A stretch of DNA of 63,481 nucleotides, the filler included, from an uncultured Methanosarcinales archaeon (GTDB taxonomy: Archaea > Nanobdellota > Nanobdellia > Woesearchaeales > CAZOXR01): assembly GCA_964566535.1 (NCBI GenBank). It is 4 parts of 4 records of this genome, joined end to end, with 100 filler letters (N's around TTAATTAATTAA, not from the genome) between each part and the next. Parts side by side here need not be neighbours in the genome. Positions count along the whole stretch, not along the records: positions 1 to 28,728 come from CAZMIO010000014.1; 3 more parts are not named here. The stretch is one strand, 5' to 3'. The notes under the pieces were generated by a model that worked only from the letters and a program-made list of their open reading frames with translations, was not told the origin of the DNA and did not search any database. Below are positions 1 through 63,481 of the stretch, one piece after another. Made by a program: the position numbers and the translations under genes. Positions within the stretch are counted from its first letter, which is position 1. The number at the start of each line of letters is the position of its first letter.

Positions 1-1206
1 AATACCTTAATGGCATCAGCCCATCTTTCTGAACTCTCTGCAAGGAAAAAAGTAAAGATTTCTAGTCTAAAAATAGGAAGCTCACCTTTGTATTACCTAC
101 CAGGCCATGAATCAAAGCTTGAAGACTTCTCATCAAACCTTCACGAAAAAGAACAAAAAGCATTCGAACTATTAAAAGAAAATAAAATTCTACAAGACTC
201 AGTACAAGAACCAGTAATCAGAGCAGCATTACGCCAAATAAAAGACTTCGCAGTCCCACTACAAGTCAACTTCAAAGGCCAAGCAGAAATCTTCTGGAAA
301 TTCCACTCATTATCCTCTGAAGAAGCAGAAACAACAATTAAATCAAAAATTAATCCAACTAAAGGATCAAAAGAATCAGAGAAACAAAAAACATTACCTA
401 AAAAAGAAATCAAAAAAGAAGAAACAAAACTTTCGAGTGAAAACGAGAAAGGGTTAGGCAAGCCCAAAGATTCTCAAAGACCAGTTGAAAAAATAGAAGA
501 AGAAAAACCTTCAAGCGAAAACGAGAAAGAGTTAGCCTCCCCCACATCTTCTCAAAGGCCAGAACCACAAAAAGTCAAAGAACTCACAAAAGAAACAATC
601 CAAGAACAACTAAAAAGAGAAATCCAATTACAAAAACCTCAGGAGTTAGTTTCTCAGAAAGAAACAAAACAAGAAACACAACCAGAACCAAAACAAGAAG
701 AAGTAAAACAGGAAACTCCAAAAGTAGAATCCCAACAAGAAGTAAGACAAGAGCCACCTCCAGCTACACCCCTATCAGAAACAAAACAAGAACTCTCACA
801 AGAAAAAAAGCCTCAACAAGAAACAAACCAAGAATCAGGACCCTTAAAGAAAGAATCATTCAAGGACAAAATAAAAAGAATCATAAAACCAAAACCGGAC
901 TTATTCTTTAACCAAACAAAAGAATATTTCGAAAAGAACAACATAGAAATAATCGAAAACCAAGTTATAAGAAAGAATTCAGAAATCGATTTTGTCGTTA
1001 AAGTCCCATCACCAGTTGGCGCACTAACTTATTTCTGCAAAGCTAAAAACAAAAAAAAGATCAGCGATGGAGACTTATCCACTACATTCATCCAATCAAG
1101 GTCCAGAAACCTGCCCTCATTATTCGTTACAACAGGGGAACTAACCAAGAGAGCAAAAGACATGTTAGAAAAAGAATTTAAAGGGATGAACATAACTAAG
1201 TTATAA
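1..1206 (+). CDS. Hypothetical protein (probably 5'-truncated) with an E/K/Q/P-rich linker and a C-terminal PD-(D/E)XK-like domain
   Basis: The frame is open from base 1 (first ATG at 10). The low-complexity linker contains an imperfect 26-aa tandem repeat (SSENEK...SQRP x2, about 421-576). The C-terminus reads EIDFVVKV...YFCKAK. The stop overlaps the fen start (TAATG). Confidence 0.65.
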   Translation, partial: NTLMASAHLSELSARKKVKISSLKIGSSPLYYLPGHESKLEDFSSNLHEKEQKAFELLKENKILQDSVQEPVIRAALRQIKDFAVPLQVNFKGQAEIFWKFHSLSSEEAETTIKSKINPTKGSKESEKQKTLPKKEIKKEETKLSSENEKGLGKPKDSQRPVEKIEEEKPSSENEKELASPTSSQRPEPQKVKELTKETIQEQLKREIQLQKPQELVSQKETKQETQPEPKQEEVKQETPKVESQQEVRQEPPPATPLSETKQELSQEKKPQQETNQESGPLKKESFKDKIKRIIKPKPDLFFNQTKEYFEKNNIEIIENQVIRKNSEIDFVVKVPSPVGALTYFCKAKNKKKISDGDLSTTFIQSRSRNLPSLFVTTGELTKRAKDMLEKEFKGMNITKL

Positions 1207-2240
1207 TGGGAGTACAAATATCAGATTTAATTATAAAAAAAGAGGTTGAAATAGCAGACCTAAAAAACAAAGTTCTAGTTATTGATTCATTCAACCTCCT
1301 ATATCAATTCTTAACCACCATTAGATCAAGAGACGGCTCTTTACTGATGGACTCAAAAAATAACGTAACTTCTCACTTAATTGGACTTTTCTCAAGAACA
1401 ACTAAGTTTATGCAGCAAGGATTAAAATTAGCATTTGTATTTGACGGCAAACCACCAGAATTAAAACTTAAAGAAAGAGAAAGAAGAAAAAAGCTAAAGT
1501 TAGAAGCAGAAAAAAAGTACAAAGAAGCAGTAGAAAAAGAAGATATTGACGAGATGAAAAAGTACGCTTCAAGAACAACTAGACTTACTCCAGAAATGGT
1601 CGATGAAGCAAAAAAACTTATCCAAGCATTAGGACTACCCATCATCCAAGCACCCTCAGAAGGAGAAGCACAAGCAGCACATATGGTCAAGAATGAACAC
1701 GCATTTGCTGCAGTAAGCCAAGACTTTGACTCAATGACTTTCGGATGTCCGCTACTAGTAAGAAACCTTTCAATAGCAGGAAAAAGAAAAAAAGCAAACA
1801 AACTAGCTTACGAAACAGTAAAACCAGAAATGATTGACTTAGCCGAAAATCTAAATAGCTTAGGCATAGACCAAGAACAACTAATTGCTTTAACAATGCT
1901 AGTTGGAACTGACTTCAACCCTGGCGGAATAAAAGGTATTGGCCCTAAGAATGCAATAAAGCTAGTAAAAAAATACCCTTCAGATCTTGACTCATTATTC
2001 GAAGAAGTCAAATGGGACGATTTCTTCGACACCCCATGGTCAGAAGTGTACTATCTTTTCAAAAATATGGATGTTACTGATGACTACAAATTAGAGTGGA
2101 ACAACATCGATGAAGACCAAATCTTAAAACTACTTGTTGAAGAACATGACTTTTCACAAGAGCGAGTTTCCGCAACTCTTAAAAAGCTTGAAAAAGAATT
2201 AGGCAGTAAGAAGCAAAAAGGATTAGGAGATTTTTTTTAA
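1206..2240 (+). CDS. fen: Flap endonuclease 1
   Basis: MGV start, YQFLTTIR, FVFDGKPP, APSEGEAQAA, SQDFD, GTDFNPGGIKGIGPK, and C-terminal PIP box QKGLGDFF. Confidence 0.97.
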   Translation: MGVQISDLIIKKEVEIADLKNKVLVIDSFNLLYQFLTTIRSRDGSLLMDSKNNVTSHLIGLFSRTTKFMQQGLKLAFVFDGKPPELKLKERERRKKLKLEAEKKYKEAVEKEDIDEMKKYASRTTRLTPEMVDEAKKLIQALGLPIIQAPSEGEAQAAHMVKNEHAFAAVSQDFDSMTFGCPLLVRNLSIAGKRKKANKLAYETVKPEMIDLAENLNSLGIDQEQLIALTMLVGTDFNPGGIKGIGPKNAIKLVKKYPSDLDSLFEEVKWDDFFDTPWSEVYYLFKNMDVTDDYKLEWNNIDEDQILKLLVEEHDFSQERVSATLKKLEKELGSKKQKGLGDFF

Positions 2241-3061
2241 TGGTAACCCTAAAAGAAGCTCTAAAAGACAAATTAACAAAAGCTCAACTAGAATTAGTTC
2301 CTTCCTCTTATGATGTAGTTGGAGACATCCTAATCTTCGCAGAATTCCCAGAAGAACTAAAATCTAAAGAAAAGCTGATTGCAAACACATTAATCTCATT
2401 ACATAAACACGTTAAAGTTGTCACAAAGAAAACAAAGCAATACTCGGGAAAATACAGACTACCTAAACTAAAAGTCATAGCAGGAGAAAAAAGAAAAGAA
2501 ACAGTATACAAAGAAAATAACATCATATTAAAACTTGACGTAGAAAAAGTATACTTCTCCTCAAGATCTTCTTCAGAAAGAAAAAGAATTGCAGAGCTAG
2601 TAAAACCAAATGAATCAGTCCTAGTTTTATTCTCAGGTTGCGCCCCATACCCTTGCGTTATAGCCAAAAGTGCAAAACCAAAAGAAATCTATGGCATTGA
2701 AATAAATCCAACAGCCCACAAATACGCAAAAGAAAATATAGAACTAAACAAACTAACAAACATAAAACTATTCAAAGGAGACGTAAAAACAGTTCTCCCA
2801 AAACTAAAGAAAAAATTCGACAGAATCATAATGCCTCTACCAAAAGAAGCAGAAACCTACCTAGACTTAGCAAAAAAGCACATAAAAAAGAACGGAATCA
2901 TCCATCTCTACATCTTCCTCCACAAAGACAACATGAACAAAAAAGACATAAACAAAATACTAAAAAAATACAAATTAAAATCAAAAATCCAAAATATAGT
3001 AAAAGCAGGACAATTCTCCCCAAGAACTTACAGGGCATGTGTTGATATTAAAGTATCCTAA
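2240..3061 (+). CDS. trm5: tRNA (guanine37-N1) methyltransferase Trm5 family; PLPK motif suggests Trm5a/Taw22-like
   Basis: SYDVVGDI, ETVYKEN, LDVEKVYFS, SAM motif FSGCAPY, EINP, DRIIMPLPK. Confidence 0.85.
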   Translation: MVTLKEALKDKLTKAQLELVPSSYDVVGDILIFAEFPEELKSKEKLIANTLISLHKHVKVVTKKTKQYSGKYRLPKLKVIAGEKRKETVYKENNIILKLDVEKVYFSSRSSSERKRIAELVKPNESVLVLFSGCAPYPCVIAKSAKPKEIYGIEINPTAHKYAKENIELNKLTNIKLFKGDVKTVLPKLKKKFDRIIMPLPKEAETYLDLAKKHIKKNGIIHLYIFLHKDNMNKKDINKILKKYKLKSKIQNIVKAGQFSPRTYRACVDIKVS

Positions 3062-3103
3062 AACCAAAAACCTTTAAAATCTTCTAATTAAACCCTTTTC
3101 CTA

Positions 3104-4867
3104 ATGAAACCAAAAGACCTAAAAAAGAAATATCTAGAATTTTTCAAGAAAAAGCAACACGAAATAATAGCTTCCGCATCATTAATGCCAGAACATGATC
3201 CAACAGTATTATTCACAACAGCAGGAATGCATCCTTTAGTCCCATTCCTCATGGGCCAACCACATCCCTTAGGCAAAAGATTAGCAAACGTCCAAAAGTG
3301 CATCAGAACAGGAGATATTGATGCAGTAGGAGACGCATCACACTTAACATTCTTCGAAATGCTTGGAAACTGGTCGTTAGGAGACTACTTCAAAAAAGAA
3401 GCAATTGAATGGTCCCATGAATTCTTAACAAAAGTTCTAAAATTCAACCCAGACATTATCTCAATAACTGTTTTTGCAGGGGACAAAGACGCTCCAAAAG
3501 ATGACGAATCAGCAGATGTATGGAAATCATTAGGAATCCCAGAAGAACGTATTTACTTCCTACCAAAAGAAGACAACTGGTGGGGCCCAGCAGGAGAAAC
3601 CGGCCCTTGCGGTCCTTGCACCGAAATGTTCATAGACACAGGATTAGAAAAATGCGGAGAAAAATGCCAACCAGGCTGCGCATGCGGAAAATACTTTGAA
3701 GTTTGGAATGACGTTTTCATGGAATACAACAAAGTTGCAGAAAACCAATTCGAAAAACTAAAGCAAAAGAACGTTGACACCGGAATGGGTGTAGAAAGAA
3801 CAGCAGCAATGCTTCAAGGTAAGAAAAATGTCTACGAAATAGAAACATTCATCCCAATTATAGATAAGATAAAGGAAATCGCAAACATAACAGAAATAAC
3901 CAAAAAACAAGAAACATCAATCAGGATCATAACAGACCATGTCAGAGCAGCAACATTCATCCTAGGAGATAACTTAGCAATAGCACCCTCCAACCTAGAC
4001 CAAGGATACATCCTAAGAAGATTCATAAGAAGGTCAATAAGACACGGTAAACTCTTAGGCATAGAAAACGAGTTCCTCTCAGACTTAGCAAAGATTGTAA
4101 TCGAACTACAAAAAGACGAGTTCAACGAATTAGAAAAAAACCAAGAATTCATCTTAGCTGAACTAAAAAAAGAAGAAGAAAAATTCAGAACCTCTTTAGA
4201 AAAAGGACTAAAACAATTTGACAATTTAGCAACCAATAAAAGGATCTCTGGAAAAGAAGCATTCTTACTATTCCAATCATTTGGATTCCCAATTGAGATG
4301 ACAAAAGAATTGGCAAAAGAAAAAGGAATAACAATAGACATAGAAGGCTTCGATAAAGAATTCAAAAAACACCAAGAACTAAGCAGAGTTGGAGCAGAAA
4401 AAAAATTCAAAGGAGGGTTAGGAGATTCCTCAGTAGAAACAACAAAACTACACACCGCCACCCATTTACTTAATCAAGCCCTAAGAGAAGTCCTAGACAA
4501 AAAAGACATCTACCAAAAGGGCTCAAACATTACTGCAGAAAGATTAAGGTTCGATTTTAACTTCGACAGAAAACTAGAAAAAGACGAGTTAAAGAAAGCA
4601 GAAGACTGGGTAAACGAAAGAATAAAAGAAGAACTACCAATAAAAAAAGAAGAAATGACAATCGAGGAAGCAAAGGAAAAAGGAGCACAAGGAGTCTTTG
4701 AGCATAAATACGGAGAAAAAGTATTCGTCTATACAATCGGAGATAAATCAATTGAAATCTGCGGCGGACCTCACGTAACCTCAACAAAAGAATTAGGACA
4801 TTTCAAGATTAAAAAAGAACAATCATCTGCAGCAGGTGTCAGAAGAATCAAAGCAATTCTAGAATAA
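3104..4867 (+). CDS. alaS: Alanine--tRNA ligase, compact form lacking the C-Ala domain
   Basis: LFTTAGM, QKCIRTGD, HLTFFEMLGNWS, GPCGPCTE, VDTGMGVER; editing motifs HTATHLL and EICGGPH; the protein ends at GVRRIKA. Confidence 0.97.
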   Translation: MKPKDLKKKYLEFFKKKQHEIIASASLMPEHDPTVLFTTAGMHPLVPFLMGQPHPLGKRLANVQKCIRTGDIDAVGDASHLTFFEMLGNWSLGDYFKKEAIEWSHEFLTKVLKFNPDIISITVFAGDKDAPKDDESADVWKSLGIPEERIYFLPKEDNWWGPAGETGPCGPCTEMFIDTGLEKCGEKCQPGCACGKYFEVWNDVFMEYNKVAENQFEKLKQKNVDTGMGVERTAAMLQGKKNVYEIETFIPIIDKIKEIANITEITKKQETSIRIITDHVRAATFILGDNLAIAPSNLDQGYILRRFIRRSIRHGKLLGIENEFLSDLAKIVIELQKDEFNELEKNQEFILAELKKEEEKFRTSLEKGLKQFDNLATNKRISGKEAFLLFQSFGFPIEMTKELAKEKGITIDIEGFDKEFKKHQELSRVGAEKKFKGGLGDSSVETTKLHTATHLLNQALREVLDKKDIYQKGSNITAERLRFDFNFDRKLEKDELKKAEDWVNERIKEELPIKKEEMTIEEAKEKGAQGVFEHKYGEKVFVYTIGDKSIEICGGPHVTSTKELGHFKIKKEQSSAAGVRRIKAILE

Positions 4868-4907
4868 TTTCAAAATATTTATATACTAACTATTCTAAAT
4901 TTAGATT

Positions 4908-5465
4908 ATGAAAAGTTTAAATCGACTAACACTTGATACGAGAGCTAAAGCCGAAGAGATGAAACGGATATTCTCAACTGTTTCTAACATGTTGCCACCT
5001 AATGTCGCCAATCCAATAACTACAGATATCGACGATGTCATCAGAGAATCAAGCAACGTCTCCCATTATGAAGGTGAAGCACGAAAACGAATAAGGCTAG
5101 ATTTACAGTTTCTTAAGGCACAGCAGTCACAGGTTGAAGAAGATATATCCAAATTCTCAAAACAGCTCCAGACTAAGATTGTTGGAGTAATCCTTAATTT
5201 AGTGAGGAATAGATTACGCATCGCATTGGGAAAAGCTAGAGGCAAATTAAAAGGAGACAAAGCAGCCAAAAGTGCAGCAGTTGCCGAACTTAGAAAATGC
5301 ATGGCACTATGCAATGAAATTGCAACCATCATACATGAAGAATACCTGGGACTAGAAGGAACTATTAAACATGCAGAAGTTGCAGCAAAACTACAAGAGA
5401 AAGTAGATCTGATGCTTGAAGATGACTTACATTACTTTGGCCTGAAAGGCGAGTCTCAAGAATAA
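4908..5465 (+). CDS. Hypothetical helical/coiled-coil protein
   Basis: 185-aa ORF preceded by TATA-like TTTATATA; no recognisable motif. Confidence 0.6.
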   Translation: MKSLNRLTLDTRAKAEEMKRIFSTVSNMLPPNVANPITTDIDDVIRESSNVSHYEGEARKRIRLDLQFLKAQQSQVEEDISKFSKQLQTKIVGVILNLVRNRLRIALGKARGKLKGDKAAKSAAVAELRKCMALCNEIATIIHEEYLGLEGTIKHAEVAAKLQEKVDLMLEDDLHYFGLKGESQE

Positions 5466-5466
5466 A

Positions 5467-5691
5467 CTACTTCCCAACTTTCTTCAACCTTTTCTTCTCC
5501 AACTTCAATTTCTTCTTCTCAATCTTATAATCTCCATCTCGATGATTAACTACAGTCCCAGAATCAGCTTTCTTCCCCCTAAACAATCCTATAACCCATT
5601 TACTCAAATACCTCCCAAAATAACCTATAAAACCAGCTACAAAAACAATAAACACCCATTTCAGAATTTCATTTATTTGCACCGGAGTCAT
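5467..5691 (-). CDS. Small single-TM membrane protein with a basic tail
   Basis: Hydrophobic WVFIVFVAGFIGYFG segment and Lys-rich C-terminus; overlaps the end of the upstream gene. Confidence 0.65.
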   Translation of the reverse strand: MTPVQINEILKWVFIVFVAGFIGYFGRYLSKWVIGLFRGKKADSGTVVNHRDGDYKIEKKKLKLEKKRLKKVGK

Positions 5692-6439
5692 TTTGGAATA
5701 TCTTCTCTAAGATATCTAATGTATATAAAACCATCGCCTGTGTCTGCTGTTTCGTAGGATAGAAAGCCTCTTGTTTCTTGTGAACAGAAAAAATCCTAAC
5801 ATTATTTATCAGATGAATCTGCTGAGTCAACCCAGGATCTAATTTAACTTCCTTCTCACTCAGCTTAGCAACAACCTTCCCAAGTCCAATACCTGGACTC
5901 TTCTCTAAAATATCATGCCCTGTAACATCGAAGTACTTCCTATGCAGCCCAACCTCCAACAACCTACCACATAATATCGCACAACTCCTATAACATTCAG
6001 AATTAAAACACCTCCCTAATTCAGCTAAATCAGCATTAATCTCATCCCTAACTTCATCAGGAACCACTCCTTCCAACTTAAACTTCTCTCCGCTCTCAAC
6101 AATCTTAAATGAAGAACTCAAACCAGAAATCTTCTCTAAAACTTCACCCATCCCCTCTAACTTCTCAGAATTATACTTCTCTTCCAATTCCTTCAACAAC
6201 ACATTTATCTTAGCAACCTCTCCTTGATTCTCCTCACCCAATTTACTCAAGCTAAATGACTTAGCCTTAAGATCCTTAAAAGCCCCATGATACAGCTTAA
6301 CATAATAATCTAGCTTCCTATCCTTAAAGTCATATATGGATTTATTAGCATCAATCTCTTTACTTAAATCAATATTATTCTTCAGAATATTGTCAACTGC
6401 CCCTTTAAACTTCTCCAAAGACCGCTTAAATTGCTCCAT
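5669..6439 (-). CDS. Hypothetical protein with a C-terminal DUF4145/HEPN-like domain
   Basis: VPDEVRDEINADLAE...CYRSCAILCGRLLE...RIFSVH (Rx4H) pattern. Confidence 0.6.
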   Translation of the reverse strand: MEQFKRSLEKFKGAVDNILKNNIDLSKEIDANKSIYDFKDRKLDYYVKLYHGAFKDLKAKSFSLSKLGEENQGEVAKINVLLKELEEKYNSEKLEGMGEVLEKISGLSSSFKIVESGEKFKLEGVVPDEVRDEINADLAELGRCFNSECYRSCAILCGRLLEVGLHRKYFDVTGHDILEKSPGIGLGKVVAKLSEKEVKLDPGLTQQIHLINNVRIFSVHKKQEAFYPTKQQTQAMVLYTLDILEKIFQNDSGANK

Positions 6440-6525
6440 AACCTATAGAATATAATCATTTAATAAATATTTTGTTGTATTGAAATACAACAAATTTATA
6501 AACTTCTACCAATAGTAATATCACA

Positions 6526-7269
6526 ATGAAAAAATTAAAAGAGTCACTACTAAACAAAACATTCCAATTAATTAAAGAAAACCCTTCAAAATTTCTCTAC
6601 ACTTTACTATTTGACTCACTATTCATCCTCCTAATAACTGTAATCAATAACCTATCATATATGGTTATACCTCAAGACCCAGCAGCCATACAAGCCCTCC
6701 CTCAATCTCAACTAATCTCAGTATTTGTGTTCTTCCCATTATACCTCTTACTGTCGTTAATAATCTACTCAACTTTCAAGTATTTCATATTAAACAAAAT
6801 AGTACCTCTATTCAAGAAAAAGGAAGCAGGCATGAATCATCTATCAAGATTCTACTTACTCAACTTTCTAATCTTTCTAGCATATCTTGTAATATTCATC
6901 ATCATAACAACCATTTACTCTTCAACCATAAAGCCAGAATACATGAGACTAGTCTACATACTGACAGTTATCCCGTTCACAATAATCTCATACCTTTTCC
7001 TAAACATCGCACACACAATATTCATAACAAAACCAGAAATAAAATCTACATTAATAAAATCATACAATATAACATTTAAAAAATTCAAACAGTTCATCCC
7101 AGTAATCCTAGTCTCAATATCAGTATACCTGTCATCAGTATTAATTTTCTTCATAAGCATATCTCTCTCACTACAACAAATCTATGTCCAAATAATCTCA
7201 TTAATCCTATTCTACTTAATGATAGCATTCAACAGAATTTACATCTTCAAAATCATAAACACCGAATAA
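6526..7269 (+). CDS. Multi-pass membrane protein
   Basis: About 6 hydrophobic segments; ends 1 bp before lgt. Confidence 0.75.
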   Translation: MKKLKESLLNKTFQLIKENPSKFLYTLLFDSLFILLITVINNLSYMVIPQDPAAIQALPQSQLISVFVFFPLYLLLSLIIYSTFKYFILNKIVPLFKKKEAGMNHLSRFYLLNFLIFLAYLVIFIIITTIYSSTIKPEYMRLVYILTVIPFTIISYLFLNIAHTIFITKPEIKSTLIKSYNITFKKFKQFIPVILVSISVYLSSVLIFFISISLSLQQIYVQIISLILFYLMIAFNRIYIFKIINTE

Positions 7270-7270
7270 A

Positions 7271-8041
7271 ATGTTCTATCATAACATAAACCCGACACTA
7301 ATCCACCTAGGCCCACTTCAAATTAGATACTATGGCCTAATCTTTGTAATTGGATTCATAATAGCTTATTACATGATTCCTTATCTAGCAAAAAAAAGAA
7401 ATCTAGAATTAACAAAAAACGACACAGCAGACTTAATATTCTACCTAATAATCGGAACAATTATTGGTGCAAGACTATTCTACATCCTTTTCTACAACCT
7501 TCCATTCTACCTCTCAAATCCATTATCAATCTTCGCAGTTTGGCAAGGCGGATTATCATTTCATGGAGGATTAGTGGGCTCAATAACAGCAATCTACTAT
7601 TTCTGTAAAAAGAAACAATTCAATATTCTAGGGCTATTAGACATTATTGTAATTCCCTTATCATTAGCATTAATGTTAGGTAGAATTGGCAATTTCATAA
7701 ACGCAGAGCTTGTAGGAACAATAACTTCAGTACCATGGGCAGTTAAATTCCCTGGCTACGAAGGCTTCCGCCACCCATCTCAACTATACGAATCCCTAAA
7801 AAACCTAGTAATCTTCATAACCTTATGGAACATTAAAGGCAAACACCTAAAAAAAGGAATATTATTCTCCACATTCATAATAATGTACTCAATCCTTCGT
7901 TTTGCAGTAGGATTCGTAAGAGCCCCTGACCCACAATTAGGCTACATCATCTTCAACCTAACAATGGGGCAATTACTAAATATTGTAATGTTCGCCATAG
8001 GAATCTTCTTCATCTTTAGAATTAACAAAAAAGAAGAGTAG
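7271..8041 (+). CDS. lgt: Prolipoprotein diacylglyceryl transferase
   Basis: GPLQIRYYG, IIGARLFY, WQGGLSFHGG, GRIGNFINAELVG, HPSQLYE, RFAVGFVR, TMGQLL. Confidence 0.95.
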   Translation: MFYHNINPTLIHLGPLQIRYYGLIFVIGFIIAYYMIPYLAKKRNLELTKNDTADLIFYLIIGTIIGARLFYILFYNLPFYLSNPLSIFAVWQGGLSFHGGLVGSITAIYYFCKKKQFNILGLLDIIVIPLSLALMLGRIGNFINAELVGTITSVPWAVKFPGYEGFRHPSQLYESLKNLVIFITLWNIKGKHLKKGILFSTFIIMYSILRFAVGFVRAPDPQLGYIIFNLTMGQLLNIVMFAIGIFFIFRINKKEE

Positions 8042-8105
8042 TATATTCTCAATAAACTAAAAATATATAAACCATTGATATTCAATATATCACTGGGGTG
8101 CTTAA

Positions 8106-9101
8106 ATGATTAAAATTCCTTTATCTGACATTATAGAAAAAATAAAAAAAGACGCAAACGTCTCTGAAGAAGAAATTAACAAGAAGATAGAAGACAAACT
8201 AAAACAACTCTCTGGCCTTATCAGCAAGGAAGGAGCAGCCCATATCATAGCAAATGAATTAGGTGTTAAAGTTTTCGATAACGTCTCAGGAAGACTTCAA
8301 ATAAAAAATATTCTCGAAGGCATGAGGGACGTAGAAACAGTAGGCAAAGTCCAACAAATCTACGACGTAAGGGAATTCCAAACAAAAGAAGGAAAATCAG
8401 GAAAAGTAGGCTCAGTAATTGTAGGAGACGAAACAGGAACAATAAGAATTGTAATGTGGGGAGACCAATCTGATAACATAAAAAATCTAAAACCTCAAGA
8501 TATAGTAAAAGTCCAATCCGGATACGTAAGAAAAAATAACAATTTCAAAGAAATCCACCTAAATGACAGAAGCAAAGTAATAATAAATCCAGAAGGAGAA
8601 AAAATAGAAGACGTAAAACAAACAACTCCTACAAGAAGAAACATAAAAGACCTAACTGAAAATGATGAAAACGTAGAAATCTTAGGAACCATTGTACAAG
8701 TCTTCGATCCAAGATTCTTCGAGATCTGCCCAACCTGCAATAAAAGGGCAAGACCAAAAGACGACACATTCAATTGCGAACAGCACGGCCCTGTAACTCC
8801 AAAATTCTCATATGTAATGAATGTTTTCTTAGACGATGGGTCTGACAACATAAGAACTGTTCTATTCAGAAACCAAGCAGAAAAACTTTTAGAAATAACT
8901 AGCGAAGAGTTCGTTAAGTTCAAAGACGAACCAGACAAATTCGAAGAAGTAAAAACAAAACTCTTAGGGGAACAAATAAAACTCAGGGGAAGAATAAACA
9001 AAAACGATATGTTCGACAGATTAGAATTTATCGCTCAATTAGTATTCCCTCACCCAGATCCTAAAGAAGAGATAGAAAGACTCCAAACAGTAAAACAGTA
9101 A
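8106..9101 (+). CDS. rpa: Replication protein A (OB-fold ssDNA-binding protein with Zn finger)
   Basis: GLISKEGAAHIIA N-terminal domain, GDETGTIRIVMW OB fold, CPTC...CEQH, LDDGSDNIR. Confidence 0.88.
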   Translation: MIKIPLSDIIEKIKKDANVSEEEINKKIEDKLKQLSGLISKEGAAHIIANELGVKVFDNVSGRLQIKNILEGMRDVETVGKVQQIYDVREFQTKEGKSGKVGSVIVGDETGTIRIVMWGDQSDNIKNLKPQDIVKVQSGYVRKNNNFKEIHLNDRSKVIINPEGEKIEDVKQTTPTRRNIKDLTENDENVEILGTIVQVFDPRFFEICPTCNKRARPKDDTFNCEQHGPVTPKFSYVMNVFLDDGSDNIRTVLFRNQAEKLLEITSEEFVKFKDEPDKFEEVKTKLLGEQIKLRGRINKNDMFDRLEFIAQLVFPHPDPKEEIERLQTVKQ

Positions 9102-9102
9102 A

Positions 9103-9564
9103 ATGATGGCCAGAACCCATTTAGCATTTGGATTTTTTTTTGGCCTATTATATATGAAATTCTTCAGCGTCAGTAACCCATTTCTCTTCATGACATTCGT
9201 CCTGCTAGGATCATTACTAACGGACATTGACCATCCACAAAGCAAAGCAGGAAGGAAAATAAAGCCAATTGCTCATCTAATCCAATGGATGTTCGGACAT
9301 CGTGGACTCTTCCACTCTATCTGGATACCCTTAATCCTATTCCTAATCTACAATTACTGGTTCAAACACATCCTCTTATTAGGAATCATCGTAGGCTACA
9401 TCTCACATTTACTAATAGATGGCATAACAATCAAAGGAATAAACTACCTAAATCCCTTCATCACATTAAGACTCCACGGCTTTGTAGAAACCAACACAGT
9501 CCTAGAAACAGTGATACTTCTAATCATAATGGTATTCAACGTTCTTTGGTTCTTTAGGTTTTAA
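9103..9564 (+). CDS. Membrane-bound metal-dependent hydrolase (YdjM family)
   Basis: RTH, LTDIDHP, GHRGLFHS, SHLLID motifs. Confidence 0.85.
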   Translation: MMARTHLAFGFFFGLLYMKFFSVSNPFLFMTFVLLGSLLTDIDHPQSKAGRKIKPIAHLIQWMFGHRGLFHSIWIPLILFLIYNYWFKHILLLGIIVGYISHLLIDGITIKGINYLNPFITLRLHGFVETNTVLETVILLIIMVFNVLWFFRF

Positions 9565-9743
9565 AATCAATCAAGTTTACCTCAAAAACCAAAACTTCCA
9601 CACGAAACCAAGGTCCATTTTTAATTATCTAATTCTCCATTATTCCACACACACAACCCCTAAAACCCCAAAATCGCTACCCACAACCCACTGGACACGG
9701 ACCCTCAAAACATATTTAAATAACCTTCACCATCTAATTAATT

Positions 9744-9831
9744 AGTTGTCAAAAGACAACTCCTCGCTTCCTGGAGCACAACAGCTCATAACTAAGGGAA
9801 GTTTGAAATAAAACGCGAAAGCAAAGAGGTG
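9744..9831 (+). promoter_or_regulatory. Candidate structured 5' leader upstream of the hypothetical-radA operon
   Basis: Downstream of TATA-like TATTTAAATA (about 9713). Pairings: AGTTGTC/GACAACT, CTTCC/GGAAG, GAGC/GCTC, GC-GAAA-GC, and CCTC complementary to the SD GAGG. Confidence 0.4.
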
Positions 9832-9837
9832 TTTGGA

Positions 9838-10131
9838 ATGGAAAAAAAAGAAGATACAGAAGGCAAAACATTGCCTGAAAAGAAGTTTAGCACAGGAGCA
9901 ATTTGTGCTACAATATGGAAAAACAACGGAACAACAAAAACAGGAGAGCCGTCAGAGTTTAGGACGATTAAGATAGAGCGACGCTACAAAGACAAAGAAG
10001 ATAACTGGCAGTCAACTAATTCTTTAAGGGTAGGAGATTTACCAAAAGCAGCTTTAGTTTTAAACAAAGCTTATGAGCACATTGTTCTAAAACAAGAGCT
10101 AGAAAGCCAAATAGAAGCAGTAGTTATGTAA
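9838..10131 (+). CDS. Conserved small hypothetical protein, possibly nucleic-acid binding
   Basis: ATIWKN...IERRYKDKEDNWQSTNSLRVGDLPKA. SD GAGGTG precedes ATG 9838 (the ORF track starts at GTG 9829). Confidence 0.7.
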   Translation: MEKKEDTEGKTLPEKKFSTGAICATIWKNNGTTKTGEPSEFRTIKIERRYKDKEDNWQSTNSLRVGDLPKAALVLNKAYEHIVLKQELESQIEAVVM

Positions 10132-10134
10132 CTA

Positions 10135-10151
10135 CTTTTTTTAATTTTTTA
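10135..10151 (+). terminator. Oligo-T tract (archaeal-type terminator candidate)
   Basis: T-runs immediately after the stop codon. Confidence 0.35.
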
Positions 10152-10180
10152 ATTTAATATTCAAAACGAGGTATAAAAAA

Positions 10181-11278
10181 ATGAAAAATGAAAAAAATGA
10201 TGAAATAATCGAACAAGAATTAGAACTTCAAGAAGAACAAACTCAAGAAGAAATAACTCAGGAAAAAGAAACCCAAGAAGAAACAACTCCAGAAGAAGAA
10301 ACAACTATTAACGAAGAAGATGTAGAAATAAAAAATCCAGAAAAAGAAAAAGTAGGAATAATAGACTTACCAGGAGTTGGAGCAGCAACAGCTGAAAAGT
10401 TAGAGTCAGTTGGTTACCGTGATTTAATGTCAGTTGCAGTTGCAACACCTGCTGAATTAGTGGATGCTTCTGGAATGTCTGCAGCAGTTGCAAAAAGAAT
10501 GATAGCAGCTGCAAGGGCATCATTAGACATGGACTTCAAATCAGGAGACGAAGTACTAAAAATCAGAGAAACAGTAGAAAAAATATCAACAGGAAGTGAC
10601 TCATTCAACGAACTAGTTGGTGGGGGATTCGAAACAGGAGCAATAACAGAATGTTTTGGAGAATTCGGTTCAGGAAAAACTCAAATAGGACATATTCTGG
10701 CAATCAACGCACAAAAGTTAGATGAGAACGCAGTAGTTGTATACATTGACACTGAAAATACATTCAGGCCAGAAAGAATTCAGCAGCTAGCAGAAGGAGC
10801 AGGATTAGACCCAACAAAAGTACTAAAAAACATCAAAGTAGCAAGAGCATACAATTCTGACCACCAAATGTTAATGGCAGAAAAAGTAGAAGAACTAGTG
10901 ACAAAACAAAACCTTCCTGTAAAGGTAGTTGTAGTAGATTCATTAACAGCTCATTTTAGGGCAGAATTCATTGGACGTGGAACATTAGCTGAAAGACAAC
11001 AAAAACTAAACAGACACATGCATGTATTGCTTAAACTTGCAGACTTGCATAACATATGTGTTTACGTAACAAACCAAGTAATGGCAAAACCAGATATGTT
11101 CTTTGGTGACCCAACACAAGCTATTGGAGGCCATGTTGTTGCCCACGCATCAACTTTTAGAATCTACTTAAGGAAGGGCAAAAAGGGCTCAAGAGTTGCA
11201 AAACTAATTGACGCACCAAATATGCCAGATGGAGAATGTAATTTCTACGTCGAAACAGGGGGTCTAAAAGACGTTTAA
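10181..11278 (+). CDS. radA: DNA repair and recombination protein RadA with an acidic N-terminal extension
   Basis: HhH DLPGVGAATAEKL, Walker A GEFGSGKTQ, YIDTENTFRPER, Walker B VVVDSLTAHFRAEF, RQQKLN. Confidence 0.97.
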   Translation: MKNEKNDEIIEQELELQEEQTQEEITQEKETQEETTPEEETTINEEDVEIKNPEKEKVGIIDLPGVGAATAEKLESVGYRDLMSVAVATPAELVDASGMSAAVAKRMIAAARASLDMDFKSGDEVLKIRETVEKISTGSDSFNELVGGGFETGAITECFGEFGSGKTQIGHILAINAQKLDENAVVVYIDTENTFRPERIQQLAEGAGLDPTKVLKNIKVARAYNSDHQMLMAEKVEELVTKQNLPVKVVVVDSLTAHFRAEFIGRGTLAERQQKLNRHMHVLLKLADLHNICVYVTNQVMAKPDMFFGDPTQAIGGHVVAHASTFRIYLRKGKKGSRVAKLIDAPNMPDGECNFYVETGGLKDV

Positions 11279-11280
11279 TC

Positions 11281-11301
11281 TTATTTTTTTCTTTTTATTT
11301 T
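11281..11301 (+). terminator. Oligo-T terminator candidate after radA
   Basis: TTATTTTTTTCTTTTTATTTT directly after the stop. Confidence 0.45.
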
Positions 11302-11410
11302 AAATCACTATATTTAAATACTAGAACTTTACCCTCCTACGTATAGGAATATATACATTTTAGACTATATATTTCCTGAATAGAAATTAGTTAATAAGGT
11401 GAAATAGAAC

Positions 11411-11785
11411 ATGGATGGAATGAATGATGGTGGTTTCGGACCACAAAGGAGTTTCACAGCCCCAGTTAAGGTTGGAGACGAAATAGACGTAAAAATAGAA
11501 GCTGTCGGCGAAAAAGGCGATGGTATAGCAAAGGAAAAAGGCTTTGTGTTATTTATACCTAACACCAAAGAAGGTGACGAAGTTAAGGTAAAAGTAACTA
11601 AAGTTTTGAGAAGAGTTGGCTTTGCTGAAGTAGTAGGAGAAGCTTCTGGGCAAGTAAAGCAAGAAGAAGCTGCACCTGCGCAAGCAGAACAAGCCCAAGA
11701 ACCTCAGGAAGAGGCCTCTGAAGAACCAGCGGAAGATAATTCCCAAGATTCAGAAGATTTCGGCGAAGAAGAAAATAAAGAATAA
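11411..11785 (+). CDS. Single TRAM-domain RNA-binding protein with an acidic tail
   Basis: APVKVGDEIDVKIEAVGEKGDGIAK..GFVLFIPNT..GDEVKVKVTKV...GFAEVV. Confidence 0.92.
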   Translation: MDGMNDGGFGPQRSFTAPVKVGDEIDVKIEAVGEKGDGIAKEKGFVLFIPNTKEGDEVKVKVTKVLRRVGFAEVVGEASGQVKQEEAAPAQAEQAQEPQEEASEEPAEDNSQDSEDFGEEENKE

Positions 11786-12081
11786 ATAGGTTTTTTCTTA
11801 TTTTATTTATTTTTCTAGCTAATTTGATATAGTTTTTGCTCTACTATTAACAACCTCCTTCTATTACAAAAGTGCAAGGGTGTGGGGAACATCTAGAAGA
11901 AGTGATCAAGAGCAAAAAGCGTCTATTCCCCCTATTTAATCAAAGTCAAATGATCCTAAATAAAACCACCACATTTATAAACCACTAAACACTCCCTTTC
12001 CTTATTGCCTAAATTATAGGGTGGCTATACCCCATAAAAAAAGCTGCATGAGGCTATAAAAATTGCAGCGGAGATAATAAA

Positions 12082-12684
12082 ATGACAGAAGAAGAACAAT
12101 TTTTAGTTCCGCAGGACACGTACTTAAAGTCAGGTATACACATAGGTACAAAATTCAGAACAAAATACATGGAGCAATTCATATACAAAACAAGACCAGA
12201 TGGTCTGTCTGTACTAAACCTACAAAAAATAAACGAAAGAATCAGAGTAGCAGGAACTTTCTTATCACAATATGCACCAGAAGATTTGCTAATAGTTAGC
12301 AGAAGAGAAAACGGCTGGAAAGCAGTAAAGATGTTTGGAAAATTAACTGGCGCAAAAGTATTCGCTGGAAGATACCCTCCAGGAATGTTAACTAATCCTC
12401 AATTGGATATTTACAGAGAAGCAAAAATAGTATTAGTTACAGACTCATGGCCAGACAGAAACGCAATAATTGACGCAGTTAAAGTTGGAATCCCGGTAAT
12501 ATCACTGTGCGATACAAACAACCAGTCAAATAACATCGACTTAGTCATACCTTGCAACAATAAGGGAAAAAAGTCACTAGGGCTATTCTTCTGGATCTTA
12601 ACAAGAGAATACATGAGAAACAGGGGACTAATCAGTGATAATAGTGAATTCAAAGATTCTGTAGATGACTTTACAGAAGAGTAG
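12082..12684 (+). CDS. rps2: 30S ribosomal protein S2 (archaeal type)
   Basis: YLKSGIHIGTK, RPDGLSVL, GRYPPGMLTNP, IPVISLCDTNN, IPCNNKGKKSL. Confidence 0.97.
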   Translation: MTEEEQFLVPQDTYLKSGIHIGTKFRTKYMEQFIYKTRPDGLSVLNLQKINERIRVAGTFLSQYAPEDLLIVSRRENGWKAVKMFGKLTGAKVFAGRYPPGMLTNPQLDIYREAKIVLVTDSWPDRNAIIDAVKVGIPVISLCDTNNQSNNIDLVIPCNNKGKKSLGLFFWILTREYMRNRGLISDNSEFKDSVDDFTEE

Positions 12685-12695
12685 AAATATTAAAA

Positions 12696-12752
12696 TGTCA
12701 GAAATATAGGGTATTTCTGAGCATGCTCAAAAACCACCAATGGTTTTTGACA
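12696..12752. repeat. Double-hairpin palindromic element between convergent rps2 and gpsA
   Basis: TG-[TCAGAAATA/TATTTCTGA]-GCATGC-[TCAAAAACCA/TGGTTTTTGA]-CA. Confidence 0.75.
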
Positions 12753-12796
12753 GATTTTTACTCCAGAAAATGGACAATTCATTTTCGCAGAATAAA

Positions 12797-13780
12797 CTAA
12801 ATCAATTCAAGCAAATCTTTTATTGCTTCTTTTAAATTTTTATTTTCATAAAGAACTTTGTACACTTGTGTAGTCAACGGCAAATCTATTCCTTTCTCTT
12901 TACCAAACTCATAAACTGCTTTTGTAGCCTTTACTCCTTCTGCTACCATTCCATGCATCTCTTCCTTAATCTCATCAAACGATTTTCCTTCAGCTAATTT
13001 CTCACCAACAAATCTATTACGGCTGTGTTTAGATGTACACGTAGCAACCAAATCCCCAACACCAGCCAAACCATAACAAGTTGCCCTCTTAGCTCCAAAC
13101 TCCCTTCCAAACTTATTCATCTCAGTAAGTCCAAGTGTGATTATACTGCCCTTAGCATTATCACCTAATCCAAGACCATCACAAATACCTGTTACAATTG
13201 CAGTAATATTCTTCAAAGCTCCACACACCTCAACCCCCACTACATCATCATGAGGATAAACCTTAAAGTAATCAGTAGATAGAATTTCCTTAACCTTCTT
13301 TAAACAAGCCTTATCCTTAGATGCAACAACAGTTGCAGTTGGAATTTTCCTGCTAACTTCTTCAGCATGATTAGGACCAGACAATGCAACTATCTTAACA
13401 AAATCAGGCAACTCATCTTCTAAAATCTGAGACATAGTTTTATACGTTCCAGCCTCAATACCTTTGGCAACATCAACAACAATTACTCCCTCAGACAAAT
13501 ATGGGGAAACTTGCTTAGCAACATCTCGTAAAAACTGAGAAGGAACTGACATGATAACAAGCTCAGCTCCGAAAACAGCGTCCCTTAGGTCATTAACAGC
13601 TTTAACATTTGAAGGAATTTTCACTCCTTTCAAAAACCGTTTATTCTCTCTTTCTTTCTCAATCTCAGAAACTAATTCTTTCTCCCTAACCCATAAATTA
13701 ACATCATATCCTTTCCCACCTAGCAATACAGCTAGTGTAGTTCCCCATGATCCTGCCCCAACAACACTTATTTTTTTCAT
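12797..13780 (-). CDS. gpsA: NAD(P)H-dependent glycerol-3-phosphate dehydrogenase
   Basis: GAGSWGT, VAKGIE, LSGPNHAEEV, GALKN, GLAGVGDLVATCTSKHSRNR, VAEGV. Start taken as ATG 13780. Confidence 0.97.
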   Translation of the reverse strand: MKKISVVGAGSWGTTLAVLLGGKGYDVNLWVREKELVSEIEKERENKRFLKGVKIPSNVKAVNDLRDAVFGAELVIMSVPSQFLRDVAKQVSPYLSEGVIVVDVAKGIEAGTYKTMSQILEDELPDFVKIVALSGPNHAEEVSRKIPTATVVASKDKACLKKVKEILSTDYFKVYPHDDVVGVEVCGALKNITAIVTGICDGLGLGDNAKGSIITLGLTEMNKFGREFGAKRATCYGLAGVGDLVATCTSKHSRNRFVGEKLAEGKSFDEIKEEMHGMVAEGVKATKAVYEFGKEKGIDLPLTTQVYKVLYENKNLKEAIKDLLELI

Positions 13781-13781
13781 C

Positions 13782-14414
13782 TTAATCAAACCCATAATCT
13801 TGCCCTACCAATCCACCTACCTCTTTCATAATCTCGTTAGTAATTCTCCTAAGCACATCTCTATCATTCTCTTTACCATAATACTTGTCAAATGACATTA
13901 ACTTTCCAATCTTAACCTTAGCCTTACTTAACTTAGGAATGGTCTTTCCCTTGGGCAACATATCAAAAGTTCCAATTAAACCAACAGGCAATACTGGAAC
14001 CTTAGCCCTAAGTGCCAGCCTTGCAACTCCTGTCTTCCCTCTTTGTAATTTCCCATCCAATGTCCTAGTCCCTTCAGGATATATCCCCATAATCTTTCCC
14101 TTCTTAAGATACTCAACACCAATATCTAATGACGCCTCACCACCACTTTCTCTATCAAGAGGAATAGCACCAACATATTTGTGCCATACTCGTTGATACA
14201 AACTATCAAAATGTTCTTTTTTTGCTAAAAAATGTAATTTTTGATCATAATGGGGAACTATTACAGTAGACAAAATCAAATGGTCCATATAGCTTCCATG
14301 GTTTGATGCAACAATAAACCCCCCTTCCTTAGGCAAATTCTCAAAACCCTCTACTTCCCCCATATAGAACCTTATTAAAGGAATTATGGTTCTTTTTAAT
14401 ATTGGGTATACCAT
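13782..14414 (-). CDS. plsC: Lysophospholipid/glycerol-3-phosphate acyltransferase (PlsC family), copy 1
   Basis: NHGSYMD (HX4D), FLAKKE, YPEGTR, GVARLAL, PVLPVG. Confidence 0.93.
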   Translation of the reverse strand: MVYPILKRTIIPLIRFYMGEVEGFENLPKEGGFIVASNHGSYMDHLILSTVIVPHYDQKLHFLAKKEHFDSLYQRVWHKYVGAIPLDRESGGEASLDIGVEYLKKGKIMGIYPEGTRTLDGKLQRGKTGVARLALRAKVPVLPVGLIGTFDMLPKGKTIPKLSKAKVKIGKLMSFDKYYGKENDRDVLRRITNEIMKEVGGLVGQDYGFD

Positions 14415-14415
14415 T

Positions 14416-15066
14416 TTAATATCGATACTCCTTACCACTTAATCTGCCAATCTCTTTCATTATTTTAGTCGTAACCTCTATTAAAACCTTTTTATTATTC
14501 TCCTGACCATAATATTTATCAAAAAACACTGGCTCCCCAATATTTACAGAGCACCTCTTAAACTTTATGAACTTCGATCCCTTAGGCATAATCTCATAAC
14601 TCCCCACTATCCCTATAGGTACAACTGGAGTCTTTGCTGTTAAAGCTAACCTAGCAGTCCCGACCTTTGCTTTTTGCAACTCACCATCCGAACTTCTATG
14701 CCCTTCAGGAAATATTGCAATAAGTTCTTTGTCTCGTAGAAGCTTCAGAGACATATCAAATACATTATCATTCACTTTTTTAGATTCATCATTTCTCTGA
14801 CCAACCCTAACAGGTATACATCTCCCATTTTCCAAAAACTTTCTCAAAAAGAAATTCTTATAAAACCCATCATTACAGTAAGTATACAAATATCTGTTCA
14901 AATAAGTAATTACAACAGCAGGCATTATTAGATCATCAGCAAAACTGTTATGATTACACGCAACAATGAACGGATTTGTCTTTTTTAGATTATCTAATCC
15001 CTTTACTTCCTTAACCCACAACTTAGCTAAAGAAAACAACGTTCGACTCATAATTGGGTGCGCCAT
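14416..15066 (-). CDS. plsC: Lysophospholipid/glycerol-3-phosphate acyltransferase (PlsC family), copy 2
   Basis: NHNSFAD (HX4D), FPEGHRS, GTARLAL, PVVPIG. Alternative GTG start at 15081. Confidence 0.9.
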   Translation of the reverse strand: MAHPIMSRTLFSLAKLWVKEVKGLDNLKKTNPFIVACNHNSFADDLIMPAVVITYLNRYLYTYCNDGFYKNFFLRKFLENGRCIPVRVGQRNDESKKVNDNVFDMSLKLLRDKELIAIFPEGHRSSDGELQKAKVGTARLALTAKTPVVPIGIVGSYEIMPKGSKFIKFKRCSVNIGEPVFFDKYYGQENNKKVLIEVTTKIMKEIGRLSGKEYRY

Positions 15067-15077
15067 GTTATCCACTA

Positions 15078-16259
15078 TCACCCAGAAGAATTTAAAGGTT
15101 TCTCTGTTTTTATCTCTTTAATCAAAGCAGGAATTACTTCTTTTACATCACCCACAATGCCATAATCTGCTATCTTAAATATCTCAGCACCAGCATCTTT
15201 ATTTATCGCAATAATCATATCTGAATTCTCCATTCCAACTCTATGTTGTATCGCTCCAGATATTCCACATGCAATATACAGCTTAGGCCTTACAGTCTTC
15301 CCAGTCTGCCCAACCTGATGATCCTTCTTGATCCAACCATTATCTACAACCCCTCTTGAAGCTCCAACTTCGGCCCCAATCAGATCAGCCAACTCCTTAA
15401 GCATATCAACACTCTCTTTCTGACATAATCCTCTCCCACCAGCAATAATTATTCCAGCTTCCTCAAGATTAACATTCTTCTTAGCAGACTTTAAAATCTC
15501 AATAACCTTAACTCTGGAATCGACAACATCAGCTTTTACTTTAACAGTCTCCCCATCCCTACCACTGTCCTTATCCAGCATCTTCATTACACCGGGCCTT
15601 ACAGTAGACATTTGAGGCATTGTTTTACATCTAATCTGTGCCATAATATTTCCACCAAAAGCAGGTCTTGTTTGTATCAATGTGTCATCAGTATCAATAT
15701 CAAGTCCAGTACAGTCAGCCGTTAGTCCAGTACTAGTCCGTTGAGCAATCCTTGGACCTAAATCCCTTCCAATATGTGTAGCTCCGTAAAGAACTATCTG
15801 TGGCCCATATTCATTAATCAAATCAGATATTACTTTAGTATAACTTTCAGTCAAATAACTTCCTAACTTTTCATCCTCAACAACATAAACTTTATCAGCA
15901 CCATGAGCAATTAACCCTTTACTCTTCCCAGAATCAGAAGAACATAAAAGAACAGCAGCTACCTTAACACTAAGCTTCCCAGCAAGATCTCTAGCAGCCC
16001 CTAGTAACTCATAAACAACTCTTGAAATCTTATTATTCCTCTGCTCAGCAAAAACCCAAATCTCTTTCCCTTCCTTAACTTCCTCACTCTTCTCTCCACC
16101 ACTTTCTTCCTTAACTTCTTCAACATGACCAAGAGACATAGCTTGACTTAACTCATAAGATGAAGAAACATCCAAAACATCTCCCTTACGAAGGACATTC
16201 CCCATTCCTAAATCTATCTGAACCCCTGAGTAACTTTCAACTAACTTTACCTTTACCAT
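15078..16259 (-). CDS. etfA: Electron transfer flavoprotein alpha subunit with an N-terminal extension
   Basis: IWVFAEQR, TGLTADCT, QTRPAFGGN, GGRG, QVGQTGKTVRPKLYIACGISGAIQH. Confidence 0.96.
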   Translation of the reverse strand: MVKVKLVESYSGVQIDLGMGNVLRKGDVLDVSSSYELSQAMSLGHVEEVKEESGGEKSEEVKEGKEIWVFAEQRNNKISRVVYELLGAARDLAGKLSVKVAAVLLCSSDSGKSKGLIAHGADKVYVVEDEKLGSYLTESYTKVISDLINEYGPQIVLYGATHIGRDLGPRIAQRTSTGLTADCTGLDIDTDDTLIQTRPAFGGNIMAQIRCKTMPQMSTVRPGVMKMLDKDSGRDGETVKVKADVVDSRVKVIEILKSAKKNVNLEEAGIIIAGGRGLCQKESVDMLKELADLIGAEVGASRGVVDNGWIKKDHQVGQTGKTVRPKLYIACGISGAIQHRVGMENSDMIIAINKDAGAEIFKIADYGIVGDVKEVIPALIKEIKTEKPLNSSG

Positions 16260-16260
16260 T

Positions 16261-17046
16261 TTAATCCTTTATTATCTCCTTTTCCTTCAACATCCCTATA
16301 ACTTCTCCAGCAATCTTCTGAACAGAACCCTCTAACATTTTACCCTGGCCCTTGGCCTCTGGAGCAAATACCTTCTTAACAATTGTCGGACTACTCAATA
16401 AGCCCATCTTCTCTTTCTCAACCTTAATGTCTTCATTTGTCATTACCTTAACTTCCTTTTTATTGTAAGCATCAGAAATACCTTGTAAACTTGGATAAGT
16501 ATTCTCATCAGATATATCCATAACAGTAATCAAAGCAGGCATCTCAACTTCTACAACTTCAATGCCATCTTCTGTCTCCCTCTCAGCCCTAACCTTACCA
16601 TCATTAACTTCAACTTTCTGAACATATGTAACTTGGGGAATTCCCAAATTCTCAGCCAACTGTGGACCAACTTGTGCAGTATCTCCATCAATAGCCTGCC
16701 TCCCACATAATATCAAATCATATTCACCAACTTTCTTCAAACAAGCAGACAAAACATTTGCAGTAGCCCAAGTATCAGAACCAGCAAATGCCCTATCAGT
16801 AAAAAGTATAGCATCATCAGCACCTAATGCAAGTGCCTCACGTAGCGCATCTTCAGCTTGTGGAGGACCCATAGTAATAACAGTAATCTTATTCTCTCCC
16901 TTAAGCTTAACAGCAGTATGAATAGCTTGCTTATCATCAGGATTAATAATAGCGGGAACCCCTTCCCTTTTCATTGTACCAGTCTTAGGATCTATTTTTA
17001 CATCAGTAGTATCCGGCACCTGTTTAATGCATACAATTATTCTCAT
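16261..17046 (-). CDS. etfB: Electron transfer flavoprotein beta subunit (clostridial/bifurcating-like)
   Basis: CIKQVPD, REGVPAIINPDD, MGPPQA, FAGSDTWAT, GRQAIDGDTAQVGP. Confidence 0.96.
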   Translation of the reverse strand: MRIIVCIKQVPDTTDVKIDPKTGTMKREGVPAIINPDDKQAIHTAVKLKGENKITVITMGPPQAEDALREALALGADDAILFTDRAFAGSDTWATANVLSACLKKVGEYDLILCGRQAIDGDTAQVGPQLAENLGIPQVTYVQKVEVNDGKVRAERETEDGIEVVEVEMPALITVMDISDENTYPSLQGISDAYNKKEVKVMTNEDIKVEKEKMGLLSSPTIVKKVFAPEAKGQGKMLEGSVQKIAGEVIGMLKEKEIIKD

Positions 17047-17047
17047 C

Positions 17048-18202
17048 TCAAAAACCCCTCCCTAATAACTCAGCAGCAATAACCATCCTCTGAATCTCAG
17101 AAGTACCTTCATAAATCTCAGTAATCTTAGCATCCCTATAAAACCGTTCAAGTGGATAATCCTTCATATAACCATAACCACCATGTATCTGTATGGCCTT
17201 CCTAGTAACTTCCATAGCAACCTCAGCGCCATACAACTTAGCCATAGCAGCTTCCCTTACATACCTCTTACCTAAATCCTTAACATGCGCTGCCCTCAAA
17301 CAAAGTAACCTAGCAGCATCAATCTGAGTAGCCATATCAGCTAACATAAATTGTAAAGCTTGAAACTTATGCAATTTCCTGCCAAACTGTTCCCTTTCCT
17401 GAACATACTTCAATGATTCATCAAAAGCAGCCTGTGCAATTCCAACACCTTGAACTCCAATTCCAATTCTACCAGAATTAAAAACCCCCATTGAAATCTT
17501 AAAACCCTCTCCTTCAGCACCACCAATTAAGTTCTCCTTAGGAACTCTCATATCCTGAAATATTAACTCTTGAGTATTAGAACCTCTTAAACCTAATTTA
17601 TCCTCTTTCTTACCTAAACTAAAACCTTTCAATCCTTTTGTCTCTAAAGCAAATATTGAAAGTCCTTTGTGTCTCTGAGATTTATCAGTTGTAGTAACAA
17701 TCAAAACAACATCTGCCTTACCGCCAGATGTAATAAAACACTTACTTCCATTGATGATATACTCATCACCGTCCTTTACCGCAGTAGTCTGAACATTAAC
17801 AGCATCAGAACCAGCAGCAGGTTCAGTCAAAGCAAAAGCACCTAAATATTCGCCAGTAGCCATCTTTGTCAGAATCCTTTCCTTCTGGTCCTCGGTTCCG
17901 TGATTTATCAAAGGAAAGCACGTAAGAGAAGTATGGGCTCCCATGGTAACTGCAGTAGCATTACAAGCCTTAGACACTTCTTCCATGATGATTGTTTGAG
18001 AAACATTGTCTAACTCCGCCCCACCATACTTTCTAGGTATTGACATACCCATCATACCTAATTTACCAAGAACCTTTATCTGTTCTTCAGGAAACTTGCT
18101 TTCAGCATCAGATTCAGCAGCATATGGCTTTATCTCTTTGAGGGCAACATCCCTAATCATCTTCTGTACAAGTTCTTGCTCTTTAGTCAATGAAAAATTC
18201 AT
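17048..18202 (-). CDS. bcd: Acyl-CoA dehydrogenase (butyryl-CoA dehydrogenase-like)
   Basis: [39 protein letters not shown], catalytic [10 protein letters not shown]. Start taken as ATG 18202. Confidence 0.93.
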
Positions 18203-18203
18203 C

Positions 18204-18956
18204 TTAGAAAGTAATTCCTCCATCAACCCTGATAACTTGCCCAGAAATATACTTCGCCTTATCAGATGCTAAGAACACAATAGCATTAGCAACATCCTCT
18301 ACTTGACCAAGCTCATTCAATGGAATCAATCCCATTATCTGCTCAAGCATCATAACTGGAATCTTATCAGTCATTGCACTTTTAATAAATCCAGGTGCAA
18401 TAGCATTCACAGTAATCTTCATCTTACCGACTTCCTTTGCAAGTGACTTAGTAAACCCAATAACTCCTGCCTTTGTAGACGCATAATTTGTCTGACCAAA
18501 GTTACCAGAAATTCCAGAAACTGAAGATAAACTAATTATCCTCCCACCTTCTGGAATAAGCCCAAGCGCATTATGTGTAACATTATACATTGAAGTCAAG
18601 TTAACGTTAATAACAGCATTCCATTCTTCCGGCGTCATTTTCTTAAGTGTCCTATCTTTTGTAATTCCGGCATTATTAACCAAGATGTCTATCTTCTCAA
18701 ACTTTCCCTTAATCTCATCCATCATCTTCTTAACGTCATCAAAATTAGAAACATCTGCAGTTATAGCAATAGCCTCAACACCCAAAGCCGTAATCTCTTC
18801 AACTGTCTTTTCAGCCTCATTCTTAGACGGATCAATATCATTAACAACAATATTGCAGCCATTCTTAGCTAACTCTAAAGCAATAGCTTTACCAATACCT
18901 CTAGATGAACCTGTTATCAATGCAACCTTTCCTTTTAATCCTAAATCCATTTTCAT
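18204..18956 (-). CDS. fabG: 3-oxoacyl-thioester reductase (FabG/PhaB-type SDR)
   Basis: [28 protein letters not shown] (YxxxK), NAIAPGFI. Confidence 0.92.
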
Positions 18957-19005
18957 TCCCCCCTCGATAGTTCGAGTAACTAATATTCTTTTTAATATTT
19001 TTTCA

Positions 19006-20142
19006 TTAAACCTTCTTCAAAATATGACAAACAGTAGTACCTCCAGCACCACCAATATTATGAGCCAAAGCATTATTGACATTAGAAAGCTGCCTATCCC
19101 CAGCCTCTCCTCTCATTTGCTTAACTATTTCATAAATCATCCCGAGTCCAGTAGCAGAAACAGGATGACCTTTAGCCTTAAGCCCACCAGAAACATTCAC
19201 CGGCATCTTACCATCCATTTTAAACCTACCATCTCTAATGGCCTTGTATGCCTCACCTTTCTTACAAAACCCTAAGTCCTCATAAGCAAGAAGCTCAACA
19301 ATTGTAAAAGCATCGTGCAACTCAGCAAAATCAATATCTCCCCTATCAAGCCCTGCCTGTTTAAACACTTCATTACCTGTAGTTACAGTCCCGTCCCATT
19401 TAGTTAAATCTTCTCTCTCAAAAGGGGACATATAATCGGCACTCAACGAAGAACCCTTAATTTCAACATCAGTCTTATCCTTAGTCAAAACAACAGCACT
19501 AGCTCCATCAACAGTTATACTACAGTCAAACAGCCTCAAAGGAGACGTAACAACAGGAGAATTCTTTATCTTATCCAAACTAACTTTTTTCCCATAAAAG
19601 TAAGCATTAGGGTTTAAATATCCATTCTCATGATTCTTGTGAGCAATCATTGCCAAATCATCCATATTAGTTTCTGGAAATTTATTCAAATAAGATTGAG
19701 CAACTAAAGCATTCTCAGCTGGGAAGATAATTCCTTCCATCTGCTCCCACTTAGATTCAGCAGCCATCATAAACTCACTAGTAACCTGATCTGAATTATT
19801 AGTATGTCCGTGCAATTTCTCAACACCAACAACTAAAACATTATCAAAACCCAGCCTATTAGCAGTCCACAAAGCAGAACCTCCACTAGCACAGGCAGCA
19901 GGAGACTTAATTATTGGAATATTTGTCTTCAAAATACCAGACAACATTGAAGCAAAATGCCTTTGAAACTCACCATTATAAAACCAATCCAAAGTAGAAC
20001 AAACAACTGCATCTATTTTACTCATATTTGTATCAGCATCTTTAAGAGCATTAACGATAGCATCATAAGCTAAGAACTGACTTCTCCTATCATGAATCCT
20101 GTACGGAATACATCCAACTCCTTTGATAAACATCCTACTCAC
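19006..20142 (-). CDS. Archaeal/SCP2-type thiolase (acetyl-CoA acyltransferase), copy 1
   Basis: AACASGG (nucleophilic Cys), PLRLFDCS, ELHDAFT, NVSGGLKAKGHPVSATG, HNIGG. Confidence 0.92.
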   Translation of the reverse strand: MSRMFIKGVGCIPYRIHDRRSQFLAYDAIVNALKDADTNMSKIDAVVCSTLDWFYNGEFQRHFASMLSGILKTNIPIIKSPAACASGGSALWTANRLGFDNVLVVGVEKLHGHTNNSDQVTSEFMMAAESKWEQMEGIIFPAENALVAQSYLNKFPETNMDDLAMIAHKNHENGYLNPNAYFYGKKVSLDKIKNSPVVTSPLRLFDCSITVDGASAVVLTKDKTDVEIKGSSLSADYMSPFEREDLTKWDGTVTTGNEVFKQAGLDRGDIDFAELHDAFTIVELLAYEDLGFCKKGEAYKAIRDGRFKMDGKMPVNVSGGLKAKGHPVSATGLGMIYEIVKQMRGEAGDRQLSNVNNALAHNIGGAGGTTVCHILKKV

Positions 20143-20665
20143 CCATCCCCCGCAACAATGCTTTCTTATTCAGCTCAATAATCTCTTCCTTAGCTCTAGG
20201 AAAGACCTTCTTCATAACCTTAAAAATAGATTCTTTATCCAAAATATCTTTACTTTTCAAATAAGCACCAACCATAATAACATTAGCAACTCTTTTATTC
20301 CCGAGTTCTTCAGCAATCTTTGTAGCATCAATCTCAAAAACTGTAACGTCCTCTCTACTAACCTTACTCTTACATTCAGAAATATTTAAGATCAGAATCC
20401 CGCCTTTGGCAACCTTGTCTTCAAATTTCCTCAAAGATTCATCATTCATTATTAGGATAGTGGTAGGATTAAGAATAACTGGACTCCCAATCTTCTTATC
20501 AGATATTGTAACACTTGAATTAGCAGTGCCTCCCCTCATCTCAACACCATACGAAACAGTACCACAAACTTCTAAACCTTGTTCCATTGCAGCATTAGCA
20601 ATCAAACTACCAGCAAGTACAACACCTTGCCCACCATACCCTGCAATTAAGATATCTTCCTTCAT
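20135..20665 (-). CDS. 2-oxoacid:ferredoxin oxidoreductase gamma subunit
   Basis: AGYGGQGV, SYGVEMRGGTANS, ANVIMVGA. Confidence 0.93.
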   Translation of the reverse strand: MKEDILIAGYGGQGVVLAGSLIANAAMEQGLEVCGTVSYGVEMRGGTANSSVTISDKKIGSPVILNPTTILIMNDESLRKFEDKVAKGGILILNISECKSKVSREDVTVFEIDATKIAEELGNKRVANVIMVGAYLKSKDILDKESIFKVMKKVFPRAKEEIIELNKKALLRGMGE

Positions 20666-21393
20666 CTCTCATTCCTCACATCTTTAAAAACCTTAAGTGG
20701 AAAATATTTTTTCATTTCATCAACAAAATCTAACCCTCCCTTAATATCAGTTTTCCAGCCAGTCGGACACATAGATAAAATCTCAACAAAAGAATAACCC
20801 TTACCTTCAATCTGGCACTTAAATGCTTTCATCAAAGCTTCCTTTGTTTTTTTAAAACCATCAGCATCGTGCACAGAAACCCGCTCAATATATGAAGGCC
20901 CATCTAGTGTACTTAACATCTCGCACATCTTCAATGGCATCCCTTCAGAATTATTCCCTCGTCCAGAAGGAGTAGTTGAAGTTACTTGATTAGGTAAAGT
21001 GGTAGGAGCCATCTGTCCTCCAGTCATTCCATAAATTGCATTATTAACAAATATAACTGTAATATTCTCTCCCCTATTTGCAGTATGTATCGTCTCATTA
21101 GTTCCTATTGCAGCCAAGTCCCCATCTCCTTGATAAGCAAAAACAAGCTTGTCTGGCAAACATCTTTTAATAGCACTCATTACTGATGGAACCCTTCCAT
21201 GAGAACATTCAATCATATCAACATTAATATAATTATAAAACAAAACAGCACAACCAACAGGAGCAGAACCAATTGTTTTCTCCCTAATCCCAAGTTCATC
21301 AATAACTTCACCCATTAGTTTGTGAACTAATGTATGGCCGCAGCCAGGACAATAGTGCATCTTCCCTTCTTTGATTGTAGTTCCTGGACTCAT
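20662..21393 (-). CDS. 2-oxoacid:ferredoxin oxidoreductase beta subunit (TPP-binding)
   Basis: YCPGCGH, PVGC, HGR, YQGDGDLAAIG, NNAIYGMTGGQMAPTT, EILSMCPTGW. Confidence 0.94.
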   Translation of the reverse strand: MSPGTTIKEGKMHYCPGCGHTLVHKLMGEVIDELGIREKTIGSAPVGCAVLFYNYINVDMIECSHGRVPSVMSAIKRCLPDKLVFAYQGDGDLAAIGTNETIHTANRGENITVIFVNNAIYGMTGGQMAPTTLPNQVTSTTPSGRGNNSEGMPLKMCEMLSTLDGPSYIERVSVHDADGFKKTKEALMKAFKCQIEGKGYSFVEILSMCPTGWKTDIKGGLDFVDEMKKYFPLKVFKDVRNER

Positions 21394-22442
21394 TTTATTT
21401 CATGTACCTTCTCAATTATTTGCTTGGTGTCGGGATACCATCCACCACCGTGACCCAAAAAGTAAAACTCTCCTTCGCAATCCATACTTAACTTTACATC
21501 CTCAATCAACTGTCCTTCACTCATCTCAACAACAAGAACTTTCTTCCCTTTATACTTACTAAACACTTTCTCCGGAAAAGGCCACAAACTAATTGGCTGG
21601 ACCAACCCTATCTTCACTCCCTCCTTCCTTAGATCATCAACAGATTCTCTACTAATTCTGGCAGGACTACCATAGGCAGCAATAATAATATCTGCATCAT
21701 CAGTCATATACTCATTACATAAACTCAACTCATCTTTTATCTTTCCATACTTCTCTTGTAAATGAATGTTATGCTTTACAAGAGAATCAGGAGGGGATAA
21801 CAATAAAGTCTTAATCACATGAGGCTCCCTTCCCTCACAACCATTCAACACCCAACTATCTTTAGAAGGCAAATCTAATATCGGCTTATAATTCCTTAAC
21901 TCAACAGGCTCAGCCATTTGTGCTAAAATTCCATCTCCTAATATCAAAACAGGATTCCTATAGTAATCAGCATAATCAAAAGCATTCATCGTAAGGTCAT
22001 ACAATTCTTGTATGTTGGATGGAGCAAGAACTATCAACTTATAGTCCCCATGACCCCCTCCTTTTGTTGACTGAAAATAATCTCCTTGTGAAGCCCTAAT
22101 ATTTCCCAAACCAGGACCTCCTCTAACCATATTAACAATTACACATGGTAATTCAGCAGAAGCCAGATAACTAATCCCTTCCTGTTTTAATGAAATCCCT
22201 GGAGAAGATGAAGAAGTCATACACCTTACACCGGAAGCCGAAGCCCCAAATATCATATTAATAGCAGACAACTCAGCTTCAGCCTGAATAAAAACTGCAT
22301 CAAAATCAGGACCTCTCTTAGACATATACTCAGGAATCTCATTCTGAGGAGTTATAGGATAACCTGCATAAAACTTACAACCAGCTCTAAGAGCCGCCTC
22401 TACGCAAGACTCATTCCCCTTCATCAATGCTTTCTCAGTCAT
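21390..22442 (-). CDS. vorB: 2-oxoacid:ferredoxin oxidoreductase alpha subunit (VorB/ketoisovalerate-type)
   Basis: LMKGNE, GYPITPQNEI, TSSSSPGISLKQEGISY, RGGPGLGNI, SQGDYFQSTKGGGHGDY. Start taken as ATG 22442. Confidence 0.88.
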   Translation of the reverse strand: MTEKALMKGNESCVEAALRAGCKFYAGYPITPQNEIPEYMSKRGPDFDAVFIQAEAELSAINMIFGASASGVRCMTSSSSPGISLKQEGISYLASAELPCVIVNMVRGGPGLGNIRASQGDYFQSTKGGGHGDYKLIVLAPSNIQELYDLTMNAFDYADYYRNPVLILGDGILAQMAEPVELRNYKPILDLPSKDSWVLNGCEGREPHVIKTLLLSPPDSLVKHNIHLQEKYGKIKDELSLCNEYMTDDADIIIAAYGSPARISRESVDDLRKEGVKIGLVQPISLWPFPEKVFSKYKGKKVLVVEMSEGQLIEDVKLSMDCEGEFYFLGHGGGWYPDTKQIIEKVHEIK

Positions 22443-22578
22443 TTTATCATTCCTTTGTATGTCAGGTACCACTGTTCTTCATCACAGTGATTCCAACTCA
22501 ATTGTGTGAACGAATTTTGCCTTCACTATAATCTTCAAGCAAAATTTCTATTTAGTATCCAACGTTTTATTTTTCTAA

Positions 22579-23718
22579 TCAACTCATCTTAATTAACTTC
22601 GAACCAATAGCAGGCTTAAGCTCCCTTCTGCAAGCATCAAGTTCATCACCAACAACAACAATCTCCCTTAAATCTGAACATCCTACATCAAGTTTCCCAG
22701 CCAACTCAATATGCTCAGCATCTTTAAGCAACCCAATCTCCTGAAAAACTTTATCAAGCGCAACTGGATCGCAAGAAGCCAAAACCATATTCATAAAAGC
22801 CGGTTCACCATACTTCATTGGACCATTACCTTGCATACCAATTGAAGCATCACCCAATGTTACATACTTAGGCAAAACCTTGTGCAGCTGTACAATGCCT
22901 TCAACAGCTTTTTTAGGATCCTTGCTTAATTCCTTATAATTCTCAGCAGAAATAAGCCTAGTCATGTTCTCTAATGCACCAACAATCCCCAATAATAAAT
23001 GAGTTTTAAGTATGGGAACATTAATCACTAAATCACTATCAAAGACTTCCTTAGCAATGCTAAAATTAATCCCCTCACTTTCTTTCTCAACAAACTCACT
23101 CTTAGAAACATCAACAAACTTAATTCCTAACTCCTTAACAATTTTCCCAAAGCCACTTTTACTAACTGCCTTTCCAAAATCACCATACTGAGTTTGCTCA
23201 GCAAGAGTAATATTCTCCACCTTAACACCCTTCTCAACCAAATAATCAATCAAAGCCTTAACAACCTTAGGGTTAGTAGTCATAGCTAGATATGGATAAG
23301 CTTCAACCATCACATCTGGCTTTATCAGTACCCTCGTACTATCATCAACATCAACCCCACCAATCAATTCCAAAGCCTGCTTAACAGCTTCATCATAATC
23401 ATATTTAATCTTAACAATAGCTACGGCATTTTCATCATCACTTTTCTTCCATGAAAACTCGTCCCCTATCTTATATTCCTTCATTACTTTCTTAGGCATC
23501 CGGTTTCCATTCTCATCCTCTAAAATCAAGGTATAGTAAGGCACAATTGGATGTATTGGTGAAGGAATAGAAATTTTAGTAACACCAACCACTTTTGTCT
23601 TCTTACCAACAATCTTTTCAATCTTTCCACCATCCTTACAATAAACACATTTCTCAATAGGGTAAATCCATTTCTTGTTACATTCTTTACATATCCATCT
23701 TATTATCAATTCAACCAC
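22579..23718 (-). CDS. Fusion of a DUF35-like Zn-ribbon/OB domain and a DUF362-like domain
   Basis: N-terminus CKEC...YP...CVYC followed by an OB-like VPY segment. C-terminus RVLIKPD, TTNPKVV, DLVINVPILKTH, GNGP..GEP, DPVALD. Confidence 0.75.
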   Translation of the reverse strand: MVELIIRWICKECNKKWIYPIEKCVYCKDGGKIEKIVGKKTKVVGVTKISIPSPIHPIVPYYTLILEDENGNRMPKKVMKEYKIGDEFSWKKSDDENAVAIVKIKYDYDEAVKQALELIGGVDVDDSTRVLIKPDVMVEAYPYLAMTTNPKVVKALIDYLVEKGVKVENITLAEQTQYGDFGKAVSKSGFGKIVKELGIKFVDVSKSEFVEKESEGINFSIAKEVFDSDLVINVPILKTHLLLGIVGALENMTRLISAENYKELSKDPKKAVEGIVQLHKVLPKYVTLGDASIGMQGNGPMKYGEPAFMNMVLASCDPVALDKVFQEIGLLKDAEHIELAGKLDVGCSDLREIVVVGDELDACRRELKPAIGSKLIKMS

Positions 23719-24844
23719 CTACATTCTTAAAAATATTTACACTAATAGAAGCTCCAACACCACCTATATTCTGAGTCATTCCATATTTGTGTTTACTTAT
23801 TTGTCTATCTCCGCATTCTCCTCTTAACTGTTTGACAATTTCATAAACTTGCGCAAGTCCAGTAGGGCTAATTGGATGCCCCCTTGCTTTAAGTCCACCG
23901 CCAGTGTTTACTGGTAGCTTACCATCTAGCTTAGTTACTCCATCCCTTATCATCTTTGAACCTTCACCTTTTTTACAAAATCCTAAATCTTCATAAGACA
24001 TAAGCTCAAGAATCGTAAAAGCATCATGTACCTCTAAAACATCAACAGAACTTGCACCAATCTCTGCTTGATTATAAGCCTGCTCACTAGCCAACTTACT
24101 AGCCTTAAATTCAACTAAACTATCTCTCTCCATTGTCATCAAATAATCAGTTGCAAAACCACTACCTGCAATCTCAATATCTGTCTTATCCTTAGTCAAA
24201 ATAGTAGCAGCAGCTCCATTAACACTTATACTACAATCAAACAACCTTAGCGGAGAAGCAACAACAGGGGAATTCTTAATCTTATCCAAGCCAACTTTCT
24301 TACCATAAAAAGCAGCTTTCGGATTCAAAAAAGCATTCTCATGATTCTTGTGGGCAATCATTGCTAGATCATCAGAGGTAGCATCAAACTTCATCATATA
24401 CTGTTGCGCTAAAAGTGCATTCTCAGCAGGAAATATCAATCCCTCTTCCTGACTCCATACTCTGTCAGCTGCACTCAATATCTCATTAGTAATTGCCTCA
24501 GTTTTATTACATGCAATCTTATCTGTAGCAACAACCAAAACGTTATCAAAACCCAGTCTGTTAGCAGTCCATAAAGCAGCCCCACCACCACCACAAACAG
24601 CAGGAACCCGAATAATCGGAATTTTTTTCTTCAACAAAGAACTCAAAAGCGACTGATAATGCCTTTGCCTTTCATCAGTCATTAAAGTATCAACAGTGGC
24701 AACAACAACAGCATCAATATCTTCCATCGATACATTTGAATCTTTTAATGCCTCAAGAATCGCATCATCAGCAAGTTTAAAACTACTCTCATCATCTACC
24801 GAAAACTTGCTCATACCAACTCCTTGGACATACATAGAATTCAC
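23711..24844 (-). CDS. Archaeal/SCP2-type thiolase, copy 2
   Basis: PAVCGGGG (Cys), PLRLFDCS, EVHDAFT, NTGGGLKARGHPISPTG, QNIGG. Confidence 0.92.
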   Translation of the reverse strand: MNSMYVQGVGMSKFSVDDESSFKLADDAILEALKDSNVSMEDIDAVVVATVDTLMTDERQRHYQSLLSSLLKKKIPIIRVPAVCGGGGAALWTANRLGFDNVLVVATDKIACNKTEAITNEILSAADRVWSQEEGLIFPAENALLAQQYMMKFDATSDDLAMIAHKNHENAFLNPKAAFYGKKVGLDKIKNSPVVASPLRLFDCSISVNGAAATILTKDKTDIEIAGSGFATDYLMTMERDSLVEFKASKLASEQAYNQAEIGASSVDVLEVHDAFTILELMSYEDLGFCKKGEGSKMIRDGVTKLDGKLPVNTGGGLKARGHPISPTGLAQVYEIVKQLRGECGDRQISKHKYGMTQNIGGVGASISVNIFKNVGG

Positions 24845-25341
24845 CTATATACCGGGCTGTATTTTGATCTAAATTGTTTTCTGTCAACCACAGCCAGCAT
24901 TAGCATACATTGTGCAACCGTATTTCCATCAACTTTTGCAATTGCTTGAAGCATTGCTCCTTTCTCATCCTGTCCCATTAGTGTTATTTCATAAACTAAC
25001 TGGTCCCCTGGGAAAGTAGGAGCATTAAACTTAGCTTCTTTAATTTTATAAGCAAGAACTTCCTTTTCATGGTGATTTTCAAGATTATATCTCACAAGTA
25101 AAGTTCCAGCTTGACCTAATCCTTCAATAATAAGTGCACCAGGCATTATTGGAAATCCTGCAAAGTGACCTTTAAAAAAATCCTCATTAGCACTAGTATT
25201 TTTTATAGCAACTATCTTATTTTTCTCTATACTAGTGACTCTGTCAATCATCAAAAAAGGGGCTTCATAGGGTATAATCTGCTTGATTCCATTGGAATCT
25301 ATCTGTCCTTTTTCGTCCTTAAATTCATCTATTGATTTCAT
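24841..25341 (-). CDS. fabZ: 3-hydroxyacyl-thioester dehydratase (FabZ hot-dog fold)
   Basis: IPYEAPFLMIDRV, FFKGHFAGFPIMPGALIIEGLGQ (catalytic His/Glu), FPGD; SD GGAGG upstream. Confidence 0.93.
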   Translation of the reverse strand: MKSIDEFKDEKGQIDSNGIKQIIPYEAPFLMIDRVTSIEKNKIVAIKNTSANEDFFKGHFAGFPIMPGALIIEGLGQAGTLLVRYNLENHHEKEVLAYKIKEAKFNAPTFPGDQLVYEITLMGQDEKGAMLQAIAKVDGNTVAQCMLMLAVVDRKQFRSKYSPVYR

Positions 25342-25456
25342 TTAATATTCCTCCATCCAACACCCACATTCTAGTCAAGGAAAGAAAAGTCCATTTAAAA
25401 AGGCTTCGCTTTCTAATCATAACGTTTAAATAGGCCTAAAAGCTCCAAAATACCTC
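25342..25456. promoter_or_regulatory. Divergent promoter region for the lipid operon and accC-birA
   Basis: Back-to-back TATA-like boxes: TTTTTAAAT on the minus strand (about 25394-25402) and TTTAAATA on the plus strand (about 25425-25432). Confidence 0.5.
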
Positions 25457-27358
25457 ATGAATACCAAGCCAAACAAGATAGAAAGAATACTAAATAAGCT
25501 ACTTTCACCAGTGGAAATTAGCTACAAATTAGTCCAAAAAATAGCCAAAAAAACACATGATTCAATACCTTTCGTTTATCATGAAGTTGAAGCCCTAATT
25601 AAGTCTCAATTAGTCGGTTTAGAGAAAGATAAGACTCTCCTTCACTCACCAGACATAGAATCATTTACTAGTGTTATAGCAAATAATGTAATGAAGAAAC
25701 TTCCTAACATTGATGAAACAGATATTAAGAAAGTTGTTGCAGAAAAATCATCAAAATCATTTCTAGATATGCTTACAAGGGGACTTGGACAAACAATCGA
25801 AAAAGAAAAAGACTTTACAGTTCTAAAAGAAGAAAAACGCTTAAAAAAAATACTAATTGCAAACAGGGGAGAAATAGCATTAAGGGTTATCAGAGCATGC
25901 AAAGAACTAGGAATCCAAACAGTAGTTGTTTACACTAAACACGATAAAGATTCTTTAGCAGTAAGATTCGCAGATCAGGCTCACTGCATTGGAAACGCAA
26001 ACGGTTATCTAGAACCAAAAAAGATAGTTGAAATAGCAAAAAAAACCAACTCCCAAGCAATCCATCCAGGTTATGGTTTCTTAGCAGAGAATGCAGAGTT
26101 TGCAGAGATGTGTGAAAAAAACAAAATCAAGTTTATTGGCCCTACTTCAAAAACAATTAACTTACTGGGAAACAAAATCCAAGCCAGAGAAGTTATGATA
26201 AATTCAAACGTTCCAGTTCTTAGCGGAACAAGGAAAACATTAGAGAATGAAACACACGCATCGGATATTGCCGAAAAAATAGGATACCCCATAATGATAA
26301 AAGCAGTTGGAGGAGGCGGTGGGAAGGGTATGAGAATTATTAAATCAAAAAAAGAACTAGCAGAAGGTTATAAGTCTGCAGAAGTAGAAGCGGCAATGTC
26401 ATTTGGAAACTCAGAACTTTACATGGAAAAATATTTAGAAGATCCTAGACACATCGAATTCCAAATTCTCGCAGACCAGCATGGAAAGATTATCCATTTA
26501 GGGGAAAGAGAATGTAGTATCCAAAGAAAACACCAAAAACTAATTGAAGAAGCTCCTTCAGTAGCATTAAACAAAAAACTTAGGGAAACTATGGGCAGTG
26601 CCGCAGTAAAAGCAGTATCAGCAGTTGGTTATCAAGGCGCAGGAACAGTAGAATTCTTACTTGACCCAAATAATAACTTCTTTTTCATTGAAATGAATAC
26701 AAGAATCCAAGTAGAGCACGGAGTTACTGAAATGATAACAGGTGTTGACTTAGTAAAGGAACAAATAAAGCTTGCAGCAGGAGCAAAACTTGCTTACAAT
26801 CAAGACGACATCAAAATGAATGGTTGGGCAATTGAATGTAGGATTAATGCAGAATGTCCAGAGGAAGGATTCTGTCCGGATGTTGGCGCAATCACTAACT
26901 ACCTCCCTCCAGGTGGGCCAGGAATTAGGGTATGCTCAAGCTGCCACACAGGCCATATAATCTCCCCTCATTACGATTCATTAATATCAAAATTAATTTG
27001 CGGTGGAAAAAATAGAAACGAAGCAATAGCAAGGATGAAAAGGGCCCTAGACGAGTACATTATAGACGGAGTAAAAACAACAATCCCATTCCATAAAGTT
27101 GTTTTAGAAAATAAACAATTCCAAAGGGGGAACATCTCAACATCATTTATAGAAAAGTACGACATCCTTAGCGAATTAAAAAAAGTGAAAAAATCAAAGA
27201 AAAAGGAATTGTCAAAAAAAGAAAAGTTATTAATAGTTACAACCGCAGTTTCAAAATATGTTGGAAACAGGGGAACAACAACCAGCAATAGAACCAGTCC
27301 ATGGGTCATGACTGGAAGACAAGAAGCAATTAGTCAAAATGAAAGTTCATCATTTTAA
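25457..27358 (+). CDS. accC: Biotin carboxylase subunit with a roughly 125-aa N-terminal extension
   Basis: KILIANRGEIA, AIHPGYGFLAEN, GGGGKGMR, ERECSIQRKHQK, FIEMNTRIQVEH, ECRINAE, YDSLISKL; tail ...TAVSKY...SPWVMTGR. Confidence 0.92.
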   Translation: MNTKPNKIERILNKLLSPVEISYKLVQKIAKKTHDSIPFVYHEVEALIKSQLVGLEKDKTLLHSPDIESFTSVIANNVMKKLPNIDETDIKKVVAEKSSKSFLDMLTRGLGQTIEKEKDFTVLKEEKRLKKILIANRGEIALRVIRACKELGIQTVVVYTKHDKDSLAVRFADQAHCIGNANGYLEPKKIVEIAKKTNSQAIHPGYGFLAENAEFAEMCEKNKIKFIGPTSKTINLLGNKIQAREVMINSNVPVLSGTRKTLENETHASDIAEKIGYPIMIKAVGGGGGKGMRIIKSKKELAEGYKSAEVEAAMSFGNSELYMEKYLEDPRHIEFQILADQHGKIIHLGERECSIQRKHQKLIEEAPSVALNKKLRETMGSAAVKAVSAVGYQGAGTVEFLLDPNNNFFFIEMNTRIQVEHGVTEMITGVDLVKEQIKLAAGAKLAYNQDDIKMNGWAIECRINAECPEEGFCPDVGAITNYLPPGGPGIRVCSSCHTGHIISPHYDSLISKLICGGKNRNEAIARMKRALDEYIIDGVKTTIPFHKVVLENKQFQRGNISTSFIEKYDILSELKKVKKSKKKELSKKEKLLIVTTAVSKYVGNRGTTTSNRTSPWVMTGRQEAISQNESSSF

Positions 27359-28034
27359 AACATTAGACTCCACAAACACAAAAGCAAGAGACTTCTCAAA
27401 AAATAACTTAATCGTAGCAGATACCCAGACAAAAGGTAGAGGCAGACATAAAAGACAATGGGATTCTAATAAAGGGGGACTATGGCTTTCCATTGTTCTC
27501 GAACCAAAAACAAAAAACCCAGCAGAACTAACATTTCTAGCAGCAGTTGCAGTACAAAAAGCAATAAAAAGAACTACAAAACTAGAAACAAAAATAAAAT
27601 GGCCAAACGACCTCCTCCATAAAGACAAAAAGTTATGTGGAATCCTAACAGAAGCAATTTTCAAGGGAAACTCAAAAAAAATGATCGTAGGCATTGGAAT
27701 CAACGTCAACAACAAACTTCCAATATCGTTAAAATCAAAAGCAACATCAATAAAAGAAATACTAAAAAAAGAAACAAACCTAAAAGGACTACTAACAAAC
27801 CTAATAAATCAATTTAACACACTCCACAAAACATACCAAGAAAAAGGATTCATACCAATATTAAACAAATGGAAAAGCTCATGTGACACAATAGGCAAAG
27901 CAATCAAAGTCAAAACATTAAAACAAAGATTAGTAGGCAAAGCAATCAAAGTAAACAAAGACTGCAGCCTAACAATAAGACTAAAGAACAACAAACTAAA
28001 GAAGATTGTAGAAGGAGATATTTTTACGGTATAA
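27339..28034 (+). CDS. birA: Biotin--protein ligase (class I, no HTH)
   Basis: DSTN, QTKGRGR, KWPND, KKLCGIL, VGIGINVN. Confidence 0.96.
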   Translation: MKVHHFKTLDSTNTKARDFSKNNLIVADTQTKGRGRHKRQWDSNKGGLWLSIVLEPKTKNPAELTFLAAVAVQKAIKRTTKLETKIKWPNDLLHKDKKLCGILTEAIFKGNSKKMIVGIGINVNNKLPISLKSKATSIKEILKKETNLKGLLTNLINQFNTLHKTYQEKGFIPILNKWKSSCDTIGKAIKVKTLKQRLVGKAIKVNKDCSLTIRLKNNKLKKIVEGDIFTV

Positions 28035-28124
28035 TTTGAGAAGTAAGGGATATCATTAACAAAGATTTAAAAATAAAGTATGTTTTCTCCACTATAGGTT
28101 TATAGTTATTGAGGGAAACAAACA

Positions 28125-28583
28125 ATGGCAGACATAATCCAATTTGATCCAAACCGTGGCAAGGGTGCAAGACAGCAATACCGGAGACAGTCCCCTCCTG
28201 CAAGAATGGGAATTAGTGAAAAAGTAGCTGCCGTTATGGATGCCTCAGAAGGGGTCACATTGAGGTCAGAAATTGGGGATAATTACGATTTACTGGTCGG
28301 AGTTCAGGAACAGGTGGGTATGATTAGACAGGCCGAAAGAACTAGGCAACTAAATCAAATGGATGGTAACTGGACATATGATGAAGCTATTGGATACCTC
28401 AAAGCAGTGGATGCTCATGAGATCACAACCAACCCTGCGTATTGTCTTGCTATTTTTAGGTTAGCTCATACACTTGAACTGACCCACTTGCAGAAGTTAT
28501 TGGTGAAATTGAGAGAGCGGAACAACAAAGACGAGATCCCAAGTCACCATTTAACATGGATCCAAAATAGTTTAATACTCTAA
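28125..28583 (+). CDS. Hypothetical protein
   Basis: 152-aa ORF with an SD-like GAGGG; base composition less skewed than its neighbours. Confidence 0.55.
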   Translation: MADIIQFDPNRGKGARQQYRRQSPPARMGISEKVAAVMDASEGVTLRSEIGDNYDLLVGVQEQVGMIRQAERTRQLNQMDGNWTYDEAIGYLKAVDAHEITTNPAYCLAIFRLAHTLELTHLQKLLVKLRERNNKDEIPSHHLTWIQNSLIL

Positions 28584-28685
28584 GTCTAACATAAGAAATA
28601 TATTCCCATAATATCTTAATTCTTAGAGATTGCAACTTACCTTTTTTTAGAACTTAAATTTTATTGAACATAACCCTTGTTATAC

Positions 28686-28721
28686 GCCCCGACGACTGAA
28701 AGGAGGAGAGCGCAGCGGGGC
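28686..28721. repeat. GC-rich REP-like hairpin at the contig end
   Basis: GCCCCG...CGGGGC stem enclosing ACGACTGAAAGGAGGAG, 7 bp before the contig break. Confidence 0.45.
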
Positions 28722-28728
28722 ACGGAGC

Positions 28729-28828
28729 NNNNNNNNNNNNNNNNNNNNNNNNNNNNNNNNNNNNNNNNNNNNTTAATTAATTAANNNNNNNNNNNNNNNN
28801 NNNNNNNNNNNNNNNNNNNNNNNNNNNN
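28729..28828. other. Artificial contig linker (N44-TTAATTAATTAA-N44)
   Basis: Six-frame stop linker at 28773-28784, flanked by 44 N on each side. Confidence 0.98.
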
Positions 28829-29026
28829 GTTTTCTTTATTTTTGAAATAGTTAAGCAAGTCTTTGTTAATCTCATCTGCGTTTTCGAATTTGTTGTAGAT
28901 ATTCAACTTAGTAAACTCTTGTTGATAAAAGTCTTCATTAAAGAGAACTAATTTGAAGTTAGTTAAAAGGATTAATGAAGATATGAATAGGATAAGTGTC
29001 CATTTGAGGATGTTTTTCTTTTTCAT
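28829..29026 (-). CDS. Membrane protein, DUF1461/TIGR01906-like (3'-truncated)
   Basis: N-terminal TM followed by FNEDFYQQEFTKLNIY...DLLNYF; cut by the linker. Confidence 0.55.
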
Positions 29027-29550
29027 TTATCTGAGATAACTTTACCTACTTTGACATCAAAGTCATCTATTGGGATTTTTTCTATTATCTGCGAAGAGAA
29101 TGTTAATCCGATTGTTTTTGCTTTTATTTTTTTTAGTAATCTATCGTAGTAACCTTTTCCGTATCCGATTCTGTACCTTTTTTTGTCGAATATGATTGCT
29201 GGGACGATGATTAGGTCGACTTTCTTTATTTCTTTTATTTTAGAAGGTTCTAAGTTGCCATATTTGTTTTTCTTATCTAAATCTTTGAATGAATCTATCT
29301 TTGAGAGGATTAAAATATCTTTTTTTACAACTGGAACAGAAACTTCTTTAGTTTTTAGTGCTTCTTTTATCATGTCGTGGGTGAAGACTTCTGAATTGAA
29401 TGAAACGTAGACGCAGACTGATTTTGCTTTTTTGTATTCTTTTGAAGAGAAGAGTTTTTCTTTTATGATATTTGATTTTGATTTTATTTCTTCTTTGTTT
29501 AATTTATTTCTTTTATCTAAGAAGGCTTTTCTTAATATGTCTTTGTCCAT
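29023..29550 (-). CDS. 5-formyltetrahydrofolate cyclo-ligase
   Basis: KDILRK, YVSFNSEVFT, GNLEP, DLIIVPAIIFD, RIGYGKGYYDRLL. Confidence 0.94.
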   Translation of the reverse strand: MDKDILRKAFLDKRNKLNKEEIKSKSNIIKEKLFSSKEYKKAKSVCVYVSFNSEVFTHDMIKEALKTKEVSVPVVKKDILILSKIDSFKDLDKKNKYGNLEPSKIKEIKKVDLIIVPAIIFDKKRYRIGYGKGYYDRLLKKIKAKTIGLTFSSQIIEKIPIDDFDVKVGKVISDK

Positions 29551-29594
29551 AAGATGTATAAAATATTAATTCCTTTTAAATCTATTGAAAAAAA

Positions 29595-30983
<1,389 letters not shown>

Positions 30984-31200
30984 TTAGTTTTTTCGATGAA
31001 TACGATGTAATTTAGCAATTTCAATGGTGGAAAATATGGGATTGAAATTGCACTTGATAAAATGATAAGGTTTTTGAGACTTTCTAGTTTCAAACCATTC
31101 ATGATTCCCCTTTGGGGAACTCATAAAGTTTTAGAAAAGTTTAAATATGAGTAAATGGGATGTATAATATTATAGATATCAAGATAGAAAAATTGGTGAA

Positions 31201-32586
31201 ATGGTAATGAAGAAAAAGGGAGTTTACCTAATTAGTTTAGTACTTTTGATAATTTTCTCAGTTAATGTGTTTGGGCAGAATGTTGGTGCTGATTTTGAAA
31301 GTATCTTTAAGACGCTTTCTAACTTTAATATTGCTGAGATTTATTCTACTTACCCAGAAGTTGTTGACTCTATTCTTTACTTTGTCTTCTTTATTGGTAT
31401 TGCGCAATTTGGATTAGCTAAGAAGATGGAGGGGAGAGGCGGTAAGTCAGTAATAATTGTGATAGGTATTGCGCTTGCCATAGCAATGTCTGTATGGGAG
31501 AAGAATACGGGATGGAATTTAGGTAAATTGGCTCCATTGGCTGCTAGTATTTTGATACTTACGTTAGCTATGTTTATTGTTAGGATTTTCAAAGGAGATG
31601 AAAATGCTAAAGATGGAGTATGGATTGCTACAATTGTACTGTACATTGCAATGACTACAATTTTCCCTCAATGGATTGGTTGGTTACAAGAATCAGGATG
31701 GGGAAGGTCTGTTTGGAGTATCTTTACGATTTTATTTGTTATTGCAATACCCATGATATTAACTAAGTTGTTTGGTGGTGGAGGGGGAGATAGTAAATTT
31801 GGTGAAGGTGGGCTTATGGGCGGTCTTGGTGGTGGGAAGGGTGGAGGAGGTAAAGGTGGTGGTGGAAAGAAGAAGGGTTCTGATGATAGGGGAAGTAAGA
31901 AGAAAGGTAAGAAGAAAGCGAAGAAAGGTGCTGATTTATCCAGAGCTGAGAAGGATGTTGAAGAAAATTTAAAGGGATTAGTGAAGGATGCGCAAGTGCA
32001 TCAGGTTGATGAACAAGTTAGGAATTTAAAAATGATTAAGGATGCGCTTGAAGGTAAAGGTAATCCTAAAGAGAGGAGACAACTAATTATCAAAAAATTA
32101 GGGGATGTTCATCATGGAGAAGACAATTTTAAGGCTTATCTTAAAGGGATTACTGATAGGTTAGCTGTAGTTGGAGAGTTGCTTAATAAGGAATCTTTTG
32201 TTTTTAAAAGTGGTGAGAAAGCAGATATAAAAACACGATTGGGACTTACAAGTAGAAGTCATATTAGTAGTACCGATGATAAACTAAAAACAGGGATAAA
32301 AGGTATTATTGAAAGAGAAGTGGGCTTTTTTAAGAGGTATTTGATAGGGGCCAGAAGAGATGCGGTTAATGATGAGAATAATTTTAGAACAAAAATAAAT
32401 GAATTGGTTGGGGAACTTAGGAAAGGAGAGATTGTAGCAGCAAATGCTGCTATTGATGGAGCGATTAGAATTAAAGATGGGCAAAAAGCCCATTTTGCTA
32501 AAATGCAGGAAGGTCTTCAGGCAATGGAAAGGCTAGATGAAGGGGAATTAGCGGATTTTATTAAGATTATTAAAAATAGAACTTAA
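31201..32586 (+). CDS. Membrane protein with about 6 TM segments, a Gly/Lys-rich linker and a helical cytoplasmic domain
   Basis: Hydrophobic N-terminal half, GGGKGGGGKGGGG linker, charged helical C-terminal half; SD GGTGA. Confidence 0.75.
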   Translation: MVMKKKGVYLISLVLLIIFSVNVFGQNVGADFESIFKTLSNFNIAEIYSTYPEVVDSILYFVFFIGIAQFGLAKKMEGRGGKSVIIVIGIALAIAMSVWEKNTGWNLGKLAPLAASILILTLAMFIVRIFKGDENAKDGVWIATIVLYIAMTTIFPQWIGWLQESGWGRSVWSIFTILFVIAIPMILTKLFGGGGGDSKFGEGGLMGGLGGGKGGGGKGGGGKKKGSDDRGSKKKGKKKAKKGADLSRAEKDVEENLKGLVKDAQVHQVDEQVRNLKMIKDALEGKGNPKERRQLIIKKLGDVHHGEDNFKAYLKGITDRLAVVGELLNKESFVFKSGEKADIKTRLGLTSRSHISSTDDKLKTGIKGIIEREVGFFKRYLIGARRDAVNDENNFRTKINELVGELRKGEIVAANAAIDGAIRIKDGQKAHFAKMQEGLQAMERLDEGELADFIKIIKNRT

Positions 32587-32751
32587 AATGATTAAACTTT
32601 TTCTCAACCCATACCCATAACGCCATAGACGAAGCCAATCAGTCCTACGATTATTGTAAAAAATAATATAGTAGAGGACACAAACATTCAAATATTATTG
32701 TCCGTAAGTATCGATATATTTTTATACTTAGACTAGTTAATTAATGTCACA

Positions 32752-32961
32752 ATGAGCGAAACAGCTTTTGAAAAAAAGGTGCTGGATAGACTTTCACATC
32801 TTGAGAAAGGCATTGGTACGATGAAGCAGGAAATAGATTTGATTAAAGAGAAAGTTGTGGATGATGCGACATTAAGCGAAGAGGATAAGAAAGCAATAGA
32901 TGATGCTCTGAAAGAAGAAAAAGAAGGTAAACTTCTCAGTAAAGACCAAGTCTTTAGCTAA
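32752..32961 (+). CDS. Putative antitoxin
   Basis: 69 aa with coiled-coil N-terminus and LSEEDKKAIDDALKEEKEGKLLS tail typical of archaeal RelE-partner antitoxins; directly upstream of the toxin. Confidence 0.75.
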   Translation: MSETAFEKKVLDRLSHLEKGIGTMKQEIDLIKEKVVDDATLSEEDKKAIDDALKEEKEGKLLSKDQVFS

Positions 32962-32968
32962 GATAGTC

Positions 32969-33232
32969 ATATTTCCAGCAGAATTCTCTACAAGAGCTAA
33001 TAAATACATAAGTAAGTTAGACAAGGTTATGAAGATAAGAATCAAAACTAAGATTAATAGACTTGAAGTGGATCCTTTCCCAAAAGAGGTTGAAAGAGTA
33101 GAGGATTACAAGGGCAAGAAGGTTTTTAGGGCGAGGGTTGGTGATCAAAGAATTCTTTATATTGTTAATTATAGTCCAAATAAACTCATTGTTACTAAAA
33201 TTGACAAAAGAGGAAGGGTTTATAACAAATAA
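32969..33232 (+). CDS. relE: RelE/ParE-family toxin (expected start codon is ATA; first ATG at 33029)
   Basis: In-frame IFPAEFSTRANKYISKLDK upstream of the ATG, then RIKTKINRLEVDPFP...FRARVGDQRILY...KIDKRGRVY. Confidence 0.85.
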   Translation: MFPAEFSTRANKYISKLDKVMKIRIKTKINRLEVDPFPKEVERVEDYKGKKVFRARVGDQRILYIVNYSPNKLIVTKIDKRGRVYNK

Positions 33233-33244
33233 AAAAACTTTTTC

Positions 33245-33616
33245 TTAACCCATACCCATAACGCCATAAACAAAGCCAATTAATCCTACGATTATTATGA
33301 TTCCTGAATAGATTGGGCCTGTTGTTGGGATGAAGGCTGGGACGAATTCTGAGATTAGGGGTAGGACTCCACCCAATGCAGTTAGTAGGCCTATGATTAT
33401 GGTTATTACTCTTTCTGCGCCCATTATCATCTTGTTGATTATGCCGTAGACTAGACCAACTGCTCCAATGACCATTATTAGTATTGAGTAACCCATTCCT
33501 GAGGAAGGGATTGATTCTGGCAGAACGTTAAGAGAGTCTGCGCCTAAGAAAGGGATAGCACCTGCAAAGACTATTAGTAAACCAAGAATTGTAATCATTA
33601 CTTTCATTGTATGCAC
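33245..33616 (-). CDS. Small 4-TM membrane protein with an internal two-fold repeat
   Basis: Two similar halves (GLL...G..P...P..IP..G..YS..I..G..G.VYG); SD GAGGTG. Confidence 0.75.
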   Translation of the reverse strand: MHTMKVMITILGLLIVFAGAIPFLGADSLNVLPESIPSSGMGYSILIMVIGAVGLVYGIINKMIMGAERVITIIIGLLTALGGVLPLISEFVPAFIPTTGPIYSGIIIIVGLIGFVYGVMGMG

Positions 33617-33719
33617 CTCTTTTAATGCTGTTTATTTGGTTCTAGGTATATAAAGTTTTTGGAAAGATAAGAAAGATTTATATAACTTTAAAAAAAATAT
33701 TGAGGTAGAGGTGATTTAG

Positions 33720-34382
33720 ATGGCTAGGGCTATAAGATCTGTACTTACTCCTCTTGAAGCAAGTGAAAGGATGTATAATGCTTTTAGAGCTTTTTACAAG
33801 GCAATTACAACTTTTAATAAAGAAAAAAATCAAAAGGCTGAAAGGTTTCATGCTGTTTTGGAGTCTAATGATATTGTTGATGCTTCTTATGATACTTTAA
33901 GATATACTTTACTAAGTCAATATGCAGGATATTTGCAAAGCCTTGAGGCAATGGCCAAGGCTAATCCACAATATATGGAAATGGCTATTGCGAATGCTGA
34001 AAAGGCGAAAGAACTTTTTGAGAAGTCTAGGAGATCTGAACGTGAGGCTATGAAGAAATGTGATTTCTTAAGGCGGCAGTCTATTCACCTTAGGGAATCT
34101 GCAAAAAATATTTCAAAGAATCTGAAAAGATTAAGAAGCAAGAAATTAAGAGAGGCACAAAGGCAACAAGCAGCAGATAGCAAAAGATTCCAAGTTAAAG
34201 AAGGGAAAAGACAAAAAGGATATTCAAGAAAGGAGAGAGATGATGCAATGAAGAGGATGAAGGACGCTCAACCAAAAGGAAGAAAGGAGAAGAGATTTGA
34301 TGTTGTTGGCGGGCCTGCGAAGAAGAAAGGTAAAAAGGTTGATGTTGTTGGCGGGCCTAACAGGGATGTTGCCAACTTTTAA
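33720..34382 (+). CDS. Hypothetical basic coiled-coil protein
   Basis: SD GAGGTGA; 20-bp direct repeat near the 3' end (34297-34316, 34339-34358) encoding DVVGGP twice. Confidence 0.7.
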   Translation: MARAIRSVLTPLEASERMYNAFRAFYKAITTFNKEKNQKAERFHAVLESNDIVDASYDTLRYTLLSQYAGYLQSLEAMAKANPQYMEMAIANAEKAKELFEKSRRSEREAMKKCDFLRRQSIHLRESAKNISKNLKRLRSKKLREAQRQQAADSKRFQVKEGKRQKGYSRKERDDAMKRMKDAQPKGRKEKRFDVVGGPAKKKGKKVDVVGGPNRDVANF

Positions 34383-34441
34383 TTTTATTAATTTTGTAAT
34401 GAAGACAAATATTTATAAAGAAAAAAGGGGTCTAAAAGAAT

Positions 34442-35152
34442 ATGCAAATTAAATTAAATAAAAAGCCTAAAAATCCAGTTATAATTGAAGGTTTTCCGGG
34501 TTTTGGATTAGTAGGTACGATTGCTTCTGAGTTTTTAGTTGATCATTTAGAGTGTGAGCAGATTGGAAAGATAATATTTGATGATCTTCCGCCATTAGTT
34601 GCCATACATGATAATAAGGTAGTTGAGCCGTTAGGAATATTTCATGATAAGAAGCATAATGTAGTCATACTTCATGCTGTAACTGCTTCTAATGGGATTG
34701 AATGGGAGCTTGGGAATACTTTAGTTAAGTTAGCTAAGGAACTTGAGGCTAAGGAAGTTATTAGTTTAGAAGGTGTTGGTTCTGGAGATAAGGTTGAAGA
34801 GACAAAAACGTTTTATTATACAAGTGAAGAGAGTAGGAAGAAGGTTTTTAAGAATATGGGAATTGAGCCTTTGAAGGAAGGGATTATAATGGGTGTTACT
34901 GGAGCTTTGTTGTTAAGAGCAGAAGGTGTTCCTTTGTCTTGCATATTTGCAGAAACACATTCTAGTTTACCTGATAGTAAGGCAGCTGCGAAAGTGATTG
35001 AGACTTTAGACAAATATTTAGGTTTGAATGTGGATACTCAGCCACTATTGGAGCAAGCTGCTAAGTTTGAGGATAAACTGAAAGGGATGTTATCACAAGG
35101 GCATAAGATGCAGGAAATGAGTGATAAGAAGAAGATGAGTTATGTTGGTTGA
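34442..35152 (+). CDS. Proteasome assembly chaperone (PAC2 family)
   Basis: IIEGFPGFGLVGTIA, EVISLEG, GIIMGVTGALL, FAETHSSLPDSKAAA, C-terminal SYVG. Confidence 0.9.
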   Translation: MQIKLNKKPKNPVIIEGFPGFGLVGTIASEFLVDHLECEQIGKIIFDDLPPLVAIHDNKVVEPLGIFHDKKHNVVILHAVTASNGIEWELGNTLVKLAKELEAKEVISLEGVGSGDKVEETKTFYYTSEESRKKVFKNMGIEPLKEGIIMGVTGALLLRAEGVPLSCIFAETHSSLPDSKAAAKVIETLDKYLGLNVDTQPLLEQAAKFEDKLKGMLSQGHKMQEMSDKKKMSYVG

Positions 35153-35181
35153 GTTCTAACTTAATTTTTGAATGTTATTGG

Positions 35182-36162
35182 TTAAACTAATCTTTTTAAT
35201 TCTTTAAGTTTTGCGTTTGCTGCTTTTTCTCCGCCATTTATGATTTCTCTTGCTTTGTCGAATTCAAACCATCCCATGTAGTCTTGTTTTGGGTTTATAT
35301 GAACATCATGAGGGTATGCTTTTAATGTTAATTCTGAAATTCTACTTATAACAATTGTGTATGACTGAATTATTGTTTCTGCTATTTCTGGAGGAGTACG
35401 GCCTGCCATAAAATCAATTATTGCTGCAGGAGTTAATACCCAGTCGAGAACTTTTATGATTAAAAATTTAAAGAGTCTTGGAATCTTTTCAATTTTCTTG
35501 TGTCTTAATGTGTCTTTTAGAATATCTAATTCCTTTCTAATAAAATCTTCTTTAAGGTCGTTTGCTAATGTTGATTGGTATTTTACATGGCTGTTTCTTT
35601 GTAATTGTTCTTGGTAGGTGGTTGAGACATCAACTGCAATTATCTTTTTGCATTGGTCTTGTAAGGATGCTATCGGTAAGGGATCGACCATACCTCCATC
35701 TATTATTTCTGCCCCATTAACTAATTCGGGCTTTAGGATGCCTGGAAGGGACATGGATGCCATTATTGCTTTGGTTACATTTCCACTGTTGAAAACAACT
35801 TTTTTTCCGTCAGTGAGTCTTGTCCCGCTGACATATAGTGGAGTTTTTAGTTGAGCAAATGATCTGTTTTTTGTAACTTTTTTAATAAGGTTTCTCATTG
35901 CGTACTTTCTTACGAGATAGTTTTTAGGAATTGTAAAATTAAATAGGTCCTTCCATTCAGTGTTGATTGCAAAATCTTCAATCTTTTCTATGTCCATCCC
36001 AGAACAATATAATGATCCAATAATTGCCCCCATTGAAGTTCCTGATACATGGCTAATTGGGATGTTATTGTCCTCGAGAACCTTTAGAACTCCTATGTGA
36101 GCAAAGCCTTTTGACATTCCACCTGATAATGCTATGCCTATACTATTCCTCTTTTTTTTCAT
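35182..36162 (-). CDS. Patatin-like phospholipase
   Basis: ALSGGMSKGFAHIGVL, GTSMG (GxSxG), ASMSLPG, DGG. Confidence 0.92.
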   Translation of the reverse strand: MKKKRNSIGIALSGGMSKGFAHIGVLKVLEDNNIPISHVSGTSMGAIIGSLYCSGMDIEKIEDFAINTEWKDLFNFTIPKNYLVRKYAMRNLIKKVTKNRSFAQLKTPLYVSGTRLTDGKKVVFNSGNVTKAIMASMSLPGILKPELVNGAEIIDGGMVDPLPIASLQDQCKKIIAVDVSTTYQEQLQRNSHVKYQSTLANDLKEDFIRKELDILKDTLRHKKIEKIPRLFKFLIIKVLDWVLTPAAIIDFMAGRTPPEIAETIIQSYTIVISRISELTLKAYPHDVHINPKQDYMGWFEFDKAREIINGGEKAANAKLKELKRLV

Positions 36163-36195
36163 TATCTTTATTTATTGTTTAGAAGTATAATAAGT

Positions 36196-37107
36196 TTATG
36201 GTTTTCTTAACCAATGCTGATGTGTTTTATAGAAATCATTGAATCCATATGTCTGCATTGTTTTAGCAAATCTTTCCGGGGTTAGATTTTTAAGATGATG
36301 TTCCTGATAACTGATAAATGCTGTTTCTGGCTTTGTATTTTGCCTCATTGCACCTTCTACAAACGGTAATACTCTTGTTTCAGAGGAAAATGATCTCATC
36401 AATTCTAATAATTGTTGTTTTTTTTGGTCAAAAGTACTTCCATCTTCATGAGTCATCATACCATAGACAAATTGGTAGGCTAAAGAATAATGTCTTCCTT
36501 GATGTTGTTCATCTGGGTCCTGGAAGTTCACCCAATCAATGTAACTATGTAAAGATTCAAGGCCTTTAAAATTAGGGTCTGCTAGTAATGCTTGTGCTCC
36601 TTTAAAGATGGCTTTTCTTTCTTTTTCAAATGCTTTATCAGAAGAATGCCTATGGGGCATTTCGTGACTGACATATTCTGCAACGCCTTCATCAAACCAT
36701 TTTGGTAAGCAGAAATTAAAACCAAGAAGATGGTAAAGGTGAGCTAGCTCATGTGTTAATACTCTTTGATATCTGGTTTCAATCTGCCCTATTGTCTGAC
36801 GCCATGTTTCAGGTTGCTCTACTCTTTGATCCAATGTTCCTTGATCTAATGGTCGTGTTAGGTCAGAAAAATGTATTGGGCGTTCAACTTGAATTCCTGG
36901 TACAAAAACATCTTCACTAATAACAGGCACAAATGTTGAATGATGTTCATTTGTATCGTCGACAACTATTTGAGCTAAAGAAGGAACGTTCCCATAAAAA
37001 TCATTGCAATAGGATAAAGCGTCGTAAACTAAGCTTTGCCTTTTGTCTTTTGCTGAAGGCAGAAGGTCTGCGTCCATAACATTCCCAATTTCAACTTGTA
37101 CTGGCAT
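36196..37107 (-). CDS. Gluzincin-type zinc metallopeptidase-like protein
   Basis: LTHELAH (HExxH) followed by PKWFDEGVAEY and a downstream YSLAY. Confidence 0.75.
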   Translation of the reverse strand: MPVQVEIGNVMDADLLPSAKDKRQSLVYDALSYCNDFYGNVPSLAQIVVDDTNEHHSTFVPVISEDVFVPGIQVERPIHFSDLTRPLDQGTLDQRVEQPETWRQTIGQIETRYQRVLTHELAHLYHLLGFNFCLPKWFDEGVAEYVSHEMPHRHSSDKAFEKERKAIFKGAQALLADPNFKGLESLHSYIDWVNFQDPDEQHQGRHYSLAYQFVYGMMTHEDGSTFDQKKQQLLELMRSFSSETRVLPFVEGAMRQNTKPETAFISYQEHHLKNLTPERFAKTMQTYGFNDFYKTHQHWLRKP

Positions 37108-37690
37108 TAAAAAATGGTTTATTCAGTTTTTTATTAATATATCTAAAATCTATTACTAAGACTCACTTTAGGTTTTTAGAGTTATTTTGGTTTTGCAAGG
37201 TTTGAGTTAGTTAATTCCTAATAGTTTGGAATTTAGTGTTTATAGGGGCTATAAGTGGATTTTTAGAAGACCATTTATGGTGCCTAACTGGTGATTTTGT
37301 AGAGAATTGAAGTGGAGGTTGTTGAGGTATTGGAAGTAGGGTTGTTAGGCCTCACTTTCATTTTTTCAGGTGTATAATCTGATGTAGTTTTAGATCAATA
37401 ATTTGTAGATTGTTGATTTTGTTTGGGACGCCCTTTTTTAACACTCACTTTAGGTTTTGAAAATTAATTATTTTCCATATTGAAAATAAATAAAAAGTGA
37501 GATGTTGTAGTGCAATATAGAGGTTATAATAGTTGTAATAGAATTAATACTTTATTATTAGTCTATTATAATAGTTATATTTTATTATAGATATTAGAGT
37601 ATAATATCAATTCTTATTAGAATAAAAATAAATGAAAAAATTATTTTTGGAATAGTTGAAAAAATGAGTTTGTCGTCGAAAAAATGGAAA

Positions 37691-38356
37691 TTAGGAATCT
37701 TGCGTGCTCTTTTTATCGTCAAAATCAGTTAGTTTAACATTATCTTTTTCTTTGGGTTTTTGGTTGAATTTTTCAACTAATTTCTCATCATATAGCTGTT
37801 GAGTATCAGTTATTGAAGGGACTCCATACATCTGCAAAGTTGTTCTTGCGTCAGCATGGCCAGCTATTTTTTGAACCATATTGAAAGGTATTCCTGCTGC
37901 TAGGCTTAATCTTGAGAAACTATGACGGAAAATATGAGGATTTATGTGTTTTAGCTTAGGGTTTGGATTTGTCACATTTGCCCTATAAGCGCAATTAGAG
38001 ACGATTCTGTTGATTTGGCTTAATGAGAGGGGGTTTGTACCTTTTTTGTTACTTTGTACCAAATAACCCTGTTTACGGCTGTTTAAATAGAATTTTATGG
38101 CCTGGAGGGTGTCATCGTCAATAGGAACTGATCTTGATTTTGGATCCTTGCTATTTGCTCCTTTTCCCCTTGCAATGAAGATTCTTTTTCGCTCAAAATC
38201 AACGTCTTTTACTCTAAGATTTGTTAATTCGAACCTTCGCATACCAGTTCTTGCAAGGATTTTTAGAACTACATTTTCTTTGATATTTTTTGCAGCAGAA
38301 ATAATGCTGTTAATTTCATCCCAATTGAGGTAATACTCATTGAATTTTTTTGTCAT
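37691..38356 (-). CDS. Tyrosine recombinase, catalytic domain only (Xer/integrase family)
   Basis: TGMRRFEL (R), RGKG (K), HIFRHS (HxxR), AGHAD (H), TLQMY (Y); 221 aa with no N-terminal core-binding domain. Confidence 0.93.
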   Translation of the reverse strand: MTKKFNEYYLNWDEINSIISAAKNIKENVVLKILARTGMRRFELTNLRVKDVDFERKRIFIARGKGANSKDPKSRSVPIDDDTLQAIKFYLNSRKQGYLVQSNKKGTNPLSLSQINRIVSNCAYRANVTNPNPKLKHINPHIFRHSFSRLSLAAGIPFNMVQKIAGHADARTTLQMYGVPSITDTQQLYDEKLVEKFNQKPKEKDNVKLTDFDDKKSTQDS

Positions 38357-38707
38357 TGATCATCCTCTTTTTGTTAAAATCACCAAAAACCGATTTTAAT
38401 GTATAATCTTAGAAAAAACGCAATACTTGTATTTAAATGTTGCTTTTTTGCCGAAAAAAGGCTCAAAAACGCAACAAAAGTAGTAGAAGTGTTGCGTTTT
38501 GGAGGGAAATGGTGTCCAAGGTATAATTTGGGTTTCGAGGGCAGGGGTATTTCAGAGGATCTTAGGTGGTTTTTTGAGGTTGTTTTGGTTTACTGATTTT
38601 TTTGAGAAAAATCTATTAAAAAATTTTGAAAAAAATTATTGCTAAAAGTTTTTGTTTTTGATTAAAGGTTTTAAGAGAAAGAGGGGTGCAAAACTTTTAA
38701 GCAATGC

Positions 38708-39259
38708 TCAAAAGTTGCGGAAAGTTGTTTGTTCTATTTGTAGAATGTTTTCTTTTGCTTGTAGTTGTTTAAAGTTTTTGTCGATGTGGAGATATGCTTT
38801 TGAGTTGATGTATCTCTTCAAGACTGGGACTCCTTTCTCGACCATAGATGTGATGTAGGAGCTTACTAGATCCTCGGTAAGGCCTGTTAACCGTCCAATA
38901 TGGGTGTAGGTAACTGCGCCTTTCTCCTCAAGAGTATAGAGCATTAGGAAGATTTCCTGCTCTTGTTTTGTTAATGGTTTTATGTTGAAAGCAGGCTGTT
39001 TTTCAGTTTTGTAGTCTGAGCTTTGCTGTAAAAAAAGCTGCATTTGGTCTATTCTTTGGCCTAATTTATCGATTTTAGAGTCTATTTCAGCTAGATATTG
39101 ATGAGTAGACTGTATTTCGTTCGTATTTTCATTAATAGAGATTAAATGGTCATCAAATTCATCTCTTAGTTGAGAAAATGTCTCTTTAACATCTCCGCTT
39201 ACACTTACAAGTGTAGCGTATTGTTCACTCTTTTTGGATTCGTTGTTCAAACTTACCAC
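38708..39259 (-). CDS. Coiled-coil plus winged-helix DNA-binding protein
   Basis: Heptad-rich N-terminal half; LTKQEQEIFLML...VTYTHIGRLTGLTEDLVSSYITSMVEKGVPV HTH/wing. Confidence 0.75.
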   Translation of the reverse strand: MVSLNNESKKSEQYATLVSVSGDVKETFSQLRDEFDDHLISINENTNEIQSTHQYLAEIDSKIDKLGQRIDQMQLFLQQSSDYKTEKQPAFNIKPLTKQEQEIFLMLYTLEEKGAVTYTHIGRLTGLTEDLVSSYITSMVEKGVPVLKRYINSKAYLHIDKNFKQLQAKENILQIEQTTFRNF

Positions 39260-39324
39260 CCCAAAGGTTTAGTAGGGTTGGTGGTTTAAATAGATTTGTG
39301 TTGTGGAAAGTATATGAAAAAAAA

Positions 39325-40065
39325 TTATGTTTGCTTACTAAGTTTTGCAATGTAGTGTTTTTCTTTTCCGGTCCTTATTACACCTATGTCTTCTCTTGCT
39401 TCAATCTCCTCTAATAGACGATAAAATGACGATTTTGAGCACAAACCTTGCTCTTCTACAACCATTTCTTTTAGCTGTAACGCAGGTATTTTTTCGTATT
39501 TTTTGATTAATGAAAGTACAATTGATTTCACATAATCCTTTGAATTTTTTGTAATCCTTTTGATTAATTTTTCTTTTAAATTTGACTTTCTTTGCTCCAA
39601 TTTTTCAAGTCTTTTTTGCATCTCTAGCATCTCATTTGAAGGTTGTGTTGGAGTGATTTGAGATTGAGGTTGGAGGGTGGTTGGAGGTTGAATTTGTGAT
39701 TGTGTTGATGGCTGACCTTGAGCTGCTTGCATCATCCTTCTTTCGATTGAATCTAGCCTTGTGATCATTTCCTCATAAGCGATTGTTTCGTCGATAATTC
39801 GCTTAATATCCTCTTTTTTTGGGAGTATTTGAATCTCACTTTTTAGGTTGGAAATTACCTGATTTTGGCGTGTGATTTGCTGTTGTTGTTGGAAGGTTTG
39901 TTGGTCTTGTTGGAGTGATTTTTGATGGAAATAATTGAGCCATTGGGAGATCATTGCAGTGTCTGATTTTACATTTCCAAATGATGCTTTTAGAAGGTTG
40001 TGGAGCTGGCGAAATCTGGTGTTAATTTCATTTTTTGATGGTCCGAGTATTGTTAATAATCCCAT
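39325..40065 (-). CDS. Coiled-coil protein with a Q/P linker and a C-terminal winged-helix
   Basis: Coiled coils; C-terminus VKSIVLSLIKKY...LQLKEMVV...CSKSSFYRLLEEIE. Confidence 0.75.
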   Translation of the reverse strand: MGLLTILGPSKNEINTRFRQLHNLLKASFGNVKSDTAMISQWLNYFHQKSLQQDQQTFQQQQQITRQNQVISNLKSEIQILPKKEDIKRIIDETIAYEEMITRLDSIERRMMQAAQGQPSTQSQIQPPTTLQPQSQITPTQPSNEMLEMQKRLEKLEQRKSNLKEKLIKRITKNSKDYVKSIVLSLIKKYEKIPALQLKEMVVEEQGLCSKSSFYRLLEEIEAREDIGVIRTGKEKHYIAKLSKQT

Positions 40066-40100
40066 TTTTTGTTTGTTTTTTGCCCCATTTCATACACTAT

Positions 40101-40337
40101 AGTCCCAACTATAAAAACATATCGTTTTTTGGGAATGTGTTGGGAACGTTTTGGGACTATTATGGGACTGCTTATAGACGAAAGATTTAAATATATGGGA
40201 ATATAATGGGACTATATTGGGAATGTTTTGGGAATGAGTGGGACTATGGGAAAAATAGTCAAACCTTACCATCCCCAATGAGTAGGTTTTTATTGTACTC
40301 ATTCCCATTCTCAATACTTTGGGACTGTGTTGGGAAT
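40101..40337. repeat. Helically phased array of TGGGA(A/C) boxes
   Basis: Forward boxes start at 40130, 40141, 40152, 40163, 40196, 40207, 40218, 40229 (all in 11-bp register), then 40239, 40247, 40320, 40331. Reverse boxes at 40101 and 40301. Confidence 0.9.
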
Positions 40338-40519
40338 GAAAAATTGTTTTGCAAAAGTTTAAATAAATTGGCGGAAATCATAATAAAAAATTGCTTGAAA
40401 AGCCTGGGTTTTTGATCTAAATTGAGTAAGGGTTTTTTGGGTAAAACCAGGGTCTATTTTGGCCTAAATTGAGTGTATATGGAAGTGAGAGTTAAGGTGT
40501 GGTTAACAGGCTATAAGGC

Positions 40520-40597
40520 TTGAATATTGGCTTTATAGTGGTTGTAGATGGATAATGGGTTTAGAAGGCTTGTAAGCTTTGAATATTGGCTTTATAG
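40520..40597 (+). repeat. 19-bp direct repeat TTGAATATTGGCTTTATAG x2
   Basis: Exact copies at 40520-40538 and 40579-40597. Confidence 0.8.
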
Positions 40598-40615
40598 GCG
40601 TTTTAGGGGTTAAAA

Positions 40616-41266
40616 ATGGCAAAAAGTGAGAGTTCATTTATGGGAAAATCAAGGTTAGGGATAGTACTTTCAGGGCTAAAAGGCTTTTCTAACCCTAAAG
40701 TGAGTGCTGAACAGTATGAAACTGACTCAGAAGTGGGTTCTATGGTGATTTGGCAGGCTAAGATGCTCGGTGACATGGGAAAAGTGAGTGTTGATATGGG
40801 GTGTGGAACAGGGATCTTGGGTATAGGTGGGTTGTTGGTGGGAGGAGGTAAAATGTACTTTGTGGAAAGTGATGGTTCGGCGTTGGACATTGCCAAGGAG
40901 AATTGGGCTAAAGTGGAAAGTGAGTATAAGGTCGAGGGGGAGGCAGTTTTCTTACATAAGGACATTAAGGACTTTGATAAGAAGGTAGATGTTGTTTTAC
41001 AGAATCCTCCCTTCGGAACTAAAGTGAGACATAGTGACAAAAAGTTCCTTGAAAAGGCTATCAAGATAGGTAAAGTGATATATAGCTTCCATAAAACGGA
41101 GACTGAAAAATTTATTAGGAAGTATTGTGAAGGGAAGGGGTGCAAAGTGACCCATGTTTGGAGATTTAGCTTTCCTTTGAAGGCTAAATATGCGTTTCAC
41201 CGACGAGGAATTCATCGGATCAATGTTAGTTGTTTTCGAATCTCGACGACAAATGAAAAAAAATGA
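40616..41266 (+). CDS. METTL5-family RNA N6-adenine methyltransferase
   Basis: PKVSAEQYET, DMGCGTGILG, VLQNPPFGT, IYSFH, FH. Confidence 0.9.
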   Translation: MAKSESSFMGKSRLGIVLSGLKGFSNPKVSAEQYETDSEVGSMVIWQAKMLGDMGKVSVDMGCGTGILGIGGLLVGGGKMYFVESDGSALDIAKENWAKVESEYKVEGEAVFLHKDIKDFDKKVDVVLQNPPFGTKVRHSDKKFLEKAIKIGKVIYSFHKTETEKFIRKYCEGKGCKVTHVWRFSFPLKAKYAFHRRGIHRINVSCFRISTTNEKK

Positions 41267-41357
41267 AAAAAATATTGAGAAAAATTCTGGAAATGTTTTT
41301 AGTCCCAGCTCATTCCCAGCTGGGAATGATGGTGGGAATGATGTTTTTGTCGTCGAG
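41242..41357. repeat. Symmetric element: 12-bp inverted repeats enclosing four TGGGA boxes in dyad
   Basis: CTCGACGACAAA (41242) / TTTGTCGTCGAG (41346). Reverse boxes at 41301 and 41312, forward boxes at 41321 and 41333; core palindrome CATTCCCAGCTGGGAATG. Confidence 0.8.
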
Positions 41358-41418
41358 GAATTGTGTTTTTGTTGGAAAATAGATAACTATATAAATTAAT
41401 GAAAAACCCTAAGTTAAA

Positions 41419-41691
41419 ATGGAAATAAAACTAATTGAAGAGAAGAAAAACAGACTTGTTTTTGAGCTAGATGCTAGCCATGGCTTTTGTAATGTGCTTA
41501 AAGATGAACTATGGAATGATAGTAAAGTTAAGACTGCAACATATGCTGTTGATCACCCGCTTGTTAGCAAGCCTAGAATGATTGTTGAAACTAATGATTC
41601 CGATCCTAAGAAAGCTCTTGCTGAAGCTGCTTCTCGTGTTAAGAAAAAGACTGAGAAGTTTGGTTCAGAGTTTGCTAAAGAAGTTAAATAA
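41419..41691 (+). CDS. rpoL: DNA-directed RNA polymerase subunit L (Rpo11)
   Basis: SHGFCNVLKDEL, ATYAVDHPLVSKPRMIVET...PKKAL. Confidence 0.92.
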   Translation: MEIKLIEEKKNRLVFELDASHGFCNVLKDELWNDSKVKTATYAVDHPLVSKPRMIVETNDSDPKKALAEAASRVKKKTEKFGSEFAKEVK

Positions 41692-41749
41692 TTTTTTTGA
41701 ATTTTAAAATCAATATCATTAATATCTATACTAAAAAAAAGGTGGTCAT

Positions 41750-42343
41750 ATGTTTACCTTAGAGCAGGGTAAGGAACTAATTAAACTGGCACGGGATTCT
41801 ATTGAAGGTTTTTTCTCTAGTAAGAATCCTGTTGTTGGTGATAATATTAAAAAATTATTTTCTGATAAGATGGGTGTATTTGTAACGCTAAATCTTGGAG
41901 GGGAGCTACGAGGGTGTATTGGTATTGTGGAGCCGACGAAGACGTTGTATGATGGAATTATTAGTGCTGCACGGAGTGCTGCTTTTTCTGATCCCAGATT
42001 TCCTAAGTTAAGTATAGAAGAGTTTGCTAAGCTTGCTATTGAGGTGTCTATATTGACTAGACCTAAACTTATGGAGGTCAGGAATCCTCTGGACCTTGTT
42101 AATAATGTACATGTTGGTAAGGATGGGTTGATGATAGTAGGGACGTTTCATCAAGGATTGTTGTTGCCACAGGTTGCTGTAGAGCATCATTGGGATGCTA
42201 CTATGTTCCTTGATCAGACGTGTGTTAAGGCTGGACTTCCTGCTGGGACGTGGAAGGATTTCAATGCTTGCAGGGTGTATAAGTTCCAAGGACAGGTGTT
42301 TTCGGAGAAAAGTCCTAATGGGGAAGTTGTGCAACTGTTATAG
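41750..42343 (+). CDS. AMMECR1-domain protein
   Basis: GVFVTL...LRGCIG, AAFSDPRF, EVSILT, GLLLPQVA, CVKAGL. Confidence 0.93.
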   Translation: MFTLEQGKELIKLARDSIEGFFSSKNPVVGDNIKKLFSDKMGVFVTLNLGGELRGCIGIVEPTKTLYDGIISAARSAAFSDPRFPKLSIEEFAKLAIEVSILTRPKLMEVRNPLDLVNNVHVGKDGLMIVGTFHQGLLLPQVAVEHHWDATMFLDQTCVKAGLPAGTWKDFNACRVYKFQGQVFSEKSPNGEVVQLL

Positions 42344-42508
42344 TAAAGTGTATATTAATCTAGTGGTTTGTTTTTCTGAATTTGAGGGTTATAGGGGCTG
42401 TATGGCTGTAATCTGATGGAAAAACTTATAAACATTATGGTGCCTATATTTAGTTTTGTAGATGTATTTTATATTCATTTTAATCCAAAAGGAGCTTAAT
42501 GATTTAAA

Positions 42509-42976
42509 ATGAACTCAAATAACATATTAAAAACAGGTGTCTTAGATAAGGCACTGGCTGTTTTAAATTCAAAACGTCAGAAAAACCATAATGGTAAAGT
42601 ACACGACGAAGTAAGGGATTATTTTATTGATAACCTGCACATTATAAAAGAAGGACTGAAGTTTTTAGAGAAAGAGTTGAGAGTAGTTGGAGGAGATGTC
42701 GATATTGTAGCAAAAGATGATAAAAATTTCTACCTTATTGAGGTAAAGACTCAATTATCCAGATATAATATTCGGGGTAATCAAAATGCAATAGCTCAAC
42801 TACTAAAGCAAAAGAAAGGTCTTGAACGCATGGTATCAATGTTCACAAATAAGAAGTTACACCTTAAGCTGATATTTATTAAGTATGAGAGGGATACAAA
42901 AAGGATACAAGTGAATTTTGTTAATGGACATGGTAAGGTAGAGAGGTCAGTTAGGTTTAATTTAAGGGTTGATTAA
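42509..42976 (+). CDS. PD-(D/E)XK nuclease-family protein (resembles the NucS C-terminal domain)
   Basis: LEKELRVVGGDVDIVAKD..FYLIEVKT...AIAQLL. Confidence 0.7.
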   Translation: MNSNNILKTGVLDKALAVLNSKRQKNHNGKVHDEVRDYFIDNLHIIKEGLKFLEKELRVVGGDVDIVAKDDKNFYLIEVKTQLSRYNIRGNQNAIAQLLKQKKGLERMVSMFTNKKLHLKLIFIKYERDTKRIQVNFVNGHGKVERSVRFNLRVD

Positions 42977-43556
42977 TTTGGTTTACATCAGAATAAAGAG
43001 ATTTAAAAGAAAAAATGGAGAAAAAGTAGAATTTGCTTACTTTGTAGAGAATAAATGGAGGAAAAGGGTTAAGTCTGGTAAGATAGGTGCAAGACAGAAA
43101 GTAAAAGGCTATCTTGGTAGGGTCTTTAGGGTTGATAGAGTAAATGAGAAAGGGTTTTTTGATCATTATGGGATTGATGTCGAGGGGAGTGATGGTGATA
43201 ATGGTGTTAAGAAGTATTTGAGGGGGAAGAGTAGGGAGGAGATTGTTTCTGACTTGATTAAGTTAGAGTTGTTTAATCATGGTTTTAAGGAGGAAGTTAG
43301 AGGTAGGTTTATGGTTAATGGAGATATGAAGTTTGATGTTAGGGGAAAGTGGGTTAGTCATGGAAGTAATGGTAATGTTGCTTTGGCTATGAATGAAGGT
43401 TATCTTTGTAGGTATTTGGTTAAGAGGTTGGGGAGTGGGTTTTTTGGTGGGAATGAGAAAGAGGTTGGCTATAAGTTAGCTAAGGCTTTTGTTGAAGCTG
43501 GGCTTAAGGTTCCTAAAGAGATATTTGTTGGAGTGTATGAGAAGGTTGTTAAGTGA
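42969..43556 (+). CDS. Hypothetical basic protein
   Basis: YIRIKRFK...FAYFVENKW...RQKVKGYLG N-terminus; start may be TTG 42978. Confidence 0.7.
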   Translation: MINLVYIRIKRFKRKNGEKVEFAYFVENKWRKRVKSGKIGARQKVKGYLGRVFRVDRVNEKGFFDHYGIDVEGSDGDNGVKKYLRGKSREEIVSDLIKLELFNHGFKEEVRGRFMVNGDMKFDVRGKWVSHGSNGNVALAMNEGYLCRYLVKRLGSGFFGGNEKEVGYKLAKAFVEAGLKVPKEIFVGVYEKVVK

Positions 43557-43583
43557 ATTTGTTTATTTGAGGGTTTTTTAGAA

Positions 43584-43943
43584 TTATCTCTTTACGTCGA
43601 ACTTTACTAAGTTAGTGGTGCAATGGGTTGGGTCTGTGGGCCAATTAAATGATTCTAATTTAATGTCTAGGGCTATCTTATGCTTTCCTTTGCAGTAATC
43701 TTCTGGAAGTCCGCCGAATTCTATTGAGTCCATCGTTCCTACGAATTCATCATCTATGTAAACGTCCCCTTGTAAGTATTGGTCTCCATCTATGAAGCTG
43801 ACTTTTGGAGGGTATGGGTTCATAACAAGGTCTGCTGCAAGTATTAGAAATATGAAGATTAGGAATGTTATGATTAGGAATAGTTTTCTTTTTTTGTCTT
43901 GGTAATATTCAGGTATTTTGGTTAGGTCTGGTGCTTTATTCAT
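43584..43943 (-). CDS. Single-TM anchored protein
   Basis: TM segment followed by a short beta domain (GDVYIDDEFVG). Confidence 0.65.
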   Translation of the reverse strand: MNKAPDLTKIPEYYQDKKRKLFLIITFLIFIFLILAADLVMNPYPPKVSFIDGDQYLQGDVYIDDEFVGTMDSIEFGGLPEDYCKGKHKIALDIKLESFNWPTDPTHCTTNLVKFDVKR

Positions 43944-44269
43944 CTTTTGACTGCCTTGTTTAGTATATCTTGGCGCTTTTTCTTTTTTTCTGCTAATCTT
44001 TTTGCTTTAGATGCTTTGTTTAATGGTCTAACTGCCCCGATTGGTTTTCTTCTGTATCTTGCCCTTGTAACCCCCCTAATTGGAGCGTAAGGTGATGGTG
44101 GAGTTCTTGTTGGTAGAATTGTTTCTTTTTTTGGTATGAAGTAGTAGATTATTGCAACTACAACTGTTAGAAATAAAGCTAGGAAAAAGAATTTGATGAA
44201 GTTGAAGAAGAATCTAGATGCAACTCTTTGGATGAAATAAGTGAATGATACTGGTATTGCTAATAACAT
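43940..44269 (-). CDS. Small membrane protein with a basic tail
   Basis: Hydrophobic N-terminus, R/K-rich C-terminus; ATGA overlap with the next gene. Confidence 0.65.
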   Translation of the reverse strand: MLLAIPVSFTYFIQRVASRFFFNFIKFFFLALFLTVVVAIIYYFIPKKETILPTRTPPSPYAPIRGVTRARYRRKPIGAVRPLNKASKAKRLAEKKKKRQDILNKAVKR

Positions 44270-44282
44270 TTTTTGTTAGGGT

Positions 44283-46091
44283 TTATGGTAAGGCATTAGA
44301 TGGGATTGTTTCTATGTAGGCTTCATCGAATGCGTTTTTTGGTGGTCCGCTTATGTCGTTTGCTGATAATGCTTTTGTTGTTATTGTTGGTGAGACTGTA
44401 AATGTAATTGCGTTAATTTCTGCCTTTAGAGTATCTGTGTCTGCGCTTTCTATTACGTGTAGAGTTATTGTTCCACCATCAAGATGGTCTTTTAGGGTAG
44501 TGTGGGTGCTGATGCCCACTTCTTCATTATCGAAGATTAATGGAGCGTTGAATGAGGTTGCGTATAATGCTGCCATTAGCATGGTGTCTTTGTCTTCAGC
44601 AGGGTCTACAACTACTATATCTTCAAATGTTGTCCAGTATTTGTAATAATCTGATGGTAGCCCGTCTTCTAGGTCAGCTACTCCGAACTTTTTTATGATT
44701 TTGCCTTCTTCTGCAGGTGTTAACGTGCCATCATATACTACGAATGGCTTTTCTTTTCTTCCGCTTTCGTCAGTATATAATGCTAGAGGTATTAACTTTA
44801 GAATGTCTTTTTTATCTTCTGTTTTTGATATAACGAAGACTTTATCATCTACTTTTGTACTATCTTTTGCATTATCCACATTTATTATTACAACTTGGAC
44901 TTCTTTTGTGCCCTGATTGTTGTCGTTGTCTGTAACTGTAAGCTTTACAGTGTATGTGCCCATATCGTCGTATGAAACTTTAGGTTTTGTATCTTCATCA
45001 TCTGTTGATGCCTTAAATGTTACATCTCCACCAAAATCCCATTCGTATGATAGGGGTGGTGCATTGTTATTATCTACACTGTCAGATGCGTCGAATTCAA
45101 TCTCTGCTGACTTGTCAAAGATATATGGTTCTGAAGCTCCAGTTATCTTAATTATTGCTGTTGGTGGACGTGGTCCGAAGATGGCGTATGAAGTTGTTGG
45201 ATCGAAGTCATCTCCTTGCTTAGTTATTGTTCTTTTGTTTTGGTTTGGTGCGGGTTCGCCTGGGACTTTTTCCCATTTGTTGCTGATGTAATAATTCATC
45301 AGTATATTTGAAGATGATGCCCCTGTTGGAAGCATTTGAGGATAGTATTTTATGGTTAATGTGATTTCTTTATTGAATTCTGTTCCTATTGGAGTTATGT
45401 TGTAGGCCTCAGAAATGATTCCTTCGTTATCTACGCCTTCTGGTGGGGGGGTTGCAACTAAGCATACTTCTGTTTCAGTTCCAGGAGGTGGTGCTGGTGT
45501 GATGGTTGTGTCCTTGGGTATTGTTAATGTTGCGTCATGTGCTACTAAGGTAGTTACTCCTGCTGTTGGAGTTGCATCGAATGTTTTACATTGATTGTCT
45601 CTGACTATTAAACCGCATCTTCCTTTCCCTTCTATGAATAAGTTTAGTAGGTTTTGAGTTACATCCATGCAAGCATGGTATGGGTAGTTAGCAAAACAGA
45701 TATCCCCGCCATACATTGATTCTTCTACATGGTCATCTTTTATCAGGAAAACGTTTTTTCTGAATCCTCCTTCAATTGAGCTTTTCATAGCTGGGAAACG
45801 GCCAATTGTTGGTGAGGCTAATACGTCTTCTCTCTTACTTAGGTCTGCAATGCAAACTTCTGTTATGTCTGGTGGGAGTTTTAGATTTGTCTCTTGGACT
45901 GAGCCGTATTCTATTGATGCTACTGATTCTCTTAGATCTACGCCAAACTGCTTAACTAAGATTTCGTTTTGTCTTTGGTTAAAGTCGGAGATTGCTTTTA
46001 TTCCCCAGATTAGGAAGATGAAGATTAAGATACCTACGATTACGTAAGTTAATACATTTGATTGTAGCTGTGCTTTTCTTGTTTTTATCAT
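44283..46091 (-). CDS. Pilin-like (KAQ class III signal-like) surface protein with a PKD domain
   Basis: MIKTRKAQ followed by a hydrophobic helix; FDASDSVD...YEWDFG...GTYTVKLTVTD PKD motif. Confidence 0.75.
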   Translation of the reverse strand: MIKTRKAQLQSNVLTYVIVGILIFIFLIWGIKAISDFNQRQNEILVKQFGVDLRESVASIEYGSVQETNLKLPPDITEVCIADLSKREDVLASPTIGRFPAMKSSIEGGFRKNVFLIKDDHVEESMYGGDICFANYPYHACMDVTQNLLNLFIEGKGRCGLIVRDNQCKTFDATPTAGVTTLVAHDATLTIPKDTTITPAPPPGTETEVCLVATPPPEGVDNEGIISEAYNITPIGTEFNKEITLTIKYYPQMLPTGASSSNILMNYYISNKWEKVPGEPAPNQNKRTITKQGDDFDPTTSYAIFGPRPPTAIIKITGASEPYIFDKSAEIEFDASDSVDNNNAPPLSYEWDFGGDVTFKASTDDEDTKPKVSYDDMGTYTVKLTVTDNDNNQGTKEVQVVIINVDNAKDSTKVDDKVFVISKTEDKKDILKLIPLALYTDESGRKEKPFVVYDGTLTPAEEGKIIKKFGVADLEDGLPSDYYKYWTTFEDIVVVDPAEDKDTMLMAALYATSFNAPLIFDNEEVGISTHTTLKDHLDGGTITLHVIESADTDTLKAEINAITFTVSPTITTKALSANDISGPPKNAFDEAYIETIPSNALP

Positions 46092-49000
46092 TTTGTTGTG
46101 TATATATGGAAAAATGTTACAGGTGAAGGTGTTGATTCATACCATTTTTCCTCATAACATGTGTCTTTATTTGTGTATAGGCTATTGTATGTGTCTGATG
46201 TGTATAACCAGATTTCGTCATTATTATTACCGCAGCATTTAGTTTGGTCGGTATATTCTGATGTTGCTGCTACGGAATTTGCCCAACAGCCAACCTCTGA
46301 GTCTTCGCATGTTGCTTGTGTTGCTGCTGGGTTTACATACTCACAATAAGCTTGGCTTGTATCTGCGTCCCCTACTGTTATTTGAAGTGCTTTTTCTCCA
46401 GTTTGGCCGTCTTCGTTGTAAGAGAATACTAAATTTAGGGAGCCTTCTTTGTTTCCCGTTATTATGAATTCTGATGTTGATTCATCATAAGTTATTGTTA
46501 TTAGGTCTGAGTCTTGCGGATAGGTTAAGGAGGCAATTCCTGACTCTCCTGCTCCTGTTGTTGATGTTCCGTCTGTAAAGTAAAGGGTAATTGAGAATCT
46601 TGCTGTTCCGTCTTTGATAAGCTCTAATGTAGTTAGGTCAACGTCTCCTTGATGTATTGCGAAAGAGGAAACCCCTCTTTGGTCTGTAACTTCTAATACT
46701 GAGGAATCTGTTACTGTTGTTCCTGATTCGGTGAATGATGCAGTTATTGTTGTGAAACCGAAGTCAGTTCCAGGGGTTGCTATGTTTCTATCGGCTGTTG
46801 CTTGGCCCCCCATGTCAGCTACATCTGTGTTTGTTGATTGGTATGTTGCTGTATCAGTTACCTCGGCTGTTGATAGGTCTGAATAGTGAGCAATGACTGA
46901 GTAGGACTGGGTAATTCCAGGGTTTACTGCTGATGTATCTGGAGTCATTATGATGTGGGAGAGGACCGTTGCATCTTCTGGAGATACTGTTAATGTAGAG
47001 GTTGCTGTTTTTTGGTCTGTTTCGGGATAAGTTATAGTTATTGTGGCAGTTCCTTCTGCATTTGCATTAACTATGTTCTTTTCTCCTGTGGCTAATGACA
47101 TTGAAGCTACTGCTTCGTTTTGAGAATCGTACCAAGTATGACTATGGGTGGAGATTTCTTCTATATCTCCGTTTGAGAAATGGGCTTTTGTTGAATATGT
47201 TAATGTGCTGTCCACATTTAAGGTGTGGGATAGAGGTTCTACTGATATGTGGGAGAATGTTTTTGTGTGTGAGACAGTTAATGTTGTTGATGTTTGTTTA
47301 CTATTGTAGTTGGCGAAGATATTCACTTGTGCCCCATCTGCTGCTTCGTTTTTTACTGTGACTGCTAGTCCGTCTATTACAGCGTTGGTATTGTCTGTAA
47401 TAATTTCGTCTGCTGAAAATGAAAGAGTAGCTTCTTGAGTTACGTCTGTTTCAGTATCTTGTAATTTATAACGGACTTGGAATGATTGAGTATAGCCTGG
47501 TTGTCTTTTTGGATTTGTTGGGAGGATAGCTAGTTCATCAACTGTTGTGCAAATTGAAGTAGATGGGTTCCAGACGCAGGATTGTAGGGTGCAATCGTCT
47601 CTTGTACATGCTATTTCAGTTTGAGCGTAATCTTCGCAGCTAGTTATTGTATCATCACACGTTCTGCAATAATCTATTCCGCTTCCTTTAAAGTAACAGG
47701 CTCCTTGACCTTGGCATTCAGTCATGCAATTATCATATGTACAACCACCTAAGAAAGATAGAACTCCATCACAATCTTCACATGAAGTACAAGAAGTTAA
47801 GGGAACTTGGCATGTTAGGTCAATACAATTCAATTGAGTTCCAGCATCATTAGTTCCGCAAGGATCTTGTTGACCGAAGCAATCTTCGCATCCGCATCCT
47901 TCATTTTCGCCTGTTTCGCAAATTTCATTGTGATTACATACTGGAGTGGTATCGCCAGGAGTTGAGTCGCTATCATCTGGGTCTGAGCCGGCAATTAGTT
48001 CTTCCCCGTCTGAGAAGCCGTCTCCGTCTGNNNNNNNNNNNNNNNNNNNNNNNNNNNNNNNNNNNNNNNNNNNNNNNNNNNNNNNNNNNNNNNNNNNNNN
48101 NNNNNNNNNNNNNNNNNNNNNNNNNNNNNNTCTGGGTCTGAGCCGGCAATTAGTTCTTCCCCGTCTGAGAAGCCGTCTCCGTCTGTGTCTACTAATTCTG
48201 GGTCTGAACCTCTTGCTTCTTCAATATCATCACTTATTCCATCTCCATCTGTGTCAGTAAGTGAAGGTGTTGATTCTGGATTATCTGGGTTTGAGCCATG
48301 AGTTGTTTCGTATGCGTCTGAGAAGCCGTCTCCGTCTGTGTCAGTGCCATCTGGGTGAGAATCTTCCTCGTTTGGATCTGTTTCTGCTGCTAATTCTTCT
48401 CCGTCTGAGAAGCCGTCTCCGTCTGAGTCTGCATCAAATGGGTCGGTGCCCCACATTAATTCTAAGATATCAGAAATTCCATCTCCGTCTGAGTCTGTAT
48501 CATCTGGTGTTGAGTCTTCATCAGTAGGGTCTGAGCCTGCTGCTACTTCAAGACCGTCTGAGAAGCCGTCTTCGTCTGAGTCAACTTCATCTGGATCTGT
48601 CTCTCCTGGATCCACTATTCCATTTCCATTTCTGTCCTCTAGGACATCACTTAAACCATCACCGTCTGTGTCTGTATCATCTGGTGTTGATGTATCATCG
48701 TCTGGGTCTGAGCCATGAGTAATTTCGAAATCGTCTGAGAAGCCGTCTCCATCTTTATCTGGATTGTCTGGGTCTGGGTCACCATCGTTAGGTATGCCAT
48801 CCCCATCATTATCGTTGGGGTCAATGTCACATCCTTCTAATGTATCACAGCAGCTATTGCAAGATGTTAGATCTTCCCCACAACCATCTGCTGCGGAAGT
48901 ACAGCATTTGACAGATGTAGATGATGGTGGGATGGTTGATACGCATGATTCACCGTCAGTTTCAATACAGGCTGAATCATCAGCTATCCATTCGTAAGTG

Positions 49001-49338
49001 CTGGTTCCAGCATTGTATGTACATTCTAAACATGAATCCCCCATTCCTTCAGCAGAATAGTAATTATTTCCATCTTGGCAATAATGGGCACCTTCTGCAT
49101 CTACACAACCATCAGTTCCTATTTGTTTACATTCATTTTCTGGGAGATCACAATCTTCTGCAGTAGGATCATCGCAACAAATGTTACCGGGATCATTACA
49201 GCAATATTCGAATTCAGAGAAGCAACCGCCTGAACAACAAACAGCAGTTACTATATTAATTGTGAATAGAGTTATAGCTAGTGTTAAGATTAGTAAAATT
49301 GTCAGTTTAAGTGATTTATTTGTTGTGATATCTATCAA
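46088..49338 (-). CDS. Large secreted protein: Cys-rich regions, Ca-binding DxDGDG (TSP3-like) repeats and Ig-like (Big2) domains; spans an N gap
   Basis: Signal peptide and about 10 DTDGDG.SD..E...GSDP repeats. The reading frame continues from 48030 into ORF 46088-47833 (translated by hand). Confidence 0.8.
48031..48130. other. Scaffold gap (100 N) with identical 55-bp flanks
   Basis: 47976-48030 is identical to 48131-48185, typical of a k-mer overlap at a collapsed repeat. Confidence 0.9.
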
Positions 49339-50204
49339 CTCTTTTTTATTTTCTTTAATTGCTTGAAAACGTCCTTTTTCTGAGGTTGTTTTCTTAGTTT
49401 TGAAAGTTTTTTGAAAACATCTTGTTTTTTCTCTTTGGGGATGGTGCTGCCTTGTTTTATTTTTCTTAATTTAGCTAATACTGCTGCTTCTTTTGATTGT
49501 GGAACTTGTTTTGGTGCTTGTTTTTGTGCAGGTGCTCTTTGCCCAGGTATTTGTTGTTTCCTTGCTACTTGAGGTCTTAAAGGTTGTGTCTGAGGCCTTA
49601 GTATTTTTTTAGTTTGGATTGGTCTTACCGGTGTTCTTTGTGCTGGTCTTATGTACCTTCTTCTAAATACTGGGCGTTGAAGCTGAGGTTTGGGAGTAAC
49701 TTTCTTTGTTTTTGTTCTTTTTACGTAGATTATTATGAATGCGATTGCGACGAACAATGAGGCTAGGAAAAATGAATGTTTAGCTGTTCTGCTTAAAGGA
49801 GGTTTTGTTCTTTCTGGTTTTGGTTGTAGTTGTTGCTCTGCTCTTTGTTGGATTACTTGTTCTTTTTCCTGCTCAACTATTCTTGACGATTTTCCGAAGT
49901 TTATTTCTTGTGTAAATTGTTTTTCTGATGTCTTTACATTAATCATATGAGTTCCTGGCTCAATTGTTCTGGTTAAGATGACTCCAATGTTTGGTCTTAT
50001 TCTGCCGTCTAAAGATTCGTAAGGGTTGTCGTCGATGGCCACTTCAACATCATTTAGTATGTCTTCTCCTTTATTGGATAATTGTATTCTTGCTACACCT
50101 GTGTCTGGGTCGTATTGGATGACTTGGATCTTTAGTGTTTGAGCTAATGCTAGTTGGAGAAGTAATAGGAATACAATTATTGTTATTGATAATGATTTTT
50201 TCAT
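49335..50204 (-). CDS. Type I membrane protein (signal peptide, small beta domain, TM, basic Q/P/K-rich tail)
   Basis: Signal peptide ...LALA-Q; TM FFLASLFVAIAFIIIYV. Confidence 0.75.
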   Translation of the reverse strand: MKKSLSITIIVFLLLLQLALAQTLKIQVIQYDPDTGVARIQLSNKGEDILNDVEVAIDDNPYESLDGRIRPNIGVILTRTIEPGTHMINVKTSEKQFTQEINFGKSSRIVEQEKEQVIQQRAEQQLQPKPERTKPPLSRTAKHSFFLASLFVAIAFIIIYVKRTKTKKVTPKPQLQRPVFRRRYIRPAQRTPVRPIQTKKILRPQTQPLRPQVARKQQIPGQRAPAQKQAPKQVPQSKEAAVLAKLRKIKQGSTIPKEKKQDVFKKLSKLRKQPQKKDVFKQLKKIKKS

Positions 50205-50246
50205 TTTTGAATTATTATCTTTAATTATTGGCAGGAAGTTGCGTCT

Positions 50247-53200
50247 TCATGTTTTTCCAATATGGTCGCATAATCCATAACATCCACCATCGCATCTTCC
50301 TGGCTGGTCAAAGCATGTGTCGAAAGTGACTACGTTGTTTGCGATGCAATCAGCATCAGTGAATATGTCATCGCCATCGCCATCTTGACCGTCATATCCT
50401 ATGTTGTCAAGGCAGAGCTTTGTGGATGGATTATCTCTTTTGTATTGGACTAGGGCTGTACATTCTGTGTAGCTGATACAGCATTTTTCTGAGTTGCCAT
50501 CAATATCGTAAACTGATAAGCACTCTCTACTGCCATCTTCAAAATCCTGACAATCTGAGTCATAGTCACAGTGAGTATTGTCAACACAACAAGTTTTTTC
50601 ATTTGGCCCTATTCCTATTCCAATGCAATCAGTATCTGCGCAGTCTATGTCTCCATTGCCGTCATCATCCACCTCATTATCGCAGTCTTCTGGGATGTTT
50701 ACATCAAATGTTGTTGATAATGGGTCTGGATAGTCGTGATAGTCGTTTCCAGATAAATCTTGGCATGCTATGTAGTAAGTTGTTTCAGGAGTTAAGTCTG
50801 TTAAACCAGTTATTTGGTGAGTATTTGTAAGAACTCCCCTAGTTTCGAAATCATTTGACATGTCATCGTAAGTTGTGTCTGAAGGTGATGTTGAGAATCT
50901 GCAGTTAACTGGTTCGTCTGTTGCTGATACTGTTAAAGTTACTTCTGAGGTTGTTACTGTTCCAGATGGCCCTACAGAATCTGTATCTATTGTTGGTGGG
51001 GTTCTGTCAACTGTTAATGGTGCTGTGATTTCAGTCCATTGATCGACTCCATCTTTTGCTTTGATGAAGACAGTGTACACGCCAGTATCTATTGGGTCTA
51101 AGTCGAATGAGAATGTAACTTCGACAGCAGGTGTTGGGGAAAGGGAGGTCCAGTCTTGGATTGTTGCTGTTGTTGTTAATTTGTACTGGACATCAACTAC
51201 TTCTGAAGATGCGTCAGTAGCTGTTCCTGAGTAAGTGACTGCTTCTGCACTTGTAAATTCTCCTGGTGTTCCTGTTAAATCGATTACTGGGCCTTGGGTG
51301 TCTACTGTTACTTGTCTTTCAGTTTCAGATGCCATGTGTCCTGCTTCATCTGCCGTGAATACATTAAATGTGTAATGTAAATCTGCTAAGTCTGAGTATG
51401 TTCTTGAGTAAGGTGTTGAGCCGTCAATAGATGATTGGATTTCTTCAGCAGAGAGTGCTCTTTTATGTACTTGGACTTCGTCTATTTGGCCGTTCCAGTA
51501 TTGATCGTCATCCTTTGTTTTTCCAATATAGAAATTTCCTGCAATTGGAGCTAGTGTATCTCCTGCTGGAGTTGATTCAGTACAATCCTGGACTCCATTA
51601 ATATAAGTTTTAAGTGTTTCAGTTGAGCTGTCCCATGTAAAAGCTAAATGAGACCAGGTATTTATTGGGATTGTTCCACTGTTACAATACCAGTTAGATC
51701 CTGCAGTGGTAAAATCTAATCTTACTCCTAAATTACCATCCATTCTTTTAACTAAGAAAGGGGAACTTGCTTGGCTCATAATTCCTCTTTGCTCTCCATC
51801 ATTGCCAGTGTATGTAAGAACCCATGCTTGGTAAGTAAATCCGTCTACTAGTTGGCTGCCTAAGTCTGGAACTGAAACGGAACTGGTTCCTGGGAATTCC
51901 AATGCTTGTCCGAATTTTCCAGGTACCGATAGTGCATCATTATTTGAAGCAGTTGTTGTGTGGGTAGAGTCATCAACTAATGTGTTTACATCAGCATCTT
52001 CGAACCTATACCATCCAAGTAATTTTTGATCTAGATCGCCTACAATGTAGCGGTTATTGTCGTCAGTTGATTGAGCTTCTACTGTGAATGAGTCTGTGCT
52101 AACCATTGATTCATGTGCAGGTGTTGATCCAGTATATTGGATAGTTGGAGGGGTTGTGTCAACCTTGAATGTAACTGGGGAAGCTGATGTCATAGGGTTA
52201 ATTGTGTCTGAGCAGGAAATGAAGTAGTTATTTGTTTCTTCTGCTGCTGTTATTGTCCATGAATGAATTTGAGATAGGGGTGAGTCGGCTGATGTCATAT
52301 CTGCGTAACCTTGTGATGTTGTTGAGTATCTGCATTGAGCTTGCTCGTCAGTTTCAGCTGTTAAGGTTATTGAATCTGTAGGGAATGTTCCTGAAGGGCC
52401 TGTTGCAGTTATTGAAGGTGCTGTTGCGTCAAAAGTATAGGTAATGTCTTTATTACTTCCTGAAGTTGAGCTTAGTGGGCTGTCTTCTAGTTCTTCGCAG
52501 GATATATGGACTGATTTTTCTCCTTCTGCTCCCAAGGTTGGGAAATTACAGGTTAAATCATAAGGTGGTAAGGTATTTGTGGTTCTACAATCAACTTCAT
52601 CTTCATCTAGCATATCTGTATAAGATAAATCATATGAAGTTGCGTCTGATGTATCTGGGTCTAATAGGGCAATACATCTTCCACGTTTAGTTATTTCAAA
52701 TGAGACTGAAAGTGGTTCAGCAGCTATGATTGAGCCCGGTGTTGGGGTTATTGAATCGTCGTCTACTTGAGGCTCTACAGATGGTGTGGGGTCCCTGTAA
52801 TATTCGTGGGCTTTAGTAGTTGATTCATATCCTGCTTGGTCATTACATTTGATGTAATAGGTTATTAGTGACCTATCTTCAGGTCCGTCTCCTGGGTCTC
52901 CTTGTGCTGTACATGATGTGCCTCCTTCAATATTGTCGCAAGGCCACATGGATGTAATTGATGTGTCAGTTGTATACATTCCGCACAATCCAAGGTTTGG
53001 TTCATCAACTGTACATTCAATTTTTGGGAATTCTGGAGCATCAGAAGGCGGTAAGCAAGTTCCTATTGATGGCGGTGTTGAGTCTGAAGAGAAGTCTATG
53101 TTGAAGTTGTTCCAACCCCTAGTGTTGGTTGCAACATCTTTTGTCCACATGGAGATGTCGTTATTATCAAATTCTCCAAAGCTATCTGCTGGGTCTATTG

Positions 53201-55661
53201 TGAATGTAACTGTTCTTACATCTCCCGTTTGTTCGGTTGAACAAGCTGTTATGGTGATTAGATCCGCTCCATCTGATGTTGGATGTTTTGAAGCAACTCC
53301 TCCGCCAGTGCAATCAACTTCATCTGAATCTTCCCATAATGGGTTGGCTGGATGCCAACCAATCTGGCCCCTTCTATTTACAGAGTTGTCACCATCTTCA
53401 TTTATGTATGCGCTTAGTTGTTTAAATCCGGATAATTCTTCTGTAGATGTTAGGGTAATATCGTAAGTAGATGTTCCTTCTGTTCTCCAAACATCTGGAG
53501 AAACTGTTACAGAGCCTGTATCTATTGATGGTGCTGTTTTGTCGATTTTAATTGTTGCAGATTGTACTGCTTCTTCGTTTCCTGCTTCGTCAACTGAATA
53601 GTATTTTATTGTATGTGTTCCTTCTGTTGTTAAGGTGAATGTATTGCCAGAAGAAGAGTCCTCTGTAGGGGTTGTTCCGTCAGTTGTGTAATAAGTTGCT
53701 GCGCAAGTATTATCATCAGTGCAATCTAAATTTACTTCAATGTCTGTTTTTTGCCATCCTCCTGGTGGAGTGTAAGAAGTTGATGGGAGCGAGACGTCAA
53801 CTGTGAATGAAATGTGGTAATCNNNNNNNNNNNNNNNNNNNNNNNNNNNNNNNNNNNNNNNNNNNNNNNNNNNNNNNNNNNNNNNNNNNNNNNNNNNNNN
53901 NNNNNNNNNNNNNNNNNNNNNNTCTTTTGCCATTGCACAGACCCACTTATAACTGCTGATTGCGATGGTGCCATCGTCATCTGCTGTATATGAAGCAGTG
54001 GTTGTGGGACATGTTCCTGGATCTGAATTGTATTTTTTGAATCCGTATGAGGTTGTGTCACAACCTGAGCGATCGTCTTGGCAATCTATTGCAGGGTTTT
54101 GGTTTTCGTTTGAAGGGTTATCTGGTGCGCCTGTTACTGAAACTGATGGTGGGCCATTATCAATATTTAGCCACCAGTCTTCTAATACATGGTAACCAAA
54201 GCCATTCCATGCTTCATCATATAAAAATGATCTAATTAAGTAGTCTCCTTCTTCAGATTTAGTTTGGACCTTCCATTTTACTGTAACTGTTTCAGCGTCA
54301 ACAGGGCAAGTTCCAACACATTCTGCAGATTTAATATCAATGACATTATCATTTCCCATCCATTCATAATATGGGGCTGATGTTTGGGCTGTTGTAGGTA
54401 GATCATTTACATTAACATAGGATTTGATTTCATCTCCTGTATGAACTGGTGGACTAGCTTTCCAATCAGGATTACAACCACCATTTGGACCACAACCATC
54501 TTTTAGGAAAGTTAGGTATTGCCTAGTGGGTGTTGCGTGGCTATCTGTATGAGTTATTGTAAAGTAAGTGTTAACTCCGTTTTTTGTCCAACAGATTTTA
54601 TTAGTGGTGTCTTCAAAACTACATCCATCAATAGCGTAAGAGTCTAGTACTGGTGCAGTGCCATCAGAAACAATATTTTTGTCAAAATTTTTCCAACCTA
54701 ATGTGTTTCCAGCCCAATCATCGGTGTTTTTTGAGATATCGTGGAATAAGTCGTTGCTCTGTCCAAAATCTCCGAAGTCAGTATGAGGTTGGACGTATAG
54801 ATGGACTGTTTTTTCGTTTTTGATTGTTGTGTCTGCACAGCATCTTACGTAAACATTTGATTCTGTTTTGCTTGTGCATTCTTTTGGGAAGTCGGCTATT
54901 TTTCCAGTTGTTCCAGCTTGAGTCCAGTATTGGTCTACTCCGCAAGGAGTTGATGTCCATATTCTTTTAGAATCATAACCACAACCTGTTCCCCTTACTT
55001 CATCAGTATTTACTTCACCATAAGTGCAAAGTCTTGCTCCTGCTGCTGTGCAGAAGTCGTGGGCTTGTTCGTATGTTTTTACTCCTGAGCATCCACCTAA
55101 AGCAGCATCATCTGCATCTCCGCAAACTGCTGTTGAGCCGTAACTTGCCGCATTAGTCCAACCAAGTTCACCACATGTTTTTGAGGATGAAGCATAACCT
55201 GTACAATCAAGTAAATCTATGTATCCTCCACCGTGTGAAGAGTGTTTAGATACGGCTCCTCCTCCTTCACAAGTGTGTTGGTCGTCTGGCCAGGCAAAAA
55301 TAGAATCACTTCTCCAAGTGAAATAACCTCTTTTGTTTGCAGTATTATCTCCCTGGTGGTTTATGAGGGCGCTGATTGACTTAATTCCTGAGCCAGATTC
55401 AACTGATCTTAATGTTATGAACTGTTTGGTTGCTCCAGTTATTCTCCAATTTAGAGATGCCCATAAGTTGCCTTTTGTTGGAGGTGTTGTGTCAATTTTA
55501 ACATGGTCTGCTGCTACTTGTACTGCTTCTTCGTTTCCAGCTGCGTCAACTGAATAATATTTTATTTTGTAAACTCCGTCGGTTGTTAATGTTATTGTGT
55601 TTCCTGCTGTTGAGCTTGTAGTAGGGGTTGTTCCGTCAGTTGTGTAATAGGTTGTTGCGCA
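50247..55661 (-). CDS. Giant surface protein (about 1800 aa visible, 5'-truncated): Ig-like repeats, YYTTDGTTP (chitobiase/Fn3-associated) domains, LamG domain, Cys-rich modules
   Basis: The frame of ORF 50247-54359 stays stop-free up to the linker at 55662 (checked codon by codon). LamG motifs GWYRFE...WSHLAFTWD...YINGV...WNGQIDEV; many D.TPP Ig linkers. Includes the N gap 53823-53922. Confidence 0.85.
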   Translation of the reverse strand, partial: CATTYYTTDGTTPTTSSTAGNTITLTTDGVYKIKYYSVDAAGNEEAVQVAADHVKIDTTPPTKGNLWASLNWRITGATKQFITLRSVESGSGIKSISALINHQGDNTANKRGYFTWRSDSIFAWPDDQHTCEGGGAVSKHSSHGGGYIDLLDCTGYASSSKTCGELGWTNAASYGSTAVCGDADDAALGGCSGVKTYEQAHDFCTAAGARLCTYGEVNTDEVRGTGCGYDSKRIWTSTPCGVDQYWTQAGTTGKIADFPKECTSKTESNVYVRCCADTTIKNEKTVHLYVQPHTDFGDFGQSNDLFHDISKNTDDWAGNTLGWKNFDKNIVSDGTAPVLDSYAIDGCSFEDTTNKICWTKNGVNTYFTITHTDSHATPTRQYLTFLKDGCGPNGGCNPDWKASPPVHTGDEIKSYVNVNDLPTTAQTSAPYYEWMGNDNVIDIKSAECVGTCPVDAETVTVKWKVQTKSEEGDYLIRSFLYDEAWNGFGYHVLEDWWLNIDNGPPSVSVTGAPDNPSNENQNPAIDCQDDRSGCDTTSYGFKKYNSDPGTCPTTTASYTADDDGTIAISSYKWVCAMAKXXXXXXXXXXXXXXXXXXXXXXXXXXXXXXXXXXDYHISFTVDVSLPSTSYTPPGGWQKTDIEVNLDCTDDNTCAATYYTTDGTTPTEDSSSGNTFTLTTEGTHTIKYYSVDEAGNEEAVQSATIKIDKTAPSIDTGSVTVSPDVWRTEGTSTYDITLTSTEELSGFKQLSAYINEDGDNSVNRRGQIGWHPANPLWEDSDEVDCTGGGVASKHPTSDGADLITITACSTEQTGDVRTVTFTIDPADSFGEFDNNDISMWTKDVATNTRGWNNFNIDFSSDSTPPSIGTCLPPSDAPEFPKIECTVDEPNLGLCGMYTTDTSITSMWPCDNIEGGTSCTAQGDPGDGPEDRSLITYYIKCNDQAGYESTTKAHEYYRDPTPSVEPQVDDDSITPTPGSIIAAEPLSVSFEITKRGRCIALLDPDTSDATSYDLSYTDMLDEDEVDCRTTNTLPPYDLTCNFPTLGAEGEKSVHISCEELEDSPLSSTSGSNKDITYTFDATAPSITATGPSGTFPTDSITLTAETDEQAQCRYSTTSQGYADMTSADSPLSQIHSWTITAAEETNNYFISCSDTINPMTSASPVTFKVDTTPPTIQYTGSTPAHESMVSTDSFTVEAQSTDDNNRYIVGDLDQKLLGWYRFEDADVNTLVDDSTHTTTASNNDALSVPGKFGQALEFPGTSSVSVPDLGSQLVDGFTYQAWVLTYTGNDGEQRGIMSQASSPFLVKRMDGNLGVRLDFTTAGSNWYCNSGTIPINTWSHLAFTWDSSTETLKTYINGVQDCTESTPAGDTLAPIAGNFYIGKTKDDDQYWNGQIDEVQVHKRALSAEEIQSSIDGSTPYSRTYSDLADLHYTFNVFTADEAGHMASETERQVTVDTQGPVIDLTGTPGEFTSAEAVTYSGTATDASSEVVDVQYKLTTTATIQDWTSLSPTPAVEVTFSFDLDPIDTGVYTVFIKAKDGVDQWTEITAPLTVDRTPPTIDTDSVGPSGTVTTSEVTLTVSATDEPVNCRFSTSPSDTTYDDMSNDFETRGVLTNTHQITGLTDLTPETTYYIACQDLSGNDYHDYPDPLSTTFDVNIPEDCDNEVDDDGNGDIDCADTDCIGIGIGPNEKTCCVDNTHCDYDSDCQDFEDGSRECLSVYDIDGNSEKCCISYTECTALVQYKRDNPSTKLCLDNIGYDGQDGDGDDIFTDADCIANNVVTFDTCFDQPGRCDGGCYGLCDHIGKT

Positions 55662-55761
55662 NNNNNNNNNNNNNNNNNNNNNNNNNNNNNNNNNNNNNNN
55701 NNNNNTTAATTAATTAANNNNNNNNNNNNNNNNNNNNNNNNNNNNNNNNNNNNNNNNNNNN
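55662..55761. other. Artificial contig linker (N44-TTAATTAATTAA-N44)
   Basis: Linker at 55706-55717. Confidence 0.98.
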
Positions 55762-56637
55762 CTTCTGTAATATTTTTGGAGTTTCACCTGTAAATATTAA
55801 ATCATCAGATGACTTTACAACCGTTTTTGGTATAACTTCAACGATCTTCATATTTTTCATATCTCTTGGAGCTGTAATAATAAGTGTTATTTGTGACCTG
55901 TACACAGCATCTCCTGTATCCTGATTATTTATCTTATACACTGTCAAAGTTCTTGCAACAGTAGCCTTAACCTTTTCTCCAGATTCAAAACCTGTCCTTA
56001 ACTCCTGTAATACAGCTACTGCTTTTGTATCAGTAACATGCTGCTCTATTGCTTCTTCTATACCTGCAAGTGTATTCTCAGTAAACGTCTCAGTTGAAGC
56101 ATCTCCTACTTGATAATATTTAAGATTAGCATCTTCCCAACCTTCAGGCAATGCTTTATCTAATCTATTAATAATATAAGAATCCACTGCTACTTCCTCT
56201 AAGCTTTCTGTTGAAACTGCTGATCCTCCACTAGTACCAGCTGATGAATCTGCTGCTGCTGCTGCTGCTGTTGCTGTATAAGTCAAATCAAGTTCAGTAA
56301 TAGCGCCAGGTGTATAATTAGAAGTTGTCGAAATAGCTCCACTTGAAGCTCCAAATGTAATAGTTGCTCCAATTGTACAACCACTCTCTCCTGCAGCACA
56401 TACTATTAGTTTACCATCTGAAGACGCTGCAGACCTATTTCCATAATAACCTGACTTAACAAGCGAATAACTCCCCACTTCTGTTGAGCCTATACTTGCT
56501 GTAATTTCCATTCCTATAGCTGCTCCTCCAGATATTGCACCATAATAGGCTTGTGGTGTTGTAGGTACATTTGCCCCTAACACAATACCTGAAAGGAGAA
56601 TACCAAATAATACCATTAAGTTAATTCTGTTTTTCAT
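55762..56637 (-). CDS. Secreted/surface protein (3'-truncated)
   Basis: Signal peptide, PQAYYG N-terminal domain, Ala/Ser/Gly linker, IVEVIPK segment. Confidence 0.7.
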
Positions 56638-56686
56638 TTTATCACTTCATTAAATTAAAAATAATAAATAAAAAAGAAATTTAAAT

Positions 56687-59626
56687 TTACCACCTGCCAT
56701 ACCCTGCAAAGTCATAGTTCGCATCTCCATTTGATGCTGTCCAAATCCAATACGCTTTATATGGCTTAACAGTTCCTGTCGTTGATATTGCTGTTGGTGT
56801 TATAGGCGTAGCAGTATCTGTTGTGTCAAGGAAATTAGATACAGTAGTTACTGGTGACAAAGATCCTAACCAGTCTCCATTATTCGTTACATCTGTATCA
56901 TCGTTCCTCAAATATCCATCAACGCCAACCAACGAATATGCTCCATCACTAATGCTAACGCTTGTTGTCCATGTGTTATCAGGGTTTGCTCCTCCAAACA
57001 ATGGCACTGCTATTGGTATATCAATAGTAGCATTTGGTCCCAACCCTGTAACTTTCAGCAAATAACCTCTATAAGGTACTATATCTGCTATTGCTGTAGA
57101 TACCCATGCTGACCCTGTATGCGTATATATTTGCGAAGTATATACTGCAAGCGCATTACTTGTTACATCTGTATTTATTTCATGAGGTACACTAAACCCT
57201 GTCCAACCTATAGTTCCATCACCTGTTGCTGTCAATGTTAAGGCATTATCATAGATATCCTTTACACCACTGCTATTTGATAAAGGATTACCTGCTCCAT
57301 CTGTAATATTCTTTGTGCCATTAACCAATATTATTCCATGCACCCTTCCACTGGTTCCATTATAGATTCCTCTTAACCATATTCTCTGGCTTTTGTTAAT
57401 CGCAACCCTTATTTTAGTGTAATCAGACAATCTGAAATAGCTCCTTTGCACTCCTCCCTGACTTCTCGTCCTATTAACCAACAAAGCTGTAGTTTTACTT
57501 GAGCTGTTGGCTAAATAAAGATAAGGGTTTGTAGCAGTAGAGTTTGTATTCACTATTGTCATGTTTTCGCTAAACTTCAATATAAGGAAGTCTGTTCCAA
57601 CCTGCACTCCAGTAGTTTCATTATAGTCAGAACCAGTGTCATTATACCATACCATTGTCAATGTAGGCAGTGTAGTGTCTATCACAAATGTATTTGTGGC
57701 ATTAGTCATTGCATTACCTGCAGCATCTTGTGCTCCAGTTACATTAATAATGGTTCTACCATCACCTACATCATCTGCCCATGTGTCATTTATAGTAAAG
57801 CTTCCATTCCAGAATGTATAATTCACCCAAACTGCAGAAGTCAATATATACTTATTTGAACTCTCATTTGGCTGTAAACTTACATTAATAGTAAGGTTAG
57901 CTTTATCCATATATTCATCAAAGCTTATATTGAATACCACTGTTCCTGCCTTTGTTGGAGATGGATCACTCAACCCAATTGCAATATTCAATCCAGGTGA
58001 AGTTGTATCTTTTGTATAAGTGCTGCTATTAATATAACCCTTAGCTGTCCCATTACTTATCGGTGTCATATTGTTTCCAGATAAGTCAGTCAACGTCACG
58101 TTATTAAGAGATTTGCTAGCAATATACAAAGTATCCTTTCTCCATGCTGACAGATTATATGCCTGTACTACTGTTAACGTTATATTAATAGATGACTGAT
58201 TACTGTTACCCCTTGTTTCTACTGATGCATTAAATAGGTTAATCTGTCTGCTCCCACTAAAGGAACTAAGATTACTTTGGTTTCCAATAGTTATATTATT
58301 CACTGAAAACGTGCCTACAACAACTGCTTCACTAAAAGTAAGGTTTAACATCCTTGTGGCATGACTATAGCTAGCGCTTACCAAATAAGGCTGTGTAGTA
58401 TCATTTTTATATGAATTAAGTGCTTGATGAGTCACATTAGTTAAAATATTGCCTGAAGTATCATTAACAGTTACTGTATTCGCTGTAATATTCAAGCTCT
58501 TAGTAACCGGTTTCCATCCAAGTATCTCATCCCTATAATATTCAGATAAGGTAATCACTGTTTTATTTTGCTTACCTCCATATACAGTATAGCTCGTATT
58601 CGTTGAATCCAATGTAAAGGAATGGACATTATTATTAAGACTAGATAAAATTATCCCTGATACATTAACAACTGTCCCTATTGGTTCATTGAATATTAAT
58701 GTAAGGTTCCTTGTACTATAGTTATAAGTAATCTCTGTGGATTTTAAGGAAGGTTTAACCCTATCAGCAGCTGTTACATTTGTCCTTACTGATACATTAT
58801 TCCCTGCCCAGTCAGTTAATGATACATTTGTTCCATTCAGTATAACTATTGGTGTGTCATTTGCTGCAAAGTTCGCTACTGTGATACTAATTGTTTTATT
58901 ATCAGAAGATCTATCTATAAAACTACTAACTGCAAGAGCCACATTTTCACTACCATTATATCTAGTAACATTAAAATCTCCTACATCAGCAGTAGACATA
59001 GTCATCCCATTTGCCTCTGTAAAAGTTAAATTAATAGAGGCAGTACTGCCAGTACTATTAGTTACAGCAGATGCTAGAACAGGCGCTGTATTATCAATAG
59101 TCATATTATGAATTGCATAAGACTTATTTATCCCTGTTTTGTTATACAATGCCCATACCGTAAAATTATAAATCCCGTCCAACGACCCATTAACCGTTGC
59201 ATTAAACAAAAAGTAAGAAGTATTAGATGCATTAATCAAAGTAGCAAATGATAATGGTCCTTTCCAAAGAGTACCATTCCATTTTATCATGCCAGTAGAA
59301 GCATTGCCTGTAAATTGTGAACTGACATTTCCCCCAGTAGTAGTTGTTTGACGAGTTGCATTGCCTCCTGCCCATTTAAACGCAGGATCAAGGGTAATAT
59401 TAAGACTAGTTATATTATGAGTGGTATTAAGGTTTCTAACCGAAAGATTAAAAGTATATATACGTCCCCTTAAATAATACTCAGTACCATTTGCTCTATA
59501 TACCACTGATGAGTTCGCTTTAACTTCAGTGATATTCGCTGTAAAATAAGCAGCGCTCACCATCTCAGAAACCCCTATTAATACCAACAAACTAACCATA
59601 ATTAAGAACATATTTTTATAATTCAT
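56687..59626 (-). CDS. Large Asn/Thr-rich surface glycoprotein (S-layer/adhesin-like)
   Basis: Signal peptide; repeated D.T.P.L...L.LTF.E beta modules; very dense NxS/T sequons; SD GGAGG. Confidence 0.8.
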   Translation of the reverse strand: MNYKNMFLIMVSLLVLIGVSEMVSAAYFTANITEVKANSSVVYRANGTEYYLRGRIYTFNLSVRNLNTTHNITSLNITLDPAFKWAGGNATRQTTTTGGNVSSQFTGNASTGMIKWNGTLWKGPLSFATLINASNTSYFLFNATVNGSLDGIYNFTVWALYNKTGINKSYAIHNMTIDNTAPVLASAVTNSTGSTASINLTFTEANGMTMSTADVGDFNVTRYNGSENVALAVSSFIDRSSDNKTISITVANFAANDTPIVILNGTNVSLTDWAGNNVSVRTNVTAADRVKPSLKSTEITYNYSTRNLTLIFNEPIGTVVNVSGIILSSLNNNVHSFTLDSTNTSYTVYGGKQNKTVITLSEYYRDEILGWKPVTKSLNITANTVTVNDTSGNILTNVTHQALNSYKNDTTQPYLVSASYSHATRMLNLTFSEAVVVGTFSVNNITIGNQSNLSSFSGSRQINLFNASVETRGNSNQSSINITLTVVQAYNLSAWRKDTLYIASKSLNNVTLTDLSGNNMTPISNGTAKGYINSSTYTKDTTSPGLNIAIGLSDPSPTKAGTVVFNISFDEYMDKANLTINVSLQPNESSNKYILTSAVWVNYTFWNGSFTINDTWADDVGDGRTIINVTGAQDAAGNAMTNATNTFVIDTTLPTLTMVWYNDTGSDYNETTGVQVGTDFLILKFSENMTIVNTNSTATNPYLYLANSSSKTTALLVNRTRSQGGVQRSYFRLSDYTKIRVAINKSQRIWLRGIYNGTSGRVHGIILVNGTKNITDGAGNPLSNSSGVKDIYDNALTLTATGDGTIGWTGFSVPHEINTDVTSNALAVYTSQIYTHTGSAWVSTAIADIVPYRGYLLKVTGLGPNATIDIPIAVPLFGGANPDNTWTTSVSISDGAYSLVGVDGYLRNDDTDVTNNGDWLGSLSPVTTVSNFLDTTDTATPITPTAISTTGTVKPYKAYWIWTASNGDANYDFAGYGRW

Positions 59627-59886
59627 TTTTATCTAAACCTCCTTTTGCATCCCTTTTTTTTATAATAATTATTAGAAGATAAAGAAATTCTTTATCCCCT
59701 CTTTTTATTTTTTGATTTATATACCTGACTATAACTAATACTATTTTCAGTTTTATTACCTAATACATCTATATAAATCTTTCGTTTGACCTTATTCTTA
59801 GAAAAAACATAAAATAAAACAAAAAGTTTATATCGGCAGCCAGAAGAATACATAGAAAGAATATAAATAACCAACGAAGCAATACA

Positions 59887-60475
59887 ATGAAGAAATCAGA
59901 GCACATTACTGAACTGGAAAAGCATAACACATCCAATCTTCTATTTAAAAAATTATTAACCAAATTCACAGAAGATATAAACAAGTTAATTTCCAATCTA
60001 AATTTAAAGGATTCATCAACAATCTTAGACGCTGGATGTGGAAACGGCTTTCTGATGAAAAGCTTAAGGGAAAAGAACAGGAATCTTCAGTTTTCAGGGT
60101 TGGATATTCTGGAAGATTCAGTTAACCATGCAAAACAACTAAACAAAGGCTGCGAATTTATGGTAGGCTCTATCCAGACTATTCCATTAAAGGAAAACTC
60201 TATTGATTTAATCATCTGTTCAGAAGTTATTGAACACCTAAACAATCCTGAAAAGGCACTGGAAGAAATAAAAAGAACCACAAAGAAATATGCAATCATT
60301 TGTGTTCCTCATGAGCCTTTTTTCACCATAGCTAACCTACTAAGATTAAAATACCTTAAGACATTCGGTAATTATCCTGGGCATATCCAACGATTTGGAA
60401 AAAAAGGGTTTTCTAAACTGCTAAAAAAATACTTCACCAAAGTTTCAATAAAAAACTCAACCTTCTGGCTAATAG
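59887..60475 (+). CDS. Class I SAM-dependent methyltransferase (3'-truncated)
   Basis: ILDAGCGNG, DLIICSEVIEHL, VPHEP. Confidence 0.88.
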
Positions 60476-60575
60476 NNNNNNNNNNNNNNNNNNNNNNNNN
60501 NNNNNNNNNNNNNNNNNNNTTAATTAATTAANNNNNNNNNNNNNNNNNNNNNNNNNNNNNNNNNNNNNNNNNNNN
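60476..60575. other. Artificial contig linker (N44-TTAATTAATTAA-N44)
   Basis: Linker at 60520-60531. Confidence 0.98.
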
Positions 60576-60664
60576 AGGTTCAAAGCTTTATAAATTCAAA
60601 TCAATTTAGACCTGTTTTTAACAATAATGGTGTTATAATCTTTGAGCTGTTTAAAGTAATATAG

Positions 60665-61795
60665 GTGGTAAAAATAAAAATCTGCATTGTTTCGCCAATC
60701 TATCCAGTTGCTTCTAAACCTCAATTAGGTAAATTTATACATGGGCATTCAAAGGAATTAGCAAAGCAGGGAAAAGATGTAACCCTGATAACAATAGGTG
60801 ATAAAAAGGACAAGGATTATGAAGTCATAGATAACATTAAGGTTTATCGCGTAAAAGAAAAATCAAGGCTGCTCTTTGGCATCAGAATCTTTGCGCTAAT
60901 ATTAAAATTAAATAAAAAACATAGATTTGATATATTGCATTCTCATTTTGTAGGTCCTCTTACAGTAATATGCGGCATAGCATCAAAGCTAATAAAAGTG
61001 CCTTATGTTGTGACTGCACGCGGGGTAGGCCTTTTGCCAAAAAGCTTTATCAAAAAAATATATCTTTTTTTCCCGCAAAAGATAACTTGTGTCAGCAATT
61101 ATACAGCATCTCTAGCAAGAGAATATGTAGATGGAAAAAAAGTAATATCTATTCCTAATGGGCTGGATGTAGAAAGGTTAAAACCGACAAAAAATGCCAA
61201 CAAATTCAAAAAGGAACTAAAAATAAAAAATAAAAAAGTCTTGCTTTCTATTTGCAATCTGGTTGAGCGTAAGGGTTTAGACCTAATAATTAAAACTTTA
61301 CCAACTGTAATGAAAGAAGAGCCCAACATTGTTTATTTCATTATAGGGCAGGGTCCTGAAAAAGAAAAATTGATTAGCCTAGCAAACAAATTAAACTTAA
61401 AAGACAAAGTTGCATTTATCGACTATGTTAGTGATGCAGATTTAGCCAATTATTTCAATATCTGCGATATTTTCTTGTTAATGAGCAAAACAATAGAAGA
61501 AAAATCAGCTATTGAGGGATTTGGTAATGTTTATCTTGAAGCTTCTTTTATGGGCAAACCAGTGATTGGCGGTAAATCTGGCGGAACATCAGATGCAGTT
61601 GTAGATGGTAAAACAGGATTTTTGATTGAGCCAGATGATGCAGAGGAACTTAAGAAAAAAATTATCTTGCTGTTGAAAAATAAAACTTTAAGAGAGAAAA
61701 TGGGCAGATATGGGAGAAAAAGGGTTTTGAATGGATTTTTGTGGAAACATAATGTTGAAAAGCTTGTTAAAGTTTACAGTGGGTTGCTCAACTAA
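60665..61795 (+). CDS. Glycosyltransferase family 4
   Basis: IPNGLD, LVERKG, EGFGNVYLEASFMGKPVIG, DGKTG. Confidence 0.93.
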   Translation: MVKIKICIVSPIYPVASKPQLGKFIHGHSKELAKQGKDVTLITIGDKKDKDYEVIDNIKVYRVKEKSRLLFGIRIFALILKLNKKHRFDILHSHFVGPLTVICGIASKLIKVPYVVTARGVGLLPKSFIKKIYLFFPQKITCVSNYTASLAREYVDGKKVISIPNGLDVERLKPTKNANKFKKELKIKNKKVLLSICNLVERKGLDLIIKTLPTVMKEEPNIVYFIIGQGPEKEKLISLANKLNLKDKVAFIDYVSDADLANYFNICDIFLLMSKTIEEKSAIEGFGNVYLEASFMGKPVIGGKSGGTSDAVVDGKTGFLIEPDDAEELKKKIILLLKNKTLREKMGRYGRKRVLNGFLWKHNVEKLVKVYSGLLN

Positions 61796-61851
61796 CTCAG
61801 ATAAGACAGAAAAAATATTTTGTTGAATATATCTATTAAAAAATAATGTGA

Positions 61852-62523
61852 GTGATGAAATTGAATAACAATAAAAGATTTAGAACACAAGTCAGAACGG
61901 GGTATTACCTTACTAAGGAGTATGATCATCTTGAAAGGTTTATTCAATATTCCTATCAAGTAGAACTTGTAAGAAAGTATCAAAAGAAAAAGCGGGGAAG
62001 AATTTTGGAGATAGGGGTGGGAAACAAATTCCTTTCATCATACCTTAAAAAAAGAGGTTTTAATATAACTACCTGTGACTTTGATAGTTCATTAAAACCG
62101 GATTATATATCAGATATAAGGAAACTCCCATTTAAAAGAAATTCTTTTGATTTAGTTGTAGCTTTTGAAATATTAGAGCATATACCATATAAAGATTTCG
62201 AGATTGCATTGCAATCGCTGCATAAAGTAACTAAAAATTATGTTATAATTTCAGTTCCATATGCTGTTGCGAATTTTGAAATCATACTAAAGCTACCGTA
62301 CTTTGGTAAATTTTTTAACAAGCCCTACATTGATATTTTCATAAAAATACCCTATTTTTTTGAAAGACCGAGATTTCAATGACAGCATTATTGGGAGCTG
62401 GGAAAGAGAGGCTATCCATTAAGGAAAATAAGAAAATCAATTAAAAAAAGTTTTAATATTGTAGAGGAAATAAGGCCTATCATTGACAAAAGACGTTATT
62501 TTTTTGTATTGAAAAAACGCTAG
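61852..62523 (+). pseudogene. Class I SAM methyltransferase interrupted by an in-frame TGA at 62380-62382
   Basis: LEIGVG and FEILEHIP motifs. After the TGA the frame continues QHYWELGKRGYPL...YFFVLKKR to TAG 62523, abutting the convergent gene. Confidence 0.7.
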
Positions 62524-63481
62524 CTATTTTACAATTCTTTTATACAAATCCTTCAATTCATTGATATTTATAATTCTCAGCAGGAATAATAGGGCTATAT
62601 ATACAATTCCTGACAATGCCAGAACAATAACTGTTTCTAACCATACATTTAAGAATATAAATTTTTTTAATAGCCATATTACAAAAATAAAAATCAGGCC
62701 TGCTGCTAAAGTTTTTATCCAGATTTTTATTGGAAGTTCTATAATAATGTATTTCCTTATCTTTCTTAATCCCAAGAACATCATTATAAAATAACTGAGG
62801 GTTGTAGATAAAGCTGCACCCACAGCCCCCAATATAGGGATTAATATTAAGTTTGCAACCAGATTAAATAATGCAGCATTATATATTATCTTGCTGTAAG
62901 TCTTTGGCTTGCCTATTCCTAAGAAAAAATTAGCACTAATAGTCTGCAGGGTTGCAAATATAAGACCTATGCTCAGTATCTTAAGCAGATTGCTGGCTAA
63001 TATGTAATTTTCTCCGAAAAGTACATTGATTATCAATGCTGCAAATGAGAGCATAATAAAAGCTAAAGGCAATACTATTATTATTGAATATTTATACAGG
63101 GCTTCAATTCCAGCTCTTAATATTTCTTTTTTTCTTTTTGCCCAAAGCTCAGAGGTTAAAGGAAATAAAACATATCCTACAGCAAGTGGAAAATATAACA
63201 ATATTTTAGCAGTAGGCAACGCAATGTTGTATAAAGCTACTTCCTTTAACCCTGAAAAATAGGTAAGTACAATTGTGTCAGTAGTCCCCAAAATCATATT
63301 TGCTGCTGCCACAGCTACAATAAAGATACTATATTTGGATATTTTCTTTACAAGATTTTTATCAAATACAACTCTAGAAGTGAAAAAGTCAGGAAAGATT
63401 TTCCCAACAAAAATCCATCCAAAAATAACTAGCAGGAGAGCAGGAGAAATTATATATGCTATTACTGGACTCAGTATTCCA
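62524..63481 (-). CDS. Polysaccharide flippase (Wzx/MOP family), 5' part outside the window
   Basis: TDTIVLTY...VALYNIA, LFP..S, LFGENY, NLILIPILGAVGAALST; frame open to the window edge. Confidence 0.88.
   Translation of the reverse strand, partial: GILSPVIAYIISPALLLVIFGWIFVGKIFPDFFTSRVVFDKNLVKKISKYSIFIVAVAAANMILGTTDTIVLTYFSGLKEVALYNIALPTAKILLYFPLAVGYVLFPLTSELWAKRKKEILRAGIEALYKYSIIIVLPLAFIMLSFAALIINVLFGENYILASNLLKILSIGLIFATLQTISANFFLGIGKPKTYSKIIYNAALFNLVANLILIPILGAVGAALSTTLSYFIMMFLGLRKIRKYIIIELPIKIWIKTLAAGLIFIFVIWLLKKFIFLNVWLETVIVLALSGIVYIALLFLLRIININELKDLYKRIVK

Follow-up and report, generated by a model that had tools for sequence, protein, structure and literature searches.

A conserved woesearchaeal operon that may couple CoA-based fatty-acid synthesis to glycerol-3-phosphate acylation

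Background

The precedent for an archaeal fatty-acid pathway is that of Sulfolobus acidocaldarius, which is composed of KT/DUF35, an SDR, a dehydratase and an enoyl-CoA reductase; the products of the Sulfolobus system are reported to be mainly C4-C10, and malonyl-CoA use has been disproved for one Sulfolobus ketothiolase (10.1101/2024.07.05.601840). For Woesearchaeota, bacterial fatty-acid genes (FabG/FabZ), GpsA and the MEP pathway are already in print (PMC8204110, PMC10936187, PMC6431249). We found no operon-level model in print.

Here we analyzed a window of 63,481 nucleotides, comprising four contigs joined by runs of N, from a metagenome-assembled genome of the order Woesearchaeales (37 contigs; estimated completeness 91%, contamination 0.09%). 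The initial annotation had described in it a single operon linking fatty-acid synthesis to ester phospholipids.

Results and discussion

Gene organization and integrity of the assembly

Protein families were called with Pfam and NCBIfam profiles, and the bit scores were compared with the curated cut-offs. The minus strand from 12797 to 25341 carries 14 tightly packed ORFs, with fabZ first and gpsA last. They are listed in operon order, followed by the divergent genes and by lgt, which lies on the same contig outside the operon.

24841..25341, minus strand: fabZ, (R)-3-hydroxyacyl thioester dehydratase, hotdog fold (PF07977, 90.9 bits; NF000582, 133.3 bits, cut-off 113)
23711..24844, minus strand: thiolase 1, SCP-x/archaeal type ketothiolase (Thiolase_C_1, 156.9 bits; NF004720, 351.7 bits, below its cut-off of 420)
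22579..23718, minus strand: DUF35-like (putative)/DUF362 fusion (PF04015, 130 bits, residues 130-325)
21390..22472, minus strand: OFOR alpha, VorB-like (POR_N, 169.8 bits; NF005507, 494.7 bits, cut-off 399)
20662..21393, minus strand: OFOR beta, TPP and Fe-S (TPP_enzyme_C, 66.5 bits; best NCBIfam matches are OFOR beta subunits, all under their cut-offs)
20135..20665, minus strand: OFOR gamma (PF01558, 143.8 bits; TIGR02175, 93.1 bits, cut-off 81.1)
19006..20142, minus strand: thiolase 2, paralogue with 57% identity to thiolase 1 (Thiolase_C_1, 155.5 bits)
18204..18956, minus strand: fabG, 3-ketoacyl thioester reductase of the SDR type (TIGR01830, 299.5 bits, cut-off 297.75)
17048..18226, minus strand: acyl-CoA dehydrogenase (Acd), Bcd type (four Acyl-CoA_dh domains)
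16261..17046, minus strand: etfB, small subunit (PDB: CarD 6fah_B, 285 bits; 5ol2_B, 260; 4kpu_B, 212)
15078..16259, minus strand: etfA, large subunit (PDB: CarE 6fah_A, 354 bits; 5ol2_A, 335; human ETF, 159)
14416..15081, minus strand: PlsC-family acyltransferase 2, candidate GPAT or LPAAT (PF01553, 85.6 bits)
13782..14438, minus strand: PlsC-family acyltransferase 1, candidate LPAAT or GPAT (PF01553, 99.9 bits)
12797..13795, minus strand: gpsA, NAD(P)H-dependent sn-glycerol-3-phosphate dehydrogenase (NF000942, 413.4 bits, cut-off 257)
25457..27358, plus strand: accC, biotin carboxylase, divergent from fabZ (TIGR00514, 656 bits, cut-off 626.5)
27339..28034, plus strand: birA, biotin-protein ligase (TIGR00121, 201 bits, cut-off 83.1)
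7271..8041, plus strand: lgt, prolipoprotein diacylglyceryl transferase (TIGR00544, 220.5 bits, cut-off 118.9)

The 13 junctions comprise eight ORF overlaps of 4-23 bp (thiolase 1 shares 8 bp with the fusion gene), two pairs 1 bp apart and three gaps of 49, 106 and 115 bp, the last being the divergent promoter region. All 14 ORFs and the divergent accC-birA pair lie where the initial annotation had placed them, and their family assignments hold. Its statement that the cluster shares a gap-free contig with fen, rpa, radA and rps2 is correct for contig C14, which covers only positions 1-28728, the rest of the window being other contigs.

Several bacterial-type genes in a metagenome-assembled genome of 37 contigs might indicate that assembly or binning had joined bacterial DNA to an archaeal contig. 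However, gpsA adjoins rps2 in nine genomes including the source, and the adjacency of rps2/TRAM/radA to gpsA is kept in other genomes. The rps2-gpsA junction is spanned, with no differences, by contigs of three other seawater studies, and read coverage across it shows no break (flat depth, all 30 bins covered in four of four runs). The GC content of the cluster (0.36-0.39) falls within that of the rest of the window (0.31-0.40), and the contamination estimate is 0.09%. An artefact is already effectively refuted, and we give it practically no weight.

Conservation of the operon

The same gene order was found in genomes or loci G023, G038, L041, L042 and L046, and core variants in L043, L047, L048, G015 and G001. 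Because the same order recurs at 43-79% protein identity, the arrangement is far beyond chance, and the operon is conserved in a lineage labelled Woesearchaeota/Nanoarchaeota. The run fabZ-thiolase-fusion-thiolase-fabG is kept even where OFOR (absent at L041, L043, L045, L047 and L048) or Acd/EtfAB (absent at L043, L047 and L048) is missing, and plsC-plsC-gpsA accompanies this core wherever the locus extends that far. A query with Acd found no match in the latter three genomes, and no obvious enoyl reductase was found within the locus of the three core-keeping genomes without Acd.

These comparisons support the earlier interpretation in part. The operon and its linkage to lipid genes stand. 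The OFOR subunits are present as described, but as judged from gene content they are an accessory insert and not an integral supply of primers, since five related loci lack them. The CoA-based cycle has its full set of enzymes here but is incomplete at the three loci without Acd/EtfAB. The single integrated operon is real, but it is no one-off; among 401 species genomes of the order, 36 carry its signature fusion gene.

Thiolases and the fusion protein

Cys84, His273 and His323 of thiolase 1 are invariant in all 16 aligned paralogues; the catalytic residues are kept in thiolase 2, which has orthologues at 59-79% identity in six loci. The full-length fusion is kept in nine of nine aligned genomes. 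Of 289 homologue clusters, the 120 listed show the complete or almost complete length, and all named ones among them are from Woesearchaeota or Nanoarchaeota. Of the proposed DUF35-DUF362 architecture, the DUF362 half was recovered by Pfam, and Foldseek assigned it a lactate-racemase-like fold (LarA/malate racemase 7s91, E 1e-7). The N-terminal half (about residues 1-110) has no Pfam match and is a putative zinc-ribbon/OB DUF35-like thiolase-docking domain on the evidence of a fold search (DUF35 chains 7pyt_A, 6ok1_B and 6esq_F, E 1.6e-3 to 1e-2) and a complex model. The model of this domain with the thiolase dimer scored 0.84, against 0.00 for the best control. Of 157 solved complexes, 116 attain this mark, as do 2 of 215 mismatched pairs. 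Contact agreement between the runs is 55% or higher, and the pLDDT of the partner is 72 or higher. Note that this pass may reflect likeness only, because similar complexes have already been solved. HMG-CoA reductase was not found in the 91%-complete genome, and therefore the thiolase/DUF35 pair would not serve mevalonate synthesis.

Reduction, dehydration and carboxylation

Both catalytic residues of FabZ, His in GHF and Glu in IIEG, are present, and FabZ orthologues (53-75% identity) hold the same position in seven loci; FabG has the S...YxxxK triad. The usual substrates of FabG and FabZ are ACP thioesters, which counts against a CoA-based model. As the initial annotation had noted, the cluster contains neither ACP nor ketosynthase. 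Our search of the source genome found no PP-binding/ACP protein and no ketoacyl synthase either, and ACP was also not found in the cluster-bearing G023 (100% complete) and G038. The absences from the source genome are provisional, as they rest on 91% completeness.

In the PDB, Acd matches best the Bcd subunit of the C. difficile Bcd-EtfAB complex (5ol2_C, 440 bits), followed by SCADs (336-399 bits), MCAD (282-294) and LCAD (232), and the catalytic-Glu motif IYEGT is present. Acd is closest to short-chain Bcd/SCAD enzymes and is read here as an enoyl-CoA reductase. Against non-bifurcating ETFs, EtfB scores 84-87 bits (1efp, 1efv, 1o94, 2a1t) or 49 bits (5ow0). EtfA carries a conserved N-terminal extension of about 65 residues that is Cys-poor (0-1 Cys in five of five orthologues). 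By these scores, EtfAB is most similar to electron-bifurcating complexes and, with Acd, to the reductive, NADH-using Bcd/Car complexes.

This similarity would also fit a fermentative redox module merely co-located with lipid genes, in which a short acyl-CoA such as butyryl-CoA would be the product of OFOR, thiolase, FabG, FabZ and bifurcating Bcd/EtfAB, made to balance NADH and reduce ferredoxin, and plsC-plsC-gpsA would have a separate function and share the transcript by chance. OFOR sits mid-operon, and a fermentative lifestyle is the general prediction for DPANN archaea (PMC8204110). However, plsC-plsC-gpsA and accC-birA remain linked to the cluster in loci of 43-79% identity, also where OFOR (five loci) or Acd/Etf (three loci) is lacking. 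No Hbd or Crt type enzymes were found in the genome, and phosphotransbutyrylase, butyrate kinase and CoA transferase are missing from the cluster. We regard such a module as rather unlikely.

Acd, ETF and thiolases are also classical parts of beta-oxidation, and GpsA is reversible, as would suit catabolism of fatty acids and glycerol-3-phosphate from scavenged lipids. Against this, the (S)-specific hydratase/dehydrogenase was not found in the genome (no crotonase, and no 3HCDH above cut-off), Etf is most like NADH-linked reductive complexes, and the cluster includes no ETF acceptor such as ETF:quinone oxidoreductase. Catabolism would also have no use for the acyltransferases, the biotin carboxylase or BirA. 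A catabolic operon is very improbable.

AccC is extended at its N-terminus (by about 125 aa) and at its C-terminus, both extensions being conserved, and accC is divergent beside fabZ in six genomes including the source. Its partners, a carboxyltransferase and BCCP, are encoded on contig C16. Together with the conserved accC-birA pair, they suggest a malonyl-CoA step, which the initial annotation had left out of account. A thiolase route has no need for a carboxylase, and its conservation here counts against our model.

Phospholipid assembly

The two acyltransferases (36% identity to each other) have HX4D and PEG motifs (NHGSYMD and PEGTR in 1; NHNSFAD and PEGHR in 2). Acyltransferase 1, a member of a large woesearchaeal family, matches T. 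maritima PlsC (5kym) with E 3.8e-19, and the same structure is the sole PDB match of acyltransferase 2 (E 2.6e-11), both aligning only from about residue 65 of 5kym. In TIGR00530 (PlsC domain) they reach 86.7 and 61.1 bits, where the cut-off is 102.95; these scores and the partial alignment count against the model. A third HX4D acyltransferase is encoded elsewhere in the genome, and PlsY was not found in the genome.

A CarS-like cytidylyltransferase is also encoded elsewhere (103.8 bits); with the equivalog profile it scores 127.9 bits, under the cut-off of 148. It appears to be of the archaeal CarS type, and its use on phosphatidic acid is conjectural, which counts against the model. A PgsA-like protein scores 104 bits with TIGR00560, against 44 bits for archaeal inositol-phosphate synthase. 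Lgt probably consumes phosphatidylglycerol; LspA is also present in the source genome.

G1P dehydrogenase, GGGPS and UbiA-type prenyltransferase were not found in the genome; a weak PcrB match proved to be HisA/F, and an Fe-ADH_2 match 3-dehydroquinate synthase. Missing archaeal lipid genes are common in the order, with or without the cluster (UbiA was not found in 26 of 41 genomes).

Many DPANN archaea lack lipid synthesis, and the cell might take up host lipids or fatty acids, with GpsA and the PlsC-like enzymes re-acylating scavenged backbones and the thiolase cycle only elongating or trimming imported short or medium chains. Of 41 genomes of the order, 38 have Lgt (PF01790) and 38 have LspA, but the fusion is present in only 36 of 401; therefore, most relatives must have another source of diacyl lipids. 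ORFs of about 820 aa that join a carrier and an acyltransferase domain occur in other Woesearchaeales. On the other hand, the full condensation-reduction-dehydration-reduction set plus carboxylase exceeds the needs of remodelling. An AMP-binding motif scan of 589 ORFs of at least 300 aa confirmed only an acetate-CoA ligase and no long-chain acyl-CoA ligase, a weak negative from a regex-based scan. Salvage seems to us improbable, with some chance of being correct.

Proposed pathway and comparison with known systems

Acyl-CoA synthesis feeding glycerol-3-phosphate acylation is the best explanation because the linkage of the condensing and reducing genes to plsC-plsC-gpsA is invariant. We consider it reasonably probable that the operon encodes an ACP-free, CoA-based fatty-acid synthase supplying bacterial-type phospholipid assembly. 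From the genes present, their conservation and linkage, their catalytic motifs and the genes not found in the genome, we infer its enzymatic steps, flux direction, chain length and final lipid as follows. The two thiolases would bind to the fusion through its DUF35-like domain and condense an acyl-CoA with a C2 unit from acetyl-CoA, or possibly from malonyl-CoA made by the AccC/BCCP/carboxyltransferase enzyme. FabG would reduce the 3-ketoacyl-CoA, FabZ would dehydrate the product, and the Bcd-like dehydrogenase with bifurcating-type EtfAB would reduce the enoyl-CoA with NADH. Where present, the VorB-like OFOR may provide acetyl- or branched acyl-CoA starters. GpsA would supply sn-glycerol-3-phosphate, to which the two PlsC-family enzymes would transfer two acyl groups from acyl-CoA, yielding phosphatidic acid. 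The CarS-like and PgsA-like enzymes could carry this to phosphatidylglycerol, used by Lgt to lipidate proteins. Chains of membrane length are conjectural, since Acd is closest to short-chain enzymes and the Sulfolobus system makes mainly C4-C10 products.

If this model is true, a tiny marine DPANN archaeon without the normal archaeal lipid genes would have a bacterial-style route to ester lipids. The mixture of parts proposed initially is borne out at the level of protein families: the SCP-x type thiolases and DUF35-like adaptor would be of archaeal type, and FabG, FabZ, GpsA, the PlsC family and Bcd/EtfAB of bacterial type. Compared with the KT/DUF35 complex of S. acidocaldarius, the cluster may be regarded as a hybrid variant.

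Gene organization of the operon

The source genome (1.45 Mb in 37 contigs; 91.05% complete, 0.09% contamination) is represented in the window by four contigs, C14, C15, C23 and C27, concatenated with N runs between them. Positions 1-28728 are the entire contig C14, and the feature lies wholly within it; readings across window position 28729 would be spurious. An ORF listing together with Pfam and NCBIfam searches confirmed every gene that the initial annotation had named.

Genes of the operon in the order of transcription (window positions)
24841-25341, minus strand, fabZ, transcribed first
23711-24844, minus strand, thiolase 1
22579-23718, minus strand, DUF362 protein of 379 aa, here called the fusion protein
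20135-22472, minus strand, alpha, beta and gamma subunits of 2-oxoacid:ferredoxin oxidoreductase, OFOR
19006-20142, minus strand, thiolase 2
18204-18956, minus strand, fabG
17048-18226, minus strand, acyl-CoA dehydrogenase, Acd
16261-17046, minus strand, etfB
15078-16259, minus strand, etfA
14416-15081 and 13782-14438, minus strand, two PF01553 acyltransferases
12797-13795, minus strand, gpsA, transcribed last

At eight of the 13 junctions in the operon the ORFs overlap, by 4-23 bp, and at two they are separated by 1 bp; accC and birA are divergent from fabZ across a spacer of 115 bp. GpsA, FabG, FabZ, AccC, BirA and the alpha and gamma subunits of OFOR score above the curated NCBIfam cut-offs, and the thiolases, Acd, the Etf subunits and the acyltransferases score below them. 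Upstream on C14 are genes for a FEN1-type nuclease, Trm5/Tyw2, AlaRS, an RPA-like protein, a TRAM protein and ribosomal protein S2, as well as RadA (Rad51 family, 275 bits). Four ORFs of C14, of 152-398 aa, have no Pfam match (10-1206, 4908-5465, 6526-7269 and 28125-28583).

The gene content is best explained by an ACP-free, CoA-based fatty-acid synthase that probably feeds two successive acylations of G3P; we favour this reading, with some reserve. Condensation would be carried out by the thiolases and enoyl reduction by Bcd/Etf.

Integrity and conservation of the gene cluster

An assembly artefact, the refuting case named in the initial annotation as a break between rps2 and gpsA, is extremely unlikely. 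The region 11400-19000 was found near-verbatim in 15 marine or seawater runs, with at least half of the sampled words in each. Contigs from four runs of four studies, none flagged as a possible source of the assembly, covered 30 of 30 bins per run over 9000-28700, and three contigs (10593-12943, 11543-13024 and 12365-13518) spanned the rps2-gpsA junction with no differences. Because these bridging contigs are identical and all bins are covered, there is no break between rps2 and gpsA; the cluster is not chimeric. A joint from 21234 to 24029 in a contig of run X4 was considered as a variant without OFOR and was judged too weak, its short side being 20 letters.

The GpsA domain PF01210 was matched in 21 of 41 genomes of the same order, and 15 of these were judged to have a strong full-length GpsA. 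The DNA around the GpsA matches and around relatives of thiolase 2 was then compared by BLASTP (handles beginning with L denote loci). The complete cluster occurs in identical order in genomes G023 and G038 (loci L019 and L040, on one contig) and at L046, with 41-79% identity across the compared loci. At L041 the order is kept with OFOR alone missing, and L042, where the contig ends early, carries the part from the OFOR gamma gene to gpsA. The gpsA gene adjoins rps2 in nine genomes (the source genome, G015, G023, G038 and those of L041, L042, L043, L046 and L048). Six genomes, the source genome included, have accC divergent from fabZ, with birA adjoining it except at L041, where the contig stops inside accC. 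Among the matches listed, the named homologues of the fusion protein and of acyltransferase 1 all belong to Woesearchaeota or Nanoarchaeota; Woesearchaeota are placed within kingdom Nanobdellati in the NCBI taxonomy.

The invariant core consists of fabZ, thiolase, fusion gene, thiolase and fabG, followed by plsC-plsC-gpsA where the locus extends so far, and usually faces accC-birA. OFOR is present in the source genome, in G023 and G038, at L046 and, incompletely, at L042; it is absent between intact neighbours at L041, L043, L045 and L047, and also from L048. OFOR is an accessory insert outside the core. The Acd-etfB-etfA genes are present in six genomes and absent from loci L043, L047 and L048, and the Acd query matched nothing in those three genomes, which are of unstated completeness. 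The existence of such variants, in which no enoyl reductase was identified, counts against the proposed synthesis pathway.

At L047 (13237-15842) and L048 (3267-5410), an HMG-CoA-synthase-like gene and a thiolase directly follow fabG, at the place of Acd/Etf in the source genome, and at L047 a canonical DUF35 gene comes next. After fabG, L043 has a thymidylate-kinase-like gene and otherwise just small ORFs without assignment. In G038, a gene for a 622-aa radical SAM/B12-binding protein lies antisense between thiolase 2 and fabG (L040:11128-12996, minus strand); this protein could be a lipid-modifying enzyme.

A search of 401 species genomes, sampled evenly across the order, detected the fusion gene in 36 of them at E <= 1e-30 (32 of 397 without four unpublished genomes, G132, G207, G209 and G315), and in 21 of the 281 high-quality genomes among them. 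It clusters in certain families, such as those with seven of seven and five of seven genomes positive. The operon is real, conserved and lineage-wide.

Thiolases, fusion protein, FabG and FabZ

The two thiolases are 57% identical to each other, and Cys84, His273 and His323 are kept in all 16 aligned thiolase sequences. The thiolase 1 gene overlaps the fusion gene by 8 bp, and the fusion protein is full-length in nine of nine aligned genomes. Its N-terminal 110 residues are not recognized as DUF35 by Pfam or NCBIfam models, and a PDB profile search with the alignment of its orthologues gave nothing meaningful, so that the DUF35 likeness comes from the fold search only. In that search the N-terminal domain matched DUF35 chains with E 1.6e-3 to 1e-2 and a target-based TM of about 0.4; the chains belong to benzoylsuccinyl-CoA thiolase, Ltp2-ChsH2 and the thiolase/HMG-CoA synthase complex. 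The AlphaFold model used has a mean pLDDT of 73, with N-terminal residues 39-88 below 50. A complex model of the thiolase 1 dimer with fusion residues 1-112 scored 0.84 (best control, 0.00), a value attained by 116 of 157 complexes of solved structure and by 2 of 215 mismatched pairs. Between runs, at least 55% of contacts agreed, and the partner pLDDT was at least 72. Note that the model shows likeness, not binding, because like complexes are solved. From the gene overlap, the fold match and this model, the N-terminal domain is predicted to be a DUF35-like adaptor that pairs with thiolase.

The DUF362 domain matched lactate and malate racemases in the fold search (7s91, E 1e-7), and DUF362 and the LarA N-terminal family are assigned to the same Pfam clan in the accessible text of PMC11770544. 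LarA-like nickel-pincer catalysis was considered as a role for the domain and not adopted; the DUF362 part of the orthologue alignment has no invariant His. In two orthologues (L045:9925-11385 and L047:9927-11375), an additional segment of about 110 residues, containing a CPAC motif and more cysteines, lies close to the C-terminus. FabG scores 299.5 bits on TIGR01830 (cut-off 297.75), and FabZ, of the FabZ/FabA family PF07977, scores 133.3 bits on NF000582 (cut-off 113).

Acyl-CoA dehydrogenase and electron-transfer flavoprotein

Acd matches Clostridium difficile Bcd best (440 bits), then short-chain enzymes, medium-chain enzymes (282-294 bits) and long-chain enzymes (232 bits), and keeps the catalytic-Glu motif IYEGT. 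The Etf subunits of electron-bifurcating complexes (references CarDE, C. difficile Bcd-Etf, A. fermentans Etf and Lct) give EtfB and EtfA scores that are two to three times those obtained with non-bifurcating ETFs: EtfB gives 189-285 bits with 6fah_B, 5ol2_B, 4kpu_B, 7qh2_B and 7koe_A versus 49-87 bits with non-bifurcating ETFs, and EtfA follows the same pattern. With its catalytic Glu and this Etf likeness, Acd/EtfAB appears to fit an electron-bifurcating Bcd-EtfAB. Residues 1-65 of EtfA (window 16065-16259) form a conserved N-terminal extension with 0-1 cysteines in five of five orthologues. CarE has a ferredoxin domain, and the CarE and LctC chains are likewise longer at the N-terminus.

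Acd looks like a short-chain enzyme, which weighs against fatty-acid synthesis for G3P acylation. A redox module of butyrate type, placed beside lipid genes without a functional link to them, is unlikely: neither the Hbd-type dehydrogenase (PF02737) nor the crotonase (PF00378) of the clostridial butyrate pathway was found in the source genome, where PF00378 had no match and PF02737 had only sub-cut-off Rossmann matches, the best being gpsA itself. Beta-oxidation, as a further reading of the same enzymes, is very improbable.

Acyltransferases, GpsA and AccC

Both acyltransferases have the HX4D and EG(T/H)R motifs and are 36% identical to each other. Thermotoga maritima PlsC has an N-terminal membrane motif; it is their sole PDB match, aligned from about its residue 65. 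On TIGR00530 (cut-off 102.95), acyltransferase 1 (13782-14438) scores 86.7 bits and the other (14416-15081) 61.1 bits. The homologues of acyltransferase 1 are Woesearchaeal only among the 120 listed, with no bacterial outgroup among them. GpsA scores 413.4 bits on NF000942 (cut-off 257), and both Pfam GpsA domains match at E of about 1e-55. AccC has an N-terminal extension of about 125 residues (window 25457-25840) with a conserved SSKSFLDMLTRGL motif and a C-terminal tail (window 27170-27358), both conserved in all six orthologues compared and neither with a family match.

Lipid genes in the rest of the genome

The initial annotation had noted that the cluster lacks ACP and a FabB/F/H ketosynthase, and neither was found in the whole source genome (91% complete). 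ACP (PF00550; 11 of 14 controls detected) had no match there or in the cluster-bearing G023 and G038, and ketoacyl synthase (PF00109, FabH/FabB/FabF; 14 of 14 controls) had none in the source genome. PlsY (PF02660) was not found in this genome, nor was a protein of PlsB size, the PF01553 matches being three ORFs of about 210-230 aa. A search for G1P dehydrogenase, GGGPS, DGGGPS and the mevalonate pathway, which had been proposed as a check, found none of them in the source genome: HMG-CoA reductase and a UbiA-family prenyltransferase (DGGGPS) were not detected, and no GGGPS or G1P dehydrogenase was found because the single weak PcrB match is a HisA/F protein and the Fe-ADH_2 match is a 3-dehydroquinate synthase encoded in a shikimate operon. 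The genome has IspG of the MEP pathway, as do G001, G015, G023 and G038. UbiA was not found in 26 of 41 genomes of the order; archaeal lipid genes are commonly lacking there, in cluster carriers and non-carriers alike, and what is distinctive is the presence of the ester-lipid route.

The companion search for CdsA and PgsA yielded CarS-like and PgsA-like proteins that are both below curated cut-offs. They are encoded at a second lipid locus (contig C7, 5140-8946), which comprises a CarS-like cytidylyltransferase, a GT2 glycosyltransferase and a radical SAM gene, together with a third HX4D acyltransferase gene that is divergent from the gene of the PgsA-like protein, a CDP-alcohol phosphatidyltransferase. 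The CarS-like protein is the only CTP_transf_1 match in the genome, at 103.8 bits on PF01864 and 127.9 bits on NF003114 (cut-off 148). For the PgsA-like protein, bacterial PgsA (TIGR00560) is the best-scoring model at 104 bits, slightly under the cut-off of 109.1, and models of archaeal headgroup synthases score far lower. The sub-threshold scores of the PlsC-like and CarS-like proteins count against the proposed route. Weak matches to cyclopropane fatty acid synthase (CMAS; 63 and 41 bits) were set aside.

Contig C16 carries a PccB/MmdA-type carboxyltransferase and an adjacent BCCP. An acetate-CoA ligase is present in the genome; the AMP-binding scan was a regular expression applied to ORFs of at least 300 aa, by which divergent ligases can be missed. 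We consider salvage and remodelling an improbable account of the operon. Elsewhere in the order, carrier (PP-binding) and PlsC-type acyltransferase domains are joined in single ORFs of about 820 aa (G019:C3:20375-21124 and G002:C14:12007-12750); these ORFs resemble Aas-type lipid re-acylation enzymes, which suggests a different, salvage-type solution.

Lgt uses phosphatidylglycerol. An Lgt of bacterial type (TIGR00544, 220 bits; cut-off 118.9) is encoded, unexpectedly, on C14 of the source genome (window 7271-8041, plus strand), and LspA (signal peptidase II) on its contig C1 (290485-290877). Each was found in 38 of 41 genomes of the order; among the controls, all 10 bacteria and none of the 4 archaea matched. 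The accessible text of a 2025 study of archaeal lipoproteins states that no archaeal Lgt or Lsp homologues were identified (PMC12462473).

Proposed pathway and its significance

With the genes of the operon and those of C7 and C16 there would be, on paper, a path from DHAP and acetyl-CoA to phosphatidylglycerol. The association with biotin carboxylase hints that condensation may be driven by malonyl-CoA, which would solve the unfavourable equilibrium of the thiolases.

The lipid divide separates archaeal G1P isoprenoid ethers from bacterial G3P fatty-acyl esters, and is central to early cell evolution and to the origin of bacterial-type membranes in eukaryotes of archaeal ancestry. The operon is a concrete, testable candidate route to ester phospholipids without ACP in an archaeon, conserved in about one-tenth of the sampled Woesearchaeales species and mixing archaeal and bacterial enzymes, in genomes that showed no archaeal lipid pathway. 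It challenges the view of DPANN archaea as obliged to steal all lipids, gives DUF362 a metabolic context, and is compact enough for expression and assay in Escherichia coli. A wider possibility, which we hold tentatively and think somewhat doubtful, is that the clade has replaced its isoprenoid-ether membrane entirely by fatty-acyl sn-glycerol-3-phosphate phospholipids of bacterial type that it makes itself, as far as phosphatidylglycerol and lipoproteins processed by Lgt and LspA. The hybrid carrier-protein-free synthase would then be built on an archaeal thiolase/DUF35 scaffold, which recruited the bacterial enzymes FabG and FabZ, a reductase of the flavin-based Bcd/Etf kind and a DUF362 domain; the last would have taken on a new role in catalysis or tethering. 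If true, these would be natural archaea with membranes from the bacterial side of the divide.

ACP-independent fatty-acid synthesis was reportedly proposed earlier for archaea by Lombard et al. in 2012 and Dibrova et al. in 2014, and Villanueva et al. are said to have described Marine Group II lipid genes in 2017. In their accessible text, Coleman et al. (2019, PMC6431249) report GpsA in Woesearchaeota and PlsC/PlsY in DPANN bins, and more broadly GpsA/PlsC/PlsY in Marine Group II/III, DPANN and Asgard. For Woesearchaeota, Castelle et al. (2021, PMC8204110) report genes of the MEP pathway and of 'bacterial fatty acid synthesis', the former consistent with IspG in the source genome, and PMC10936187 reports FabG, FabI and FabZ in DPANN genomes from marine oxygen-deficient zones. 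The available parts of these three papers list gene presence and label the genes as ACP-type. They contain no description of a thiolase/DUF35-DUF362/Bcd-Etf/plsC-plsC-gpsA operon or of an ACP-free reading, with the supplements of PMC8204110 covered in part; its Supplementary Table 4, cited there for gene co-location, may hold more on the operon. Judged from its genes, the operon appears to encode a new form of the archaeal ACP-free fatty acid synthase described recently, one that in this DPANN archaeon is coupled to phospholipid assembly of bacterial type.

Comparison with known systems

None of the tested enzymes of the archaeal G1P isoprenoid ether pathway was found in the source genome, which has IspG of the MEP pathway instead. 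Likeness to bacterial FAS II and the phosphatidic acid pathway lies in FabG, FabZ, GpsA, AccC and BirA at curated cut-offs, and to bacterial lipid assembly in PlsC-family and PgsA-like enzymes and Lgt/LspA. Unlike the bacterial systems, ACP, ketosynthase and PlsY were not found in the source genome, and the cytidylyltransferase is of the archaeal CarS type.

The accessible text of Schmerling et al. (2024, 10.1101/2024.07.05.601840) describes a Sulfolobus acidocaldarius complex that made C4-C10 acyl-CoA, with the ketothiolase Saci_1121 and DUF35 protein Saci_1120, the SDR reductase Saci_1104, the MaoC dehydratase Saci_1085 and the MDR enoyl-CoA reductase Saci_1115; the preprint text does not mention DPANN, PlsC or GpsA. 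The Woesearchaeal system is predicted to share its ACP-free, CoA-based chemistry, and has a ketothiolase paired with a putative DUF35 adaptor, a FabG-like SDR, a hotdog-fold dehydratase and a separate candidate enoyl-CoA reductase. It differs in having two thiolase paralogues, a divergent DUF35 part fused to DUF362, bacterial FabZ rather than MaoC, and a Bcd/EtfAB flavoprotein complex rather than an NADPH-dependent MDR enzyme. Moreover, its genes stand in one operon with plsC-plsC-gpsA, adjoining accC-birA, and its host is a DPANN archaeon in which no archaeal lipid genes were found.

The electron-bifurcating butyryl-CoA dehydrogenase Bcd/EtfAB of clostridia (5ol2) and the caffeyl-CoA reductase CarCDE (6fah) provide the best sequence matches for all three subunits, and the catalytic Glu is kept. 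In contrast to the clostridial arrangement with hbd/crt, the Woesearchaeal genes lie between fabG and the acyltransferase genes, and their EtfA, compared with 5ol2 and 6fah, carries a Cys-poor N-terminal extension.
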